Source: Obrimoposthia wandeli (taxonomy: Eukaryota). Taken from it: a stretch of 64,000 bases of DNA. A model generated the notes under the pieces. That model did no database searches and was not told the origin of the DNA. It saw only the letters and a list, made by a program, of their open reading frames with translations. Location: positions 434,001 to 498,000 of the forward strand of contig CDROCS010001981.1 of assembly GCA_977020255.1 (NCBI GenBank), given 5' to 3'. This document shows positions 1 to 64,000 of the stretch, one piece after another. Numbering within the stretch: position 1 is the first letter of the stretch; each line of letters begins with the position of its first letter. A program made the position numbers and the translations under genes.

Positions 1-22
1 AATTATGAATTAGAAGAATTGT

Positions 23-515
23 TTATCTACATGTCAAGTAATAATAAGAAAGACTGAAACATTTTTTATAAGCGCAATGGTCACTATGATTACGATATGG
101 ACAGCAAATATTTCGTGGAATTTTTAATAGATGATCACGTGAAATATTTAAAGTATTCAACCTCAATTTGGGAAAATATTTTTTTAAAGTCTTATACTTT
201 TTGCCATCCATTTCATCTAAAACATAAAAAATTCCATTTTCTATATCAAAATTAGATGTTATTGTATCGAAAATACATATTTCACAAAAAGCCTTATGTC
301 CTTCTTTCCATTTTAATAAATGAAAGTAATTAGTTATATATAAATAAGTAAATTTTTTCTTATAATCTAAACTTTTAAACGGGATATCTATTTGAAATAT
401 GAAATGCAAAGGATGAAAAACGTCGCATACATCCATAATACATAATTCTTTTATAATATAATCACCATTTTTGTTAATGAAAGCCTCAAAATCTATAATA
501 TATTCCTGCTTAATT
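23..515 (-). CDS. Small DEDD-exonuclease-like protein of the type carried by Polinton/Maverick elements
   Basis: The listed ORF 23..436 extends upstream in frame to EYIIDFEAFINKNGDYIIKELCI (DEDD motif-I-like D-x-E). It continues HLLKWKEG and ends CCPYRNHSDHCA. A possible ATG-AAA mini-exon lies near 580. It is co-oriented with two other ORFs reading away from the terminus at 3741. Confidence 0.55.
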
Positions 516-651
516 ATCTAAATTTGCAGCAAATCCCGTTGTTTATAACGAAAAAATTTATTAAAATAACAAAGTACTTTCATATTAAGATTAGTATATA
601 TTGTCAATTCTCCTATATATTGTAAATAAAGACAAAATAATAATCAAAAAT

Positions 652-972
652 TTATTTTTTTGTAGAAGGACCCTCTTTCGGTTTAATCTGGAGGATTCTC
701 TTTCTTGCTGCTCGCCGAACATCCTCCATCTCTTCTCTTCTTTTTTCATCTACCTTCCTTTTTTCCAATTCGATCTTCTTATTCCACTCCACGATTCGAC
801 GGCGTTCTGCTAGCCTCCTATCCTGTATCTCCACCCGATGATTCCACTCGGTCGCGACAGCAGTATACAAATTTTGATTGAGAACCCTATTTCTTAAGTC
901 CCCTTTCTTCTCATTTATTCTGATGTTTGCTTCAATCTTCGTTACCAAACTCTTCATTTTAATGAATTCCAT
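652..972 (-). CDS. Small charged coiled-coil protein (Polinton accessory ORF)
   Basis: 106-aa E/K/R-rich ORF. A diverged homolog (MEFPEMKRLLTQIE...) at 6346..6489 supports coding status. Confidence 0.55.
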   Translation of the reverse strand: MEFIKMKSLVTKIEANIRINEKKGDLRNRVLNQNLYTAVATEWNHRVEIQDRRLAERRRIVEWNKKIELEKRKVDEKRREEMEDVRRAARKRILQIKPKEGPSTKK

Positions 973-1235
973 TTTTTAATTATGAAGAGGTTAATAAATT
1001 TGAACCTATATGTATAAATTTAAGATATTTTTTAATCCAATTAAATGATATATTTTTATTTATCAAATGAGAGTTTAATAAATCTATAACTTATCATTGC
1101 AAATAAACCTAATAAACTTAAAGATAGTATTTCTAAATTTAAAATTAAAAAATAAATAAATATTAAGAAGAAAACATATGAAATTAATTTTTATAAATTA
1201 TATTCTTAAACATCTTTACGAAGTCATCATTGGGA

Positions 1236-2978
1236 TCATCCAGGATCGAAATCCCTCCGACTAAGTATTATTGGAGAAAGCGGTACTGGTTCCTTCTTCT
1301 TTGGCCGGCCCGGTTTCTTTTTCGCCTTCACCGGTTCTTTTGTAGCAATTGTCCTTTCCTCAGGTTTTGGCAATAGTTGCCGCAACTTTATGGGGGGAGG
1401 TGCAGCCGATGTTGATGGCCCTGACATAGAAGCAGTAGCCTTTCTCTTCCGCGGAGCTTTCTTCTGTTTCTCCTCCTTCTCACGCTGAAGCTGGTGTGAG
1501 ACGGCATCCTGTTGCCCTCGCGAATCTGGAAGCATTGCCGGTGTATCCAGTTCCGCCAGGAATTCGTCCAATCCAGCTTCATCCCAGGCCCTCTTTAAGT
1601 TCTGGCTGGTTGTTGGACGATGAGAAGCCGATGATGTCTCCTGCAGGCGTCGTTGACTTGATGGCGGACTAATCTCGATCGGTGAGACTGGGATCCTCTC
1701 GTATAAAATTGGACTGTCGTCCACTGGAGATGGGAGAATCTCCTGCCGTCCAATCACCGCCTCAGAATAATGACCAATTGAGGTTTTACATTTTCTCGAG
1801 CGCCTCGTCTTCTTCACCTTTGCCCTCTTCGTCCGTTTCCGCGAGAAAGGAGTAATTTCTCCCCAAGTCTCCTCAAATATCGGGACGGGTTCCTGCAAAA
1901 TATTAATAAAATTTAAACATATAAATAATTTACCTCAATGACGGGCAGATTAGCCTGTTTCACCAACTTGGCCTTCTTCAGAGTGTGGGTTTTGACCCGA
2001 TGGCGTTGCGGTTTCTTAACTGCCGCTTGCTTCCTATCCACCGGTTGAATAGGCGTTGCCTCTTCGTGAATGTTCTCCATCTATGTGAATTATTAAATTT
2101 AGTATCTAAATAATTTACCTTAAAATTGTCTGGAGACGCTAGGTATCGAAGCTGACTCCTTGGCAGCTCCTGGCTGCATTGACTCGTCAAGTACTGCGGT
2201 TCAATCAGCCTCTCCGCCATGGTCACTGACGGTGCCAAATCCAGTTGAAGTTTCTGAAAATGAAATTAAAAAACATTTAAAATAAATGATGTCTAACCTC
2301 ATTCGTCGCCTTTATTCTCCTAACAGGAGATTTCGGCCTTTTGAATGGTTCAGGCGCTGTATTATCTGCTTTCAGAGTAGCAGAGGGAGTGAGACCATCC
2401 CAATCGTCGGTGAACAGGTGCCACTCGTCCTCGTCCAATTCTGCAACCATCGAATCGTTGGCTCCTGGGGCTCCGATACTTGGCTGTATCCATTCGTCGA
2501 TGAATGGAGTCAAGTCCTCCTCCCCATCCGACGGTACGTCATCGGTGAACAGCTCCTCGTCTGAGTCTGGTGCGATGACTTTCTCCGGCTGAGACAGCGG
2601 GATCAATTTCCATGGCCAGGATCTTCTTGCTGCTACTGCCGAAGTTGCTGGACGAACAGCTTCTATGTTTTGCCTGGGAGTACAGTCTTCCCAATTCTCA
2701 ATCGAATCCTGACTAGTCAGGTCAATATATTGGGATCTCTGTACCCCGCCTCTCACGTCCATTGGTTCTTCTCTTGGATTTGAGCTGACCAATGAGGCTT
2801 CTTCTTCCAACAGGTTCGCTCTTGTTTCTGCTTCTCCTTCGCTCACCACCGATGAGTCTTGACTATTTAAGTCAATGTATTACGACGGTGGTGGCGTTCG
2901 CTGCTGCACTGGAGAGAGATCCCCATAGAGTTGAACCTCAGTCTCTTCGTCTAGGTCAACGTTGTTGTAGAATGGCAT
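1236..2978 (-). pseudogene. Four-exon gene for a ~539-aa disordered protein (acidic N-terminus with SIM-like YIDL motifs, basic C-terminus with AT-hook-like KKKPGRPKKK); premature TAA at codon 33
   Basis: Exons 2978-2298, 2253-2119, 2080-1934 and 1892-1236 are joined by GT-AG phase-0 introns of 44, 38 and 41 nt, which link the listed ORFs into one frame. TAA at 2880-2882 corresponds to CAG in the second copy. Matching intron positions are visible in the copy at 4.6-6.4 kb. Confidence 0.7.
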
Positions 2979-3012
2979 TGTTGATTTATGAAAAATAATG
3001 AACGGAGGTGTC

Positions 3013-3020
3013 TTTATATA
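3013..3020 (-). promoter_or_regulatory. Candidate TATA box for the four-exon gene
   Basis: TATATAAA on the minus strand, 35 nt upstream of the ATG at 2978. Confidence 0.4.
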
Positions 3021-3299
3021 CACAAATATCTTACTAACCCCTCTTTTATTGTCCAATGAGAGCCTCTTATTTAAATAATTTATTTTTTGTAATGTTTTTC
3101 GTGCCTGGAGATCAAGAATGAAGCCCGCACCGAAGGGGCGGGTGGTGTATGTTAGGGCCTTGGGTATGACACGGGTCGTTTATATTTGTAGTTGTGAGAG
3201 GTAAAGTGATACTGTAACGTATGTATTTGTAGTTATTTTCGTGAGAATAGAGCCCGCCCCGAAGAGGCGGGTGGTGGTCGGTGGGTGTTTCCGTCCAAC

Positions 3300-3557
3300 A
3301 CCCATCGACTTTCACCCATCACCCGTCGACTTTCACCCAACACCCAACGACTTTCGCCCATCACCCAAGGTAGTTCGTGATATACACCAGAGCGAGACAT
3401 TCAGCCATCACCCAAGGTAGTTAGTGATATACACCAGAGCGCGACATTCAGCCATCACCCAAGGTAGTTAGTGATATACACCAGAGCGAGACATTTGGCC
3501 ATCACCCAAGGTAGTTAGTGATATACACCAGAGCGATACATTCGCCCATCACCCAAG
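3300..3557. repeat. Subterminal tandem repeats: 21 bp x3, then 47 bp x4+
   Basis: ACCCATCGACTTTCACCCATC-type units at 3300, 3321 and 3342. CATCACCCAAGGTAGTTAGTGATATACACCAGAGCGAGACATTCAGC units at 3359, 3406, 3453, 3500 and a partial unit at 3547. Confidence 0.9.
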
Positions 3558-3624
3558 CTAGTCTGTGACATATACGAGTCCCGAGCCTTTCGCGCCGATA
3601 GACGCGAAAAAAATGTTCCCCACC

Positions 3625-3698
3625 CTTGTCCTTTAAAACCGTGCATGTGTGTGGAGTGAAATTTCACTCCACACACATGCACGGTTTTAAAGGACAAG
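3625..3698. repeat. Perfect 74-bp palindrome
   Basis: 3625-3661 (CTTGTCCTTTAAAACCGTGCATGTGTGTGGAGTGAAA) is the exact reverse complement of 3662-3698, with no loop. Confidence 0.95.
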
Positions 3699-4579
3699 AA
3701 GGTGGAGGGGGTGTGGATTAGACCGGACACATCCACCTACTCTCGAAATCTCTTTGCCTTCACGATTCTGTATTTACTTCTTGAAATTTCTGCACTTCAG
3801 TAAATGAAATAAATTGTCTTTATATCTTTTTACCTCGTAGCAGATGCGACGAATCTCTCTGTGTTGATTACTACTAAGTGATTCTGCAATTGATATACCG
3901 ATTGGAATACGGGGTGTAATCCTATGACTTGTGCTGCACTGATGTATTATCACTAATGCTGTATCTATTTAACTAGATTCCTTATGGATTATTTTAACTA
4001 AATTTTCTTCTACGACGTCTCTTTTTTCACACTTTTCCTGCTATATATCTACATAATCTTTCAACCTTTTCAGGTCTCAATTTACTTTATGTATATATTT
4101 TAATTATTTCAAGTCTATTTTATTTTAATTAATTTCGACCTAGTCACTAGGTTAAATGTTTGTATAAATAATTGCTATTATTTATTTAAGTATTCCTTAA
4201 TTTAACAATATAGAGTAATGTTTCTTGATTCACATATGTGAGGTGTGTCCATTTATTGCATTTACAGTTTACATAAGTTTAAGTGAATAATAATCAATAG
4301 CATGGAATTTTTTGAATAGCGATAGGTTTTGGATGCTCAAAATTTCCACTTGATCGAATTTGTGAAACAAAATAGAGTCGCAGTGCAACTTAATTTCTTG
4401 CATATACGTGCTTGCTAGAATTATGTTGAAACTAATCGCGAATAGCCTGAAAACCCGACCCTCTGCCCATTTTAACTGACTACCTTTTGATTCCGTAAGT
4501 ATATTTTTGATCGGATTTAAAAAGGCGTCCAAAGAGTGCCAAAAAGAGAAAACAAGTAAAATTACGAAAATGAAGTTAT

Positions 4580-6374
4580 GTCCAACCTAGGATGAAGATA
4601 TGGAGGTTCAGTTGTATGGGGATCTCTCTCCAGTACAGCAGCAAACGCCACCACCGTCGCAGTACATTGACTTACTTAGTCAAGAGTCGTTGGTGGTGAG
4701 CGAAGAAACATCAACAAGAGCGGAGCTGATAAAAGAAGCATCATTGGCTAGCACAACTCTGACAGAAGAATCAATGGGTGAGAGATTGTCAGGATTCGAT
4801 TGAGAATTGGGAAGACTGTACTCCCCAGCAGAATACAGAAGCTGCTCGTCCAGCAACTTCTGCAGAAGCAGCAATGAGATCCAATATATTTGAAAATTTC
4901 AAGGCGGCAACCAAACACCCCTGGAAATTGATCACGCTGTCTCAGCTGGAGATAGTCCTCGCACCGGACTCTGATGAGGAGCTCTTCAGTGATAGGCTAC
5001 CGTCGGATCAAGAATAGAATTTGACTCCATTTTTCGATGAATGGATCCATCCAAGTCTCGGAGCCACTGCCATAAATGAGTCAATGGTGGCAAAATTGAA
5101 CGACGACGAATGGATGGTCTCACTCCATCTGCTACTCCAACTCCGATAGCAGGCAATACGGCAGCTGAACCATTCAGAAGGCCGCAATCTCCGATGCGAG
5201 CAGTTAGGAGAATAAAGACAACAAATGAGGTTAGACTTAATTTATTTCAAATGTTTTTTAATTTCATCTTCAGAAACGTCAACTGGATATAGCACCGTCG
5301 GTAACCACGGTTGAGATGCTGATAGAACTGCAATACTTGGCGAGTCGTTGCAGCCAGGAGCTGCTAAGGAATGAGCTCCATTACCTAGCACCTCCAGATA
5401 ATATCACGTTAAATTATTTTTAATTAGACTTTAAATTTAATAATTCAAATAGGTGGAGAAATTTCTCGAAGAGGCGACGCCTAGTCAACCTGTGGATAAA
5501 AAGCAAGCAGCTGTTAGGAAACCACAACCACATCGGGTCAAAACCCAGACGGTTCACCGGAAAAATGCCAAGTTGGTACAACAGGCAAACCTGCCTGTTA
5601 TTGAGGTGAATTATTTATATGTTTAAATTTTATTAATTTTTTACAGGAACCAGTCCAGATAATTGAGGAGACATGGGGAGAAATTTCTCCTTTCCCGATG
5701 AGACTAATGAAGCAAGCAGATGTGAGGAAGATGAAGCGATCCAGAAAATGTCGCATCATAATGCTCAACACTAGAGAGGCGGTGATTGGCCAACAGGAGT
5801 TTCTCCCATCTCCAGTGGACGACGGGCCAATTTTGTACAAGAAGATACCAGTCTCCGATCGAGATTAGTCCGCTTCCCAGTCAACGACGCCTGCAAGAGA
5901 CGGCACCGGCTCCATTAACCATCAGCCACAATTTGGTCAATTTCTTCTCTGTCAACAGCAAGCCAGAACTTGAAGAGGGCCTGGGATGAAGCTGGATTGG
6001 CCGAATTCTTGGCGGAACTCGATTCTCCACAACCGGCATTGCTTCTAGATTCGAGAGGGCAGCATGATGCAGTCTCATGTCAACTTCAGCGTGAGAAGGA
6101 GGAGAAACTGAAGAAAGATCCGCGGAAGAGGAAGGCTACAAAACCTACAACTTTGTCGACGGGCCATCTACATCTGCTGCACCTCCAAAAAAGATACGAC
6201 AACTCCTGCCAAAAACCTCAAGGAACGGCAATTGCTGCACAATAACTGGTGAAGCCGAAAAAGAAACCTGACCGACCAAAGAAGAAGGAGCCAGTGCCGC
6301 TTACTCCTATACCACTCAGTCGGAGGGATATCGATGAGAATGATCTCAATGCTTCTCATACCACTCTGCTCTGA
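4580..6374 (+). pseudogene. Inverted, decayed paralog of the four-exon disordered-protein gene
   Basis: Colinear homology to 1236-2978 (VQLYGDLSPVQQ, QYIDL, IENWEDCTPQQN, APDSDEELF, KRAWDEAGL, KKKPDRPKKKEPVPL) with several frameshifts and stops. Confidence 0.85.
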
Positions 6375-6489
6375 CAATCTTAAACAAATTAAGATTTAAA
6401 ACTTGCTGTTGCAGGTCTCTTTTCTTTAAATTCTTCTTATAATTTTTCTCTATTTGTGTCAATAGCCTCTTCATTTCTGGAAATTCCAT
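6346..6489 (-). pseudogene. Truncated paralog of the coiled-coil ORF at 652..972
   Basis: MEFPEMKRLLTQIEKNYKKNLKKRDLQQQVLNLNLFKIVRAEW aligns with MEFIKMKSLVTKIEANIRINEKKGDLRNRVLNQNLYTAVATEW. Confidence 0.75.
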
Positions 6490-6569
6490 TTTTAAAATAA
6501 TGAAAGGTAACTAAACTTTTCTTTTTTATAGTCTTTTCTATCTAATTGATTTTATTGATGTGTTAAAAC

Positions 6570-6935
6570 ACAAATTTGTTTTTCTAAATTTTATGTTTTT
6601 TCTAAATTTATGTTTTTTGAAAATTTAAAGTTTTTCGAAATTTTATGTTTTTCGAAATTTTAGGTTTTTGAAAATTTAAACAAAAATTATTTTGAATTTG
6701 GTGCGCACAAATATTGATGCGTTTAAACAAAAATGACCTTGACGTGTTTAAACAAAAGAATGACATTGACGTACTCGGGATAATTGGTTGTCATGAGAAC
6801 ACGCACATGGTAGATGTGTGTGTATTGTTTGCTATGGCAACCAACACGTTTCCATGACAACGCCATCGTACTCTGGATCCTTTTTCATCTGGGGGGACCT
6901 ATTGCCTTGAGTCGAAGTCATCACATCTACCTACT
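6570..6935. mobile_element. Right terminus of a second Polinton-like element (terminus family 3)
   Basis: Ends ...GAAGTCATCACATCTACCTACT at 6935. It is preceded by a G-tract and by short AT-rich tandem repeats (6570-6690), and abuts a pPolB remnant. Confidence 0.65.
6787..6861. promoter_or_regulatory. Cluster of RFX-type X-box motifs
   Basis: GTTGTCATGAGAAC (6787-6800) and GTTTCCATGACAAC (6848-6861) match RYYNYY-WW-RRNRAC exactly. GTTTGCTATGGCAAC (6827-6841) is a near match. Confidence 0.45.
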
Positions 6936-6939
6936 CATT

Positions 6940-7260
6940 TTAAATAGGATCATGATCACGTACTAAATCTCTAGAGATTTTATAATAAAGGTAACATATG
7001 CGATACGCTTGAAAAGCTACCTGATTTTCATTTGTCATTGGAGCTTGAATATTATTTCTCCAAAAATATGCAACAATTTCATTGAGAATTTCCGTTTATT
7101 TAACAATAAAGTTGGTAGCACAATCTAAACCGAAACAACATTCCAACTGCAATGGGAGTATGTATATGTTTAACAGTCACATCAGGTTCTAAAATACTTT
7201 CAAAATGAGCGTAAACTACAAAAGGAGGTTGATTTATTATCCGGCATAGTGAATAAAGTT
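6940..7260 (-). pseudogene. Remnant of protein-primed DNA polymerase B (Polinton type), exonuclease/endonuclease-VII-like region
   Basis: QPPFVVYAHFESILEP...KHIHTP (compare PFVIYADFESIL) followed by APMTNENQVAFQAYRICYLYYK...LVRDHD (compare ICHIC...VRDHCH). Confidence 0.7.
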
Positions 7261-7765
7261 GTAGTAACAGTATAAAATTACAATGAATTTTATGTTTATC
7301 ATAAGCAGCCACAGTTCGAAAACCAAAAAGACATTTTGAACCCCAATAAAGTTGTAAACCATAACTTTAACAATTAAATAATCTATTTAAATTAGGAACA
7401 CCACGATAATGATAAATATTACAGTCTTCTATCAATATTAAATTTACAATTTGATTACATTCCCATAAATTATACTAACATTGAGATATTTCGCCACATC
7501 TTTAATCAGGTATTTACTTTTAATTTCAGAATACTTAAAAACTGTAATTGCTATTTAGTTATCACGTTCAAATTGAGGTATTGAGGCTAAGAGCATAGGA
7601 CCTGGCTGAAATTTTAACTCATTTAAATATTGCTCATAAGAAGATGATCGATCTCTACGAAAACCTTCATCGTGTTTTAATACGCTAAGGATAGCATAGA
7701 TAAAACATTTATTATCATCGTTTTTACATTGATTATTGACTAAATATGATTTAATATAGACTTTT

Positions 7766-7826
7766 TAGGCACTATAGTGTTGGAGGGCTTTGACGCTTTG
7801 GTTTAGTACCGACACTATATACTACT
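7766..7826. repeat. Short hairpin-type dispersed repeat, same family as 33024..33110
   Basis: Shares the 3' arm GTACCGACACTATATACTACT with 33089-33109. The 5' arm is imperfectly complementary. Confidence 0.55.
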
Positions 7827-8229
7827 TTAATGAAAACAAATTAGAGTTACAGAAATTGAGCGAGAGTGTAAGTGAGGAAGTTTATGGTTCAATAATAATC
7901 AACGCAAAATAAATTTTTAATTATTTAACTTTAATTATTAGTTGACAACATCAAATATTTCATAATACGAATATTCAGTATATTTCAACAGTATAAAAAA
8001 TTATACGTTATTATTTATGTGTTTTGTGTCCAATGATTGTATCTTTAAACAACAAAAAAAACATTTAAATTTTAAAATTAATTGCTGCACGGTGGGGTCT
8101 GCTAATAACATAATTTTCAAAGTTATGTTATTTTTCGAATATTAGTGATTCTTTCATGTTTTTTAAAATTAATTTTAAATTAAATATTCCAAAATTACTT
8201 CTAAAATTAATTCTAAAATTAATTCTAAA

Positions 8230-8415
8230 TCCTGTGTTTTCACACTTTAAAGCGGTTTTGGTTGAATGACTTATTAGGGCATTAAGGGATAAATTAAAGA
8301 AACATTTTGTTGCAATTGGATCAAAAAAATTGGTAGAGGTACTACCTAAACTGTTAATTTCATATAATCACTCATCACATCGCGGTTTAGATGGTAAGAA
8401 ACCTATATTTTACTA
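8230..8415 (+). pseudogene. Remnant of Polinton retroviral-type integrase (C-terminal core)
   Basis: KAVLVE*LIRALRDKLKKHF...LVEVLPKLLISYNHSSHRGL matches the Polinton pattern KASIVERFNRTLK...YIDVLPKLV.SYN...H. Confidence 0.75.
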
Positions 8416-8615
8416 AATATATGGAACCCGAAAATTATATTTTAATCGATTAGGTACATCATTCAACTTTGATGATAGGTTGGGTAATGTACTGTTTGAT
8501 GGTGTCTTAATTAGTGTTTTTTTAGACTAAAACATCATTAACAGTCATATAATGAAATACATTATCAACAAGCATTTTAAAAAATCAAAAACCTATATTT
8601 GTTTATAAGAAACTT

Positions 8616-9058
8616 TCAAGAAAAAAATACAATAGACTCAACATGACAATGATAATCAAAATATTTAATACCATGAATAATCACTTTTCCACTAGCAAAT
8701 ACATTAACACATATAGGATCAAACTTTAAAATACTGAGTATTGGAAACAATTCTGGCTCAAATATACAATTTCTTCCCATTTTCACAAATATCTTATACA
8801 AATTAACTTTCTTGTTGATATTCACTAGGATAATAAGAGATTGCTTACGTTCAATTTCTATATTTTGGACATGTTTGATTGGTTGTTTGCAACCCATAAT
8901 CCTGCATGAGCCTAAATAGTAGTAGTAGTATAATAATAATACTTGATGGAAATATAACAATAGTATAATCTTTTAACTTTTCAACATATTGTATAGGTTT
9001 CTTCGATCGAAAAGGTAAGTGACTAACACTTCCCTTAAATTTGCTTTATAATTTATAT
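8616..9058 (-). pseudogene. TBP-like (TATA-binding-protein fold) gene, two exons, frameshift in exon 1
   Basis: Exon 2 encodes SCRIMGCK...FEPELFP...VNVFASGKVIIHGIK (compare TBP YEPELFPG...LIFVSGKVVLTGAK). Exon 1 encodes NINYKANL...DYTIVIFPS. A 31-nt GT-AG phase-1 intron lies at 8912-8942. Confidence 0.75.
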
Positions 9059-11782
9059 TGATTATTTTTATTATATGATAATAATTAAAGATGTCCCAGA
9101 CTTATATAGTTTAATATTATCCAATGAGAATCGACAATCAATCAAGATTCATGTATCCAACGATAACTATCAAAATATTTAAGTTTTCTCTCATTAATAA
9201 ATTTCAATTTAAAATTTGAAGAGCATGAAGAAAAAGAAGAAATACATTTTAAATACAACCAAGTTTAACACGATCCATATAGATTACGATGATACGGAAT
9301 TAGAATATATTTTCAGTGAAAACCCTGTTTAATGAAGCTGTACCTTATTTCAGTTATTCAATGAATTTCCTCAAGACACCTGTTTAATATGGATTTCAAT
9401 ACCCCGTTATGCTAACAAAGTCAAAGTTTGATTATGTCATATCAAGAATCCATATTACAGATACTATATACTAATTTAGAGTTATTTTATTCTGCTTTGC
9501 TTAATGCACTTGATACAAAATTATTAGATGGCTTTCTTCTGATATTACTGTCTCTGTTGTATTCTGTGAGACGTCTGCTGTTAATACAACTTTCTTTTCA
9601 ATGCTTTATGGTTACACAACCGGATAACTATAAACACCGTATGTCTTCGCAAAATTTAAGGTTCAACACATTTTATTTTTTAATTATGCGACATTAAGTC
9701 ATATTACGATTTTAATCAATAAACAATTGAAATTTCAAATCGATAAATACCTATGAAAAACTGTGCTGGTAGTTCAGTAGTACAAGAATGGATGTTCTGC
9801 AATAAAAGTTATCAAAAGCTACTGTATTCAACACGGATTAAAGTCAAAGAAATCATTTTCAAAAAGTCGACATTTATTAAATAAAGTTGGTGAGGTAGGA
9901 AGATAAAACAGCTTTGACATTTTTCTCATGTTGTGCATATTTTGAGTCTACTATACATTGTTTTTGTGATAATACTTTGTTGAAAAATTTGGTTACGTTT
10001 CGTGATTTGAATACTATGTCATAAATCACCCGACTCTACGATATTATTTGTTATCTCAGTAAAGGCTGCAAGCGGTTATTCTGGATACCCACAGATTCGA
10101 GAAGACTATTCGTATTTATTGATTAACCCGGATCAGAACTGATTAGTGAAGATTGAAACGCATAGCAGCTTTGAACTTGAGTATCTTCTTATATGTTTTG
10201 AATATAACTTAATAAGAGTTTACATCTTAGGGAGTTGCATGTCTGGTAAATACACAAATCATTCCGGTATACTCGTATCTCTAGCGAGTCATATCCACCA
10301 ACCCAGTACAAGCCTGTTCGGCATATTTATATTTCCCAACTACAACATCAGATACCACATTGTTACAGCAAATAAGACTCGAAAGAAGCTACTGTAAACA
10401 ATAAAATTAATATCACTAAATATAATCATCTCACGAACCACGTTATTTGATATTTTCTGCAGTTGATTATAAATCAAATAATATAAATGTAATAAGATTA
10501 ACATTATTGAAATACTTATGAACTACATGGAGATACTTCTAACGTGTACTGAAACAGTTAGCATATTACGACATGATCCATTATTAAATAATGAAGTACA
10601 TTAGTTCTTGTCGATTGAAAGCTTTGCCCTACTGTACTGGAAAGATACTCAGACTGGGTAATTTATTTTAGGATTATGTTTATGAGGAAACCGTAAAAGA
10701 AGCCTAGAAATAGGTCAACAAAGGTACCGGCGTTGGTATTTTTAATGAGAATTTTGTTTCTCTAGATTTTACTCAATAAAGTTTCTAAAATTGTTAATTT
10801 TTATTAATATTTGAAACAATTCTCATTAATACACTTTAAATTGTTAACATTTTGATTTATGTATACAATAAATAAAAATACAAGTATCTGTGAACCAAAA
10901 TGTATTATTTTATCAAAGTTATTTAAGCATACGAAAATTGTACTAAATAACATTTTCAAATGTAAAAATGTTTTCATTAGAAATCAATTACATAATACCA
11001 GTGATAAGTTAATTACTTTTTAATTAAATTAATAGTTTTATATACATAAGTTTATATTAAATTACATTTTATTTAATTTTGATAATAAGAACTGTCTATA
11101 TGAAAAATATGTAAAACAGTTTGAATGTCAACTAAATCCCAAAATTGTATGAAAATTAAATGCAGAAAATATATTGTTATAAATTAAAAAGAAATTACAG
11201 ATTTGTTTATATTATATCCGTGCTTCATGCAAGTAAAATTAAAGACCAAATATCTCTCAGAAAAGAAAAGTCAGATCCGTTAGGTGGATTATCTATACAG
11301 TTGTAAACGTCAGCATATTAAAGTACGCAATAGTGAAAAATAAACGATTTCCACTCTCAGCATTGAAGTGAATAAAGAAGGATGTGAATTTTCAAAGACG
11401 GATTTTACAAATTCATTATCTGCACGCAGTCTTCAGTCATCTAAGTACTAAAAATAAGACTTCACTACATGTAAAACGTTATAAGTTTAAAATTAAATAA
11501 AACAATTACGATAATCAAACACACGCAAATAATAATGTGGCCCTCAAAAATTGGGCATTAGAATAAAATGAACAATACTGTACAAAAGGTAGTGTCAGTG
11601 AACAAAGATAAACTGCAACATTCACAACAAAATCATGACTTTCTGTTCGGTATATTAAGACAAAACTAAATTCCGGGTATATGTTTCAAGTTGAGACAAC
11701 TGTATACATAAATGTTGTCTTTAGCAAAATTATGAAGACAGATAGGAGTGCAGTGGTGACAAAGCAACATATATACGGTGGA

Positions 11783-13009
11783 TTACGAGACATAACTGTT
11801 GATGGCTGCGACGGTGTCGATGCTGGGATTGTTAATGAGAGGTAGGCCTCCGCTACTGCTGTGATTGTTGATGAGAGGCAGACCTCCACCATGGCTGGGA
11901 TTGTTGAGAGGTAGACCTCCGCCACTGCTGGGATTGTTGATGAGAGGTAGACCGCCACCGCTGCTTATGTTGTTGGTGTTGGGGAGCTCAAAAGTGGCGC
12001 TGGAACAGTTGACGGATGCGGCAGTAGAGGGCTGTTGTTGGATCACCTTCTTACGAAGGTGAACCTGCTGATGGCGCTTGAGATGCCAGGAATCGTAGAA
12101 TTTCGAGCTGCAGCTATTGCATGAGTAGGGCTTCACTTTTACATGCACCTGCAAATGGTGGCGCTTTAAATGCCAGCTGTCATAGAAACTAGATTTACAC
12201 TCGGTACACTGGAACGGTTTGATTTTCGTGTGGATTTGTTGATGACGCTTGAGATGCCACGAATCCTTGAAGGCCGACGTGCACAATGTACACTTGAATG
12301 GCTTCTCGTTGGTGTGAGTGTACTGATGCCGCTTGAGGTGCCATGAGTCATTGAAGGACGAAGTGCAAAGTTGACAGCGATACGGCCGCGTGTTGAGATG
12401 GGATCGCTCATGACGTCGCAGGTGATGATGGCGGGAAAAGGACGCCGAACAGAGATTGCATAGGAACGGTTTCGAGACGTTCGCCGAGTTAGAAGACTTC
12501 TCAATTTTACTCAGATGACTATTTACTGCTGAGGTGTTGAGAGCTGGTGTTCCCATCGGTGTGATTTTAGAGGTCATCAGTGGCGGAGTGTCTTCGATTG
12601 TAGATGTGGTAACCAGTGGTGTTGATGTACAACTCTCAGAAACTACAGTCGGCTCGTTTTTGCATTCTGATGATGTTGTACTAAGTATAGGCTCCGGAGC
12701 AGCTAAAGCTTTCATTAAACTTTTCGATACATTGCGATCTGGAGGACTTTCTGATTGTTGACTTTGAGATTGAGGCAGTTGAGGAAAGACATCAAATCCA
12801 CGATTGTAATTGTTCAAGTCTTTCATCCAATTGTTTGGGAAATAATTTGGACGACTATTCTGTAACCTTGATTTGGGATCATTCATAAGATGCCCAAAAT
12901 GGAACATATTTTGATCAAAAACATTAATAGGAGAGTTGAAATTTCCTGAACCCACAGGAGCATAGTAGTAATTGAAGTCGTTCATAAAATTTCCAAACCG
13001 AGGGGCCAT
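11783..13009 (-). CDS. C2H2 zinc-finger transcription factor with five tandem fingers (MAZ/VEZF1/ZNF740-like helices); may have an upstream exon
   Basis: Intact 408-aa ORF with five C-x2-C-x12-H-x3/4-H fingers and TNEKPF-type linkers. The ATG is preceded by TTAG, a possible splice acceptor. Confidence 0.9.
   Translation of the reverse strand: MAPRFGNFMNDFNYYYAPVGSGNFNSPINVFDQNMFHFGHLMNDPKSRLQNSRPNYFPNNWMKDLNNYNRGFDVFPQLPQSQSQQSESPPDRNVSKSLMKALAAPEPILSTTSSECKNEPTVVSESCTSTPLVTTSTIEDTPPLMTSKITPMGTPALNTSAVNSHLSKIEKSSNSANVSKPFLCNLCSASFSRHHHLRRHERSHLNTRPYRCQLCTSSFNDSWHLKRHQYTHTNEKPFKCTLCTSAFKDSWHLKRHQQIHTKIKPFQCTECKSSFYDSWHLKRHHLQVHVKVKPYSCNSCSSKFYDSWHLKRHQQVHLRKKVIQQQPSTAASVNCSSATFELPNTNNISSGGGLPLINNPSSGGGLPLNNPSHGGGLPLINNHSSSGGLPLINNPSIDTVAAINSYVS
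11822..11965 (-). repeat. Coding minisatellite, SSGGGLPLINNP x4
   Basis: Four 33-36 nt units in the C-terminal tail of the zinc-finger ORF. Confidence 0.85.
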
Positions 13010-14639
13010 CTAAGTTAAACTAAGATAAAAATGAATTTTATACAAACTTGATTAAACTCTGGGCGAACGAAAAAATTAGTCTGCATTGAATTAGAATATT
13101 ATAAATTTATGAGTAATATAATTTATTCACCATATAGAAGTTTATTAAATTTAATATTAAAAACAGGATAGCAAAGTTAGCAAATTGTAACAAATTAGTT
13201 GTTAAAAAAAATTCATTTCAAATTTCTGAATCTAATGGTAAATAATATCAAAACAATTGATAAAATTGAAAGCTTCAAACAAATTATATATATTATATAT
13301 TTCAATCATTTTAGTGTGTAGATTTCAAGAGTTGTATACATTTTGCATTATAGTTAAAATTTATCAGATTATAATTATTTTAAACAAATAATAAACATTT
13401 ATTTTTGCAATATTTTATTTTATATCCCAAATTTGCCAAGTGCTTTTGCAAAATACTGTTGCACAATAGGTTCATACATAGTGGACTAAAAATTAATTTG
13501 ACCCATTGCTGCCTTTACTTATAGAAGTGTAATTCGCCGAAGCATAATCAAGAGATTTTCACGTAACCACATATCTGCATACTCATATAGCCAGGATATT
13601 TTCCAGATCCCAAACGGAAAGACTCGCATAAGTCAAGAATTTCATCATATTTTTTTAATTTATCAACAACATAATATTTTACACTCATGTATGAAAACAA
13701 CACGATGTCTGCCTATTATATGGCCAGACTCCCAAACAGTATGCACTCTAAAGTGCATACCAACATATTCTTGGCCTCCAATTGTCTTAATTTAAATTTT
13801 ACGTAATTATGCGATGCAGCAATATTGGTGAATGACGTTTTTACAAATTTGTACTATAAATTATATATTATTAACTTGAACATATAGTCATACATTGGGG
13901 ACCTGAAACATCTTTGGATCAAAACAATCTGCACAAATCTAGCACAAACTACAGATATTTGAAAATCTGAGATCCTCAGAAATCCCTCTAGGCCCAAATA
14001 AAATCGTGATTTTTTGAAAATATTATTTTTCCCGTTTTTTTCTTGTTGTTGTCAATGGCCGCCAAAAAACAATAATTGTTTTCTAGCTACTAGAGTTATG
14101 TTGTCTAGACATAATTCAAAAGTTAGATTCCATAAACCCAAATTATAATAAACAGGTACACTAGGAATTTATAAGCAAATATTGCCGATAGGATATTTCT
14201 GATTTCTGATTACATAACTCTCCTCTCCACTATTCAAAACTTGAACTTCTTCAGCCATTCGATTATCCTCGTGAGGATTCATCTTGGAAACTGAATTGAT
14301 ACATGTCGTGGACTTCAAAAAATATATTATTCTATATGGGCTTTCATATTGGTTTGCTATATTTGCTTCTCATAATTGAGTCATTTTTAACAAACACATT
14401 TTCAATTACTTCAAATATACTTTAATGTTTTTTTTCATTATCTAAATTCTCTATCTTCTCAGCTGCGATTTGTTGGTTCTTCCTTACGTTTTGAATGATA
14501 TTTTATTTATTGTTTGTGTTGCACTTGATGCTCGATTTTTTTATTTTTATTCCATAAATGACCTCAAATGATGAATGTTTTGAAGAAGTATTCACAGCTG
14601 AATTTATAGAAAATTCAATTTGTGGCACAAATTCGTATC

Positions 14640-16135
14640 AACATTTACCTGTTTTAGTAGAAGCTATGATCGTAACAATCATAAATCTTACGTATAACTA
14701 TTTCTTCTGGACCGTTAGTTGACAGTGTCATTTAAGCTCATGTTCAATACCAAATTTTCATAACCAATTCTGAAAATAATTTCAATTAATATTCGTCCTC
14801 TATTTGTTAAAATACTCTTAATTTTCCCCAAATATATATACAATTTGTCTCGAGTGCTTTAGTAATTGTTATTTAATCTGCTTTTGAAGTTGCTGATAGT
14901 GATACCAGTTTTCTAAATCGATCGATTTCTATCAACATATTTTTATTTTTAGATCTTCTTTCCTGCATGTAGGCTATATTGACAACTATTTGATCTAAAA
15001 AATTCTTTTACTACAGGGATATATATATTTATTTTATTCTGCTAGTTTCCATTTTTCTTTTGACATAATAAACGCATTTTATAAACATTTTTTATTTCTT
15101 GTAACACTTCTTTCAAATAGAAATTATATTAAATATAGTTATAAACCTTTTGAATTCTTAGAGGACAAAGATATGATGCATTTGGTATGATCTGTTCTTG
15201 CCAGTTATATAATTGTTCCTTTGAACAACAAACCATCAAATATTTTATACGTCAGACTCTAAAATGTTTCGGTACAGTAGTCAAATGGAAAATGATTGAA
15301 ACAAAATTGTTCCAGTTTTGTGCTGAAGGAAGTTTGTGTCGGAGACTCAATTTCTAGATGTACCTGGTAATAATCTTGTCTAATATTTAGTGTTTTAAAT
15401 ATTTTTACATCATATAGACAATCGAACAAGAGTTGTGCATCCAGTTTTGCAAATGTAAACTTCTTGTTATAGCATTTAATTGTATGTAGTCAACTTAAAT
15501 TCAAATTTTATTGTCTGGTGTCTTCACAATGACCAATGACGAGTTCCAAGGACTTTCACAATGCCTAAGTGCGATTACTTTGAGTAAATTTTCCATCATT
15601 TCATCAACTAAGTTTTCTAAAAGCATTGGTTATTATCTATCAGTTTGACAAATTTGATAGGCAATAGTCTAAATTTTATGAGAGACAATTTTGGTATATT
15701 TTAAATCAAATTTAAAACACATAAATATTTCTCCAAACTCCTCTATATAATCTCTCAGAATTGAGTCTATCGCATTTTAAAGAATTACATATTTTATCTG
15801 TTTTTTCTTTCGAGAGAAACTTTTTCTTTATGCAATATTAGTCCAAATTACATAATTCCTGCAGCTTTTTACCGAATGTTTTCATTGTTTCGATTTCACC
15901 AATAAAATTTAATTTAATTTCTTCTACAGCGATTATTTCCAAAACGCTTTCCTTTCCATTCCATAAAACTTAAGTATTATACCTACCCAAAGGTTGTTGA
16001 TGACTACTCGAAAAAACTCCCCTCAAATATAAATGACTCTTTCTTATTTAGTGACATCTACTTTCTTCCTACAATACTTACTCATTGCAGTAACTGATGC
16101 TCCGGAGTCCAACAGCATTTCAACATCTACATAAT
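14640..16135 (-). mobile_element. Highly decayed Ty3/gypsy pol remnant (protease, RT), bounded by a Polinton terminus at 16153
   Basis: VEMLLDSGASVTAM (aspartic protease) near 16120; SPWNSSLVIVK...VDYIQLNAIT near 15480-15560; FKTLNIRQDYYQVHL...TSFST near 15330-15410. Confidence 0.7.
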
Positions 16136-16152
16136 TTATCCTCATTATACTC

Positions 16153-16270
16153 AGTAGGATGATGTATCCAGTCTAATCTACCCCTCCCCTAACCAGAGGG
16201 TAACACTGTCCTTTAAAACCATGCATGTGTGTGGTGTGAAATTTTGTGCATGTGTACATGAATTTCACAT
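16153..16270. mobile_element. Left terminus of a Polinton-like element (family 1)
   Basis: Begins AGTAGGATGATGTATCCAGTCTAATC and contains CACTGTCCTTTAAAACCATGCATGTGTGTGG..TGAAATTT. It is inverted relative to the termini at 32501 and 39473, but has no matching 6-bp TSD with either. Confidence 0.75.
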
Positions 16271-17849
16271 CCGACCTCAAAAGCGATTAAAGAAAACCAC
16301 ATCAGTCCATATTGACTCCATCGACTTTTAGTAGACGAAATTTCAGATAATACTTTTGTATGAATAAATGACTACATTTTTATGCAAGTTAAGATGACAA
16401 AAAAAATGTAGGTTAGACTTTTTTTATTAATAAAAACAGGACAAAATTAATTTCAAAACATTTATTTAAAAAATATAAAACATTAGTTTCACTTTAAATA
16501 TAGATGAGGAAAAAAATACAAAATAAAATTAATTTCTATACATTTATTAAAAAACATAAAATATAAAGCACCATATTAGCTTCACCCAAAGAGGCTGTAT
16601 TTTCCCGTCATCTGAACAATATACATTGAGTCGTATTGAAATATTCCATAACTCTTCATCTAAAATAGGAGCAATCAAATAACCTATATCATCTGTAAAA
16701 GCCAGACTGGGATCAGTTTCAATTTTGAAAGAATTTCCTTCGTTTACATAAAACCAGGTATGTAAAATTTCAAAATATTCTTGAATTGATCAATATCAGA
16801 TGTTGGTTTAATTTCAATTAAATATTTATTTTTCACTTTTGATATTTTCACAGGATTCATAACTCAAACAAAATGATCAAAGCAGACTTCTTTGGATAAA
16901 AAAGTAATTTAGAAGTCTTCCAATAATCTTTTCTAAGATTGTAAATTATATTATGTAATTCACTCGGAATACTTTCATCTACTTCCATCTAATTTATCAG
17001 TTACCCAGTAAATCTCCAACCGATGAAAATTGAGATTGTCAAAATAGAATCTCCCTCAGAGTTAGTAATGTTGGTTGGCAAATGTCCTTTCCCACGAATA
17101 CCTTTTTCAAGCAGCATCCCGGGAACAATTACATAGTAGATCCAGGTTTTAGCTGTAAGGACATGAAAACGTGCGCAAACCTATGATAATATCTTACCTG
17201 GAATATAGGAGATATTGAGAGGTTCGGTCATCGGCGATAGTCTTGTTGTAAATACATCTGTAGATAGATTTTCAACAAGACTACTAAACTAATCGAATAC
17301 ACACTCCATCAATGTGCGCTGTTCCCTAAATTTCTCCAATCAATTGAAAAATTACAAGCAATGCTCACAAATATCACTAAATCTCACATAATTTCTCCCC
17401 TAGAACTACATAAATATCATAAATTTCCTGAACATATCATTAATTCCCCAAATATATCATTAATTTTGCCTTTAGAATCATCTAAATATCAAAAAATTTC
17501 TTAACAAAAAATCATCCACTTTGCCTATATAGCAACTTATGTTTACCAGCTCGTGTTTTAGCATGAAACAAAGCAAGTAGAGGTTTCTAATGTCGATTCA
17601 TTGAAGCATTAACAGTTCCTTTATTAGAAACTATTTTTGAACCATATTAAGTTAATCATATATTACAAAAGTAGGAAATGATGTAAGTTGGACGACAAAA
17701 AGCAGGTGAATGCATAATATAATTGAATTAAGTGATACTCCTAGATTTCCTATCACAAACAACCATTCTTTTCTTATTTCATTTTCGAGCAACCTTTTTC
17801 CTTGCACTCAATTTCTTCACTTCAAGTTTAATAATTTCCTTTTTAAATC

Positions 17850-18460
17850 TCATTTTCGAAAAACAGGTTTCTTTGATTGTTTATAAACGGTAATCCCTAA
17901 TGGAATGAATATATCAAATCTAAATTTTAAGTCATCAGGACAATATTGAGTAAAATCAATAAACATATTGTGAGGAGCAGTAGTTATCTCTTGAAATGAA
18001 TAAATTAGGTAATTTATAATAACAAAATCAATAACAGTCTGATCACATGGATTCTTGAAGAGAACAAGGTAATGTACATTTAAGTTACGAGTTCTATGAT
18101 TTTTATCTTTATGAAATATATTTCGTATGATGAACATAACAGTTACTTTTCGATGTCTTGCTATTTTAGTGAATAAAATATTGGAATCACTCTCTTTATT
18201 TGCTTCTTGATACAAGTCATCAATAACAATAACATCATGACGCTGTAATAGCTCAGATCAATTATCATCAAATCCATTACTGACTTTTATATTTTTGATT
18301 TCCTTAAACTCTTTACTAGTTAAACCTGCTTCTCATTCTCCTCCCTGATGCCAATATATATTTTAAACTTAAATCTAAAGTATTTATTATTTTGCAGTAA
18401 CCTACAAACACAAAGAGTTTTCCCGCTACCACTAGGCTCTACAATTTGAAAAACTTAATT
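17850..18460 (-). pseudogene. Polinton/adintovirus A32/FtsK-like genome-packaging ATPase
   Basis: Decayed Walker A IVEPSGSGKT (18421-18445), Walker B VIVIDDL, then LFTKIARHRKVTVMFI.RNIF...LNVHYLVLFKNP. Two in-frame TGA stops. Confidence 0.9.
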
Positions 18461-19689
18461 ATTTTTAAAATCTATATTAAAAATATTGCAGTACTGAGAT
18501 AATGTTTATAAGACAAAAAACAGTTACATAAAATATTTGATTACAATATATCTACAATAAACAATAAAAAAACTCTTATCCCAGAAAAAGCTCTTCTGGG
18601 ACGTGTTCTCTTCTTTATTTTTGTTGTAGCCCAAAATGAGGTGATCGACATCCTTGTTGATAAACAATGATTTTTCGAAATAAAAACTTTCCCTACCTTG
18701 TCAAGATCTTCTTTGAAATGATAAGGAGTAGACAAAATAAAGAAGTCTGAATAAAAAGTAATCTGTTTATATACTATACAACTGAAATATGATTGGATGC
18801 TAATTTAGAAAGACACTAAGAAATAAAAATATTGACTCATAAAGAATACAATTTATATATGATAATGATTAAAAATACGTATTTGATTAAGCATTGTTTC
18901 ACTAAAAGCAGGAATACGACGTTTAGCTTTAACACGATTGGAATCAGTGCTAACGCGCACTGAAAGAGATAAAATGCAATAACAATACAAACAGCATGTC
19001 AACTTCAATAATGATCATATAATAGAACTTTCCCTCCATTTTTGATAGTTTCTTTTATTATATTATTAGTTTGTTTATAATATTGTAATATTGTTTCTCC
19101 TAATTTCGAATTTACAAAGATAGACGTATACTTTTATTTCTCATAAGATATCTTATTCATTATATGTGTATTGATGACGTGGGTGAATTCTGATTTTAGA
19201 AGCTCAGTTTCATCAATATCATCTCAATAATTTCCAATATACAATTGATATACTAAAATCTCGCTCATTGGTGTTCTGTTTAATCTTGCCGCACTAAGTT
19301 GACTAAATCTAGCTTGAAACAAACTATCAAAAAGGTGGGACATATGATTCATTTCTATACTGGAAGCATGAGCTATTATGGGTTCCATAAAAGCCAAAGC
19401 ATTTAAGAAATATGATCGTTTGTTTTCTTCTTCAATAATTAATTTCACTTCTTCAATAGTTTAAGTAAATATTTATCGTTGATGCTATCGTTGTCTTCGT
19501 CGCTGCTGCTTCATTACGCTTATCCATTTATTGATAAATTAAAAGATATAAGATTATTTTTTATAACTAAAAACAAAGATAAATCTCTTTTTAGTAATAT
19601 TGCAACTTATTTGTAAGTGATGTCTTTGTGTAGGGAAGAATTAACACAGGTGTGAAGATATATATTAAACAAAATACATTCAATAAAAT

Positions 19690-20130
19690 ATTCATAACTA
19701 AGTGACTTAATACCAAGTATCATCATCTTCTTGCTCGCAAAAATGTTCACACTTAGTGGATTGTATTTGGCATATCGAAGTCCCGGATAAATTTATGGCT
19801 CGTAAACTGCATCCAATCCCATACTCTTGCTCAGTTTGTTTAGGTTTATCGGTTTTTCCAAAATAGTACTGACGCTGATTGATTGGATTCTTTCGATTTT
19901 ATTATCGAAAGGAAGAGTGCTGTCATCTAACACTGCTTTACAGCCCATTATTGTGAATGTTTCTAAATTATATTAAAAATTAAATTGTAAAATAAATTAC
20001 TAGATTTGAATATTATAATAGAATAATCTTCTCACTTGAGCCGATTCTAGTGTGGCTTCGAATTCCGAAATAGTAAGTGTTGGATGTTTTTTCCATTTCC
20101 ATATAATTAATATTCACAAATTTGAAATTG
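19690..20130 (-). pseudogene. Second TBP-like gene, two exons
   Basis: VNINY...DYSIIIFKS | TFTIMGCK...INLNKL...VYEP*IYPGL...VNIFASKKMMILGIK. A 38-nt GT-AG phase-1 intron at 19963-20000 sits at the same codon as in the 8.6-9.1 kb copy. Confidence 0.75.
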
Positions 20131-20267
20131 TGAAGTAATATTTCTGACTATTATAAACTGATTCTTATATACTATTTGAAAATATATTTTTAGACCACAT
20201 GTGATATCTTTGATCAATTGTTTATCCCGTGAAATCATATAATTTTTAATCGTCTAATGATAATTGT

Positions 20268-21162
20268 CTAGCAATATATATATGAAATAAATAGATCTGA
20301 ATATTTAATACATGTATTAAAGTGTCCATATGGTAAAGATGCTACAGAAATCATATCTGACAAGCAAATAATACATTTGGAATTTGGTAAAAGGTATTCA
20401 AGATAATTTTTAACATGACTTGGTTCAGGTTTTATTTGTAAAGAACTTAAATCCGTTAGAAACTCATATATAAAATCATATTTTTTATCAAATGTTTTAA
20501 ACGTATTTTCTAAAACGGATATGATTCTATACAATATCGATATGAATCATTCCAAATAGAGATATGTTGGAAAATCAACAATGTAGGTATTATAAAATCA
20601 TTATGCGTACAATAACTACTTTATGCACTAGATTTGTATCAAAATAAACTTTCTTGTTACTAGTTTCAAATATTGATACATTTAACACATTAATTTTCAA
20701 GTCAAACGGACATGTCGGGAAATAAATCATATGTTCCTTCATTGGTTTAAAATACCACTCTCATTCAGATAATGCACCTTTACAATAAACATATTTTACA
20801 TTATCAGTTAAATCATCATGTTTATAAAACCCGGCTTTTGCTGATGCTTTCTTATCCACTAAACCATTAAACTTTCTTTGCAATGATTCTAATCTAGCCC
20901 GTTCGAATATCATATCTTCATTTCTTCTTGAAATTTTATCAAAACGAAGTCGTCTAATGCTACTTTCTTCATTTGAGATACATAATAAAGAAGATGAGGA
21001 AAGTTTCAGCTCAAATACTATTTGAAAATCTAATTTTAGACCACATTGCATGGTATACTTGATAATGTTGATGGATATAATAAAGCATTCACTGCAATTA
21101 AAAAGAATGCTAGTGTATATCTTGGTACAAAAACTTTCAGTAAACGTTCCATATACCAGCAT
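20268..21162 (-). pseudogene. Inhibitor of apoptosis (IAP), BIR + C-terminal RING
   Basis: BIR: ERARLES...KAGFY...DNVKYVYCKGALSE*EWYFKPMKEH...PTCPF. RING: CIICLSDMISVASLPYGHFNTCIKY. Shows Cys-to-Tyr and Trp-to-stop decay. Confidence 0.85.
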
Positions 21163-21325
21163 TTTTAAATATTAAATTAACTTGCTAATTATATAATACT
21201 TATTTTGTTAAGTAGTTAGTTTAATTATATTTAGTAAATTCAATACTACTTTGTTTTATGAGTAGTTAAATAAAATTAGGTTTAATTTTTACAAGTATAT
21301 AGTTAACTAGTAGTAAGTAGCAAAT

Positions 21326-21693
21326 GCTTTTGAGGCAGACTTGGCAGCAAACACTGAGAGACTGCAGAGTATCCAGGGCTCAGGACAAAGATTGATGGAC
21401 AAAGGTCAGTGCATGGGCCAAGAAAGTGCCGTCGACGAGAGAATCATCAAGCTCACCGATCAGTGGAATTATCTGGTAACCAAGTCCAAGGATAAGGCCG
21501 AGAAACTACAAGAAGCCAACAAGCAGGCTGTTTACAATGCCGAGTTATAGGACATATTTTTCTGACTAGAAGAGGTGGAACATTCTCTCTCGAGTCCTGA
21601 CTATGGAAAGGAATCTGCATCTGTGGACAGTCTTTTATCTAAGCATCAAGTTCTGGGAACAGATATCCATATTCATAATGACTGCATCAAGCC
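21326..21693 (+). pseudogene. Intronless alpha-spectrin fragment (parts of two spectrin repeats)
   Basis: AFEADLAANTERLQSI...LMDKGQCMGQESAV...DQWNYL...KLQEANKQ...LEEVE...DYGKESASVDSLLSKHQVL is typical alpha-spectrin. It is one frame with two nonsense codons. Confidence 0.85.
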
Positions 21694-21905
21694 GAGTATG
21701 GAGATTTTCCGAAACATTGATGAGAATTGTCATCCAGGCAATCGGGAGTACCTTCTTGATTATAACAGCACTGGAGAGTCAACGTTTCTGAAGTTGTTGT
21801 TGAAGCAGTTGAAGCCAAATAACGGAGATGTATTTTGCAACAATAAAACCAAGGTTGGATACTTCAACATCGTATATGGATTGAACTTCGAGCAGACATG
21901 GCTGT
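21694..21905 (+). pseudogene. ABC-F family ATPase fragment fused in frame to the spectrin fragment
   Basis: IFRNID...PGNR..LL.YNSTGESTFLKLLLKQLKPNNGDV...KVGYFN resembles the second NBD of ABCF (GKSTLLKLL.G.L.P..G.V.....IGYF.Q). Confidence 0.65.
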
Positions 21906-22029
21906 GGAATCTCCATGACAGAATTGACTCGGTCGCAACGCTTAAACAATGATTAAGGTTGAATAATGAGTTAGAAGAAGCGTGAGCTGCGAAAGTGACT
22001 GAATAACAGCGAACAATTGAAATGTATGT

Positions 22030-22737
22030 GCGAAATGGTGCCTACTTGGGTTAGAAGTGCTAAATGAATGAACACTGAAAACCGTTGCAGGAAGGACAAC
22101 TGGTGTGAAAATTAGAAGGGGAAAATGAGCAAGGAGTATGGCCTCTAGGAAAGATCAAAGAGTTAAGGAGAAACAAGGGATTTGAAGCGAGAAGCCGTGT
22201 AGCAGTTGTAGGGTGTAAAGGGTACGTACGACCAGTAGCAAAATTGTGTACACTAGAAGTAGAGAGAGGGAAAGCATGAGGGAAAGAGAGGGGATGACTA
22301 ATGTATAGACTGAGTCCGTTATGCGTTGGACAGGTCATCAGGTAAACACTGTCTCCAGAGTGGGCTTAAAGTTGCACAGTAGGCCATGCCCCGAATATGA
22401 CTATATATTGATAAACATATGGAACAGTTTTGATCAAAGGGAATGGGATATTCCGACATGACGTCGGATATTTTAGCATTGGGTCGGAGTTTCTTTCACC
22501 TACATTGTCCTTACTGGAGGGGTTATAAACTGGTTTGCGGGATTTGTGTGTTAACAGCTTGGCTGCATTGAGAGGGGGTATAAATATGTTCATCGTTATA
22601 TTATGAAAACTATGTGAATTATGATTAACTACTGTTATGGAATTTTTATTAATATTATTGAAGAAATAAAGTTTGTATTTGAAAATTTGAAGAAATTAAT
22701 TGTATTCATTAGTTTTTTGGATAATGGAAACCCAACA
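22030..22737 (+). mobile_element. BEL/Pao retrotransposon 3' end: integrase tail, polypurine tract and putative LTR (22302..22737)
   Basis: EGQLV*KLEGENEQGVWPLGKIKEL...YVRPVAKLCTLE (DUF5641-like), a purine-rich tract at ~22260-22295, then TGT...CCCAACA containing TATAAA and AATAAA. Confidence 0.65.
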
Positions 22738-23659
22738 ATATTAATATTGTTAATATGAATATCGAAAATATATATCAAGATGTGACCAAATATGATGAAT
22801 ATGGAATGCATTTTTGAATAAACCTCAACACTATAATTTTATTTTTCCTATCAACTTAGAGGAGCTTAAATTTTATTACCAGGTTTTAGATTTACTTCAG
22901 TAGATGTGGATAGAATCAATATCTTCCTCAATCAAATCGGAATCAAATATAAAATTCAAGAAAAAAAAAGTATAATCAAAGGAAAATATGCCATTTTCAA
23001 GCGGAAGAATGGTGTATTATTCGAAAAACCTATCCCTAGATTGTTTGAAAAGTCTACGTCAGAATTCAAGGAAACAAGATCGCACTCAATGGATCGGGGA
23101 CACCTTTATAAAAATAGTTGAGGCTGTTAGAGCTGATATTAAAATTTTTATATTTGTATCTTTATTTATTAGCTCATTTGTATCATATTTGATAAATAAC
23201 ATTGATAAAAAATTCTTGATTTGAAGGTCCACCTTGTCAATTCTCAAATATGAAAGCAATTTATTGTAAGGACTAACGTATTTTAATAACACTTTATTGT
23301 ACCATAGAAACTAAAATAAAATAGTTGTTATCGTTTATTTTTGGAAAAAACTAATACACTTATATGAATACAAAGTTGAAATGTAAAAACGTAAATAGAA
23401 AGTTAAACTTTATTTTTCAGATCAAAATGCTATATAAATTTATGTCTACTTCTAGTGTACTTCTGGTTACCATTACGGGTCACACAGAGGGTTATTGATG
23501 ATATCAAATAAAGCTAGAGCCGTGATGTGACCGGCCTGTATTTCTTTTATTATTTAAAAACCTACAGAGAAAATAAGGCCGTAACAGGTCTATAATTTCA
23601 ATGTTGAAATTAATGAAAAATATTTAGAATTTTCAATTAACGTCACAACCTTTCTGAGG

Positions 23660-23940
23660 CATTCTCATCGTCGACAGAAGACGTGTATCAGTGGTTAATT
23701 CGTAGCAATTCGTTTGGTTATCAAATTTCGTCTTTTCGCAATGTTTGTTGCAAACTCCACCAGAGAAATTATGGCATATTATGACTTATCAGACAGTAAA
23801 CTAATGTAGCCTCTTTTGATTGATTGTTGGCCTGTATAATCCACTGTTTGCTGCTGTACAGATGCAGTCACAAGCAGTCTTTCAATTAGAACTCACGGAC
23901 CTGCCTCAGGTAACTGACTAATATAGTCTACACATGTAAC
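23660..23940 (-). mobile_element. Possible decayed BEL/Pao integrase core fragment
   Basis: SQLPE...TVDYTGQQSIKRGYISLL...FATNIAKRR resembles QMA.LP...GVDYAGP...K.YI.LF...FIARRG. Confidence 0.35.
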
Positions 23941-25038
23941 CTGAGGTTAATAACTCCATTTTTCTGTAATTTAAATTTCAACTAATTTCATTTGCCCTTC
24001 AAGGTTTTGCCGATTTATTCCATTTAATTCAATTACTTTGTCCATTTCTTAATACACGAGCAGCAGTTTCTTCGTAATCCATTAATTATAAAATTCTCAC
24101 TCTGATCCTTTATTGTTCTCCGTGTTTTTCCTCCGTTACTATTATGGAAAATCCGGTATAATGTTTTATTGATTACTTTTCTAGAAAAATGTTTTTCTGA
24201 CAAATTCAGGACAATGTTCTATTGTTTGCACGTCTAGCTAATCCGTCTAGCTAGACTTTTATGTGTACCACCCGTAGTGTGCTACTTACATTCTAATATT
24301 TTCTTATTTATACACTTCAAGCCAACGCCACATTCTAATATTCTTCCATAAATTTTTCTTTTCTAAATTTCTAATTTTATTATTTGTTTATTTTTTATAA
24401 TTATTTAGTAGTCACTCGCTTTCTATAAATCCCTGAATTAATTTAGTTTCATTCTCAATTATCATGTAGTAAAATTAGTGTTGCAAAGTTTAATGTACCA
24501 GTTAAAGTAAGGGACTTTTTGAAACAAAGCTTTGCAAAGGCATTCTTTTTATATATGATATACCTTAATCAATCGGTATTAATTTATGCTTCATCTATAA
24601 TATTTAATTATTAAAATTATATTTCTGAGAATTATTTATAATTCAAATGACTAAAATTCCCATATGATATGAAATAGTATTTACTAATGTAGCTTGGTAT
24701 AGTTCTGATTGTCAAATAAATTTATAGTACAAAAATATGCACATTTTATTTATTTATTAAATTAATTGTAATGTCCTTTGCTATTCGGTTGATTTGGCGA
24801 GAACACGAAAATCACATTGATGACTGCTATTTATGTTAGGATAATATTTCAGATTTGGACAGGAAACAACGAAAAGTATTTGAACATAAAGGTTATGATT
24901 CACAGTCCTTCTTGACCCACATTTTAAAATATAACCCATATATATATATTATTATCATCATCCGGTGAAATTTTAACAGAAGAATCAAAGGGAAAAAATT
25001 GAATAAAGCATATTTATTGGACCACAAGTTCGACAGTT

Positions 25039-25740
25039 ACTTCGCAAAGATAACTTCATTAAAATATTAGACAATCTACAACTGCATGCTTACACAGCTT
25101 TAAAATAAATGTGGTTTACTATTTTTTTGTTTCAAAAACTTTCACTAATCCATAATAAATAAAGATCCTTCATTGGCTATGCGATAGACTAAGTTGTAGC
25201 GTGCTTCAAAGGCCTTGTATCCGATACACATTGCATTATTATTGATAATAGATGTTGGATGTTTGTTTTAATATTCGACAATCCGTAAAACGGCAGAATT
25301 TGAATATATCGTTCTCCACTCCATCTTGGAATTAACTACAAGCTATTTCGGATATGAAGGAATTGGAAACCATCAGCACTTTCGATGGGACTTCGCAAAG
25401 ATAACTTCATTAAAATATTAGACAATCTACAACTGCATGCTTACACAGCTTTAAAATAAATGTGGTTTACTATTTTTTTGTTTCAAAAACTTTCACTAAT
25501 CCATAATAAATAAAGATCCTTCATTGGCTATGCGATAGACTAAGTTGTAGCGTGCTTCAAAGGCCTTGTATCCGATACACATTGCATTATTATTGATAAT
25601 AGATGTTGGATGTTTGTTTTAATATTCGACAATCCGTAAAACGGCAGAATTTGAATATATCGTTCTCCACTCCATCTTGGAATTAACTACAAGCTATTTC
25701 GGATATGAAGGAATTGGAAACCATCAGCACTTTCGATGGG
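25039..25740. repeat. 351-bp tandem duplication spanning flank, 5' LTR and gag start
   Basis: 25039-25389 and 25390-25740 read as identical. Confidence 0.9.
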
Positions 25741-26345
25741 ACGTCGAATGTGGATGAGTGAATTAGTGAGATCAAATTGAAGGCCGATCTGCTTGGACTG
25801 GAGAAGAAATTAAGTTCAATTATTCCGCTGAGAATGAAAGGTGAATGTTTAGAATTTAGAAGAAGACGAAAATAGGACGCAGAATCAATTATGAAGCGAT
25901 TAAGGGATACCTATGGGATGGGTCAGCTCGAGGCGTTCAAGCGATTCAGTCAAAGGAAGTGGTACCTCGGAGAATCAGTCGATCGGTTCACGTCGGAATT
26001 GAAAAGTTTGGCATCTAAGATTGGTATGGGAGATAACATTGAAAAATTGGTGCTAGTCGCTGGCCTGCCTTCAGACACTTCAGAAGCTCTGGAAATTTCG
26101 ATGAAGTGTGGATACTGTTCCTTAGATCAAGTTATAGCTGAAGTCCGGACTAGGATGACAAAATAAATTGGAATTGAAGGTATCTTCCAAGTTGTAGCTG
26201 TTCATCATAGAAAAAGAATAATTAATTGAGGAATCAAATGCTTCCGATGTGGAGATGAAGGCCATGTTTCTAGAAACTGATATGTGGAAGAAAAACAAAG
26301 ATGCTACATCTGTAATATAGTTGGTCACTTGGCGCCATTATGTCC
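25705..26345 (+). pseudogene. gag: gag with two CCHC zinc knuckles
   Basis: ATG 13 nt after the LTR; WYLGESVDRF; CFRCGDEGHVSRN* and CYICNIVGHLAPLC. Contains stops and frameshifts. Confidence 0.8.
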
Positions 26346-26399
26346 CAAACGAGAATCAAAAACCACTAAGGGAGTCCGTATGCGCCAGCGGCTCTCCCA

Positions 26400-29181
26400 G
26401 TAATATGTCGTATATTCCAACTGTTATCATCCAAAAAAAAGAAGAAGCTTTGAAAGCAATGGTTGATACGGGATGTTCGAGATCTATTCTTTCGGATGCG
26501 TTGACAGTCAAAGGATTAATCACAAATTTTGATCATAACATAATATTAATGAACGGAGAAAATGTAAATTCGAGGAAGTGCATGGAATGTGAAGTTAATG
26601 TCAATGGACGTAAAATTCGGCTAAATTACATCGTTTCTCGTATAGTACCTGGCTATGACATGTTGTTGGGAATGGATGCTGTCAATATACTTGGTGGAAT
26701 TTAGGTAAGTGGTGATGGAAAGAATGTTAAGTTTGGCCTATTCAATGATGTATATGCGGTATCAGATTCATCGAATCCGGTTGGAGTCGATGATCATGTG
26801 AATGTGCTTCCGGGCAAACAGTTCTTTTTAGAACTAACAATTGATTGTGCGATGGAAGAAATAGTAGGATGTGGTTCCACAGTGAATAGTACATTCAAGT
26901 CAACGGATGAAACTTGTGTACATGAAGGAGGAATGAAAAAATCCCATTCATGGAGAAGTCGTGGATGTCGTGGATAAGGATTTCCATGCAAAGTTCGAGA
27001 ATGGAAGATGGATCGCGAGATGGGAATGGAAAGAAGGAATCGTGAAGCCAGCTCTACAGAACCAGGTGAGTCAATATCGGGTAAAGGACGAGGTACTAAA
27101 TCAATTTGAAGAAGAGATTGAAGAATGGATAGAACAAGGTTGGCTGAGAAAGTATGATGATGAGCACACTGGTGTAATACCTCTCATAGCCGTTCTACAG
27201 CAAAACAAAGGAAACGTTCGTCGTGTGATGGATTATGGAGAGCTTAACGATTATGTTTCAAGCCATACAGCTAAAAGTGAAGTATGTGGCGAAAAGCTGA
27301 GAGAATGGAGGAGATTGGGAGACAACTTGAGCATTGTGGATTTAAGGAAGGCTTATCTACAAATTCATATTGACCCAACTTTGTGGAAATATCAGGTTGT
27401 AGTTTACAAAGGAGTTCGATACTGTTTAACGCGTCTTGGTTTTGGACTCAACGTAGCTCCAAAGATTATGTCAGTAATCGTAAGGTAGGTTTTGTCAATG
27501 GATCAGACGGTGGCAAGTGTAACGGATTCTTATGTAGATGATATAGTTGTTAATGAAGAGATAGTATCTACTGAAGAGGTTATCAATATGTTATTAAAGT
27601 ACGGTTTAGAATCGAAGCCACCAGAAAAGCTGAATGGTGGTAGAGTGCTGGGATTGCGAATTCATCAAAACCAAAATGTGATGGTATGGAAGCGCGACAA
27701 TATACTGGCTAAAGGGAATGACAATTTAACGCGAAGGCAAATGTTTTCTCATTGCAGTCAGATGATTGGACACTTTCCCAAAGCTGGATGGTTGAGACTG
27801 GCGTGTAGTTATTTGAAAAGATTGACAAACGGTACTAATTGGGAAGACAACGTCGAGAGTAAAATCGTTGAAAAGCAGAAAGAAATTGAGGAACGTGTTT
27901 CGGAAAACGATCTTGTGCGAGGAGTTTGGAAAGTGACTGATACGATTGAAGGAACAGTTTGGTGTGATGCTAGCAGTCTCGCAATTGGAGTCGTAGTGGA
28001 TATTGATAGTTCGGTAGTTGAAGACTTCAGTTGGTTGCGGAAGGAAGATGACTTCTCTCACATCAATTTGGCAGAGTTAGAAGCAGTTGTCAAATGACTT
28101 AATTGTGTGATCAAATGGAGGCTGTCGCGAATTCTTGTTTATACAAATTTGTCTACGGTTCATGGCTGGGTAAAGTCAATTACATCGGGAGACAAATGAG
28201 TAAAAACGCATGGTCTTGGATCGGCATTAGCGTATAGGCGACTGAATCTATTGAAAACCATAATAGAAGAATGCAGACTAACTGTTAATATCAGGCTAGT
28301 AAAGTCAGCAGGAAACAAAGCTGATGAGCTTACCAGAGTGTCCCAAAAGCGTGGCCTGCAGTAGCGTAATCGGCAATGAAGCATAAATATTGGCAGTGCA
28401 CAACCTGAATCATCTTGGCATTGACAGAACAACGTATCTTTTAAAATGTCAGTATCCTGAACTCAATGTGAAACGAGAAGAAGTAGCAGCTGTCGTATAA
28501 CGCTGTTTTAAATGTAAAAGTATAGATCCAGCATCAATTCGCTGGGAACATGATGAGTTATCAGTTGATGCAAATTGGAGTCGATTGGCCTGTGATGTAA
28601 CCCATTATTTAGGGAAGTGTTACTTATCCATTATCAATTGTGGACCAAGCCGATTCACCATATGGAAGTTGCTCAATGATGAGACACATTATTCAGTGAC
28701 TACCGCCATGACCGATGTCTTCAGAGAACACGGGTCTCCAGATGAGTTGTTGATGGATAATAACCCAACCTTTAAGTCACGGCATTTTCAAAACGCTTGT
28801 GGATCATGGAAGGTCAAGTGTGTGTTTCGATGTGCTTATCGACCATCAGGAAATGGGATAGTGGAACGTGTTCACAGAACCGTCAAACGAATGGCTGCCA
28901 GAAGCGATGCAGATATTCGCGACATGTGTTTTTGGTATAATGTTTCTCCGAAATGTAGTAACAAGGACAATTCTGTTCCCGTGCGAGAACTGTTTACATA
29001 CGAATGGCGATATCCAAACGTTGAACCAAATTTGTCGACATTTCAAAACATTACAGGTTACAACATGGATCAGGCTGTATTTGTCAAACCTCCCAATGTG
29101 CGTTGCACATCAGTTTGGCCTAAGGGAGTAATTACTGGTTTGAGTGGAGCAACGCAGGTAGAAATCGACGTAATTCCTTGA
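26400..29181 (+). pseudogene. pol: pol (protease, reverse transcriptase, RNase H, integrase)
   Basis: AMVDTGCS (PR); VDLRKAYLQI, LGFGLNVAP, YVDDI (RT); WCDASSLAIG, HINLAELEAV (RH); HHLGIDRT, LACDVTH, LLMDN, GNGIVERVHRT (IN). Multiple in-frame stops. Confidence 0.92.
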
Positions 29182-32100
29182 CACGTGGCCGACGTCAGAC
29201 CGATTCCAATACCACTACCAGAACGGCCAGAGACAAATGCAAATGTAGGAGAAAAATAAGTGGCTTCCGATGATGCCAGAGAATGCCCACAAAGGGCCGT
29301 ACGGCGACCGGCCTATTTAGAAGACTATGTGTGATCTAGAGATCAAGGGGGATTGTTGTTGGATGTTTGTTTTAATATTCGACAATCCGTAAAACGGCAG
29401 AATTTGAATATATCGTTTTCCACGCCATCTTGGATTTAACTACAATAGTATTATTGTTGGTCTTTTTAAATAGAAAAATGACATTTTAAGTGTATTTATA
29501 TACTTTTTATTTATCAATTTTCTTAATAATTTGATTTTCATATTTGTTATTCTTTTTTTCATATTTATAATTATTTTGTAAAAACAATTTAAATAAAAAA
29601 TACATTTTATTATTAAATAAAATAAGAAAATGAGACAATGTACCATGACAATTACAAGCAACCTTTCTCTGAACATCAAGTTTAGTCGAGAAGAATGGAG
29701 GCAAATTCTGAAACGGAATAAAACTATCAAAGGTGTATTTAATAATGTTGATCTTACGATGAGGCAAAAAGCACTATAAATGTAACATCAACTTTATTTA
29801 GCTTATTTTTGTGTTAAGCTAAGTATTTATTAAAATTTAGTTATGTCCAAATTATAAACGTATGATCCTTATTTAGAAATTCTTAGTTGTGTTATCGGTA
29901 GAGATTACGAGCCCCGATAGTTCATGCAAGTAGTGAGACCCGTGGTCCAATTCCCGGTTACGAACCCTAAATTGGCTTAGAAAAAGATTCGATTTGATAT
30001 ATCGTATAACCAAATTAACTCAAATATAACTCAAATTCTTTCTTATTAGTAGAGAAATTCAATGTTGAAAATTATAGAAACTATTATGGATTTTGATCAT
30101 ACAAAGAAATATTTACATGTCACCTTTTTTATCACACCAAATGGGCAAAGTGACATGGTTACTTAAATGAGATAATTTTGGTCTTTTTAAAGATGTAGAA
30201 ATAATTTCTTTATTCTAATAAAACTGTACTCCCGATTTTCTCAATATACATTTTCTTAGAATCATATTCTATGGAATAAAAAAGAAGCAATTGACTATTT
30301 TCATTTATTTATGGCCAAATGTTAATTTTATAAGTTTAAAATTGATGACTAGAATAAAAAATTGTAAAGTATAAATTTGACAGTTAATCCTCCAAATTTC
30401 GGTAAATTTTCTATTTTAAATAAGCAAATATCGACAAGATATATTAGACATTTATTTTATCATTTACATAAATAATTTGAAATTTATATAGTAAAATTTA
30501 ACTCTCGGATAATGAGAATTTAAGAAATCTATTAATGGATATAGTTAATAAATTCATGCTAAACTTCTGTGATGGAACTTTAAAAAATTTAATTGAAAAG
30601 AGTAAAGAATATTTAATCTAATGAAAAAAATAGAATTACCTTAGTCCTCAATTATCAACTCAATATTAACTTCAGTTTTATTTAACCTACCAAAAAAATA
30701 AGAACTTATAAGGCATGAATTAAGGTTTTAATTTTATTAATAGGTCAATTGTCAATATTATTTAAACAATGTTGGTTACATTTCTCTCCTACTTAACTTT
30801 AGCGACTATTATCCGAATCATAATAGATAATGCATCTTACTCAAACTAGCGGCACTAAATACGATGTTCAAAAACTGTTTAATTGCCAAAAATATCCTGC
30901 TTGCATAAAAATTCAAAAACATTGATATGACCATATTTATGCAAAAGGTCTTGAAATTCCAACTCTTGAATTGATGTTTTATGATTTCAACTGTCTCGGC
31001 AAAGCGTTAGTTAGTAATGAACTCGCTTTGGTGCTCTAGCCTTTAATTAAAAAAAAATAAAAAGAGAAAATAAAAAGAGACTGTATTGAAGCAAATTCAA
31101 TTTCTTGTGATTGATTTGATTATAAAGTTACCAAGAATCAATTTATTGTCGTATATGATAGTACGTTCCCTTGAAATCCAGTTAAGCTATCATATACTAA
31201 ATATGGATGAGTTATATTCATATAAAATCATATAAATATGTATACACAACTTGTATTTCTGCATAAATTGACCAAAGTTTCTACTGTAAATAGCAAATTT
31301 ACATATGGGCTGCGAAATATTTGCACGCACACAGAAGTACTGAGATACTAATCCTAATTGAGCAAGAATATGCAAATGGAATAATGAGGAAAACTAACCT
31401 TCGTAGTCTATCATCCCATCACCGTCCTGGTCTGCCTCAGTCACCATTTCTTCTGCCTCTTCTTCGCTCATCTTATCCCCACGAGTCATCAGGATACGTC
31501 TATAACAGCCAAAAAATATCACTTACCTACAAGCTATCTTTCAGAGGTGGACGAACTTATGAGACAGATAAATAATATTACGTAACATCGTCTGATTTAA
31601 GAGATTCATTGCTAACTTTTATTTTAAAATTTAGAAATATTTTTGATATGCATTATTTAATTTAATTTTATGAGGTGAGCAGTATACAGTGACGATTCAG
31701 TGGCATTGCAGCACAACACTTTTAATGTCATTTCCAACTTTCCAATTATCCATAAAAATATGTTCATCAGATCCGATAGCCAATATCCAATTGTTGCATG
31801 ATTTCATTCAATTGTTTAACGTCTTCATGATAACTTTGATGATGAAATCAAACTAGATTTTATTCAATTTGACATGAATGGAGAAGATATATTTTTCTGG
31901 ATTATTCAATAATTCAATCCATAGTAATGATAAGGATCTTGAAGTTGTGGTTTCTTCAATTTGATGGCATCATTGGAGATATCACAATATAAATGTTAAA
32001 TAAAATACTTGCAACTGTTCTTTAAATAAATTGCGTTAGTAAAAGTTATTCGAAATATCGTAGTATTTTGATAATATTTTGTCGACTTTGTGTAGTTGGA

Positions 32101-32199
32101 GGGGTAAAGATATTGAAGCTAAAAAATCTAGCATTTTGAGTGTATCTGGATATACATACTTACACAGAATTTTTTTTTCGCGACCCTGTATGTATATTG

Positions 32200-32501
32200 T
32201 TTACCGGGTTTATGCATGCCCGAAGGGCAGGCGTTGGCCCTCTGATGGTCTCTCAGGCACTTCGAATTTCAGTACACCACTTTCACCACTGTACCATTCC
32301 CGCCAGTTAACTGCACTTGTGCAGTTGAAAAGTGTATATATGTCTCAGGACATGTATAGAATTTTATTCACTCACATGCTGGAAATTCCACTTGACACAC
32401 ATGCAGGAAATTTCATTCCACACACATGCACGGTTTTAAAGGACAGTGATACCATCCCCCACGGGGGAGGGAGTGGATTAGACCGGACATAACCACCTAC
32501 T
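32200..32501. mobile_element. Right terminal region of a Polinton-like element (family 1)
   Basis: Ends ...GGATTAGACCGGACATAACCACCTACT at 32501. Contains the family-1 subterminal motif and a CCCCCACGGGGG hairpin. Confidence 0.75.
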
Positions 32502-33023
32502 CATGACTTCTCATTAAAGCACTTTGGAATCCAAAGTTTGGATATGTTATGTGCCTTTCGTATTAACATTAGATAAGATATATTCAAATTATACACAAAT
32601 AAATACTTCTCAATTTATTGTGATCCGGAACTTTTTGAAGCTAGTATTTTGAAATTATTTCATTAGTAAGAATTACTTTTATTATCTTCATGATACTTCA
32701 TTTTGTAGTCATGTGAATAAATGATTTAATTGTTAAATGTTTTTATTATCATTCAGTTATTTCATTGTTGAAGATCAAATGTGATGCCTATCCTGCAGGG
32801 CTCGACACTTAGGAGACTCCGTAAGTGAGACTTTGGTAAAAAATAAACAAAGTCTCGAAAATACATAAAAACATTGTAAAAACCGCGAAATTTAAAAATT
32901 CATAAAGTCTTATAAGTCGTACATAAGGGAATTTTCAGTATAAGGTCAATTCTTAAAACCGTGCATACGAGAACAATTCTTGAAATCTTGCATACGGGAA
33001 TTTGATTCATTTTGAGTGATTTG

Positions 33024-33110
33024 TAGTAGAATAGCGTGTTGGGACGGAAATGATGGAATAAAGAGCGCAGCTTTGTTCTGCCATTCCCGTACCGACACTA
33101 TATACTACTA
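33024..33110. repeat. 87-bp imperfect palindrome (MITE-like)
   Basis: TAGTAGAATAGCGTGTTGGGACGGAAATG... pairs with ...CATTCCCGTACCGACACTATATACTACTA. A related copy lies at 7766-7826. Confidence 0.65.
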
Positions 33111-33582
33111 TATCGTACATTAGCTAGCAGTCTTGGATCTTAACAAATTGCGAATGTATCAACTGCAATGTAGAAAATTATAACAATATAGTGTGAAACC
33201 TAATTGGGAGATTAACATGGCGATGGATACGGATTCATTTTTCCTCGGGTGTAAGAATGTAAACAAAATGTGAATGGATAATTTTCAAAATATTTTCAAA
33301 TAAAGGTGTATTATGTAACGGAAACCATTAAACAATTCATTGCATATTATGTAATTTTTTCTCTAATTATGTAACAAAAAGACAATCACAATCTATATAT
33401 TTTATATCTGATTCGTTAAAAATTATCCAAAAGTTAAAAACGAAGTTGGAAGTAGCTCTTGTGCCTTAACTTTCTCATCTTCTTCATCACTAGAATTGTC
33501 TTCAATATTATCGTCATGAAATTTATAATTTAAACTTTTTTCGGTTTTAAAATAATTCTTAATACAATTAACTGATATGTAT

Positions 33583-35825
33583 AGTAGGTACTTTGATGGA
33601 GTCTAGACCACTGGGGGGGGTCCCCCCTTGTGTGCGCACACCAAGTTAAAGGGTGTCACACCATAAGGGTGTCACACCATAGAAATGTCACACCATAGCG
33701 TGTCACACCATAAGGGTATATGTTGCCTCACCATAGGGGTGTCTTGCCATACCATAAGGGTCTGGCTCAGAAAGGTTATGAAGGTTTGAAGGTATGGTCG
33801 TGTCCGTCTATGGTCGGCCAACATACCCAAGGGGTTGTGGTCGTCCATAGGTCAAAGGGTCGGGGTCAGTTTTGACTTGAAACTTTGAAGGTATAATTAA
33901 GGTCAACTATGGTTGGCCGTCACATCTAAAGGGTTGTGGTCGTCCATAGGTCAAAGGGTCGGGGTCAGTTTTGACTTGAAACTTTGAAGGTATAATTAAG
34001 GTCAACTATGGTTGGCCGTCACATCTAAAGGGTTGTGGTCGTCCATAATTCAAAGGGTCAAGGTCAGTTTTGACTTGAAACTTTGAAGGTATAATTAAAG
34101 TCAACTATGGTTGGCCATCACATCTACAGGGTTGTGGTCGTCCATAGGTGAAAGGGTCGGGCTAAAAACAAAGTCAAGTTTAAAATATCAAGGTTTTAGT
34201 ACATGGTTGGAATCATCTTTAGAAGGTGAATTCAGTCATAAAGTATGGTCGGTCATATATGAAGGGTTCGGGATATAGACCAAATCAAGTTTTAAATGTC
34301 AAAGTTTGAATACATGGTTGGAATCATCTTTAGAAGACGAATTCATCCATATATGTATGGTCGTCCATAGATGAAGGGTTAAAGAAAAGTTGGAATTTCA
34401 TAGTTTCAAGTACATGGTTGTATTCGTCAACATATTACGAGTTTAATCATGTAAAATTTTTATGGTCGTTCACAAGTTAAGGGTCAGATTTGGAACAAAC
34501 ATGATAATTTTATTACATGGTTGTATTTGCATATGAAAATTGACTTCAAAGATACCCTTAAGGTCATGCATACTTTAAGAGGTCCTTGTGAAAAAAAAAA
34601 AATACTTGTAATTTTCTAAAATAAAAATATTTTTAAATTTAAATTTGTGCCAAATTATTTTGTTAGATTTTGGTAAAGATAAACAAATTTTTAATTTAAC
34701 GGGTTTTTTAAGATATTAAAGTAACATTATTTAAAATAAATATTAAGGAAAAAGTTAATAAACTCAAATTACTTTACTAATAGTATTATTATTATTATAA
34801 TTTGGTAAATATTTAAATTTACGCAAATTTTTATCCATTTTATTAATGTAATTAAACAATTCTTTGCGGAAAAATTACTTGTAATTTTGTTTTTCTTCAA
34901 AATAATAATAATTTAAATTTGCGCCAATTTAATTTGTTAGATATTAATAAAGTTAAACAAATTTTAATTTAACAAGTTTTTAAATATTAAAGTACCAACA
35001 CATCTATCAATCAATTATTCTATGTGAAAGTTCACTCTTATCAGTTAAGGAATGTAAGGAACCCTTTAGATGTGATGGCCAACCATAGTTGACCTTAATT
35101 ATACCTTCAAAGTTTCAAGTCAAAACTGACCTTGACCCTTTGAATTATGGACGACCACAACCCTTTAGATGTGACGGCCAACCATAGTTGACCTTAATTA
35201 TACCTTCAAAGTTTCAAGTCAAAACTGACCTTGACCCTTTGAATTATGGACGACCACAACCCTTTAGATGTGACGGCCAACCATAGTTGACCTTAATTAT
35301 ACCTTCAAAGTTTCAAGTCAAAACTGACCCCGACCCTTTGACCTATGGACGACCACAACCCTTTAGATGTGACGGCCAACCATAGTTGACCTTAATTATA
35401 CCTTCAAAGTTTAAAGTCAAAACTGACCCCGACCCTTTGACCTATGGACGACCACAACCCCTTGGGTATGTTGGCCGACCATAGACCGTCATGACCATAC
35501 CTTCAAACCTTCAAGTCAAAACTGACCCCGACCCTTTGATCTATGGACGACCAAAACCCCTTGGGTATGTTGGCCGACCATAGACGGTCACGACCATACC
35601 TTCAAACCTTCATAACCTTTCTGAGCCAGACCCTTATGGTGTGGCAAGACACCCCTATGGTGAGGCAACATATACCCTTATGGTGTGACACGCTATGGTG
35701 TGACATTTCTATGGTGTGACACCCTTATGGTGTGACACCCTTATGGTGTGACACCCTTTAACTTGGTGTGCGCACACAAGAGGGGGGGACCCCCCAGTGG
35801 TCTAGACTCCATCAAAGTACCTACT
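33583..35825. mobile_element. Complete non-autonomous Polinton-type element (family 2), 2243 bp, no coding capacity
   Basis: Termini AGTAGG...CCTACT, perfect 6-bp TSD ATGTAT (33577-33582 and 35826-35831), near-identical long TIRs (~560 bp left, ~770 bp right) built of ~17-bp and 99-bp tandem units, and an AT-rich core. Confidence 0.9.
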
Positions 35826-38800
35826 ATGTATTACCACACTTGTCTCTTTTCTCTACATTTCGTAAGTATGTTATTAAATTAGTCATTTATAGTAACAAAA
35901 GAATTCAAACACGTCTTAATAAATTCCTATTTTATTAATTTGTTCAATATTTATATTTTCTATTTATAATTTTAGCTCCAATCATACTTTTATTTTGGCA
36001 CTTTGTCCCAAGATTAGTCTTAAAAATGAAATTTATTTCACAATAATCGATTTCTGCCGACAGAATGTCTTCTTGTTTTGCTTATTCTCATTTGGCCTAC
36101 TCCAGTTATTACATCTGTTTAACAACTCAAAATGCATAAAAAAAGAAAAAAAATCTAGAAAGAAATATTAAAAGAAACATAAAATCCAAGAAATATTTAT
36201 TTACGAATTTTGATTTCAACTCATATTTCTCTCACGTAATCCATGAAACGAAAAGTCTCTGGATCCTCGTTTTCATTGATAGCTGTCATCCAGACATGTC
36301 GACTCGACTCTGGTGGGACTAGAGATAAAGCAGACGCACGCCAAACCATCTAGTTAAAAGCTTCTTCCTTTGTGTAACGGATAAAAATCTCAAATTTTGC
36401 ACTTTTCTATAAATGGCTTGAAAGACTGGAGAATGCACACATTGGGAAATATGTGTAAATTGTGTCATATTGAAATTTTAATACTTATTATATACGCTGA
36501 AGTACGAGTCCAAACCGCGGCTTTATAAGGCTGAGGCATGCTAGTGTAGTTCCTCTCATTTTTGCCAAGAAACAAAGATACAATGACAGGCATGACATGT
36601 CTCTACTGTTAGACCAATATGGAGTGTACTTGCTTCGTAATGTAATGTACAGTAAAAATTTGAAAAATCCAGATTAGGCAAAACGAGAATATGTGAAACA
36701 GTACTGTTATAATTCAGTTTCATTAAATGCTTAATATTATTAAAAGTTATAAATATTATTTGTTTACATTCTTTTAGAAGATATTATTGTTTTACTATAT
36801 AAATTACAGTTTTGTAGTTTGTATAACTGCGGCAATAAGGGATTTGAGTGGGCTGAGGACTAATATAAATAGTCATTGCCCTTGTGCAACTGTGTTAGTA
36901 CCATGGAATTAGGAGAAATTAGGATTAGAATAAATATTCTGAGTATTTAAAGATAAACAAATTGACCTTCCACAACAAAATAATGAAATAATAATTAACA
37001 ATAATTTGAAATCAGGGTTAAAGGGGAAAGAAATTAAATATGAAAGTTCTCGAATTACGAGTCTGTAACAATAACAAACAAAGCTCTCAGTCGTGATAAG
37101 AAGCAAGCTATCGTATAATTTAATTGTAGCAGAATACATTTTATAAATCAACATAGAATATAAATTGTTGTCCTTTCGGGACATTGTACCCAGTTTCACT
37201 TTTAGAAACATTCGAACTTCGATACTTGAAGGCCTGAGATCTCACTCGTCGGATCACTGCCTGTACTTATTATCGGAAATGCCGTGATCGACACAGTGAG
37301 ATTCAGCCCAATAACCACCAGCGTCTCTTGGATGGGGCCTCGCTAAACTATTTTTAAAAGTCTACAAATATTCGCCTAACTGGTAAACGATCTAATCCTA
37401 TATAACAACACCATGGGTTTGATGATTATCATTATCTTCACACACCACAACACATATCACTTACAACAAGAGAGGCCTTTAAAACAAATCGTAACAGAAC
37501 CTTCTGTCGGTACATCCCGAGAGAATCGGAAGAAACAGTTTTAGAAACCCCAACATTTGCTTAGTACCATATATAAGGGATAACAATTGGCAGACAGATG
37601 TGAGATTGAATGGTTGAAGAAGTGCATTGGTGAAGAGTACTTAAATAAGACTAAGTCGATTTAAACTAGAATTCCGATGACATCAGTAAAGAAGACAATG
37701 CTGAATTCTACAAGTATCTCACTAAGGATTGTCAAGACCATTTGACTGTCAAATACTAACCAGTAGAGGTAACTGGAGTTCAGAGCGTTGCACTTTGATA
37801 GAGTCAACTGTAAAAAGCTTTCTGATATTTCGAGATATCACTCAATGTCGAGTGGCGCAGATCAAACTAGTCTGAAATATTACGGTTCTAGAATAAAAGA
37901 GAATCAGAAGAATATCTATTACATTAGTGGCGAAAGTAAACACACAAAACTTTCGGAATTAACAACTAACAACTTATAACAAGTACGTAACTGCCGATAT
38001 TGACGAACAATTTTCTTGGTGGGGAATTTAAAATCGCATGTATACCCTAATGTTTCCGTCATACACGAAGCAGATATAAATGAATTCATTTACAGGTAAA
38101 AGATAGTATCTTACCGGTTCGGAAACACACGAAATAAGCCAAATTTTACTGTATTACTATTTTATGCCAAATGGGTTTTTACTTTATGTTCAATGTGTCG
38201 ATTTAATCTAAAATAATCTAAAGGATATTGCTTTTAGGTTCGATACAAACTTACTTTAGAGAAGGAAACCCGATAAATCGATTAGCATAAATACAAACTT
38301 GAGATAATCTCTCGGAATGGAGCCGGTTTTGTCGATATCAAAGACTAGAAAAGCATTCTTTATATCCTCGACAGTGACCGGTTGACTGACGATAGATTTC
38401 ATCAGGTTCACAAATTCAGAAAAGTCGATAGTGCCACTACCTGAAAAATTTGACTTATTAAGCTGAATAAATCTATTGTGAAATCGTGGTGAAAATCTAT
38501 TAGTGAATCTTTTAAAAATAATAACTTCTCCATAAATAAAAGAGAAAATGAAGATAAATTAAACGTTGTAATCAATAATTATTTTTACGATATTAAAGAA
38601 GACTCATTTTTAAAATTTGAATTAGAAAACTTTACAAGGTTTCCTTATTGTAAATTCGTATTCTTGCCGAAAAGGTTAAACTAAAAAAGTTAATGAGAAC
38701 GATTAGTCTGGCACAACTTGTCGAGTTTCTTGATAGTATGTTCAAATTTCGATGGATGTAAACTCAGATTTTCCCTCTCGATAATATCTCGCCTGTTTCT

Positions 38801-39379
38801 TCCTTGGGCATTTTTCTACAATATAAAAGGATGGGAACTAGATACGGCCGTAATTCACAACATCTCAAAGACCTGGATATTCAATTACAACGGTATGGAG
38901 ATGTCTTCAAAACTGGATCATTCTGTAATTCTAAGAATGCACATTTTATGTGACAAGAAACCCTAAAATTAACTATGTTTTAGAATACAATATGATGGGT
39001 TAATATGAAAATTAGAGCATACTTTAAACTGATAATCATTCAGTTCTGATGTCCATGCTTTTACGAACCATCAGTATCAGCAGAGGTAATTATATCCTGA
39101 AGTTCCTCCTCGGTGAATTCCTTTCCAAGTGATCGCAGAACCACTCCCAACTCTACGATATCGATTGTGCCACTGCTGTCACGGTCGAAATGACAAAATG
39201 CCTCGTAGAACTCTGTAAAGGAAGGGAGAATGACATATTAGCTGATAAAGATTATCAAAAACGTGATAGAGCACAGCGATATAAATTAAATTAAAGTACA
39301 TAAAAGTAGTTTTTAAATGTAAAGGATGACTGAGGGAAAACCCTATCCTAATTCGTGCCCGAAACATACAAAAATAACA

Positions 39380-39473
39380 AGCACGAAATATCACTCCACA
39401 CACATGCTCGGTGGTAAAGGACATTGTTACCCCCATGGGGAGGGTTGGATTAGACCGGACACATCCATCTACT
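39380..39473. mobile_element. Right terminus of a Polinton-like element (family 1)
   Basis: Ends ...GGATTAGACCGGACACATCCATCTACT at 39473. Contains CCCCATGGGG and a variant subterminal motif. Confidence 0.7.
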
Positions 39474-41466
39474 ATTTATTTCTTAAATTACTCATACAAT
39501 TATAAAAGTCTTTTTACGAAACACACATTTTTTCGTGGCGTATTTAAAAAAATTGACAGTTAAACATCTTTTTATAAATTGATATTCCAATTGTACATTT
39601 AAAAATAAGAAAATTAGAAAATTCTAAAAGAATCAAAATTTAAAACGTGCAGAAATCTGTCTGAAAAACATGCGATATATCTGAGATATGTATATATAAA
39701 AATAATACAAAAGTTTTTCCGAATTTTTTTTGAAGCCAGTTGAATTTCTTTTTAATACTCTGACTTTTGAATTTTGTTTATTTTGAGCTAAAATATCTCA
39801 AATGGATAAATTTTATGTCAATTTATTTTAATGTAATTTAATATTTCCGTCTATTAATATAGCTAAACGAATCATTAATGAAGTGTATTTCTCAAAACAT
39901 TAACATCTATGTTATCTGTAACATATTTAAATTTTGGTTCAACACAGCTTAAACTTGTAAAGTTTCATAAAGTTTTAATAACTTTGATGTTTATCGAGAT
40001 GAATGCAAAAGGTACGATTTTGTTCTTAATTGTCCCAAATAAATAATATGCAGCATACGATAGTAAAATTACAGTGTTAGGAATAGGTTTTGTTAAAATT
40101 AAATAATTAAGTGAATTTATACTAAAATGAAAATCCTTGAAAACAAGGTTAAAATTAAATAAAATTAAAATGTAAAATTAAAATGTTAAAAGTAAATAGG
40201 TAAATAAATTTTAGAAGACCACGAAGGTCGTGTGAAATGCGTGAGTATATATAATGTTAAATTAAAAAACAAAGTGGCAAAGAATTAGGAGAATTAAGAA
40301 AATCCAATTAACCAAAAGTGCAAGAAGCCAGAAACCAGGAAATCAGATCCGAGAGAGGTGGCGATCCAGCCGCGACAGCCACTCGTGGCAGCGTGGTCGA
40401 CAAATGTGGCTCGAAAACCACAATTTGTACAGACCAAACTCCACCCTGTTTCACCCAAGCCCACACCTCAGCATCGGAAAGCAGATGGCCCTCTTCCTGG
40501 ATGACACCCCATCCTTTCCGCTCTTGCCACTGAAGCAAGTGATGCGTTTTCTAGACGACAGAAACACGCCGGACGTGGACAATTAACATTGATTGCCCTT
40601 CATCCTTTCCTTGACATCAACAATTTACATGATACCAACCCATTCACCCTCCTGATCCTTTCCTTGTGTGTAAATTTTTTAGTTGTGTATAATAAATTAG
40701 TGAATATTTGAGACTCTGTCCAAATATTCACTATCTTAACGAAAACCGAGTTTTGGCAAAAAAATTTGGGCCTGTTTGATGAGTTGAATGACTGATTTAG
40801 TAGGGATGAACCTAAAATCAACAGCCAGATGCTTGTAAGAGTAAAATCGATACGTTCCGGGGTCGTAACTTTTTTAGAACCCCCGAGATATGTTAGGAAT
40901 AGGTTTTGTTAAAATTAAATAATTAAGTGAATTTATACTAAAATGAAAATCCTTGAAAACAAGGTTAAAATTAAATAAAATTAAAATGTAAAATTAAAAT
41001 GTTAAAAGTAAATAGATAAATAAATATTAGAAGACCACGAAGGTCGTGTGAAATGCGTGAGTATATATAATGTTAAATTAAAAAACAAAGTGGCAAAGAA
41101 TTAAGAGAATTAAGAAAATCCAATTAACCAAAAGTGCAAGAAGCCAGAAACCAGGAAATCAATCAATTCAATAAGTGATTGACAGTTCACTTCCGTTCTG
41201 CTCCGAAGAAATTAGTCGCCAGCTGCCAACCAAGTGATTGACAGCAACCAACATTGCTAGAAGAGGACCACAATAAGGAAGACAAGAAACTGATTGACAA
41301 GCAACCAGCAAGTAGCTAGAGACTATATAAGTCTACGCCTATACCTAAAAATCAATACTGCGCTAAGGACTTACGAAAAGCTACTGATTTCAAGAAGCTA
41401 CCGATCCCGAGAAGAAACTGAGGTAAAACACACAAATTCCAAATAGATATAATAGAATTAATAGAA

Positions 41467-41592
41467 GGATTCGGATCGAGCCATCTCTCCGACAAACTCA
41501 CTATTGTGCTAAGGATTCGGATCGAGCCATCTCTCCGACAAACTCACTACTGTGCTAAGGATTCGGATTGAGCCATCTCTCTGACAAACTCG
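41467..41592. repeat. 46-bp tandem repeat, ~2.7 copies
   Basis: AGGATTCGGATCGAGCCATCTCTCCGACAAACTCACTATTGTGCTA units. Confidence 0.85.
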
Positions 41593-41690
41593 GAATTTTA
41601 ATTGGAGGTGAGCCGAGAAAGAAATTGGTAAAGAGTACTTTCATAAAATAGAATTGGTAGTGAGTAATTTCGAGAATTTTGTAGCAAGTA

Positions 41691-42135
41691 TTTTCATATC
41701 GTAAAGTATAATTTGATAGTGAATAATTTCATATCGTAAAGTATAATTGGATAACGAATATTTTCATATCGTAAAGTATAATTTGATAACGAATATTTTC
41801 ATATCGTAAAGTATAATTTGATAACGAATATTTTCATATCGTAAAGTATAATTTGATAACGAATATTTTCATATCGTAAAGTATAATTTGATAACGAATA
41901 TTTTCATATCGTAAAGTATAATTTGATAACGAATATTTTCATATCGTAAAGTATAAATTTGATAACGAATATTTTCATATCGTAAAGTATAATTTGATAA
42001 CGAATATTTTCATATCGTAAAGTATAATTTGATAACGAATATTTTCATATCGTAAAGTATAATTTGATAGTGAATATTTTCATATCGTCAAGTATAATTT
42101 GATAGCGAATATTTTCATATAGAAAAGTATAATTT
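41691..42135. repeat. 35-bp tandem array, ~12 copies
   Basis: TTTTCATATCGTAAAGTATAATTTGATAACGAATA units with no spacers. Confidence 0.95.
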
Positions 42136-43539
42136 GTTCATAAAGGAGAATTTGGTAGCGCGTATTTTAGTGAATTAGAGAAATTTGATAATATATAAGT
42201 TGAATTCTAATTTATAAATTGAAAGGAATTTAATAACGTAATTTTGAATCACAAAATAAGTTCTAGATCTCTAAGTTCAAGACTCTAACAGCCAACCAAC
42301 CCTAGTTTAAAATCGATACGTGGTTCATCCCCACAGGTGTAGAGACTTTCCGAAGTCTTAGGAATTTTACTACAACTTTTTAGAAAATACGTGCGTAAAC
42401 GTATTGTTTTGTTAGTCTAGTGTTAACAATAAACGATTTCCTACATTAGAAATCATTGTTCTAAACCCTTCAGATTAAGAGACGTTAAAATACAAACCTT
42501 CAGATAAGAATTGAGACAGGCAACCATAACATTAAGTAGGCCACGACCAACTTTAAGACCTGCTTCTACAGAACTCACGTTGGGGCCCTCCACATTCAAG
42601 AGGATATATAAGTTTCATATAGAAACCCCAACAACAGTATGAAAAATACAAATATTGATCCTATTTATCGATTTTTCATATTATATAATAATGAAAGCAG
42701 TGATTCACAGAAATTGATAGATTTGAGTAATTGCTCAAACATTATATTTAACTTTTTTTCTTCCTGATTTTATTAAAATGTTTGGGAGTTTAATCTGTAC
42801 CAGAATGTTTATTTCAAACAATATTGTAAATTTGAATATTACTGCACAGCGAAAAATCTAGAAAACATAGATTAAACGATGTTGTAAACAAGTAACTCTA
42901 TCACAGTGTAAAATTAAATGTACGACGGATTCCAAAAGAAATCTTCTGTCTGAAAACATTTATAACATTAATTATATTAAAAAAATATTGTCAATTATTT
43001 TCTTTCATAATTCCCATAATAATTTTTTTTCAATAGTATATTAATAATTTTCAATTCCTTAAAACTTCAATATTTTTTCTGTGCCATTTTCATTGATGGG
43101 ATCCATAAATTCAAAATTGACCAAAGCTACTAACATTTATTCAAACCTTGACTTCAAATATTGTGGCAAAAATGTTGGGGTTTCTATATGAAACTTATAG
43201 ATTCTCTTGAATGTGGAGGGCCCCAACGTGAGTTCTTATAGAAGCAGGACTTAAGGATGGTTGTGGCCTACTTAATGTTATAGTTGCCTGTCTCAATTCT
43301 TATCTGAAGGTGTTTGTTTTCCGATGTCTCTTAATCTGAAGGGTTTAGAACAACGCTTTCTAATGTAGGAAATCGTTTATTGTTAACACACTAGACTAAC
43401 ACAAAGCAATACGTTTACGTACGTATTTCTAAAAAGTTACAGTAAATTCCTAAGACTTCTGTAAGTCTCTACACAAGTGGGGATGAACCACGTATCGATT
43501 CTAATTTAGGTTTGGTTAATTTCGTAGAGTCTTTATATG

Positions 43540-44540
43540 GGCAATTCAAGTTATTCAAAATTTCAAGATTTACTTTAAACTCTTTCAATATAGGCAATTC
43601 AAGTTATTCAAAATTTCACGATTTACTTTAAACTCTTTCAAGATCGGCAATTCAAGTTATTCAATAATTTCACAATTTACTTTACTCTTTCAATATAGGC
43701 AATTCAAATTATTCAATTTCACAATTTACTTTAAATCAATTTATGGCAATTCAATTTCACAATTTACTTTAAATCAATATATGGCAATTCAATTTCACAA
43801 TTTTACTTTAAATCAATATATGGCGATTCAATTTCACAATTTACTTTAAATCAATATATGGCAATTCAATTTCACAATTTACTTTAAATCAATATATGGC
43901 AATTCACTTTCACAATTTTACTTTAAATCAATATATGGCAATTCACTTTCACAATTTTACTTTAAATCAATATATGGAAATTCAATTTCACAATTTACTT
44001 TAAATCAATATATGGCAATTCACTTTCACAATTTACTTTAAATCAATATATGGCAATTCAATTTCACAATTTACTTTAAATCAATATATGGCAATTCACT
44101 TTCACAATTTTACTTTAAATCAATATATGGCAATTCAATTTCACAATTTACTTTAAATCAATATATGGCAATTCAATTTCACAATTTTACTTTAAATCAA
44201 TATATGGCAATTCAATTTCACAATTTACTTTAAATCAATATATGGCAATTCACTTTCACAATTTTACTTTAAATCAATATATGGCAATTCACTTTCACAA
44301 TTTTACTTTAAATCAATATATGGAAATTCAATTTCACAATTTACTTTAAATCAATATATGGAAATTCAATTTCACAATTTACTTTAAATCAATATATGGC
44401 AATTCACTTTCACAATTTACTTTAAATCAATATATGGCAATTCACTTTCACAATTTTACTTTAAATCAATATATGGCGATTCAATTTCACAATTTACTTT
44501 AAATCAATATATGGCAATTCACTTTCACAATTTTACTTTG
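43540..44540. repeat. 38-39-bp tandem array, ~21 regular plus ~5 degenerate copies
   Basis: GCAATTCAATTTCACAATTTACTTTAAATCAATATATG units. Confidence 0.95.
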
Positions 44541-45055
44541 AATTATTATACTTCTGTTAGGTTTAGGAATTAGGAAATTAAAATAATTAGTCGATTTTAT
44601 ACTAAAATAAAAATCCTTGAAAGCAAGGTTGAAAATTAAATTAAATATTAATTTTAAAATTCAAAACTAAAATTATTAGGATAAATATTAGGAGGACCAC
44701 GAAGGTCGTGTATAGTGTGTGATATATAAGGTTAGAATTAATTAACCCAAAAGTGCAAAAAAGGGAACAATCTAAAAATCTGCAAACGTCAGCAGAAAAA
44801 CAAAAAGAAGAAAAAAGGTAAGCACATTTACGTGCAATTGATTAGATTAATTTGATATTAGCAGCTGCCCGGACTCACGTTGGACTCAAGTTTGCTGATT
44901 GACAGCAAACAATCCTATATAAGTCGCTGAGAACGCACCAGTGAACAAAAAACAGCAAAGTAAAGAAAAATCAATATTCCAGGTCTACTGAGCGGAATCG
45001 GAGATTTGGTAAGTGGAGATTTGGTAATTTCATTGAATTAAACTAGTCTAGATCA

Positions 45056-45515
45056 CAACTTATTGTTGAAAAGAATAATTGCCTACTGTCCAACTTATTG
45101 CTGAAAAGAATAATTGCCTACTGTCCAACTTCTTGTTGAAAAGAATAATTGCCTACTGTCCAACTTATTGCTGAAAAGAATAATTGCCTACTGTCCAACT
45201 TATTGTTGAAAAGAATAATTGCCTACTGTCCAACTTATTGTTGAAAAGAATAATTGCCTACTGTCCAACTTATTGTTGAAAAGAATAATCGCCTACTGTC
45301 CAACTTATTGTTGAAAAGAATAATTGCCTACTGTCCAACTTATTGTTGAAAAGAATAATTGCCTACTGTCCAACTTATTGTTGAAAAGAATAATTGCCTA
45401 CTGTCCAACTTATTGTTGAAAAGAATAATCGCCTACTGTCCAACTTATTGTTGAAAAGAATAATCGCCTACTGTCCAACTTATTGTTTAAAAGAATAATC
45501 GCCTATTACCCAATC
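45056..45515. repeat. 35-bp tandem array, ~13 copies
   Basis: CAACTTATTGTTGAAAAGAATAATTGCCTACTGTC units. Confidence 0.95.
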
Positions 45516-45624
45516 TATTGCTTAAAAGAAGCCGATCGTCTCAATAATTCCAGCTAATTCCAGTGCCGGATTTGACGTAGTCGCAGCTAGTCGCAGCATA
45601 GGTGAGAAAACTGTTTAAAATAAT

Positions 45625-46095
45625 CATTGTCCCTAGTTGACAATTAGGATAAATTCATTGTCCCTTGTTGACAATTAGGATTTGTCTTTAACATATTCAT
45701 TGTCCCTAGTTGACAATTAGGATTTGTCTTTAACATATTCATTGTCCCTAGTTGACAATTAGGATTTGTCTTTAACATATTCATTGTCCCTAGTTGACAA
45801 TTAGGATTTGTCTCTAATATTGTTCCGAATTTGTGTGTAATATTCATTGTCCCTAGTTGACAATTCGGATCACATCATTGTCCCTAGTTGACAATTCGGA
45901 TCACATCATTGTCCCTAGTTGACAATTCGAATCGAATATTCATTGTCCCTAGTTGACAATTCGGATCACATCATTGTCCCTAGTTGACAATTAGGATCAC
46001 ATATTCATTGTCCCACGTTGACAATTAGGATCGCGTATTCATTGTCCATCGTTGACAATTAGGTTTTTATAAGAATCATTGTCCACAGTTGACAA
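45625..46095. repeat. Variable-length (31-60 bp) tandem array, ~13 copies, with palindromic core
   Basis: Invariant core CATTGTCCCTAGTTGACAATT(A/C)GGAT with variable linkers. Confidence 0.9.
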
Positions 46096-47564
46096 TTCGT
46101 GTTGAATTCACAGCAATAGAATTGCCGAGTCAAGAAAACTTTACCCATACATTTTAAATTAAGTTGAAGAAGTTTTAAGGGAGTTGTGTTATAAATTAAC
46201 CAACCTAGGAAGAAGATTGCATTCGCACCTTTATCGCCATAAGAATAAAGGTGTAACCCCAAAATTCAAGCCGATAGCAAAGTAAAATTACTAAGAAAGC
46301 TATAACGCGAGCTTATTCTCGAGTTAGAAGAATAACTCTAAAATCTCGATCACCCCGAACGTAAAATCGATACGTGGTTCATCCCCACTTGTTGTAGAGA
46401 CTTACAGAAGTCTTAGGAATTTTTACTGTACTTTTTAGAAAATACGTACATAAACGTATTGTTGTGTTTAGTTTCGTGAATTACCAATAAACGATTTCCT
46501 ACATTAGAACAAGTTGTTTTTGCACCCTTCAGATTAAGAGACATCAAATCAAATACCTTCAGATAGTTCAAGAGATAGGCAACCATAACACTAAGTAGGC
46601 CACGACCAACTTTAAGACCTGCTTCTATTCGAACTCACGTTGGGGCCCTCCGCATTTAAGAGGATCTGTACAAGTTTCGTATAGAAACCCCAACACTTCT
46701 TACACGAAATGGAAAGCCGTCCGTTGTTTGATTCGCAAGAGTCCTGGTATCAGTGATGCTCCTCGCGCTGCGTATGAGATTGAGAGCCGTTCAATCCTTC
46801 CTGGCTTGGCTCCGACTTGTCTGAGGGCGCGATTCGATTTTGTGTTGTCTTCTTCTTATTGACTTCTATTCTGGCAATCTTCTTGTTTGTTTCTGGCCAT
46901 TTATATAAGTCCAATTTTCCTCCATATCCGCCCCTCCCCGAGTGATAAGTGCTTCCAATCGACTCCTGTCTGCACTCTCCGCTCCTTCCCCGAGTGATAA
47001 GTGCTTCTAATTGATTCCTGTCTGCACTTGCTCAGCAGGCTCGGCTGCTCGCCTTCTCAGTTCCTATAATGATCTAAAACAGAGCACTTAACAAAAGCAC
47101 TTACTTGTAGACAGCCGTCCAAGTTCCCTGTGCGGCTCTGCACAGTAATGGATTATTGCTGGATTTCTTCTTAATTGAGTGACTGACTCAACTCTCCAAA
47201 ATGAGTTAATTAATTCCTTAAATTCGTTTAATTTGGACTTTCTTAACCGGCTAATTCTGTTTTTTGGGGCCCTTTTTGTTAACGTTAACTTCTATAAATA
47301 CTTACACATCACACACGACCTTCGTGGTCCCTAAATATTTTATTACAATTTTAATCTCATCAATTTCAATTTTTATATTAAATTTATCTAATTCTAACCT
47401 TGCTTTCAAGGATTTCTATTTCACTATAAAATCAATTAATTATTTAATTTATTTCAAAACCTAAACCTAACAAAAACAATGTCTGTCTTGTCTATTTATA
47501 CAAGGCAGACATCTTTATTTCTATAGTATAATTGATTGAATACTATATATAATTTCTTAATTTA

Positions 47565-48483
47565 TGCCAAATCTAACCATTACCTTGTGAACGACCATAA
47601 CATTTTTACATGATTAAACTCGTAATATGTTGACGAATACAACCATGTACTTGAAACTATGAAATTCCAACTTTTCTTTAACCCTTCATCTATGGACGAC
47701 CATACATATATGGATGAATTCGTCTTCTAAAGATGATTCCAACCATGTATTCAAACTTTGACATTTAAAACTTGATTTGGTCTATATCCCGAACCCTTCA
47801 TATATGACTGACCATACTTTATGACTGAATTCACCTTCTAAAGATGATTCCAACCATGTACTAAAACCTTGATATTTTAAACTTGACTTTGTTTTTAGCC
47901 CGACCCTTTCACCTATGGACGACCACAACCCTTTAGATGTGACGGCCAACCATAGTTAACCTTAATTATACCTTCAAAGTTTCAAGTCAAAACTGACCTT
48001 GACCCTTTGAATTATGGACGACCACAACCCTTTAGATGTGACGGCCAACCATAGTTGACCTTAATTATACCTTCAAACCTTCAAGTCAAAACTGAGTCTG
48101 ACCCTTTGATTTATGGACGACCACAACCCTTTAGATGTGATGGCCAACCATTGTTGACCTTAATCATACCTTCAAACCTTCAAGTCAAAACTGACCTTGA
48201 CCCTTTAAATTATGGACGACCACAACCCTTTAGTGGTTGACAAAAAGAATGGTGGAGACTAGATCAATTGACCCTTCCCCCTCCCCCTATCTTAACCTTT
48301 ATGAGCCAAACCCTTATGGTGTGGCAAGACACCCTTATGGCGTGACACTCTTATGGTGAGTCAACATATACATTTATGGTGTGACATTTCTATGGTGTGA
48401 CACCCTTATGTTGTAAAATAATTTAACATTGTGTGCGCACAGTGGGGGGGTCAAGTGGTCTCTTCTCCATCCTTCTACCTACT
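47565..48483. mobile_element. One-ended relative of the family-2 mini-Polinton
   Basis: Reverse-complement homology to 33583-34500, including the 99-bp and 17-bp units. Ends ...TCTACCTACT at 48483 with a diverged terminal ~50 bp. Confidence 0.85.
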
Positions 48484-51400
48484 GAAATACTCCATTAATG
48501 CACACGATAATGCTTCTTCTACCAAAATTTATTTTGCTAAAATACTTTTGATCTTTCTGTAAATATATCCAATAATTTCTGTCGCACAATGATTCATAAT
48601 TATCGAATTACAAGTTGTGTAGAAATCATGATGATTTTATGATTATGAAACTGATGTATAAAAACAGAATAAACACGACATTCGTGTATAATTTTTTAAA
48701 AGTGACTTCAATGTATTTTTATCATTTTAATCTTTAAGATTATCAATTATTAATTTGACAAACACTGCACAATATCGATCAATTAAGATAATTTTTAACT
48801 TTATTTTCTTTTAACAAATATAATTAAGTTGGTTGACGAAATTTAGTTAGCTTCGAAGAATTAATTATTCAGTGTTAAACAAATAATATTTCAATTAAAA
48901 CCAAATTTAAAACGACGGCTTAATCCAGTTGGTCTATAAACTTTTTTCTTCTGATATTAAATGGCACTATAAAGTTAAAATAGTTTAAAATTCTATGGAA
49001 TTAATACTCCAAACAGGAACTAACCTTTTATCAACTCTAAAAGCCATTGTCCAGTATTTAGTATTCAAACTCAAATCACCCGTAACCGTGTTTTTATAGT
49101 TTAATAAATTTTATATCATTTATATCATTTAAAACGTCAGAGTCTAGCTAATATGGTTAGTCAGGTTTCCTATCCAAAGATGTAATTCAATGAAATATAT
49201 AATTTTGTTAAACATTCTTAAACGAGAACGTATTCTTTTGTTGATTTCGTTGAATAGGTTAAGTAAAGTAATCGAAATTTAATAAATGTATCCTCTGTTT
49301 CAATAATCAAAATAAACAAAATCTGAGCAAAACCATACTTGAGCCACCAAATTTTGAAATTATTTTAATTATTATAAACCGCGTAATTTATTCAAAGCTT
49401 TTAAAAATAATCTAATTTTCTTAACAATAGTTATCAGTAAAAAGTTTTCAATTGAATAAAAAAATTCATTTAAATGAAAGATTTTTTTTCAGAAAAACAT
49501 ATAAAAGAACTATTAACAATTGAAACAATTGATTTGATGAAATGACTATTTTAATAGAATTCTATGCTAACCTATTTATTTTTTTAAAATGCTTAAATGA
49601 ATTTATAATAAAACAAATTTTCTGTAAATATCTTATTACAGACTTAGACAATATTTTCGACAGATATTCAGCAAGATCCGAGGCTATAATTTCAATTTTT
49701 TTTGATTTTAAATACTACTTTATTATTACAGTTAGACATGTCTGATGGGAACCCTGTCTGATATGAACATTTTATATTATGAACACTACGACAATTTAAT
49801 ACTCATTTACCTTAGAAATATAAATTATATTATGAATTGTGAAAATTTAAAAAATAATTTTTTTGTTGAAACATTCATATACATTAATTATTTATAAAAT
49901 TGTAAAATTATATTCTTTATTTTAAAAATATTTATTTTTCTAGTATATACTTTCAAAATTAAAAAATACATTGAATCAAGAGTTTAAAAAGCAATCGAAA
50001 CAAAATGATTTGACTATTTCAACAAAAAAAATCTTAGAATTTTAAAAGCAACGAAATTCAATCAGCGAACTTTAGCTACTCATTTTAAGTTAGCTTTGGG
50101 TTGTAAAAACCCAATAATAAAAATTAGCCCTAAGTTATGGGAGAAATGTAAGATGCAGTAATAAAAAAACGTGCAGTAAAATAAACTTCAAAAATAATTT
50201 CAAAGTTATTTTAAATGTTTCAAATTAAAAAAGAAAAAAACTTCTTATTGTTTGAAGGTATGAGACAAAATTATCTGATTTAGTTGGATATAATAAAATC
50301 CTCAAATCGGCCTTTTAATTGCTTTTTTGAAATAGTCATACTAGAAAAATAATACATGAATACAAGTGGTATAAAAAAAGAAAAGCTACATACAAGTATG
50401 TTTAGTTTAATGAATAAAGTTATAATCATTAATGAAAGTTGCATTGCAAATAGTTATTACAAAACAGTTATACTTCAATTTTAACATCAAAGGAGTATTC
50501 CAAACTAAAATAAGCTTTTGCAACCGAACAAATTAAATAATTAAAAGTTGTCAATACTGTACTGTATTACTGAGAATTTTCTATGAAGGTATTTATCTTT
50601 TAACTGTTATTTATGAAAGTAAATTGTATTGTTTCAGAAAATAAATGTTGTGAAAGTATGAACACGTTAATATATCTATAAATAAATGATTATGCGCTTG
50701 ATAAGAAGCGGTTTACCTTGTATTTCTTCGGGCGAAAGCTGATACACAGTCTTTATCGATTGTTTGCGGCTGGAACCCTTTTCCATTTCTTGGAATACGA
50801 GAAGAATGGGTTGTAATAGCTGCAGTTGGATCGTCTGGTTGACTACACAATTGTTCAGAGATTAATTAATCTAGAGCTTAAAAATATCCAATGAAAACCG
50901 TAGAGAAATTTGATGTCAATAGAAATACAGTAGAAATGATAGATTATAGATTTTATACTGTTACTAATTAAGCCAATCCACTGTAAGTGAAACAGTTGAC
51001 TTTGACTGGAAAACGAAATTGTTCTGGTTTATGTGTTCAGGAAGAAAACTGTGAGTTGAGTATTGAGTTTCTGATTTATTGCAGACGAATCTGAGTTGAG
51101 CTACTTGAGAGTTTAGTCTGGCAATTAGCAATTTGATTAACGCTAGCTGCTAACTATAAACTAACTATTTGCATAAATTGTGGAATGTGTTAATTATTTG
51201 ATCAAAACAACATCAATTCACTGATATATGATTCTATTTGCCAGAAAGACTTGAACTTTTCTTCTAATTCACTTTTTGTTGTTGCGTTTTCACACGTTTG
51301 CCTATGCCGTTCAGCGCTCAATATGATTTTCTTGGATTTCTTTCTTTCAGAGTCTTTCTATCACATTATATTGTGTAATTGTGATTAGAATAGAAAAATA

Positions 51401-52119
51401 CAGTAGCCAATCTACGATAATGTGGACGTAGAAGTGGTTAGTCAATGATAATATTGGTGAAACAGTGACTAGAGGAGAAGAAAGAGGGTTAATGTTGAGG
51501 AGAAACTGGCTAGTCTCCGAGAATTTTGGTGAAGCAGCAGTCAATCGGAGTTAATGGTGTTGAGGCAGTGGTTAGTTGACTAGAAAGTTGGTAAGGCAGT
51601 AGCTAATCTGTGAAGTTGCCGATGGGGTGATGGCGAGGAGCTGGACAGTCATTAACCGAGGAGCAAGGCAGTCAGAGCGTTTGGTAACTTCTGACGAGGA
51701 GTAATACCAGTACTTTGAGTGTGGTTGCGTATTCATAATTTGTTTGTTTACTCCGTTTCACGCTCAATATATATATTTTTTAAATATCTTTGTTCAATCT
51801 TATTTCTCTTTCTATCACACATTTTATAATTATTTGTCCCTTGTAATATTGATTGTTTCAAAAATCGAAACTGTTGTTATCCATGTTAATGAACAGTTTG
51901 AAACTTTTGATTTCAACAACCAATTTTTTCTTTTTGGTTTTGTAATAGTTTTTGGCAGAATTAATGTCAGCTTTCAAAGGTAAAATTTCTATATATATTT
52001 ATACTAATTTTAATTATTCAAATTTTGTACGCGCATTATTAAATTTATTTCGCAATTTTTAGTTTTTAAAGTATGTAGAAGTGTAGAAGTAGTATAAAGT
52101 GACTCTGAATTTTTTATGG

Positions 52120-52437
52120 ATCGGAAATTAAGTCACATGACTGCGGAAGTATTCAGAAATATAAATATGTCACTTGGTGAAGGTTCTGATGATGAAATAA
52201 CCACTCTGAAGATGGTTCAGTTTAGCATCACTGACTCAGAAGACTAAGCAGCTTGTAGAGCTAATATTGCTATAGATGAAGACAACATGGAGCAAGCTGT
52301 CAAATCAAATCCGTATAGTAGGTGTCGGAACTAGCTACTCAATTTGAGGCACAATACTCAACCATTTTCAGGCCTTTGTCAGCAATAAATATGGTGAAGA
52401 AAAATTAGAAAAATGCCTTCTTCATGATATAACAGAA
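52120..52437 (+). mobile_element. Mariner transposase N-terminal remnant
   Basis: TAEVFRNINMSLGEG...IDEDNMEQAVKSNP...RELATQF...STI...MVKK...HDITE matches the mariner HTH region through the WVPHEL-like motif. Frameshifted. Confidence 0.65.
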
Positions 52438-52598
52438 ATTCCAATAACAAAAAATTTACGATAGAAAAACTTTTTTAATCACTTTTTCGACAAAATGAAA
52501 GTAGTTTTTTTAAACCTTTGAAAACGTGTGATAAAAAGTGGATCAAGTACAAAAATAGGGGAAATGTTGCAAAGAGGGTTTGTCGAAAAGAATGTTGT

Positions 52599-54159
52599 TG
52601 TTGGAGTTTATATATGAAACTACTGGATAGATCCTCGAATGGAGGCCCCCAACGTGAGTTCTATAGAAGTAGGGCTTGCAGTTGTTTGTGGCCTACTTAG
52701 ATTGTGCTTACCTGTCTCAATGTCTAATCTGAAGGTTTGTTTTTGTTTGTTGTTGTGGAGTTGTGTGAAGAGTTGTGTACACGGTGACTGGAAAATTTCC
52801 CTTAGTGTGGTGTAATGTATGGAGGGTTGGTTCTGACCTGATTGCAAGGGATTGTTCAAGACAACACTATCTAATGTAGGAAATCTTTATTTTATCAGAA
52901 ATCATTCTAACTAGGTTCCTAAAATTGTACAATTAGTCTTATCAACTCCACTAAACATCACACAAATGGGGATGTCTTGACGTATCGATTATTAATCTTA
53001 CCTAATAGTTTTACAAGCTTCTACGTTCGGTGAATCTTGTTTTAATCCAAATCCGGTGTACGAAATTAACGTAATTCAAGATTACTTGAAATACAACTTC
53101 TCAAATTACTATAAATCAATATTACTAAATGCTTTACTTTATAAAAATCAATGTAATCTTTACTTTATCAGAATAGTCTTTACTTTTATCAAATTCAATC
53201 TTTCTTAACTTTATTGGAAACGTCTTTACTTTTATTAAATTCAATGCAATACATTTATCATATACAAATCTTTCTTTACTTTATTAGAAAAGTCTTTACT
53301 TTTATTAAAATCAATGCAATACTTTTAACAAATTCGATGTGATCTTTATTTTATCGGAAAAGTAATCTTTTATCTTTATCAATCTTTTACCCTTCTCACC
53401 TTCTTCGGGTAGTCGTATATTCTCGCCTGTCGTCCCTTCCTGGTAAGTTTCTCGTGGCCTTCCTTTCCTCGCGTTCCTTTCTTTTTCTTTACGTCCTGGT
53501 GGACTTCTCTTGGAGTCAATCGGCACCTGAGTTATCGAGCTTCTTGAATTGGTCACTCAATTTTCCGGAATCTATTACTACAATAATCAACTCTCAAATT
53601 ATTTTGTCCTTACCAGTTTCCTCGGACGATCGCTGTCAACTTTTTGGAGTTGATTTCTTTAAGTCTCTGAAATTTGTTGTGTCAATTTCTTCTGCTAATA
53701 AAAAGGAGTAATTTTCCTTTTATACTAGAATTACCTTGGCTGCTTGGCGACTAATTGATTTTCTGCTTTCTGGAGTTCACCGGCTGCTTGTTTCTCAGAG
53801 GCACTGATTCTGCTGAGTGCTTCTGTCTGTTTGTCTGCTGCTTGGCTCTCAGTGATTCGATCACATTGTAAGTGCTTCTAATGGATTTGCTGTCTCCTGC
53901 TGCTTGGCTTCCAGTGGCTCGGTTAATTGTAAGTGCTGCACTTTCTTTTTCTTTACTAATTAATTTTCCGGGCCTTAAACTTTTATACACATCTCACACT
54001 ATACATGACCTTTCAAGGTCCTAAAATACTTCCTAATTTTATTATTTAATTTTAAATTCTATTTTAAAATTTATTTCATTTTAACCTTGCTTTCAAGGAT
54101 TTATTTTATTTTTTAACAATTAATTTTTTTTGAAAAATATTAAAATCCTAACCCAAACA
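52599..54159 (+). mobile_element. Fourth solo-LTR-like element of the same family, 1561 bp
   Basis: TGTTGGAG...CCCAAACA; flanks TTGT/CTGT (3 of 4 match); shares end motifs with the 43173 element; degenerate internal repeats at ~53150-53370. Confidence 0.7.
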
Positions 54160-54574
54160 CTGTAAACATACAACTGTCAACATCTGTCACCGTTTTCTGT
54201 TACTTTTTATAATATTTAAGTCAGGATCCTCTGATAATTAAATTTTAATATATCCTTTTAAAACTTTTTGACCGTAATTGTTTAAGTAAATGCATAGAAA
54301 AATTAGAATAATTCCGCTACTAGAACAATAAAAACAAATACAGATAGAAAACCAAAAGATATGGAAGGTTTTAATTTTCTTGCTATGTACTGTAATTGTT
54401 TGGGCTATACATATGGACTTATTGAATTTTTAAATTGACATTTTATGTAGGTCTACAAACTGTAATGGAGTTTACAAAATGAAAAAATACAATTTTGTGA
54501 ATACCACTTGGTTTGAAGGATTTCCTAATGTGAGAAAACGGTATCAAGATCAAAGAGAAGAAACTCGCAAACAT

Positions 54575-55200
54575 AATTTTAAATTCTATTTTAAAATTTA
54601 TTTCATTTTAACCTTGCTTTCAAGGATTTATTTTATTTTTTAACAATTAATTTTTTTTGAAAATTATTAAAATCCTAACTCAAGTGGCGAACAAAGGAAA
54701 AGAATCCATGTACGAATCCAGAATGTGATACTGTCAGAAACTGAATAGATGGAGATAAATCTCTGCAAATCAATGACACTCTTGAGACATTAGACACTCT
54801 CACAGTAGGATTCAATGAAACATGGAAAACGATATACTAATTAAATGACAGTGGATAATAAATATGTTCAGATTGAACGATTGAGGCTAGCATGAGAAAT
54901 TCTTAGTTGTCATTGACAATTAGAGTCTCAAACTGTTAGAAGGAATAACATGGACGACAAGTTCCAATTGATCATATTGTAACTCTGAGATGAGAACACT
55001 ATTTTGAAATTCTCCTCAGAAATGAGAATGTAAATTCAGAAAAGTACTTTGAATTTCTTACTAATTTGGAACACTGCTTGAGTAACTTATCTGTTGGAAA
55101 TGAGACTGCTTCAAGGCAACGCCAAATCAAATGTTTCAGTCAGCACAAATGATTAAATTGGAGCACACAACTTACGACGTTTGTGGCAATCAGTGTACAG
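54575..55200 (+). mobile_element. LTR 3' fragment followed by candidate primer-binding site and decayed gag-like sequence
   Basis: 54575-54682 is nearly identical to 54047-54152, followed by AG-TGGCGAACAAAGG (TGG at 54685). Downstream frames are broken. Confidence 0.45.
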
Positions 55201-56454
55201 CCCGGACCGTAATCTATCTGGTTAATCTGATTGATCTAGTTAGAATCAGGATGAGATAATGGAAAGGTTTAATAATTCAAGAGAAGATACATTACATTTT
55301 TGAATGATGAACTGTCACAGAATGTGTGTGGTAGTGGACAATTTTGTAATTGATCGTGTATGAGTCATTTTAAATTTAAGTACTGCTTTAAAATTTCCTC
55401 TTAATCTTTGTCTTCTTCATTTATCAGTTTGATTGCTACAAACTGAAGATAAGGAGGAAAATAAGACTGAGAAGGTTGAAGATCAATAATAATGAGGATG
55501 AAAAAGGACCCTAGGAGCTAGACAAACAAGAAACTGAATGTGAAGGATCAATGAACCGATGATTAACTTTCTGAGCCCAAAACCGTGACCCTCGGGGGTT
55601 GAGTCATATCTCATTGGTGGCGGTGTATGCTGTTTGTGATCTGTATACCATGGTGGCATGTATTTGTTTAATTGTGTAGTTGTACGCTTTGTTTAAAAGC
55701 AAAATTTTGAAGTCAAATACAGTTTTCAAATTTTTTCCTATTCGTTATCTTCGGCAGATTTTCGTCTGATTGTATATTCATCGTTTCCTTTTCGATTTAC
55801 ATCAGTTTATAATTTACATAATTGAGGACCGATGAAAAGTAGTTACCTTATTTATTGGATGAGAATAAAATTCATGACAGTGACTTAAATTTTCAAATGA
55901 AATACTTCTTTCCAGATAGGCAAGCATTTTTCACCATAATATAAAGGAAACTGTTGAACGTTTTAGTCAATCTAATTTGAAATATATTACAATATCTCTT
56001 TAAAATGTGATGGTTAATCTGATAGCAGGGTGGCTAAAATTCGATCATCTTTACAAGGAACTATGTCGCGAAAGTTCGGTGTCTTTATCGAAACCTTCCT
56101 AAATCAAAAATAGATTTAACTTCGTTTAACGCTTCGTTCCAATGCTTTTCGAAAAGTATAATGAACAAATTAAAAGTAGTGAAAATTTTTAAACCGAGAA
56201 ACAATAAAAGAAATGGTTGTGTCTAAGTGACTTTACAGGGAGTAAAAATAAGTAATAGTAAAATAATATGCATTTTTTGAAATAAAAAATTGGTTGCATT
56301 AAAATATTCTAGTAATCTATTTCAGGATGAAATCTGACGTTGCAATCGAGAAATCACAACATAACAGGGCGAAACGACAACATATCTGTCTAACAAGCTT
56401 CCTTTTGAATATATCGAACACAAGATTGTAATTTCAAGATTGTGAAGTGTGGGA

Positions 56455-56558
56455 GATTTATTCACTGTCACACAAACATTGCACTGTTTTTAATTTTAAT
56501 AAGTATGTTTAGGTACGTTTGTCTAATGATTAGACTCTAATCCATCCACACACCTACT
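56455..56558. mobile_element. Possible highly degenerate family-1 Polinton right terminus
   Basis: GATTAGAC...CATCC...ACCTACT ending at 56558, preceded by ATTCAC...CACACAAACATTGCACTGTTTTTAA. Confidence 0.4.
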
Positions 56559-57142
56559 TTTGGTTGGGGTAGGCAAAACATTATCCTAAAAATTATGCAT
56601 GTATGTCTGGTGTGAAAATCCTGAAAAAATTGTTTGTGCAATCAAAGGTGCTTATACAACTTCGTTTTCTGCAGTTATCAAAGTTAAAGCATCATTAAAC
56701 TCACTATTCAATTCCACTAACTTGCCGCTTTTCATTCCGATTTACAATTCGTATTTTAATTCGCTTCGGTATTTGATTTTACATTGTATTGGGTAACCCT
56801 ATTTTAAAGTGTTGGTAAATCAAAAATCCAGATCCTTTCGCATTTTCAAAGGGTATCATTAGAACTATCAGACTTACTCTGCATTACCATCAATGATGTG
56901 ACATCATAATTTGAATTGATATTCCATTTTCCTGGCAATTGTTCAGTTCGAAGATTAACCCAAAGTGGTTCACCAAACGTTGGCTTAGATGTACGGGGTA
57001 CTCCTAGGTCACATAAGAATTATTTGTGTTGGTACTGCATCAGTACCTCCATCTAAAAAGTGTTTCAGTTTTCAGTTAATATGAAAATACAAATGAAATT
57101 GAATCAGGTTTTTAGAAGATAATTAAAGTTAAATTTTACCAA

Positions 57143-57188
57143 CTGTCCCAAGTCACCCCGGTGTCCTAAGTCGCCTCAGTTGACGGTA
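57143..57188. mobile_element. Single pogo/Tc1-type terminal inverted repeat
   Basis: Reverse complement is TACCGTCAACTGAGGCGACTTAGGACACCGGGGTGACTTGGGACAG, the TACCGT...GGGGTGACTT style of pogo-like ends. No partner found. Confidence 0.4.
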
Positions 57189-58969
57189 AGTAAGAATACA
57201 TATTAAATTTACCTCAATAAGATATATATACACCTAATTCTCTTTTTACACGGTAGATGTAAAACTGTTTAAAAAGAAACCGTGTAAAAAAGACATAGAC
57301 TCCATAGTAAAATAAGGGATACGTTCCATAACTTCCAAAAAAACGTGCAAAACTAAATAAATATCTATAAGCCGTACAAAGATCAAATTTTAATTCTAAA
57401 CGGAATAATAAAATATTTTTAAAACTTAATTAAGTTAGTATCAAATTCAAATTTCTAAGTTTTTCCCATAGTAACTAACATAAAATACAGTTTTTATTTC
57501 TAAAGGGATTAAAATATTAATAAAAAGTAAACGTTTTTATTTTAAACGAAAATAAAGTTTGAAATAGTAGAAACAGTTTTATTTCTAATGCAAATAAAAT
57601 TAATATTAAATTCAAATTTAACTTTTAAACGAAAAAATTGAAACACATTCTAAAGAAATAAACTGATATAAAATGCAAAGGTTTATATCGATTCGTCGCT
57701 TCTTGATAATAAGCGCATCTGTTTGCGAAGAGCTGGTGTAAAATCCCTATCATCGCTATAAATATCTAGAATATCTACTAAAATGACTGTACGCAAGTAA
57801 CAAAAGGTGCAATAAACCCATGTAAAAGAGAAAACATTACACTTTTGTGGACCCTGTTATTTCAAAAACGTTAAAAAACCGTGTATAAAGATAATTGGGT
57901 ATATATCGCAGGTAAATCAGATAATAATGGCTTATATATTAAGGATTTACCAGTAGTCAAGTAAACCGAGAGTTCCAGATTGCAGATAGACAAGTTAATT
58001 GATGTGCAATAAGAAAAGAATAAATTGCTCTCATGGATCAAGAAACGAGTGAAGAATTGCAAGAAGAAAAAAATCAGATCAGAGTTAATTGTCGTCAACA
58101 TATAGAAAAATTCCAGCAAGATTTCTGCCAGTGAGGAAGTATTTGCGGTAACGCCAACAGATATAAAAAAACTGTTTTCAGTAGATAAGTTATAAGATGC
58201 CAATTACTTTCTCCTTCATATTAAAAGCGGAATCGACCGAGACAGAGGGACAGCAGAAGAAGAACGCAAAGATCACAAGGCCAGTGAAACCTGCTGATAG
58301 GTCGAATATGACCACATAAGAGAAGATTCCGACCAAACCTATAGAAGAATGTCACCAGGAAAAGGAAGCAGCGGACTTGACATCAACTGAAAAGGTCTAA
58401 CGAACATATGAGTGAGAGCCACACCAATTTTCAATTGTTAGATTTCTTCCCATTTATGTTGTTAATAGTTGAAATTAAAGGGTATCTAATTTAGGATTCG
58501 ACAACTAAGTGTTCTTAAAAGGTGTCTTCAGTTCTTCATTTAGTATTGTCAATTTTGAAATTTTATAGATATTCAAGACGTAACGACTAAATGTTCTTAA
58601 GTAGTTTTTCATTAACCATTTGTTAATGTGTGATACTTTTTTATCTATTGTTAATTGGTACCACAGTGTAGTGGAAAAGTAATTGTATAAAAATACTTAT
58701 TACAAATAATATTAACTTAGTATGTTTTTCTTGAGATTCGATTAAACCAACTTTTGGTTAAAGTAATCTAATTAAAAAGTGAGCTGATATGCGAACAACA
58801 AAATTATGGGTTTAGGCCTAGTTAGACCATTTTTTTTAAAAAATACATAGATTGGCCTAATCGACCCATATAGTTCACACCACACCACACTAGTTTTTGA
58901 AAATTACCTGATAAATTGTGTAAATATCATAAAATCTTTTCAGAACGGATTTATTTCAAATAGCCACTA

Positions 58970-59046
58970 TATGTACAGAACTCACGTTCGGGACCTCAAT
59001 ATGAGGATTCTAAATACCGTATTTTTCGGAAACCAAAGCAGTAACA
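58970..59046. mobile_element. Distant relative of the long-LTR terminal segment
   Basis: ACAGAACTCACGTTCGGGACCTC...GAGGAT...AACA mirrors 42570-42633. Confidence 0.4.
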
Positions 59047-60163
59047 AAGCACAAGATTTTATTCTCTGAGTCGGGATTTTTGTGTGAAAGTAATGAGATT
59101 TTGATTATAATTGTCTTAATTACAGGAATTTCCAGTAAACAAGTACCTACATATTTACTTATACCTATTCGAACCACTACAGGATTTTAACTTGAGAAAA
59201 TATACAGACAAAGCATCTATGTCATACTTGTCCTTTATGATGGCTATTTATCTTTAAGGGTGTAGCACAATTTTCTTGTAATAAGGTTTTCCTGCTTTAC
59301 TCCAATGAATATAGAGCTCATACCTTTTGTAATCAGTATTTTGACCCGAGATAATATCACCTGTTCTTTTTTCAAGAACTAATTGTGTGTTGCATTTTTC
59401 CATTGGTTTTCAATCAAAACTGCTAAGTGTACAGACTCATATCAAATGAGTTTCCAAAAGTCATCCAAGTATAATTCTACTATTTTTATCAACTTTCAAG
59501 TCATATTTTGAAACTATCTTGTCCATGTGCTTGATCGTCAAGAAGGGATTTAACAGAACCGCATTATATTATAAAGTGCTATTATATTTAAGTTTTTACA
59601 GAATTTTATCAAAAAATCATTAATTTGCATCGATTTTCTATACTATTAAATTAGTATTTAACACTTAAAAATTACTGTTTTTTTTAAAATAAAAAATAAC
59701 ATGATTGATTATTTGTATTTAAAACTGAAACATTTATCAAATTAACTTTTTGACTACTTTGAAATATTGTAAGACTAATCGACATATTAATATTGTTTAT
59801 CTTTATTATACTTTACACATCATAGAAGTCTGGAACGTTTGAATATTTATATCGAAATATTTGACCTATAGTCAGCTACATAAATTTGGATTATTAGTTT
59901 AAAAAATATATATTTATTTATAATTATATTGATATAGAAAACCATTTGAAGAAAAATATAATAAAATCCAAGATTTAAAATTGAAACTTTTATACTTTTT
60001 CCCAACTGCAATATTTACATAATTTGGTACATTATCCTTGTATATAAAATATTCTTTCATTCATGTCAAACATGTCAGACATGTTTACGTTCTTACTTTC
60101 TTGTTAAATGTTTTATGTTAAAATTTAAGAAAACTTTTACTATCATTTACTATCGAAATTAAA

Positions 60164-61310
60164 ATGGATTTACTTTGGACTTTTATTGAAAATAATGATT
60201 TAGCTATTGAAACATCAAAAGTTAGTTCACTTCTTAAATGTGCACTGTGTTCAACAATTATGAAGAAGTCTATGGTTACAACTTGTGGTTGTACGTTTTG
60301 TGACAGATGTATAAAGGACTACTTAGGAGAAGAGACGAAGCCGTGCCCAGCTTGTGTAAGGGACAATGTTTCTGCTAAAATTTCATATTATATCGACGTA
60401 TCACAATGTAAGAAGTCAAATAAAGAAATTGCAAGAAGCATAGTTAAATGTCCCCAAACTGGATGTGAGGTTAGGTGTCCACTGCAGTCGCTGCTGGAGC
60501 ATCTGCAGTCGTGCAATATGAGGAAGGAGGGCTGCATTTTGAAAAATATTGGATGCACGAGCACCAACATGAGTGGCGAAATGATGGAGAAGCATCTGAG
60601 AGATGAGTTGCAATTGCACTTTCAATTAGTGGGAGAACATTTTGGTGTTCTCGAGAATTTGATGGAATCTATGCAGTTTGAGCGCGCAGAAAAGGCGGAG
60701 AGATGTAACAATTTTGCTGAATTAGCAGCAACTGTTGAATCGGCAGTGATGGAGATCGGAGGAATGAGAATCGATAATTCTCAGATGCGCGAAAGGATTC
60801 AAGAGAACACAAAGGAGATCTGCGCTCTCAGGACAGAAATATTGCAAATCGGATCCAGTAATCATCGGAAGGACGAAGAAATTTGCCAACTGAATGAAGA
60901 GAATGCCAAATTGGGACGGCTGACTGAAGAGTGTAAAATACAAATCCACCGATTAAGAGAGGACAGTGTGATGACGAACGATACAATTGAGCGATTGCGG
61001 GATACAATGCAAAAGAGGACAACGTTGCTGGAGTCGCTGCAAACAAAGATCACATCTTCCATTGAACAATTGTTTCGAGAAATAGCCAAACTGGAGGGAG
61101 AGATTCAAATTCGAACAAAGGAAGTGATCAACATTAAAGTAGAGCTTGCTTGTTAACATTCCTTATTTCTGCTAGAAGGAGGAGAGCAAGAAAACAAGCA
61201 AAGGCGGTGATATTCAGGAGAGACAATTCCTCGGAGCGGCGGTAATTAATTCATCAGATATGTTACAACATGAAACCCCTTCATTCCTCGAAATTAGACA
61301 AAATCTGTAG
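60164..61310 (+). CDS. TRAF-like RING / TRAF zinc-finger / coiled-coil protein without a detectable MATH domain; two exons (60164-61138, 61176-61310)
   Basis: RING CALC...CGCTFCDRC...CPAC; TRAF-type fingers VKCPQTGC...LEHLQSC and GC...MEKHLRDELQLHFQLV; long heptad region. A 37-nt GT-AG phase-0 intron (61139-61175) removes the stop and adds 44 aa. Confidence 0.8.
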
Positions 61311-61999
61311 AACAATAAACTATTCAATTTTTTTGTTTAATGCATTTTGAGCATCCCCAAAGCATCTTCAACTGTCAAGTTATGGATGCGTATAGCCAAG
61401 AACTAATAACAATGCGTAAGATATAATAACTTGTATTTTTTGAAAATCCATCTCGTCAGGAGTTTGAGATATCCACATTATCAAAAACGCTTTTTTATGC
61501 AGAATATAATGATTTGACTTAGGTATGAAACAGGATTTTTAGTGTAAGCAATTAGTGGTTTAGCAAGATCAGTTACGAAAACATCAAATGCTCGTATTTG
61601 TTTCTCATATAATCCCTTGTCAAAAACGTTAGCCAAGATGTTTTAGCTTGTCGTACAAAGGGATTTAACTGGCCCAGAAGGGGCTCTAGACATCGGTATT
61701 TCATAATCTGTATCTGTTTAAATCAGTTTTCATATAAAAATGTCATGCTCAATATTTTCGCCGTCTTTTTTTGTGTTTTGTAAAAATAAAGTAAAATAGA
61801 AAACATAAATTCAATCAAAAAATCACAAATACACATGTAAGGATATACAATTAGAAAATGCGACAAACTATAATAGCTATTAAATGCAACTTTTATTTTC
61901 ATAACAAAACGAAATTGAATATAACTAATGATGATACGTTAGTTTAGCAAATGATCAATTCCTCTTCCCGACACAGTACGCACCTTTGTGTGGACCTGT

Positions 62000-63400
62000 T
62001 CCATCATCCTGTGGATAACATCAAAAGTTACATAATTTACTTTCTCAGGTACCTTTGGTGGATTTTGCTGCTGCCAATGTTAATAAACGTTTGTTGTGTG
62101 CCGTTTTTGCCTGATTCCCCACTTTCCGGAGAAGCTGTTTAGCCCTTCTTTCCACCATTGTCTGTGCCAATCTTACGAGGCGTGGGGAGATTTGCGTAAG
62201 CTTCAGCGATGACTCTATGCACTAGACTCGTTTCTAATCCCATCGACATAAAGTGGTCAACAGTGTAAACCTTGTGTTGTTCACGAGGGTTTCTATCCAC
62301 CTGCGTCAAAGACTGCATTTCATACAATGGCGCAGAAAATTTGCGACAGTTCAGGTCACATAGTACACAGACTCGTGTGCATTTCAGGTCACACATTTAT
62401 CATGACAGACCAATGGAAGTTGTCGCATTCTCTGGGCCTACAAGTCCATTTATATTACTTTATATTTGTCTCCATGCTTTAATAGATGCCAGCCTCATAA
62501 GTTCTTTAAGCGATGTATCAACTGTCAGATCATGTGGTTGTGGCTCACTGGCACTACTTGCTGGAATACATATGCATTTAAATCCATTCCCATGCAACAC
62601 TTTTAATAATGACTCATTACCATCAATGTCAACACAGCGTTTCCATCTTCTTTGACACCCATTGCACTCTTTGTTTGTCCAACGTATGCTGTCAGAATCT
62701 TGTTGACATCCATTGTTAGACCAGTGGCATTCTGTTCGATGAATATCCCAATCACAACCATTCGTCTACGTGGTTAAATACCTCCAGGTGGTGATGAATA
62801 ACCGGTTTCGGATGCTCCCTGTCACACTGTGATCTGTTTTCATTGTCATCTAAATCCTCTATAGGAGTTCGTTTGCATTCTTCCACACCCATCAACCAAA
62901 ATAACCAAGTGATTCCTCCAATAAAACTGTCTTATATCATTCAAAATCGTTTGTTAGTTTACGGGCAGCTTGTGTCCTGTCCAAGAAGAAGACATGCTAT
63001 CAGCTGTCAATGTTGATTTTATAAATACGTGTACAGTCGCTTGTAGAATCGTTTTATTTACTTCTCCACCGACATTGTTAGATTCGAATTCTGGATACTC
63101 AAGAGTCCGGTGTTTTTACATATGACGATTTTAGGCACTTTCGATTGGGGCTACAAACCCGGAGAGCCTACGATATCTTAAGAAAGATATAAACATTTTT
63201 ATTTAAGTATTTCAATCGCTACTTATTTATCATGCACCTTTGTGTTATCCTTTCTCCAATGTCTTCATTAAGTTTATTCAAATTCCCCCGTTCAGATGGA
63301 ATAAACTTTCTAATTGTGTTATTAATCATATTATGAGCCTTTTTGTTATCTGGGGACTGTCTTTGATTTGGATCTGGAACTAGTGGTTTATCTTTAGATG
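62000..63400 (-). mobile_element. Decayed Ty3/gypsy pol remnant (RT connection to integrase)
   Basis: PDPNQ...NMINNTIRKFIP (compare GMINY.RKFIP) near 63300; LMRLASIKAWRQI*SNINGLV (integrase zinc region); PTPRKIGTDNG and SGKWGIRQ (integrase core). Confidence 0.55.
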
Positions 63401-64000
63401 GAAATGTTTTTTTTTTCACCATCTCAAATTTTATATATACCTCTATCCATTTATAAACTGAAACATAGATCAACTTAAGTACATATTATTTATCTGATAC
63501 AAAAACCTGATAATTCAATTTCATAGAGAACTAAATACAAAAGATATTTTGTAATCCTAATTTTCGCGATTAAAAGCAATAAAATATTAAAAAAAGAAGT
63601 CATAATTAAACATCTTTGAATATGACTGTGTCGTAATCAAGACGCGAAACTATTGCTAAAACCTGTTTTCATTAGAGGAGAAATTTTCATTTCTTCTGCA
63701 ACCGCTCTGACATCTCGAAAACTTATATTTATGCTCAAGACTGGAGAAACAATCGAATATTTCCATAACGAGCATTTCATGTTTCAGTTGGACGTTTGTG
63801 TCGAGTTTGTCAAATTTATTAATATGTACCTTTTTTTCAACTCTTGATTAAATAATTGAATATTTTCTTCTACTCCCGATATTTCAGCTCATCAATTAAA
63901 TCGCTTACAACCAAAATTTAAACTAAGCCGTCAGAATTATATGCAAATTAAAGAAAAATGCTTTTACAGGTCTACATTTGATGAAGCTCCATTGGCTGTC

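What the first reader, a model, noticed from the sequence alone, without database searches (positions are those of the whole stretch)
1..32501. Candidate Polinton/adintovirus-like lineage carrying its own spliced transcription module (TBP-like + IE-like regulator + IAP + DEDD-like ORF)
Seen: Polinton core remnants (pPolB 6940-7260, integrase 8230-8415, packaging ATPase 17850-18460) and AGTAG termini interleave with two TBP-like genes, an IAP, a DEDD-like ORF and two copies of a four-exon disordered protein. IAP, TBP-like and ATPase are co-oriented toward the left terminus at 16153. Established: Polintons typically encode pPolB, integrase, ATPase, protease and capsids. TBP-like and IAP genes are better known from large DNA viruses. 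Inference: these are relics of related elements that supply a basal transcription factor, a transactivator and an apoptosis blocker.
Basis: partly seen in the sequence, partly recalled or inferred. Interest (0 to 1): 0.8.

Follow-up and report, generated by a model that had tools for sequence, protein, structure and literature searches.

The report
Polinton's own retuned TATA-binding protein
The window holds broken pieces of several virus-like Polinton transposon families that all carry their own altered TATA-binding protein gene and a private TATAAAC(A/G) box before many of their packaging and putative capsid genes, which likely forms an early-to-late transcription switch run on the host's RNA polymerase.

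Summary
The pieces are real, but they are not one element. Window 1-32.5 kb holds relics of three Polinton families (A, C, D), a further terminus relic, a host-like zinc-finger gene and an LTR element.

The four-exon gene belongs to family A. The IAPs belong to families C and D. The 16153 terminus is not the end of the IAP-TBP-ATPase piece.

All six families sampled in this genome share a roughly 150-aa TBP. It also occurs in metagenomic relatives, and it lies inside copies bounded by TIRs and 6-bp TSDs. It keeps the TBP saddle fold, the acidic stirrup and three phenylalanines, but has conserved changes on its predicted DNA-binding face.

A non-consensus box, TATAAAC(A/G), lies 32-44 nt before ORF starts (38 of 115 sites, against 1 of 114 for TATAAAA), mostly at packaging and putative capsid genes. 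TBP and the four-exon gene have ordinary TATA boxes, as do distant Polintons.

Likely mechanism: an altered-specificity viral TBP drives late genes, as in beta/gamma-herpesviruses. There are no RNA or binding data. Adintovirus IAPs and a TBP label are in print; I did not find the switch. This scan noted the TBP plus private box before, in other genomes.

The parts
23..517 (-). Family A DEDD-like ORF (D-x-E motif, C-x4-H-x3-C end); start codon lost
   Evidence: no Pfam or PDB match
540..547 (-). TATAAACA box before the DEDD-like ORF
   Evidence: 36 nt before the ATG in an intact copy (129)
652..975 (-). Family A charged 106-aa ORF of unknown function
   Evidence: no Pfam match
1236..2978 (-). 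Family A four-exon disordered gene, young copy, broken by an early stop; introns 2254-2297, 2081-2118, 1893-1933
   Evidence: phase-0 introns, and splicing gives 555-561 aa in intact copies
3013..3020 (-). Canonical TATATAAA box of the four-exon gene
3348..3741 (-). Family A terminus (AGTAGGTGGATGT) with subterminal 47-bp repeats and a palindrome
4585..6555 (+). Older, broken second copy of the four-exon gene and start of the charged ORF
6942..7738 (-). Family C pPolB remnant
8232..8521 (+). Inverted fragment of family C (integrase piece plus pPolB-side piece)
8600..8607 (-). TATAAACA box at the end of TBP1, before the family C IAP (the IAP is deleted here)
8607..9110 (-). Family C TBP-like gene (broken), two exons, short intron about 8912-8942 with a variable TAY repeat
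9246..9462 (+). Family C OB-fold SSB-like gene remnant
16153..16865 (.). Family A-type terminus plus SSB-like ORF remnant (16553-16863, minus strand); not part of the family D piece
17297..17850 (-). Family D remnants downstream of the ATPase (start of integrase and ORF139 region)
17850..18510 (-). Family D packaging ATPase remnant with TATAAACA boxes at 18503-18510 (before it) and 17878-17885 (in its last codons, before the next ORF)
18800..19460 (-). Family D dual-specificity-phosphatase-like ORF remnant
   Evidence: DSPc E 6e-8 in another copy
19600..20090 (-). Family D TBP-like gene (broken), two exons
20268..20990 (-). Family D IAP (BIR + RING), broken
22736..23167 (+). Family D OB-fold SSB-like gene remnant
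31721..32501 (-). SSB-like remnant plus a further AGTAG terminus; no TSD pairing with 16153

Best explanation
The window holds relics of three or more families of one very high-copy Polinton clade whose sampled members all encode a reduced TBP, and this TBP likely has altered specificity and likely switches on the packaging and capsid genes through a private TATAAAC(A/G) box. Shown: the gene content and TIR/TSD context, the TBP fold and its conserved substitutions, and the box at fixed spacing before ORF starts. Inferred step 1: host TBP and Pol II would transcribe the genes with ordinary TATA boxes (TBP itself, four-exon protein, an SSB, family D IAP). Inferred step 2: the element TBP would bind TATAAAC(A/G), which has C at position 7, the one base outside the TATA consensus there. 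Inferred step 3: it would recruit host TFIIB and Pol II through its retained acidic stirrup, giving late expression of the ATPase, core and capsid genes. The IAP, the four-exon protein and the phosphatase-like ORF are family-specific extras.
For: CONTEXT. TSD-flanked copies hold the TBP: family A 3 copies, B 1, B2 1, D 4 (one low-complexity TSD). 19 of 20 randomly drawn TBP loci lie beside Polinton core genes. Of 50 metagenomic TBP loci, 20 have core genes, 18 more have the DEDD-like or SSB gene, and the other 12 are 1.0-1.6 kb contigs. PROTEIN. The model has pLDDT 95.7 and matches TBP structures over its whole length (E about 4e-9, TM about 0.7). In 186 homologues F39, F100, F116 and E98 are 98-99% kept, while host-type V, T, N and L positions become R45 (97%), M47 (98%), S/T69 and N114 (97%). 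BOX. TATAAAC occurs 111 times on the virion strand against 18 on the other, with 27 expected. An ORF start lies at +32..44 for 38 of 115 sites, against TATAAAA 1 of 114, TATAAAG 2 of 53, TATAAAT 3 of 91, background 1%. CONTROLS. Non-Polinton ORF starts 0 of 38, against 75 of 393 near Polinton genes. Distant Polintons L205/L206/L208 (L205 has a near-canonical TBP) show 0 TATAAAC and 7 TATAAA(A/T) among 41 starts, including TATAAAAG at the matching place in the ATPase end; the clade shows 42 against 9 among 225 starts. The overlapping Tyr-Lys codons are TAT-AAA in 11 of 11 ATPases (rough product of codon frequencies 0.005). Consensus T-A-T-A-W-A-W-R: PMC1935006 (passages). Analogy: PMC4893493 (passages).
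Against: There are no RNA data, so timing, start sites and splicing are not observed, and DNA binding is untested. Integrase, minor capsid and protease often lack the box at -32..-44, and two thirds of TATAAAC sites have no ORF start at that spacing. Some non-structural genes carry it (DEDD-like ORF, one SSB, family C IAP). The N-terminal repeat lacks both helices and one phenylalanine, so binding could be weak or need a partner. The host has divergent TBP paralogues that could read the box. The control Polintons are few, partial and related to each other. No Polinton of the same clade without TBP was found to test. That the N-terminal repeat contacts the 3' half of the box is recalled, not checked (paper not held). 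EBV BcRF1 binds TATA and TATT alike in vitro, so a viral TBP need not itself discriminate.
Confidence: 0.6

Rival explanations
1. The box is a real core promoter but is read by host TBP, a host TBP paralogue or another element protein. The element TBP has another job, such as a decoy that titrates TFIIB or TBP regulators or represses host or early promoters.
For: The host has two divergent, intronless TBP-related genes and further paralogues. The element TBP has lost the convex helices of repeat 1 (47). Binding is untested.
Against: The box goes with this TBP type across the available control. The changed residues on the predicted DNA face are fixed across 186 homologues, not decayed. Non-Polinton ORF starts in this genome lack the box (0 of 38).
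Confidence: 0.22
2. TATAAACA is not a promoter but a 3'-end or translation signal, or a by-product of coding sequence and AT richness.
For: It often lies in the last codons of the upstream gene (YKQ, INK) and contains a TATAAA hexamer.
Against: Its distance is fixed to the downstream ATG. It also occurs in intergenic DNA and in different reading frames. The synonymous positions are fixed, and equally AT-rich variants show no such spacing.
Confidence: 0.08
3. One reading: a single Polinton lineage carries TBP, a spliced IE-like transactivator, IAP and DEDD-like ORF as one module, oriented to the 16153 terminus.
For: All four gene types are Polinton-borne. The four-exon protein is acidic at the N-terminus and basic at the C-terminus, with NLS-like runs. 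Its window copy lies about 2 kb from a family A TBP just outside the window.
Against: TSD-bounded family A copies have no IAP, and family D copies have no four-exon gene. The window pieces fall into different families in both trees. The 16153 end belongs to another family. The four-exon protein has no homologue.
Confidence: 0.07
4. The TBP-like, IAP and four-exon genes are ordinary host paralogues lying near Polinton debris.
For: Host-like genes and other transposons are interleaved in the window.
Against: Each gene has at least 150 copies, lies inside TSD-bounded elements, and the host TBP genes are distinct.
Confidence: 0.02

Closest known systems
Polintons/Mavericks (adintoviruses; Starrett et al. 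2021, PMC8502044: passages, section 3.4, supplement term search)
   Same: AG-type TIRs, 6-bp TSD, pPolB, rve integrase, A32-type ATPase, C5 protease, 12-16 kb. IAP and Bcl2 homologues are reported there, and a 'TBP' label appears in the legend of its figure on MELD viruses and related elements (section on non-animal datasets).
   Different: A clade-wide reduced TBP with fixed substitutions on its predicted DNA face, a matching private box and intron-containing genes were not in the passages read. The figures were not visible, so which element bears their TBP label is unknown.
Beta/gamma-herpesvirus viral TBP (EBV BcRF1, KSHV ORF24, HCMV UL87) and the TATT late box (PMC4893493, passages)
   Same: A virus-coded TBP-fold protein, a one-base variant of the TATA box at structural genes, and reliance on host Pol II: the functional analogy.
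   Different: Those are large proteins in a six-member viral complex and read TATT (position 4). Here it is a 150-aa stand-alone TBP core, the variant base is C7, no partner complex was found, and the virus group is unrelated.
Cellular TBP (Pfam PF00352; PDB 1cdw, 1ytb, 1qn3)
   Same: Two-repeat saddle, EPELFP stirrup, three of four intercalating phenylalanines, first NIV asparagine.
   Different: Repeat 1 lacks both helices in the model and the first Phe; V>R, T>M, N>S/T and L>N changes on the predicted concave face; no N-terminal extension.
Giant-virus TBP-like proteins (BFVD hits; ASFV B263R, PMC5825884 passages)
   Same: Viral TBP fold, in some cases with three phenylalanines.
   Different: Sequence identity is 8-20%. 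Those viruses mostly encode their own RNA polymerase (recalled); no polymerase or TFIIB was found in these elements.

Membership tests
Polinton/Maverick | TIRs starting AG and a 6-bp TSD | tested here: met
   Families A, B, B2 and D in other copies. No pair was found for family C, and no TSD pair among the window's own family-1 ends.
Polinton/Maverick | pPolB, rve integrase, A32-type ATPase, C5 protease | tested here: met
   Pfam PF03175 (1.7e-14), PF00665 (6e-10), PF04665 (1e-5), PF00770 (0.002, under the curated cut-off)
Polinton/Maverick | Double and single jelly-roll capsid proteins | tested here: inconclusive
   ORFs of about 410 and 340 aa between integrase and protease, conserved in relatives, but no Pfam match and not folded; named by position and recall
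Adintovirus Alpha or Beta group | Placement of PolB and capsid with reference genomes | not tested
   No reference sequences available; pPolB carries an endonuclease VII domain (22, 124)
TBP family | Two-repeat saddle fold | tested here: met
TBP family (canonical) | Four intercalating Phe and canonical minor-groove residues | tested here: not met
   Three Phe; R45, M47, S/T69 and N114 replace host-type residues
TBP family (canonical) | Acidic C-terminal stirrup (TFIIB contact; role recalled) | tested here: met
   E/D96 97%, E98 98% (113)
TBP family | Binds and bends a TATA-type box | not testable with these tools
   needs a binding assay
Herpesvirus vTBP system | ORF24/BcRF1 homology, TATT box and five partner proteins | tested here: not met
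   The box is TATAAAC (91). Only weak fold hits (54, rank 27). No partner found among the ORFs scanned. Works like it; not a member.
IAP | BIR plus C-terminal RING | tested here: met
   341-aa open frames in many copies
DEDD/DnaQ or MAEL-type nuclease | RNase H-like fold with acidic catalytic set | tested here: inconclusive
   D-x-E and Cys/His motif conserved in 12 sequences; no Pfam or PDB match; Maelstrom profile search blank with blank controls; not folded
Immediate-early transactivator | Activates transcription and is expressed first | not testable with these tools
   Only composition and a canonical TATA box; no homologue
T7 gp2.5-type OB-fold SSB | Fold | tested here: met
   Model pLDDT 93.9 (90). 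Top matches Enc34 SSB (Z 7.6, rmsd 3.0, 105 aligned), DUF2815 (7.5), T7 gp2.5 (7.0), ASFV CP312R (6.8); Z under 8 is moderate. Giant-virus hits at E 1e-5 (100).

The most novel reading that the evidence does not exclude
A widespread clade of 12-16 kb integrating animal DNA viruses has evolved, independently of herpesviruses, a minimal one-protein late-transcription switch: a 150-aa TBP reprogrammed to read TATAAAC(A/G). It would be a natural altered-specificity TBP-promoter pair orthogonal to the host's, and would imply a regulated virion-producing phase in Polintons.
Probability: 0.5. Interest if true: 0.85.

Novelty: new variant of a known kind. Interest (0 to 1): 0.7.

Why it matters
How Polintons time their genes, and whether they make virions, is an open question. 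A TBP of their own and a matching box mark candidate late genes from sequence alone and give a direct test with one small protein and one 8-bp site. If true, it is a second, independent origin of the herpesvirus vTBP strategy in much simpler form, and a natural orthogonal TBP-promoter pair. Expression of this TBP would also predict when thousands of genomic copies could switch on.

Tried and rejected
RNA EVIDENCE. No RNA holder was listed. The four runs laid on the four-exon gene behave like DNA; no intron joint was among the 15 joints shown, and 307 were not shown. This says nothing on expression.

CONTROL POLINTONS WITHOUT TBP. Viral-contig scans with TBP, capsid and ATPase gave nothing useful, phage records gave no match, and the PF03175 genome search returned family B in all 12 loci read.

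UNEXPLAINED PROTEINS. The protein atlas could not take the DEDD-like protein. The DEDD-like ORF found one homologue and no PDB or Pfam match; the Maelstrom search was blank, controls included. The four-exon protein found no homologue among proteins of 128-408 aa only, no Pfam match and no LxCxE or PxDLS motif. No TFIIB Pfam match was found among the element ORFs scanned; not every small ORF was scanned.

TSD MISSES. L051/L052 and L151/L152 show no TSD, L153/L219 has one mismatch, and no paired ends were found for families C and C2.

DROPPED ROWS. 26 of 212 proteins were dropped by a motif filter before the residue counts; most of them are family members.

TREES. Deep nodes are unresolved, and the host TBP row covered repeat 1 only, so the TBP root and origin are not claimed.

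LITERATURE. Searches found no paper on a Polinton TBP with a late box; none of the 25 papers listed contained TATAAAC. Term searches inside four recent Polinton or viral-HGT papers found no TBP or TATA (31, 95, 96, 97); a fifth had no 'transcription'. Subscription papers, Repbase, figures and bioRxiv supplements were not visible, and the PMC8502044 supplement was cut, so prior annotation cannot be excluded. No complex prediction was run.
Full report
SETTING. The window is G000:C1981:434001-498000 in an AT-rich 1.35-Gb genome. Its host-like genes (C2H2, spectrin repeats, TBP with a proline/threonine-rich N-terminus) and short introns suggest an animal (inference). I analysed every fetched stretch on its own and describe natural copies only.

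OBSERVATION. The pPolB, integrase and ATPase remnants, two TBP-like ORFs, BIR and RING remnants, four related AGTAG termini and two inverted copies of a four-exon gene are all present. They are high-copy. First-look candidates were 1,319 for the terminus, 28,890 for TBP1, 17,762 for the four-exon gene, 14,656 for the IAP and 16,198 for pPolB. These counts are loose; 150 of 150 scored candidates matched for TBP1, the four-exon gene and the IAP.

FAMILIES. Fetched copies fall into six families. Family A (up to about 16 kb): terminus > four-exon gene > charged ORF > DEDD-like > pPolB, facing protease < major capsid < minor capsid < integrase < ORF139 < ATPase < ORF90 < TBP, then two SSB-like genes. 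TSDs are TATAAT, ATAGAT and CACAAT, and there is no IAP. Families B (TSD ATCGTT) and B2 (TSD AATGAT): pPolB divergent from TBP > SSB > ATPase > ... > DEDD-like. Families C and C2: SSB | TBP > IAP > ORF90 > ATPase > ... with no paired ends found. Family D (about 16 kb, its own terminus): IAP > TBP > phosphatase-like > ATPase > ... > DEDD-like > pPolB, with TSDs GTTACT, ACAGTC, ATCATC and TATATA and no four-exon gene. Three other tested pairs had no clean TSD. The capsid names rest on position, size and recall; they had no Pfam match.

THE WINDOW ITSELF. Positions 1-3741 are family A (94.5% to L048). 4585-6555 is an older A-type piece, 6942-9453 a deleted and partly inverted C copy, 16153-16865 an A-type end, 17297-23167 a diverged D copy, and 31721-32501 another end. 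ATPase and TBP trees put the window ATPase and TBP2 with family D, and TBP1 with family C. All genome families and the metagenomic relatives form one ATPase clade (100/100) apart from three distant elements; deep nodes are open.

NOT HOST PARALOGUES. The Pfam TBP search ranks about ten host-type rows first; six loci read from them hold canonical or TRF-like TBPs that the element queries do not hit. Of 20 loci drawn at random from about 80 of the next rows, 19 lie beside Polinton core genes and one beside an SSB only.

THE TBP. It has 70 close homologues of mostly 145-165 aa. A profile search added about 140 further representatives at 50% clustering, a few of them cellular TBPs. Of 50 metagenomic loci, 38 have clade companion genes and the other 12 are short contigs. 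The model (pLDDT 95.7) is a two-repeat saddle whose first repeat lacks both helices, and it matches TBP structures over its length. In 186 of 212 proteins kept after a filter, N4, F39, E98, F100 and F116 are 96-99% conserved. Positions that are V, T, N and L in host TBP are R45 (97%), M47 (98%), S/T69 and N114 (97%), and the first phenylalanine is gone. That these positions face the DNA follows from the known TBP structure (recalled). Fixed replacements of this kind suggest new specificity, not decay (inference).

THE BOX. While reading upstream regions (82) I found TATAAAC(A/G) before the ATPase, ORF139, ORF90, the core-type ORF, the major capsid and the DEDD-like gene, across the families and metagenomic elements. 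In 20 segments it occurs 111 times on the virion strand, 18 times on the other, with 27 expected. In 16 segments 38 of 115 sites have an ORF start at +32..44, against 1 of 114 (TATAAAA), 2 of 53 (TATAAAG), 3 of 91 (TATAAAT) and 1% background. De novo, ATAAACA is the top word (27 of 117 starts, 1.1 expected). The segments are related, so these are not independent events. TBP in four lineages, the four-exon gene, one SSB and the family D IAP have TATATAA(A/G) or TATAAAA instead. Controls: 0 of 38 non-Polinton starts against 75 of 393 Polinton-near starts. Three distant Polinton contigs, one with a near-canonical TBP, have 0 TATAAAC and 7 TATAAA(A/T) among 41 starts, with TATAAAAG at the matching place in the ATPase end, against 42 and 9 among 225 starts in the clade. 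The TATA consensus is T1-A2-T3-A4-W5-A6-W7-R8, C is the only base excluded at position 7 in the wider YWTAWADN set, and the second phenylalanine pair enters at step 7/8 (PMC1935006, passages). That the divergent N-terminal repeat is the one at that step is recalled. Against the model: integrase, minor capsid and protease often lack the box at that spacing, some non-structural genes have it, and nothing was measured. Relic boxes survive in the window at 547, 8607, 17885, 18510 and 19079.

OTHER GENES. Four-exon gene: introns of 44/38/41 nt are conserved, all phase 0. Removing them gives 555-561 aa in three distinct intact copies (one counted twice), against 233-235 aa unspliced; the other copies tested are broken at various points. 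It is rich in P, S and E, acidic then basic, and has no homologue, so a regulatory role is plausible but untested. The small paralogous family found in the genome families and many relatives folds like T7 gp2.5-type SSBs. The DEDD-like ORF has a conserved D-x-E and Cys/His motif but no database match. The IAP is BIR + RING.

MECHANISM. Likely two phases: host TBP starts the ordinary-TATA genes, the TBP among them, and the element TBP then recruits host TFIIB and Pol II to TATAAAC(A/G) genes for packaging and capsid. Confidence is 0.6; that the TBP is a conserved gene of this Polinton clade is near certain.

KNOWN AND NEW. PMC8502044 (passages, section 3.4, cut supplement) and its preprint (passages) report IAPs in adintoviruses and a TBP label among MELD viruses. 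PMC4893493 (passages) describes the herpesvirus vTBP/TATT system, the functional analogue. PMC13193136 and PMC5825884 (passages) gave background only. Searches found no paper on this TBP-box pair; subscription papers, Repbase, figures and preprint supplements were not visible. Earlier unchecked notes of this scan report the same TBP and a private box in other genomes, and TBP plus TFIIB in others. My reading was recorded before I saw them; they are not independent support. No TFIIB match was found among the ORFs I scanned.

VERDICT. Observation partly confirmed, interpretation partly supported. New variant of a known kind, interest 0.7. The most novel reading, a minimal orthogonal TBP-promoter late switch, has probability 0.5 and would deserve 0.85.

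Noticed in passing
window 33592-35826: A 2.2-kb non-autonomous Polinton-type element with AGTAGG TIRs, internal 99-bp repeats and TSD ATGTAT; a related end lies at about 47.3-48.5 kb.
   Followed up: partly
window 25039-29445: Broken Gypsy-type LTR element (protease, RT-like and rve ORFs); the 351-bp direct repeat is duplicated at its left end.
   Followed up: partly
window 11783-13009 (-): Intact 408-aa host-like C2H2 zinc-finger ORF between the relics.
   Followed up: no
window 21317-21952 (+): Broken spectrin-repeat fragment joined to an ABC-like piece, inserted in the family D relic.
   Followed up: no
window 60122-61153 (+): 344-aa Cys-rich ORF that looks RING-like (by eye).
   Followed up: no
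window 41.6-46.1 kb: Tandem arrays with 35-, 38/39- and 31-42-bp units.
   Followed up: no
L209 7526-8821: Just left of the window, the family A copy continues with its own TBP, a 90-aa ORF and the ATPase, joined to the pPolB 5' part by an internal deletion. A family C2 relic follows in L210.
   Followed up: yes
L205 10809-12713: A distant Polinton on a contig binned with a bacterial genome carries a near-canonical two-repeat TBP (Pfam E 1.5e-36) between two unknown ORFs and uses ordinary TATA boxes; possibly a separate TBP capture.
   Followed up: partly
L022, L052, L115, L149, L178, L096: The same phase-1 intron splits the TBP gene in families A, C, C2, D and one metagenomic element, but not in B, B2 or most metagenomic copies.
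   Followed up: partly
L076 225-722; L148 3422-3937; L070 3975-4316; L151 2752-3222: Ubiquitin-conjugating-enzyme and dual-specificity-phosphatase genes in or beside clade members; the family D phosphatase lacks the usual catalytic motif (by eye).
   Followed up: partly
L061 2990-3250; L187 5714-6043; L096 3362-3658: A small conserved ORF starting Met-Gly overlaps the integrase start in another frame and has the box about 33-35 nt upstream in L061, L020 and L078; integrase may be read from its transcript.
   Followed up: partly
L163-L168: Host TBP set: one canonical gene, an adjacent head-to-head or tail-to-tail paralogue, two divergent intronless TBP-related genes and further fragments.
   Followed up: partly
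L151/L152: A family D copy with identical flanks in inverted orientation and no TSD; recombination or an assembly artefact.
   Followed up: no

Follow-up and report, generated by a model that had tools for sequence, protein, structure and literature searches.

The window analysed here, a 64,000-nt stretch of an Obrimoposthia wandeli contig, carries on its minus strand a gene that starts with an ATG at position 2978 and whose four exons join into 539 codons (table 1). All three introns are tiny, lie in phase 0 and run from GT to AG, with a GC content of 12-18% compared to 50-51% in the exons. These coordinates, splice ends and GC contrast bear out the four-exon model of about 539 codons with three tiny phase-0 introns put forward in a first-pass annotation, and the TATA box that it placed about 35 nt upstream of the ATG is present. 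The TATA consensus has a background of 1.02 per kb per strand in the window; the box itself lies about 80 nt from a GC-rich tract, and a reverse CCAAT-like pentamer is found some 35 nt further upstream. A scan of the whole window for short introns (30-55 nt, GT[AG]..AG, at least 80% AT, flanks at least 40% GC) returned five rows: introns 2 and 3, intron 3 of a second gene copy (two overlapping rows) and one opposite-strand row over the same stretch of that copy. Intron 1 is missed by this pattern because its donor is GTT. Introners have been described in Maverick-like elements of dinoflagellates (PMC11957031). The case for an introner origin of the present introns is weak: introns 2 and 3 resemble each other (8 of 1000 shuffles), introns 1 and 3 do so less (21), and introns 1 and 2 do not (242).

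The 539-codon frame is not open in the copy at 1236-3020. A stop lies in frame at codon 33 (2882-2880), which breaks this copy and keeps it from making the long product. An alternative genetic code was rejected as an explanation, both because this is the sole TAA/TAG in 539 codons with 5.4% Gln and because other long frames stay open when read with the standard code.

Table 1. Position in the window of the gene, its parts and its surroundings.
Feature	Position	Strand	Remarks
Gene Z, second inward	23..517	-	DEDDh-fold protein of Mavericks/adintoviruses
Gene Y, next inward	652..972	-	106 aa, charged, no family
AATAAA hexamer	1055..1060	-	3' of stop; possible poly(A) signal
Exon 4	1236..1892	-	218 codons and stop; NLS-like basic tract, hook-like tail, three short helices (predicted)
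KKKPGRPKKK, AT-hook-like or NLS	1293..1322	-	residues 512-521; GRP core, basic flanks
Best-kept stretches between copies	1437..1601	-	residues 419-437 (18/19) and 455-473 (17/19); overlap only predicted helices
Intron 3	1893..1933	-	41 nt, phase 0, GC 0.12; GT/AG kept in sister copy
Exon 3	1934..2080	-	49 codons, basic
Intron 2	2081..2118	-	38 nt, phase 0, GC 0.16; in sister copy acceptor kept, donor altered/shifted
Exon 2	2119..2253	-	45 codons
Intron 1	2254..2297	-	44 nt, phase 0, GC 0.18; GT/AG kept in sister copy
Exon 1	2298..2978	-	227 codons, acidic; in-frame stop at codon 33
Acidic-aromatic region	2388..2606	-	residues 125-197; LFTDD twice; predicted acidic activation domain
SIM-like motif 3, YIDLTSQDS	2703..2729	-	residues 84-92
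SIM-like motif 2, YIDLNSQDS	2853..2879	-	residues 34-42
SIM-like motif 1	2943..2963	-	residues 6-12; looser, VDL + acidic; not in the first-pass annotation
TATA box TATATAAA	3013..3020	-	34 nt upstream of ATG
Element end	3100..3741		GC 44-53%; 21-nt and 47-nt tandem repeats; near-perfect palindrome 3620-3705
Sister copy	4585..6352	+	75% nucleotide identity with gaps
Truncated Y-like gene and second AGTAGG-type end	6352..6935	-	Y-like part 6489-6352; end at 6935

The second copy of the gene, which the first-pass annotation missed, retains all three intron positions. It carries many frameshifts and two stops and is a pseudogene; an alignable promoter and the first 7 codons were not found in it. 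Both gene copies in the window are now broken. The differences between them are unevenly spread over the codon positions (73/510, 73/508 and 122/510 mismatches at positions 1, 2 and 3), 365 of 502 codons are identical (73% at the amino acid level), and dN/dS is 0.38 (bootstrap 0.30-0.50; 502 codon pairs). By exon, the predicted frame gives 0.38, 0.41, 0.18 and 0.45. The other two same-strand frames reach at least 0.79 in seven of eight cases counted per exon (1.01 and 1.53 in exon 1, for example, vs 0.38); the exception, 0.48 in exon 2, comes with 5 stop pairs, whereas the predicted frame of that exon has none. One opposite-strand frame mirrors the signal (0.12-0.55), yet contains 2-7 stop pairs per exon. 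The four exons occupy three different genomic frames, and the frame of lowest dN/dS moves exon by exon as the intron lengths require, so selection appears to have followed the spliced product. Among the sequencing runs listed as containing the sequence none is of RNA, and four come from one sample, possibly the one behind the assembly; a 7% share in one metagenome was left out of account. The comparisons of the copies support a real, once-selected gene, probably spliced as the earlier annotation predicted.

Upstream of the gene lies the tract that gives the locus its setting. Read on the minus strand from 3741, it terminates in AGTAGGT, a motif shared by several other ends and close to, although not identical with, vertebrate motifs. 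Its outer 85-115 nt or so are 76-78% like the termini at 16153, 32501 and 39473; the near-perfect palindrome of 86 nt at 3620-3705 is represented in related ends mainly by one arm. Long inverted repeats with a 6-bp target duplication are the Maverick signature described in PMC8097293, and the sizes of terminal inverted repeats (TIRs) and duplications given in 10.1101/2023.08.22.554363 fit a 640-nt end tract. Taken with gene Z (below), these features make it an accessory gene in the slot nearest one end of an integrated Maverick/Polinton (adintovirus-like) element, a type that would fit an animal host. The original placement directly inside a terminal repeat thus stands for this one AGTAGG end; the partner that would make it a repeat lies outside the window, as do the element's core genes. 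A further AGTAGG end at 6935, beside the sister copy, does not align with the 3741 end, and no target-site pair joins either of them to another end within the window. Elsewhere, a 2.2-kb element with AGTAGG ends (33583-35825) shows inverted repeats of about 510 nt built from 16- and 99-nt units and a 6-bp duplication. It is without a long ORF, has a related end at 48483 and is likely a non-autonomous Maverick derivative.

Two genes follow inward. The Y-like gene beside the sister copy (6489-6352) shares 23 of 46 amino acids with gene Y. Gene Z starts about 720 nt downstream of the gene on the same strand and has relatives (33-43% identity) in seven metagenome loci, L001-L007, of which L001, L002 and L007 look like one element and are not independent. 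A protease-like gene lies just upstream of the Z relative in six of the seven, L002 beginning at Z itself. In L007, the neighbours named by Pfam are Pox_A32 (7.6e-7), rve (1.4e-12) and Peptidase_C5 (3.4e-6); Pfam matched 4 of the 10 proteins compared, and others we take to be capsid and polymerase proteins. The structural model of gene Z (pLDDT 83) matches a protein of Drosophila-associated adintovirus 2 (E 6.8e-7), and the gene also matches ichnovirus proteins. Among solved structures, the modelled fold is closest to Maelstrom MAEL domains (Z score 11.2, rmsd 3.1, 146 aligned; next 9.9), with unrelated exonucleases at 9.6; Maelstrom is also its top named Atlas family (0.87, a lead only). A role for gene Z as piRNA-pathway mimic or antagonist is possible on this modelled likeness, and no literature on a Maelstrom-like Maverick gene appeared at title level among the matches listed. 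Viral contigs scanned with Z, the Z alignment, the ATPase and the terminus pattern yielded nothing. Since gene Z is found in Mavericks and adintoviruses, the locus is tied to the element. The AGTAGG end at 3741 and a Maverick gene two genes inward agree with the earlier assignment of the gene to the element rather than to an unlinked host locus. Altogether, we consider it very likely, on the strength of its sequence, that the gene is real, spliced and element-borne.

The rest of the window is dense with repeats and holds further Maverick-type pieces, including an ATPase remnant (61% identical to that of L007), an integrase fragment and two TBP-like genes. A decayed Maverick at 16153-21171 comprises the end at 16153, a packaging ATPase (17874-18359), a TBP-like gene and, at 20268-21171, weak IAP-like (BIR/RING) frames. 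TBP-like genes occur in a Maverick context at 8655-8912 (-), at 19700-19957 (-) and in L006 (1688-2191), where the gene adjoins protease and Z; the Pfam TBP match is 1.6e-7 for the 8655-8912 gene and 4.9e-12 for that of L006. No literature on a Maverick TBP was found at title level among the matches listed. Both TBP-like genes of the window show AT-rich, GT-AG, intron-like gaps at the same place (8942-8912, minus strand, 31 nt; 20000-19963, minus strand, 38 nt), absent from L006. Other features are an LTR retrotransposon (25039-29445) with protease, DUF7047 and integrase matches, in which a 351-nt unit stands twice at the left and appears again at the right; an intact-looking single-frame C2H2 zinc-finger gene with a 36-nt repeat tail (11783-13009, minus strand); an intact-looking single-frame RING/TRAF-zinc-finger coiled-coil gene (60122-61156, plus strand); and, at 40075-47450, a further element family made of related repeats with long tandem arrays (units of 35, 38, 42 and 31 nt) and common flanks, some of them inverted.

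Searches with the gene itself returned no homologue. Exon 4 has none among longer proteins (0/1571 candidates), among 1.84 billion representatives, among solved structures, in 15 stretches of viral contigs or in 499 metagenome contigs, and the open part of exon 1 has none among 2199 longer candidates. None of the four exons has a match in Pfam, neither exon 1 nor exon 4 has one in PHROGs, and the best tblastn match of the exons to the seven metagenome loci had an E of 0.26. Two Atlas matches to exon 4 at 0.77, one automatically named 'AT hook domain-containing', fell below lead level and were not used. Homology pipelines had been expected to miss the gene, and it was missed in these searches with exon 4 and part of exon 1. 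With no homologue found outside the window, the reading of the motifs rests on a comparison with one broken copy.

The protein looks disordered. Disorder-promoting residues make up 66% of it, residues 1-200 carry a net charge of -34 and the remainder is mostly positive, and the single-sequence model of exon 4 is coil except for three helices (pLDDT 58, pTM 0.17). The absence of Pfam families and the predicted disorder of exon 4 are in line with the earlier statement that no folded domain is recognisable; a sequence-specific DNA-binding domain was likewise not found in the protein. What the protein does hold is short motifs. A duplicated YIDL(N/T)SQDS motif, an acidic-aromatic patch, basic NLS-like tracts and KKKPGRPKKK had all been reported and are all there, the duplicated motif at residues 34 and 84, the patch (ELDEDEWHLFTDDWDGL) at residues 180-196 and one of the basic tracts in exon 4 at 1841-1791. 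The pattern [VILFY][VI]DLT is a SIM pattern. Acidic and Ser/Thr residues come after the YIDL cores, which agrees with a loosely defined SUMO-interacting motif (SIM), a hydrophobic core of four residues with acidic or phosphorylatable residues behind it (PMC12751080). Three SIM-like motifs, here all within the first 92 residues, occurred in 0/500 shuffles, five K[KR]x[KR] tracts in 0/500, 9 S/T-Q sites in 6/500 and 15 S/T-P sites in 3/500, although these counts are optimistic since the patterns were picked after the protein was seen.

The acidic-aromatic region may be an activation domain of the type first proposed for it, as it passes the rule of Kotha and Staller (equation 1 of PMC10550315), which scores 39-residue tiles by charge and W+F+Y+L. 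Eight tiles (starts 125 and 151-159) pass, together spanning residues 125-197. The rule is also satisfied by 32/2000 shuffles of the whole protein and by 368/2000 shuffles of exon 1, so the match mostly reflects composition; in the cited work, 72% of the tested predictions, made on human transcription factors, were active. The proposed AT-hook survives in part: the GRP core with basic flanks is present, but the central RGR stressed for canonical HMGA-type hooks (PMC11354804) is missing (RGRP is absent from the protein, and Pfam AT_hook gave no match at E 0.05), and the core glycine is changed in the sister copy.

Conservation of the motifs above background, which the earlier reading implied, was not found between the copies. 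SIM-like motif 2 keeps 7/9 residues (background 0.727, p 0.54) and the hook 9/10 (p 0.20, the glycine being the sole change), while the second YIDL motif (mostly) and the WHLFTDD patch fall in deletions of the sister copy. Given that this sole homologue is a decayed pseudogene, the result neither refutes nor supports the motif reading. The best-kept stretches lie elsewhere (table 1). Their p values (0.019 and 0.075) apply to stretches chosen after looking and we do not deem them significant; these helical stretches, not named in the earlier annotation, are likely a protein-binding module. The third exon-4 helix (1437-1520, minus strand) has what we take to be a loose resemblance to the ubiquitin-binding MIU motif, without its usual alanine.

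The known gene sets of Mavericks consist of replication and capsid genes and a few unknowns. Tentatively, and with limited confidence, we favour the reading of the gene as a nuclear regulator, probably host-derived, that the element kept to raise its own transcription. Host RNA polymerase II would transcribe the gene from the TATA promoter that it has next to the end repeat, no element product being needed, and the host spliceosome would take out the three tiny introns. Basic tracts could then bring the protein to the nucleus and provide weak, non-specific binding to DNA or chromatin, the SIM-like motifs could tether it to repressors or SUMO-marked chromatin at the element, and the acidic-aromatic region could recruit co-activators; the net effect would be more transcription of the element's inner genes. 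A narrower version is doubtful, in which the gene is the regulator that acts first in an animal Maverick: spliced, close to the end and coding for an acidic activator that reads SUMO, analogous but unrelated to E1A/ICP0. If it were true, an element family with TBP-like and Maelstrom-like genes may run and shield its own transcription. The gene is at least a concrete candidate switch whose motifs are separately assayable, and an end-proximal, motif-only regulator of this kind would escape homology searches. The claim is limited in that neither copy in view is alive and the searches brought up no homologue from outside. At title and abstract level, a Maverick transactivator, SIM protein or SIM-plus-acidic regulator was not found among the literature matches listed.

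A nuclear function apart, the codon usage and the introns of the gene suggest cargo acquired by capture, which the earlier annotation did not weigh. Nematode Mavericks have a high-GC, poorly conserved, intron-bearing cargo region of 2-5 kb beside one TIR (10.1101/2022.07.12.499685), and the present gene adjoins an end, is high in GC and has predicted introns; the intact vertebrate Maverick genes described in PMC8097293 are intronless. GC3 is 0.49-0.61 in the exons, similar to two other genes in the window, the zinc-finger one (0.50) and the TRAF-like one (0.42), and lower in element-type genes (Z 0.18, ATPase 0.19, IAP-like 0.22, TBP-like 0.26 and 0.41), although the 0.41 of one TBP-like gene means that the contrast is not clean. 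The ends next to the two copies belong to unlike families, and the gene is better kept (73%) than gene Y, which fits movement between elements. We conclude that the gene was probably captured from a host genome and then kept under purifying selection. Yet that it is nothing but captured cargo, with a job unrelated to element transcription (a passenger or host-manipulating gene, like the protease and kinase cargo of nematode Mavericks), is rather unlikely. The gene seems to have been under selection during its time in the element, and no host homologue was found in the collections searched. Moreover, the tiny gaps in the TBP-like genes suggest that the element family may have introns in its own genes, so that introns need not mean capture. 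If the gene is plain cargo after all, the intron-bearing cargo slot extends to a disordered nuclear protein.

Somewhat less probable again is a counter-defence protein rather than an activator, whose tandem SIM-like motifs would sequester or break up complexes of SUMO-dependent silencing or of the DNA-damage response while its acidic patch engages a repressor or ligase of the host. The cluster of SIM-like motifs and the many S/T-Q and S/T-P sites would suit such a role, as would the Maelstrom-like DEDDh-fold gene two genes away, and the viral SIM proteins ICP0 and BGLF4 act against PML/SP100-type restriction (PMC12751080). However, the protein contains no RING, LxCxE or CxxC motif, its acidic region passes the activation rule, and a deletion in the sister copy removes one of the SIM-like motifs. 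Chance proximity of an ordinary host gene family to element ends would explain the host-like codon use and could be expected in so repeat-dense a window; it is very improbable, because both copies adjoin a Y-like gene and an AGTAGG-type end and gene Z follows on the same strand. Least probable of all is a structural or replication helper, such as a disordered core protein that condenses DNA, or a factor that binds the ends, with its basic half on DNA and its acidic half as a chaperone-like counter-charge, which the charge split and the adjoining end repeat would fit but which sits poorly with a protein of 539 residues bearing SIM-like and activation-like motifs, with its own TATA promoter and with its absence from the capsid modules of L001-L007.

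The nuclear regulator that we favour can be set beside several known systems. Vertebrate Mavericks (PMC8097293) share AGT-starting ends, the 6-bp duplication (here at 33583-35825) and core gene types among relatives. They differ in their ends, which are (AGT)2 or (AG)3 rather than the AGTAG(G/A)T of the window, and in their listed gene set, which is without a gene like the present one. The TIR-proximal cargo of nematode Mavericks (proteases termed WASP, kinases termed KRMA; 10.1101/2022.07.12.499685) is alike in its first slot, high GC, poor conservation and introns, but as described there it consists of folded enzymes with ubiquitin-like domains and many homologues, whereas our gene looks disordered and motif-based, with no homologue found. 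The 'Oncoid' genes of adintoviruses (PMC8502044) are alike as accessory genes of the same kind of element, recognised only through short linear motifs and interpreted as regulators in the nucleus. They are defined by LxCxE and/or CR1 near paired CxxC (PMC8502044, section 3.2), and an Oncoid identity was rejected, since the protein has 0 matches to each of these patterns and shows instead SIM-like and acidic-aromatic motifs and predicted splicing. Genes with introns next to the ends of Mavericks are already described, as are accessory genes known by motifs only.

Adenovirus E1A and HSV-1 ICP0 are spliced immediate-early genes that lie next to a genome end. The present gene has no sequence relationship to such regulators (no Pfam family in any exon) and is without their zinc finger or RING, and the label 'immediate-early' is for it an analogy by anatomy only. 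That anatomy, as predicted here, is a spliced gene at the end of an element, encoding a disordered protein with acidic and SUMO-binding-like motifs, as in the E1A/ICP0 type of regulator.

Follow-up and report, generated by a model that had tools for sequence, protein, structure and literature searches.

A TBP-like pseudogene in Polinton debris

The window analyzed here is a 64,000-nucleotide stretch of Obrimoposthia wandeli DNA (contig CDROCS010001981.1, positions 434,001 to 498,000) from an AT-rich host genome of 1.35 Gb. The original prediction placed in it a TBP-like gene with FEPELFP and VFASGKVII motifs. Both motifs were found in the minus-strand frame 8616-8972, and a Pfam search matched this frame to TBP (PF00352; E-value 1.6e-7; score of 31.5 bits, above the cut-off of 22.9), intact relatives scoring 49-67 bits with the same profile. 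The N-terminal part lies in other frames and reaches 9071. The gene is compact and has no N-terminal tail, as had been proposed; however, the size given for it (~137 aa at 8616-9058) was too small. Comparison with sister copies, from which the two-exon layout was derived, gave ~145 codons with a start near 9071. Positions of this and other features are listed in Table 1.

Table 1. Features of the window and their positions
Feature	Position	Strand	Remarks
Mini-TBP exon 1	8943..9071	(-)	repeat 1 up to FxxG; no start codon, frameshifted
Intron, phase 1, predicted	8912..8942	(-)	31 nt, GT..AG, TAT/TAC repeats, within the Gly codon of FxxG
Mini-TBP exon 2	8616..8911	(-)	rest of repeat 1 and repeat 2, including the FEPELFP stirrup
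Canonical TATA TATATAAG	9101..9108	(-)	~30-37 nt upstream of the TBP start
CCAAT box (coding-strand ATTGG)	9121..9125	(-)	
Divergent neighbor ORF, remnant	9144..9462	(+)	next to TBP in most lineages
TATAAACA	8600..8607	(-)	at the 3' end of TBP
IAP gene, 5' piece	8526..8590	(-)	gene after TBP in the window's lineage
Unnamed ORF, piece	8411..8521	(+)	inverted here; precedes pPolB in intact-order copies
rve integrase fragment	8232..8407	(+)	brought adjacent by rearrangement
Protein-primed PolB (pPolB), N-terminal fragments	6942..7737	(-)	
A32-type packaging ATPase remnant	17868..18487	(-)	
Second mini-TBP remnant	19640..20120	(-)	other lineage, more decayed; between IAP and ATPase remnants
IAP remnant (BIR and RING)	20217..20895	(-)	
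ORF with acidic DFE motif	23..517	(-)	open, 164 aa; in many elements conserved next to TBP or protease; unmatched in Pfam and NCBIfam; presumably exonuclease-like
GC-richer repeat, several copies	1000..6400		low-complexity ORFs; also in or beside other Polinton copies
C2H2 zinc-finger ORF (Pfam)	11783..13009	(-)	open, 408 aa; inside Polinton debris
Spectrin-repeat fragment	21317..21952	(+)	continues into an ABC-like fragment in one frame; below cut-off
LTR-retrotransposon remnant (presumed from motifs)	25876..29181	(+)	gag/protease/RT/integrase
RING, TRAF-zinc-finger and coiled-coil ORF	60122..61156	(+)	344 aa; Pfam below cut-off

Activity of this copy had been implied, but the copy in the window is a pseudogene that sits in scrambled Polinton debris. 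Its start ATG is missing, exon 1 is frameshifted near 9040-9045, and an early stop leaves 97 codons in exon 2, compared with 101 in most sister copies (where the full gene consists of 43 codons, the junction and these 101). Terminal inverted repeats (TIRs) are absent from it. In our assessment, the locus 8616-9071(-) is a broken copy of a shortened TBP gene (mini-TBP) from a Polinton/Maverick clade, and the product of this gene probably serves as a late-promoter factor. As a pseudogene, the window copy cannot itself act in this way.

The PolB remnants reported nearby were recovered as pieces of pPolB. The integrase fragment, described as ~200 bp from the TBP gene, is also present, but the closeness is accidental, since only scrambled, partly inverted pieces occur in the window; where the order is colinear, TBP and integrase are separated by IAP, a small ORF and the ATPase. 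We also considered TATAAACA as a promoter of the IAP gene and dropped it, because it occurs in just 9 of 54 sister copies.

A short intron within the mini-TBP gene

We examined 60 copies of the window's lineage for the intron and found both anchors in 54. A GT..AG insert was present in 44 of these 54, and the length of the insert (median 38 nt) broke the frame in 50. Its removal yields FxxG-x-CRIMG, as in intronless relatives. Four other lineages of the host genome and metagenomic locus L054 (read by hand) carry GT..AG inserts of 37-40 nt and unrelated sequence in the same Gly codon, and the second mini-TBP remnant of the window has a 38-nt GT..AG intron (19963-20000) in the same codon as the window intron. 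One lineage of the host genome and most metagenomic relatives are free of an insert; for example, L039, L046, L056 and L062 are single ORFs without GT-AG. Hand readings were used for the donors C935:7848 and C1864:635, and the lineage copies L146/L147 for C5039:3183. Introns of host TBP-family genes (43-48 nt) are located elsewhere, and by hand counts none is at the mini-TBP codon. Among the joints listed for four contig runs of unrecorded type, none equals the intron.

These data suggest that the 8912-8942 insert is a spliceosomal-type intron. If it were instead a microsatellite insertion that broke the gene, its TAT/TAC repeats, the range of 23 to 236 nt in the window's lineage and the occurrence of inserts shorter than the introns of host TBP-family genes would be readily explained. 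We consider this very improbable, given GT..AG ends in most copies, restoration of the motif of intronless relatives by excision, unrelated inserts at the same codon in other lineages and L054, and the conservation of both exons although nearly all inserts disrupt the frame. With such an intron, ORF-based annotation truncates or overlooks the mini-TBP gene. Passages of a published study report introns in dinoflagellate polinton-like proviruses (PMC11957031).

Mini-TBP belongs to the regular gene set of a Polinton clade

A search with exon 2 detected at least 150 mini-TBP copies in the O. wandeli genome; 150 of 27,206 first-look candidates were scored and all 150 matched, so that this number is a floor. 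The copies, except for the window itself, are 80-87% identical. The genome has at least six TBP lineages; a comparison of four others with the window's lineage gave 51-58% identity. In colinear copies, the genes follow the order: divergent ORF, TBP, IAP, small ORF, A32 ATPase, unnamed ORF, rve integrase, penton, core-protein-like ORF, capsid, protease and PolB. The penton ORF is a presumed assignment based on its position. Two elements have a full gene set enclosed by TIRs, C935 (~15 kb; TIRs of 567 bp, 88%) and C2008 (~14 kb; TIRs of 1203 bp, 97%), and the TIR-bounded elements carry TBP, ATPase, integrase, penton, major capsid protein (MCP), protease and PolB. None of these elements, 14-15 kb in size, showed an RNA polymerase gene. 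Pfam matches in colinear sister copies included pPolB (PF03175, with E-values as strong as 2e-34 in the host genome) and rve integrase (PF00665); the A32 ATPase (PF04665) was matched in sister copies and the C5 protease (PF00770) in locus L044, and the MCP of L042 was assigned to DJR-like clusters of the Atlas at 0.97.

Ten relatives with 42-54% identity were found in a 90% protein database. A profile search of 50% clusters yielded 2,026 proteins with E-values of 0.001 or lower (305 at 1e-10 and 51 at 1e-30); a few of the 150 matches listed are cellular TBPs. A Polinton core gene (ATPase, integrase, penton, capsid or PolB) adjoins TBP in 19 of 60 metagenomic loci, a count that includes near-copies (L041-43, L044/46, L077/79 and L092/93/96). 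Three more loci have an unnamed acidic ORF alone beside TBP, and the remaining ones are short or cellular. Scans of viral contigs with the family alignment, TBP, ATPase and a eukaryotic TBP alignment detected no relatives, and neither did the genome-contig scans. The earlier remark that TBP is not a standard Polinton gene suggested a one-off, which is not supported: a clade of Polintons carries mini-TBP regularly.

Several elements showed additional features. The metagenomic Polinton L042 has a ubiquitin-conjugating E2 gene (PF00179; 225-722(-)) and two penton-like ORFs. An intronless TBP lineage of the same host genome (L166/L168, on C919 and C1607) has CATAAAC in place of TATAAAC before the ATPase and a reversed PolB arrangement. 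L092/L093/L096 are Polinton-like, with a longer, different TBP that contains FEPELFPA, and have TATAAAC on neither strand.

The divergent ORF next to TBP in most lineages is predicted to form a mostly beta domain or beta-barrel. Searches of Pfam, NCBIfam, PDB sequences and the Atlas gave no match, nor did Foldseek against PDB at E-values of 0.001 or lower; weak structural matches were to giant-virus proteins of unknown function and baculovirus ssDNA-binding proteins. These fold matches point to a likely viral ssDNA-binding protein. A role as a TFIIB-like partner of mini-TBP was considered but is unlikely, as the fold is not TFIIB-like.

Relationship to host TBPs and selection

The host itself has at least four TBP-family genes, on C238 (L138/L139), C968 (L140/L165), C60 (L141) and C1092 (L142). 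They comprise two canonical TBPs that are adjacent and in opposite orientation, one TRF-like gene, and an intronless divergent paralog in two copies with Ser at F99.

The gene had been described as far diverged from cellular TBP, and the element protein is indeed only 21-24% identical to each host paralog, whereas its identity with other Polinton TBPs is 43-58%. A quick tree was built from 156 rows, with partial proteins of <135 or >200 aa omitted. In it, all eight element TBPs of the host genome fell inside a 78-member mini-TBP clade with 98% support, and cellular TBPs and one divergent Polinton TBP (L073) were placed beyond a 96% branch. The tree has long branches. An AU test on a 38-row subset rejected a clade of the element TBPs and the host TBPs of this genome (p-AU 1.6e-40). 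Thus, phylogenetic analysis with host TBP and TRF gave no grouping with host paralogs, and the proposal of a mobile-element TBP held.

To analyze selection, 13 pairs were compared across 80 codons taken from exon 2 or the region equivalent to it. Between lineages, dN/dS was 0.04-0.20 or dS was saturated: in seven diverged pairs, synonymous sites were saturated or nearly so and dN was 0.14-0.40, and three pairs had ratios of 0.10-0.20. Close pairs had ratios of 0.17 and 0.35, and one pair was without a synonymous difference. Judged by these codon comparisons, the mini-TBP gene is under purifying selection between lineages. In the window's lineage, 35 open copies gave a mean ratio of 0.52, which fits the expectation for selection before insertion and decay afterwards; 11 of 54 copies of this lineage have no visible lesion. 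With at least 150 copies in the genome, and a few of them without a visible lesion, stray expression could affect host promoters.

The presence of several divergent TBP paralogs in the host, together with the spliceosomal-type intron and host-type promoter of mini-TBP, might suggest a host TBP/TRF paralog, or a recent host capture, that rides passively in the elements. This origin appears extremely improbable in view of the identities, the nested position and the AU test; in addition, the mini-TBP intron is absent from host TBP genes, and dN/dS between lineages is far below 1.

Structure and DNA-binding surface of mini-TBP

A structure model of P0009, a relative of the window protein, had a pLDDT of 89.9. 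Its top five matches among 48,161 chains were TBPs (Z-scores of 10.8-12.2, rmsd of 3.2-3.9 and 153-156 aligned residues), and the next chain had a Z-score of 6.9. The model supports the assignment of the two-repeat saddle fold of TBP to this family. Of the two-repeat fold that had been proposed, both repeats are present but they are asymmetric, repeat 1 being without helix H2 and most of H1. Helix H2 and the linker comprise 29 residues in the host, compared with 13-16 residues and no helix in the mini-TBP family. In cellular TBP, the basic helix H2 is the surface for TFIIA, TAF1, Brf1 and Mot1.

Residues are given in yeast TBP numbering; positions 94-110 and V203 were counted via motif spacing. 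Position-by-residue DNA contacts beyond the passages of the cited papers are our assumption. DNA-contact positions were taken from Table 1 of PMC12529657 and compared in 69 core sequences. Conserved residues were F190 (69 sequences), F207 (68), F116 (67) and N69 (64), along with P191, and the TFIIB stirrup acids E186 and E188 (67 of 69 each). An acidic stirrup is the site of TFIIB binding in cellular TBP, where passages of PMC12529657 name the pair E184/E188. Other positions were consistently replaced: T124M and N159S in all 69 sequences, L205N in 68, V122R in 67, V71N in 66, I194R in 64 and V203C in 64 of 68, while V161T/S is near-invariant. Residue 215 is Leu in most sequences (T215L) and His in the window's lineage. 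The phosphate contact R196 was not retained, and Phe was found at the F99 position in none of 58 placed sequences. Thus, when the surfaces named for checking were inspected, three of the four phenylalanines (F99, F116, F190, F207) and the TFIIB stirrup were found, but F99 and helix H2 were lost. The canonical DNA face (N69/N159, T124/T215, V71/V122/V161/V213, L114/L205) is not preserved as such, although N69 is kept. Repeat 2 (I194R, V203C, L205N, T215L) is rewired as much as repeat 1, and residues 194, 203 and 205 are positions of the altered-specificity mutant TBPm3, according to passages of PMC1636458.

A TATAAAC box upstream of Polinton core genes

The motif TATAAAC(A/G) was found within 100 nt before the first Met in 33 of 51 core genes from 11 elements: ATPase (8/8), MCP (7/7), core-protein-like ORF (6/7), post-ATPase gene (5/7), acidic ORF (3/6), penton (2/7), protease (1/3) and integrase (1/6). 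It preceded none of seven TBP genes. The background frequency was 9% of windows, and shuffles had a mean of 1.24 and a maximum of 4. The box was strongly biased in strand (75 sense versus 9 antisense) and is located ~30-50 nt upstream of packaging and capsid genes on the coding strand. Upstream of TBP, copies of the window's lineage have TATAWAWR (37/46) and ATTGG (CCAAT; 36/46), and TATAAAC in none of 46.

The boxes that precede MCP, pX and the post-ATPase gene overlap, always in one frame, with the end of the ORF upstream, and protein constraint may add to their conservation; the ATPase box is the only clearly intergenic one. A wider check of the region before the ATPase, in 20 parsable of 26 loci, detected TATAAAC in 14, CATAAAC in 2 and neither in 4. 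TBP is without R122/M124 in two of these four box-less loci and in L077/L079. L071, L073 and L077/L079 have both a TBP without R122/M124 and no box before the ATPase, a weak covariation among three related elements. Two decayed loci of the window's lineage, L016 and L020, also have no box there. A search for a TBP-less Polinton as a control found none: in a search for distant ATPases, TBP was located within 1.5 kb in 11 of 12 ATPase loci of the host genome. It may therefore be host TBP that reads the box, as a signal common to the whole clade.

Possible function in late transcription

Indirect support for the idea that mini-TBP redirects Pol II to element promoters comes from the strand specificity of the TATAAAC(A/G) box that precedes core genes and from the conserved TFIIB stirrup. 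With moderate confidence, we propose an early/late switch in which mini-TBP, made by the host, brings host Pol II to packaging and capsid genes. Early in this scheme, the mini-TBP gene would be transcribed by host TBP from CCAAT and an ordinary TATA box, and its short intron would be excised by the host spliceosome. Mini-TBP would then bind TATAAAC(A/G), with the rewired repeat 1 (F99 lost, V71N, V122R, T124M) over the 3' half-site. Host TFIIB and Pol II would be recruited via the E186/E188 stirrup, and the loss of helix H2 would free mini-TBP of control by TFIIA, TAF, Brf1 and Mot1-type factors.

The changes in repeat 1 fit the C at position 7 of the box, since the N-proximal repeat of TBP meets the 3' half of the box (passages of PMC1636458) and C:G pairs in TATA variants force Hoogsteen pairing. 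According to passages of PMC4402545, Hoogsteen pairing is the only way for host TBP to accommodate such C:G pairs, and it avoids a leucine clash; Hoogsteen pairs were confirmed in TBP-DNA structures (passages of 10.1101/2021.06.05.447203). TBPm3 disfavors C at sites 6-8 (passages of PMC1636458). The rewiring of repeat 2, over the ordinary 5' TATA half, is unexplained by a simple account based on C7. A reversed register on TGTTTATA is conceivable, but it would orient TFIIB wrongly.

A different explanation is that host TBP reads the box as a weak TATA and mini-TBP is a repressor, or a decoy or competitor for TFIIB or host TATA promoters. It is consistent with the TFIIB stirrup being the best-conserved surface while F99, R196 and helix H2 are gone, with the lack of a TBP-less Polinton among the ATPase loci searched, and with the ability of TBP to bind C:G-bearing TATA variants through Hoogsteen pairs (passages of PMC4402545). 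However, the DNA face is not drifting, as new residues are near-invariant at eight contact positions in the 69 sequences. In addition, the box is restricted to core genes, is missing before TBP, and is missing in elements with a different TBP type. We regard this explanation as unlikely, although it deserves serious attention.

It was also considered that mini-TBP might be a structural protein that bends DNA for replication or packaging of the element rather than a transcription factor. The gene is head to head with the likely ssDNA-binding gene or beside the ATPase, and in the protein one Phe and a large part of the surface for partners are gone. This role appears improbable: boxes precede genes all along the element and not at its ends, and the acidic stirrup, which binds TFIIB in cellular TBP (passages of PMC12529657), is kept.

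The late-promoter reading thus remains the preferred one. A stronger version of it, which we offer only tentatively and would not be surprised to see fail, is that a single 145-aa altered-specificity TBP forms the smallest known private switch: expressed early from CCAAT/TATA and often gated by an intron, it would alone read the late box and recruit TFIIB and Pol II while escaping TFIID, TFIIA and Mot1. No partner protein of the herpesvirus type was found in these elements, and the conserved neighbor is not TFIIB-like.

Polintons are usually treated as being without a transcription apparatus, and the timing of expression of their genes is the question raised here. With a conserved element-encoded TBP and a matching box, early/late control in Polintons could be tested directly, and so could the question of whether they behave as viruses. 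If the proposal is true, the two would be a natural orthogonal TBP-promoter pair. Mini-TBP is also a natural experiment on TBP itself: the saddle is minimal, the DNA face has been rewired, and the TFIIB stirrup alone is retained.

Comparison with known systems

Mini-TBP shares the saddle fold over the whole chain with cellular TBPs (yeast 1rm1/7o4i, human 5fur and Sulfolobus 1mp9), along with N69, F116, F190, P191, F207 and the E-P-E-L-F-P stirrup. Unlike them, it has ~145 aa, a repeat 1 that is without H2 and most of H1, no Phe at position 99 and the substitutions described above, and it is mobile, multicopy and highly divergent from the host TBPs.

The vTBP of beta- and gammaherpesviruses requires five further viral proteins. 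Represented by KSHV ORF24, EBV BcRF1 and HCMV UL87, it is likewise a viral TBP-like protein and, in passages of PMC12529657, is thought to guide Pol II of the host to late promoters that contain a variant TATA. It shares with mini-TBP polar replacements at the equivalents of V122, V161 and L205 (Table 1 of PMC12529657). However, ORF24 has 752 aa, binds Pol II itself and acts in a multi-protein complex, whereas mini-TBP is a bare core; ORF24 keeps the four phenylalanines and lacks the TFIIB acids, whereas mini-TBP has lost F99 and keeps the stirrup (passages of PMC12529657). The late box also differs, being TATT for the herpesvirus protein, in the passages of the literature covered, and TATAAAC for the Polintons.

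TBPs of Nucleocytoviricota and mirusviruses were the best viral structural matches in BFVD (Heterosigma akashiwo virus, Terrestrivirus and mimivirids), with E-values to 3.7e-7 and TMq of 0.5-0.67 against the P0009 model, but Nucleocytoviricota TBPs are only 8-20% identical to mini-TBP. Nucleocytoviricota usually encode their own RNA polymerase.

Other Polintons, Mavericks and adintoviruses share pPolB, rve integrase, A32/FtsK ATPase, adenain-type protease, double-jelly-roll capsid, TIRs and IAP cargo. A "TBP" label is present, without analysis, in the Fig. 5 legend for non-animal MELD viruses in the part of Starrett et al. covered here (PMC8502044; preprint version bioRxiv 697771), and passages of PMC8097293 that describe vertebrate Mavericks as intronless mention neither TBP nor TATA. 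Beyond the Starrett legend, searches of the openly accessible literature turned up no study that analyzes a Polinton TBP or the TATAAAC box. Unlike in these MELD and Maverick accounts, TBP is here a fixed gene of the clade with an intron and a matching box. The theme of a viral TBP is already known, and the clade-wide Polinton mini-TBP adds a variant to it.

Follow-up and report, generated by a model that had tools for sequence, protein, structure and literature searches.

A gene-less 2.2-kb element with high-copy ends in Obrimoposthia wandeli, probably a non-autonomous Polinton derivative

We describe an element of 2243 bp at positions 33583-35825 (no strand assigned) of a 64,000-nucleotide stretch of Obrimoposthia wandeli DNA, called the window throughout. 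The element begins with AGTAGG and ends with CCTACT, and AGTAGGTACTTTGATGGAGTCTAGACCACT is read inward from both ends. At this one locus the hexamer ATGTAT stands directly outside both ends, as a left copy at 33577-33582 (+) and a right copy at 35826-35831 (+); the chance of a 6-bp flanking repeat, at the composition of the flanks, is p ~6e-4. The first 19 bases of the element occur twice in the window, versus a mean of 0.02 in 100 shuffles. Its longest stop-free frame is 59 amino acids, and Rfam returned no matches for it. An earlier note on this DNA had reported AGTAGG termini, an ATGTAT target-site duplication (TSD) and no ORF, and all of this was found again, at the same coordinates and at both ends and both flanks. 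The 2.2-kb stretch is a discrete, gene-less insertion that has AG ends and is flanked by a 6-bp duplication.

The part of the left arm that matches the right arm, the terminal inverted repeat (TIR) proper, is 576 bp long (33583-34158, +), and the right arm is 766 bp long (35060-35825, -). Together they form 59.8% of the 2243 bp, as the earlier estimate of about 60 percent had it. Aligned over 562 columns, the two arms show 6 mismatches, with additional indels of 2, 3, 16 and 99 bp, and the order of unit types is identical in both. Short units of 15-23 bp ending in CACCAT-like words recur with a 16-bp period at 33649-33761 (+), with two exact 16-mers in the left arm and three in the right; the unit is thus 16 bp with variants and not 17 bp, as previously given. 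The 99-bp arrays are indeed unequal in unit number, with 3.6 copies on the left (33808-34161, +) and 5.1-5.2 on the right (35060-35635, -) as counted by TRF. Decayed units of 111, 112 and 105 bp (34135-34530, +) extend the left arm inward by a further ~370 bp, to about 34530; they are homologous to the 99-mers (48-57% identical) and have no counterpart in the right arm. Repeat-derived arm sequence therefore accounts for ~76% of the element. The only sequence not derived from the arms is an A+T-rich core of 529 bp (34531-35059, no strand assigned; GC 0.19), which contains a direct duplication of ~130 bp with 80% identity (34597-34726 and 34870-34997). The inner edge of the right arm is abrupt and falls inside a 99-bp unit, and 35059/35060 is a candidate deletion junction. 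A word of the GTGGT/ATGGT type recurs in the repeat units, always oriented inward. A hairpin composed of a G-run, T and a C-run is located 31-45 bases from each end (33613-33627 and 35781-35795); it varies in run length from one arm to the other, and no other part of the end is as variable in the contigs considered below. Terminal hairpins of five ends folded no better than shuffles (z -1.60 to 0.36), and one 99-bp unit, in one of six folds, gave z -2.53.

A relative of the element is found at 47561-48483. Its inner portion (47561-48233, -) is a near-identical fragment of the left-arm interior, made of 99-bp and decayed units, and matches element positions 33983-34455 at 468 of 473 bases. The remainder (48239-48483, -) is an older terminal piece of 245 bp from the same family. 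This piece has an intact AGTAGG end at 48483, preceded by C, and a decayed second end at ~48239 that faces it (27 of 45 matches; a local score reached by none of 500 shuffles); no TSD was detected around it. The relative had been described as diverged and one-ended. Divergence is confirmed for the outer 300 bp, which are 77-84% identical to the element, but the inner part is almost unchanged and a second end is present. As judged from its sequence, the relative is a mosaic, rearranged fragment.

Four runs of one sample contain the region. Three of these (X2, X3 and X5), and in addition the small-share run X1, were used here as assembled contigs, aligned to 33000-33800 only; 25 of the 28,549 aligned pieces are listed individually. 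Run X1 (marine metagenome, share 0.06) provided a single contig of 113 bp, which we do not take as a sign of habitat. One X2 contig (record 2, depth 51.7) crosses the left junction with 0 differences. It is unbroken through 33582, and the empty-site allele for which the earlier note had advised a search was not seen there, in one sample and in contigs, which drop rare variants. The same contig bears on the idea that the element is an artefact of assembly, or that two oppositely oriented satellite arrays came to lie side by side by chance. Tandem arrays are numerous in the region, and the contig alignment covered the left junction only. However, that junction recurs in an independent contig assembly, although probably of the same sample, the TSD is perfect at the p value given above and the arms differ in unit number; we consider an artefact very improbable.

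Depth, which as a sum over contigs does not equal copy number, is 52-124 in X2 in the two flank bins nearest the element and jumps to 295,222 and 933,594 in the two bins that follow, the first to reach the element; this step at the left end recurs in X3 and X5. Three of the eight X5 records listed (records 19-21) align from exactly 33583 and have 195-236 bp of other sequence beyond that point, while in X2 record 5 the alignment begins at 33582 and the other sequence outside it measures 620 bp. Among the listed contigs with another flank, three of four thus begin at 33583 and one at 33582; a further listed contig (record 18) begins at 33582 with its own first base. The depth step and the joining of the same end to other flanks show that the end belongs to a high-copy family. 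Depth ratios to the flank correspond to 186-18,058 ends at the tip in X2 and 82-29,984 in X3, and to at least 1,363 ends at 33756-33782; the low values of these ranges assume a 31-fold overcount by overlapping contigs, which is our own assumption. From the point at which the flank contig breaks, 25 bases inside the element, a best estimate of ~700 identical ends (range 38-3,582) is obtained if no target preference is assumed. Short end variants also recur in the contigs, one of them at a depth of 3,142 versus the flank depth of 51.7. The 9,660 X2 contigs comprise 2,650 with identity of 99% or more, 3,938 with 95-99%, 2,431 with 90-95% and 641 with less than 90%, and thus stem from many genomic copies of mixed age and not from one amplified molecule. 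The end of the element is that of a large dispersed family with roughly hundreds to thousands of ends. A count of copies had been recommended earlier; it yields ends that are dispersed and high in number, but neither the window nor the contigs over 33000-33800 showed another whole 2.2-kb copy with two ends and flanking TSDs. Recent activity, previously proposed from the near identity of the TIRs, fits both the 6 mismatches in 562 columns and the 2,650 X2 contigs at 99% or more, but it is undatable: the arm difference of 1.1% speaks for a young insertion only on the condition that both arms had the same sequence when the element arrived.

Four other AG-type ends in the window constitute a second family, family B: 3658-3741 (-), 16153-16255 (+), 32397-32501 (-), which lies 1.1 kb left of the element, and 39377-39473 (-), with their tips at 3741, 16153, 32501 and 39473. 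The left terminal motif of the element, AGTAGGT-N11-GTCTAGACCAC (33583-33611, +), has the same register as in the other AG-ended families of the window and is a putative recognition site for an integrase or polymerase. At positions 19-29, where the element and family B have a motif in common, at least 8 of 11 bases match in only 7 of the 121 AGTAG sites of the window, namely the two element ends, the relative and the four family-B ends; this comparison window was picked after inspection of the ends, and the four family-B ends are related and not independent tests. Positions 1-11 of the element and the family-B ends differ at 3 or more sites, which is beyond a 1-mismatch rule (PMC4455052, in the part of that source available). 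Past the first 30 bases the similarity is not above that of shuffles, and family B is therefore not established as the helper. No family-B end pairs with a TSD. A reading of the facing ends at 16153 and 32501 as those of a single intact element finds no support, their flanks being ATACTC and CATGAC; the 16.3 kb between them hold an ATPase remnant, TBP-like, RING/BIR and spectrin fragments and an LTR retrotransposon.

This remnant is a broken packaging ATPase of the A32 type (17874-18475, -), located 1.7 kb inside the family-B end at 16153 and outside the element. It is 65% identical to PF04665 (A32 domain) proteins and has a frameshift and three stops. Autonomous copies had been called dead in this region, and for the window, to which this evidence applies, they appear so. 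Pfam searches with 131 of the 174 window frames of at least 62 amino acids detected no Polinton polymerase, capsid or Polinton integrase. We discounted the rve integrase at 28501-29178 as a candidate helper; it is downstream of protease and RT-like frames between LTR-like repeats. The read-through frame at 16890-17498 matched no Pfam family, gave two repetitive matches that are probably spurious, and had no match on the opposite strand. No usable Polinton with ends was found at the loci of ATPase relatives (0 of 8 candidates); further sets gave one weak case among the 600 matches listed and one among the 601 listed. Exact or gapped end patterns had no matches in viral contigs, metagenome contigs or prokaryote genomes.

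The ORF at 26-517 (-), 164 amino acids, lies 3.2 kb inside the family-B end at 3658-3741. It has unnamed eukaryotic look-alikes at a score of 0.97, a best named look-alike, Maelstrom, at a score of 0.87, and one homologue with 45% identity; the Maelstrom identity may serve as a lead only. Among insect polintons, one group is characterised by a mael gene (10.1101/2025.02.07.637071, available part). Intronless TBP-like frames (PF00352) are present at 8619-8972 (-) and 19703-19948 (-), with E values of 1.6e-07 and 5.9e-08; the second has an internal stop and is 1.2 kb from the ATPase remnant, and a TBP-like gene may therefore be Polinton cargo here. Inverted copies, 75% identical, of one apparently intron-containing gene are found at 1228-2956 and 4585-6351, each adjoining an AGTAGG end (3741 and 6935) in the orientation opposite to that end; an ORF is recorded at 2280-2879. 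A third end family, with canonical AGTAGT, is represented at 7826 (-) and 33109 (-). Raised depth is seen in the flank at 33109, which is also where three of the listed contigs end.

The window contains a variety of other features. An LTR retrotransposon remnant at 25039-29445 comprises a protease, an RT-like frame and rve, and has a tandem 351-bp duplication, 99% identical, at its left end. Large young tandem arrays with units of 46, 35, 38/39, 35, 42 and 31 bp (88-98% matches) occupy 41465-46698 and are framed by inverted and direct repeats of ~340 bp (42294-42633, 43173-43517 and 46362-46698), of which a further partial copy is found near 52600. Another dispersed repeat family has members at 40075-40345, 40891-41161, 44555-44762, 47228-47472, 53978-54159 and 54575-54678, one pair being 99% identical. 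Host-like pieces of genes include spectrin joined to an ABC-like stretch (21317-21949), HSP90 (37773-37976), EF-hand (38259-38558), an intact C2H2 zinc-finger ORF (11783-13009) and an intronless RING-TRAF ORF (60122-61153), for which none of 1,169 candidates was a homologue.

The boundary of the element requires some care. Formally, the inverted repeat seen here could also reach further outward, by one base to give TAG ends with TGTA duplicated, or by two bases to give ATAG ends with GT. Several extensions being possible, the boundary must be set from other copies. The depth step and the other-flank contigs define the family boundary; the contigs that begin at 33583, together with the C before AGTAGG in the relative, place the end at AG and give a TSD of 6 bp.

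The same question separates Polinton-type ends from those of a foldback-type, non-autonomous cut-and-paste element moved by an unrelated DDE transposase. Such an element could have TAG...CTA ends and the 4-bp TSD TGTA, as in Academ-like elements, which have TAG ends and a 3-4-bp TSD, or it could have TA..TA ends. Arms of tandem units, as seen here, are typical of foldback elements; the extensions just described and the two listed contigs that begin at 33582 (records 5 and 18) also speak for it. However, an Academ-like element should have T before AG at every end, and records 19-21 and the relative lack it. The second variant would be of the IS3EU/GingerRoot kind, which is like our element in having a 6-bp TSD and TIRs and unlike it in its ends, given as TA..TA and sometimes TG..CA (PMC10045372, available part). 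That pattern fails here because the flanks would be TATGTA and TGTATT, which are unequal. The end motif, moreover, is common to ends that lie beside Polinton-type genes. A foldback origin is thus improbable in our judgment.

The comparison with Polintons (Mavericks) and their derivatives below relies on the available parts of the sources cited. Vertebrate Mavericks have 6-bp TSDs, ends of AGT or AG repeats, and TIRs of 46-1,447 bp (PMC8097293), a range that includes the 576- and 766-bp arms. The element resembles Polintons/Mavericks in its 6-bp TSD, its AG-starting ends and its TIRs of several hundred bases (PMC8097293; 10.1101/2023.08.22.554363). AGTAGG agrees with (AGT)2 at 5 of 6 positions but is not itself (AGT)2, (AG)3 or (AC)3A, the terminal motifs of a vertebrate-only list (PMC8097293). 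The differences are substantial: the element is 2243 bp long, versus 12.7-24.6 kb (same two sources), it has none of the polymerase, integrase, ATPase and capsid genes of autonomous copies, and its apparent copy number is far higher. It therefore has neither the gene set nor the length of ~13-25 kb of an autonomous Polinton/Maverick. It does have the features of a non-autonomous one, namely a 6-bp TSD (at one locus), AG...CT ends and long TIRs, and, like a MITE, its ends are present in many dispersed copies. The affinity to Polintons proposed in the earlier note is supported by the AG ends, the 6-bp TSD, the TIR range and the end motif in common with ends near Polinton-type remnants. The element is probably a non-autonomous Polinton derivative, of a known kind.

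Non-autonomous Polintons were reportedly described by Kapitonov and Jurka in 2006, and the N1 in a name such as Polinton-1N1_DR stands for non-autonomous. Polinton-1N1_DR is named among the Repbase Polintons (PMC9341505, available part), and Repbase classes such elements by their ends and TSD (PMC4455052). Compared by description only, our element is like these in having Polinton-type ends and TSD without a full gene set, and unlike them in having arms composed of 16- and 99-bp units. Elements with an N name are not in every case gene-less, as Polinton-N1A_NV has a capsid gene (PMC11296320, available part). Two further cases are alike in that Polinton-ended DNA persists or moves without a polymerase. 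In Pieris, polintons without polB stay mobile, but as far as the accessible text goes they keep other Polinton genes (10.1101/2025.02.07.637071). In C. elegans, TIR-only remnants of Polintons are, according to the accessible text, rearrangement products at one locus and not a dispersed gene-less family (10.1101/2024.01.15.575659). We found no short, high-copy, gene-less Polinton family in the literature; this is a weak negative, with subscription journals, supplements and Repbase outside its coverage.

The structure of the arms bears on a different origin for the 2.2-kb form. What inserted here, recently, could have been a longer element, either a Polinton or a gene-less one with Polinton ends, whose interior was then removed by one deletion; 1,477 bp would remain from its left end and 766 bp from its right, and the present 2.2-kb form would be a one-off fossil and not mobile. 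The asymmetry of the arms suits this origin, the left one continuing while the right one stops abruptly inside a 99-bp unit at 35060. In addition, the window holds no relative other than a rearranged fragment and abounds in ends without a partner, and a second whole copy was seen neither there nor in the contigs over 33000-33800. Against a deletion in place, the retained 2.2 kb have no coding trace, and short end variants recur in the contigs, one at the high depth noted above. The end family has hundreds or thousands of members, versus fewer than 10 Polintons, and no non-autonomous ones, in Anolis (PMC3014272, in the part available). A large number of ends, however, need not mean many mini elements, since over 1,600 gene-bearing polintovirus regions are reported for some coral genomes, with 1,676 polintovirus regions in one genome (10.1101/2023.10.06.561300, available part). 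We regard a deletion in place as possible but somewhat unlikely. Under it the element would be an ordinary remnant in a Polinton-rich region.

Our preferred reading, to which we assign a probability of roughly 0.55, is that the element derives from a Polinton/Maverick, or from a longer Polinton-ended element that itself had no genes, and that it is gene-less, retains only the cis-acting ends and was inserted in trans. The integrase of a helper Polinton would bind the first ~30 bases, i.e. AGTAGGT and the block at positions 19-29, and would insert the gene-less unit at a 6-bp stagger. Less firmly, the free form may be copied by the protein-primed polymerase of the helper, with the arms pairing into a panhandle. 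Under such copying the two arms within a copy would stay similar, and entire units of 16 and 99 bp could be gained or lost by slippage. This panhandle model is drawn from general knowledge of Polintons and adenoviruses, and excision and re-insertion by the integrase only would fit the data equally well. The repeat units, by their sequence, probably add protein-binding sites. To our knowledge, Polinton replication and integration have been modelled from sequence, and the cis requirements are untested.

A more ambitious version of the derivative reading, which we put forward tentatively and think unlikely as a whole, is a MITE-like burst, in which short gene-less units reached thousands of copies by means of a helper's integrase and protein-primed polymerase, with the two-block end as the minimal origin. 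In this version several end families would have converged on, or kept, AGTAGGT, 11 free bases and a GTCTARWCCAC-like block; the two-block end would serve an animal Polinton as both minimal replication origin and attachment site; and satellites made of such units could occur in free linear form or inside capsids.

As non-autonomous Polintons are already known, the points of interest here are the high copy number and the common end motif. If the gene-less, high-copy family is real, it would show what suffices in cis, and its variant ends would map the recognition site. If an expansion on the scale of MITEs has taken place, more repeat DNA would be creditable to Polintons, which are usually rare per genome.
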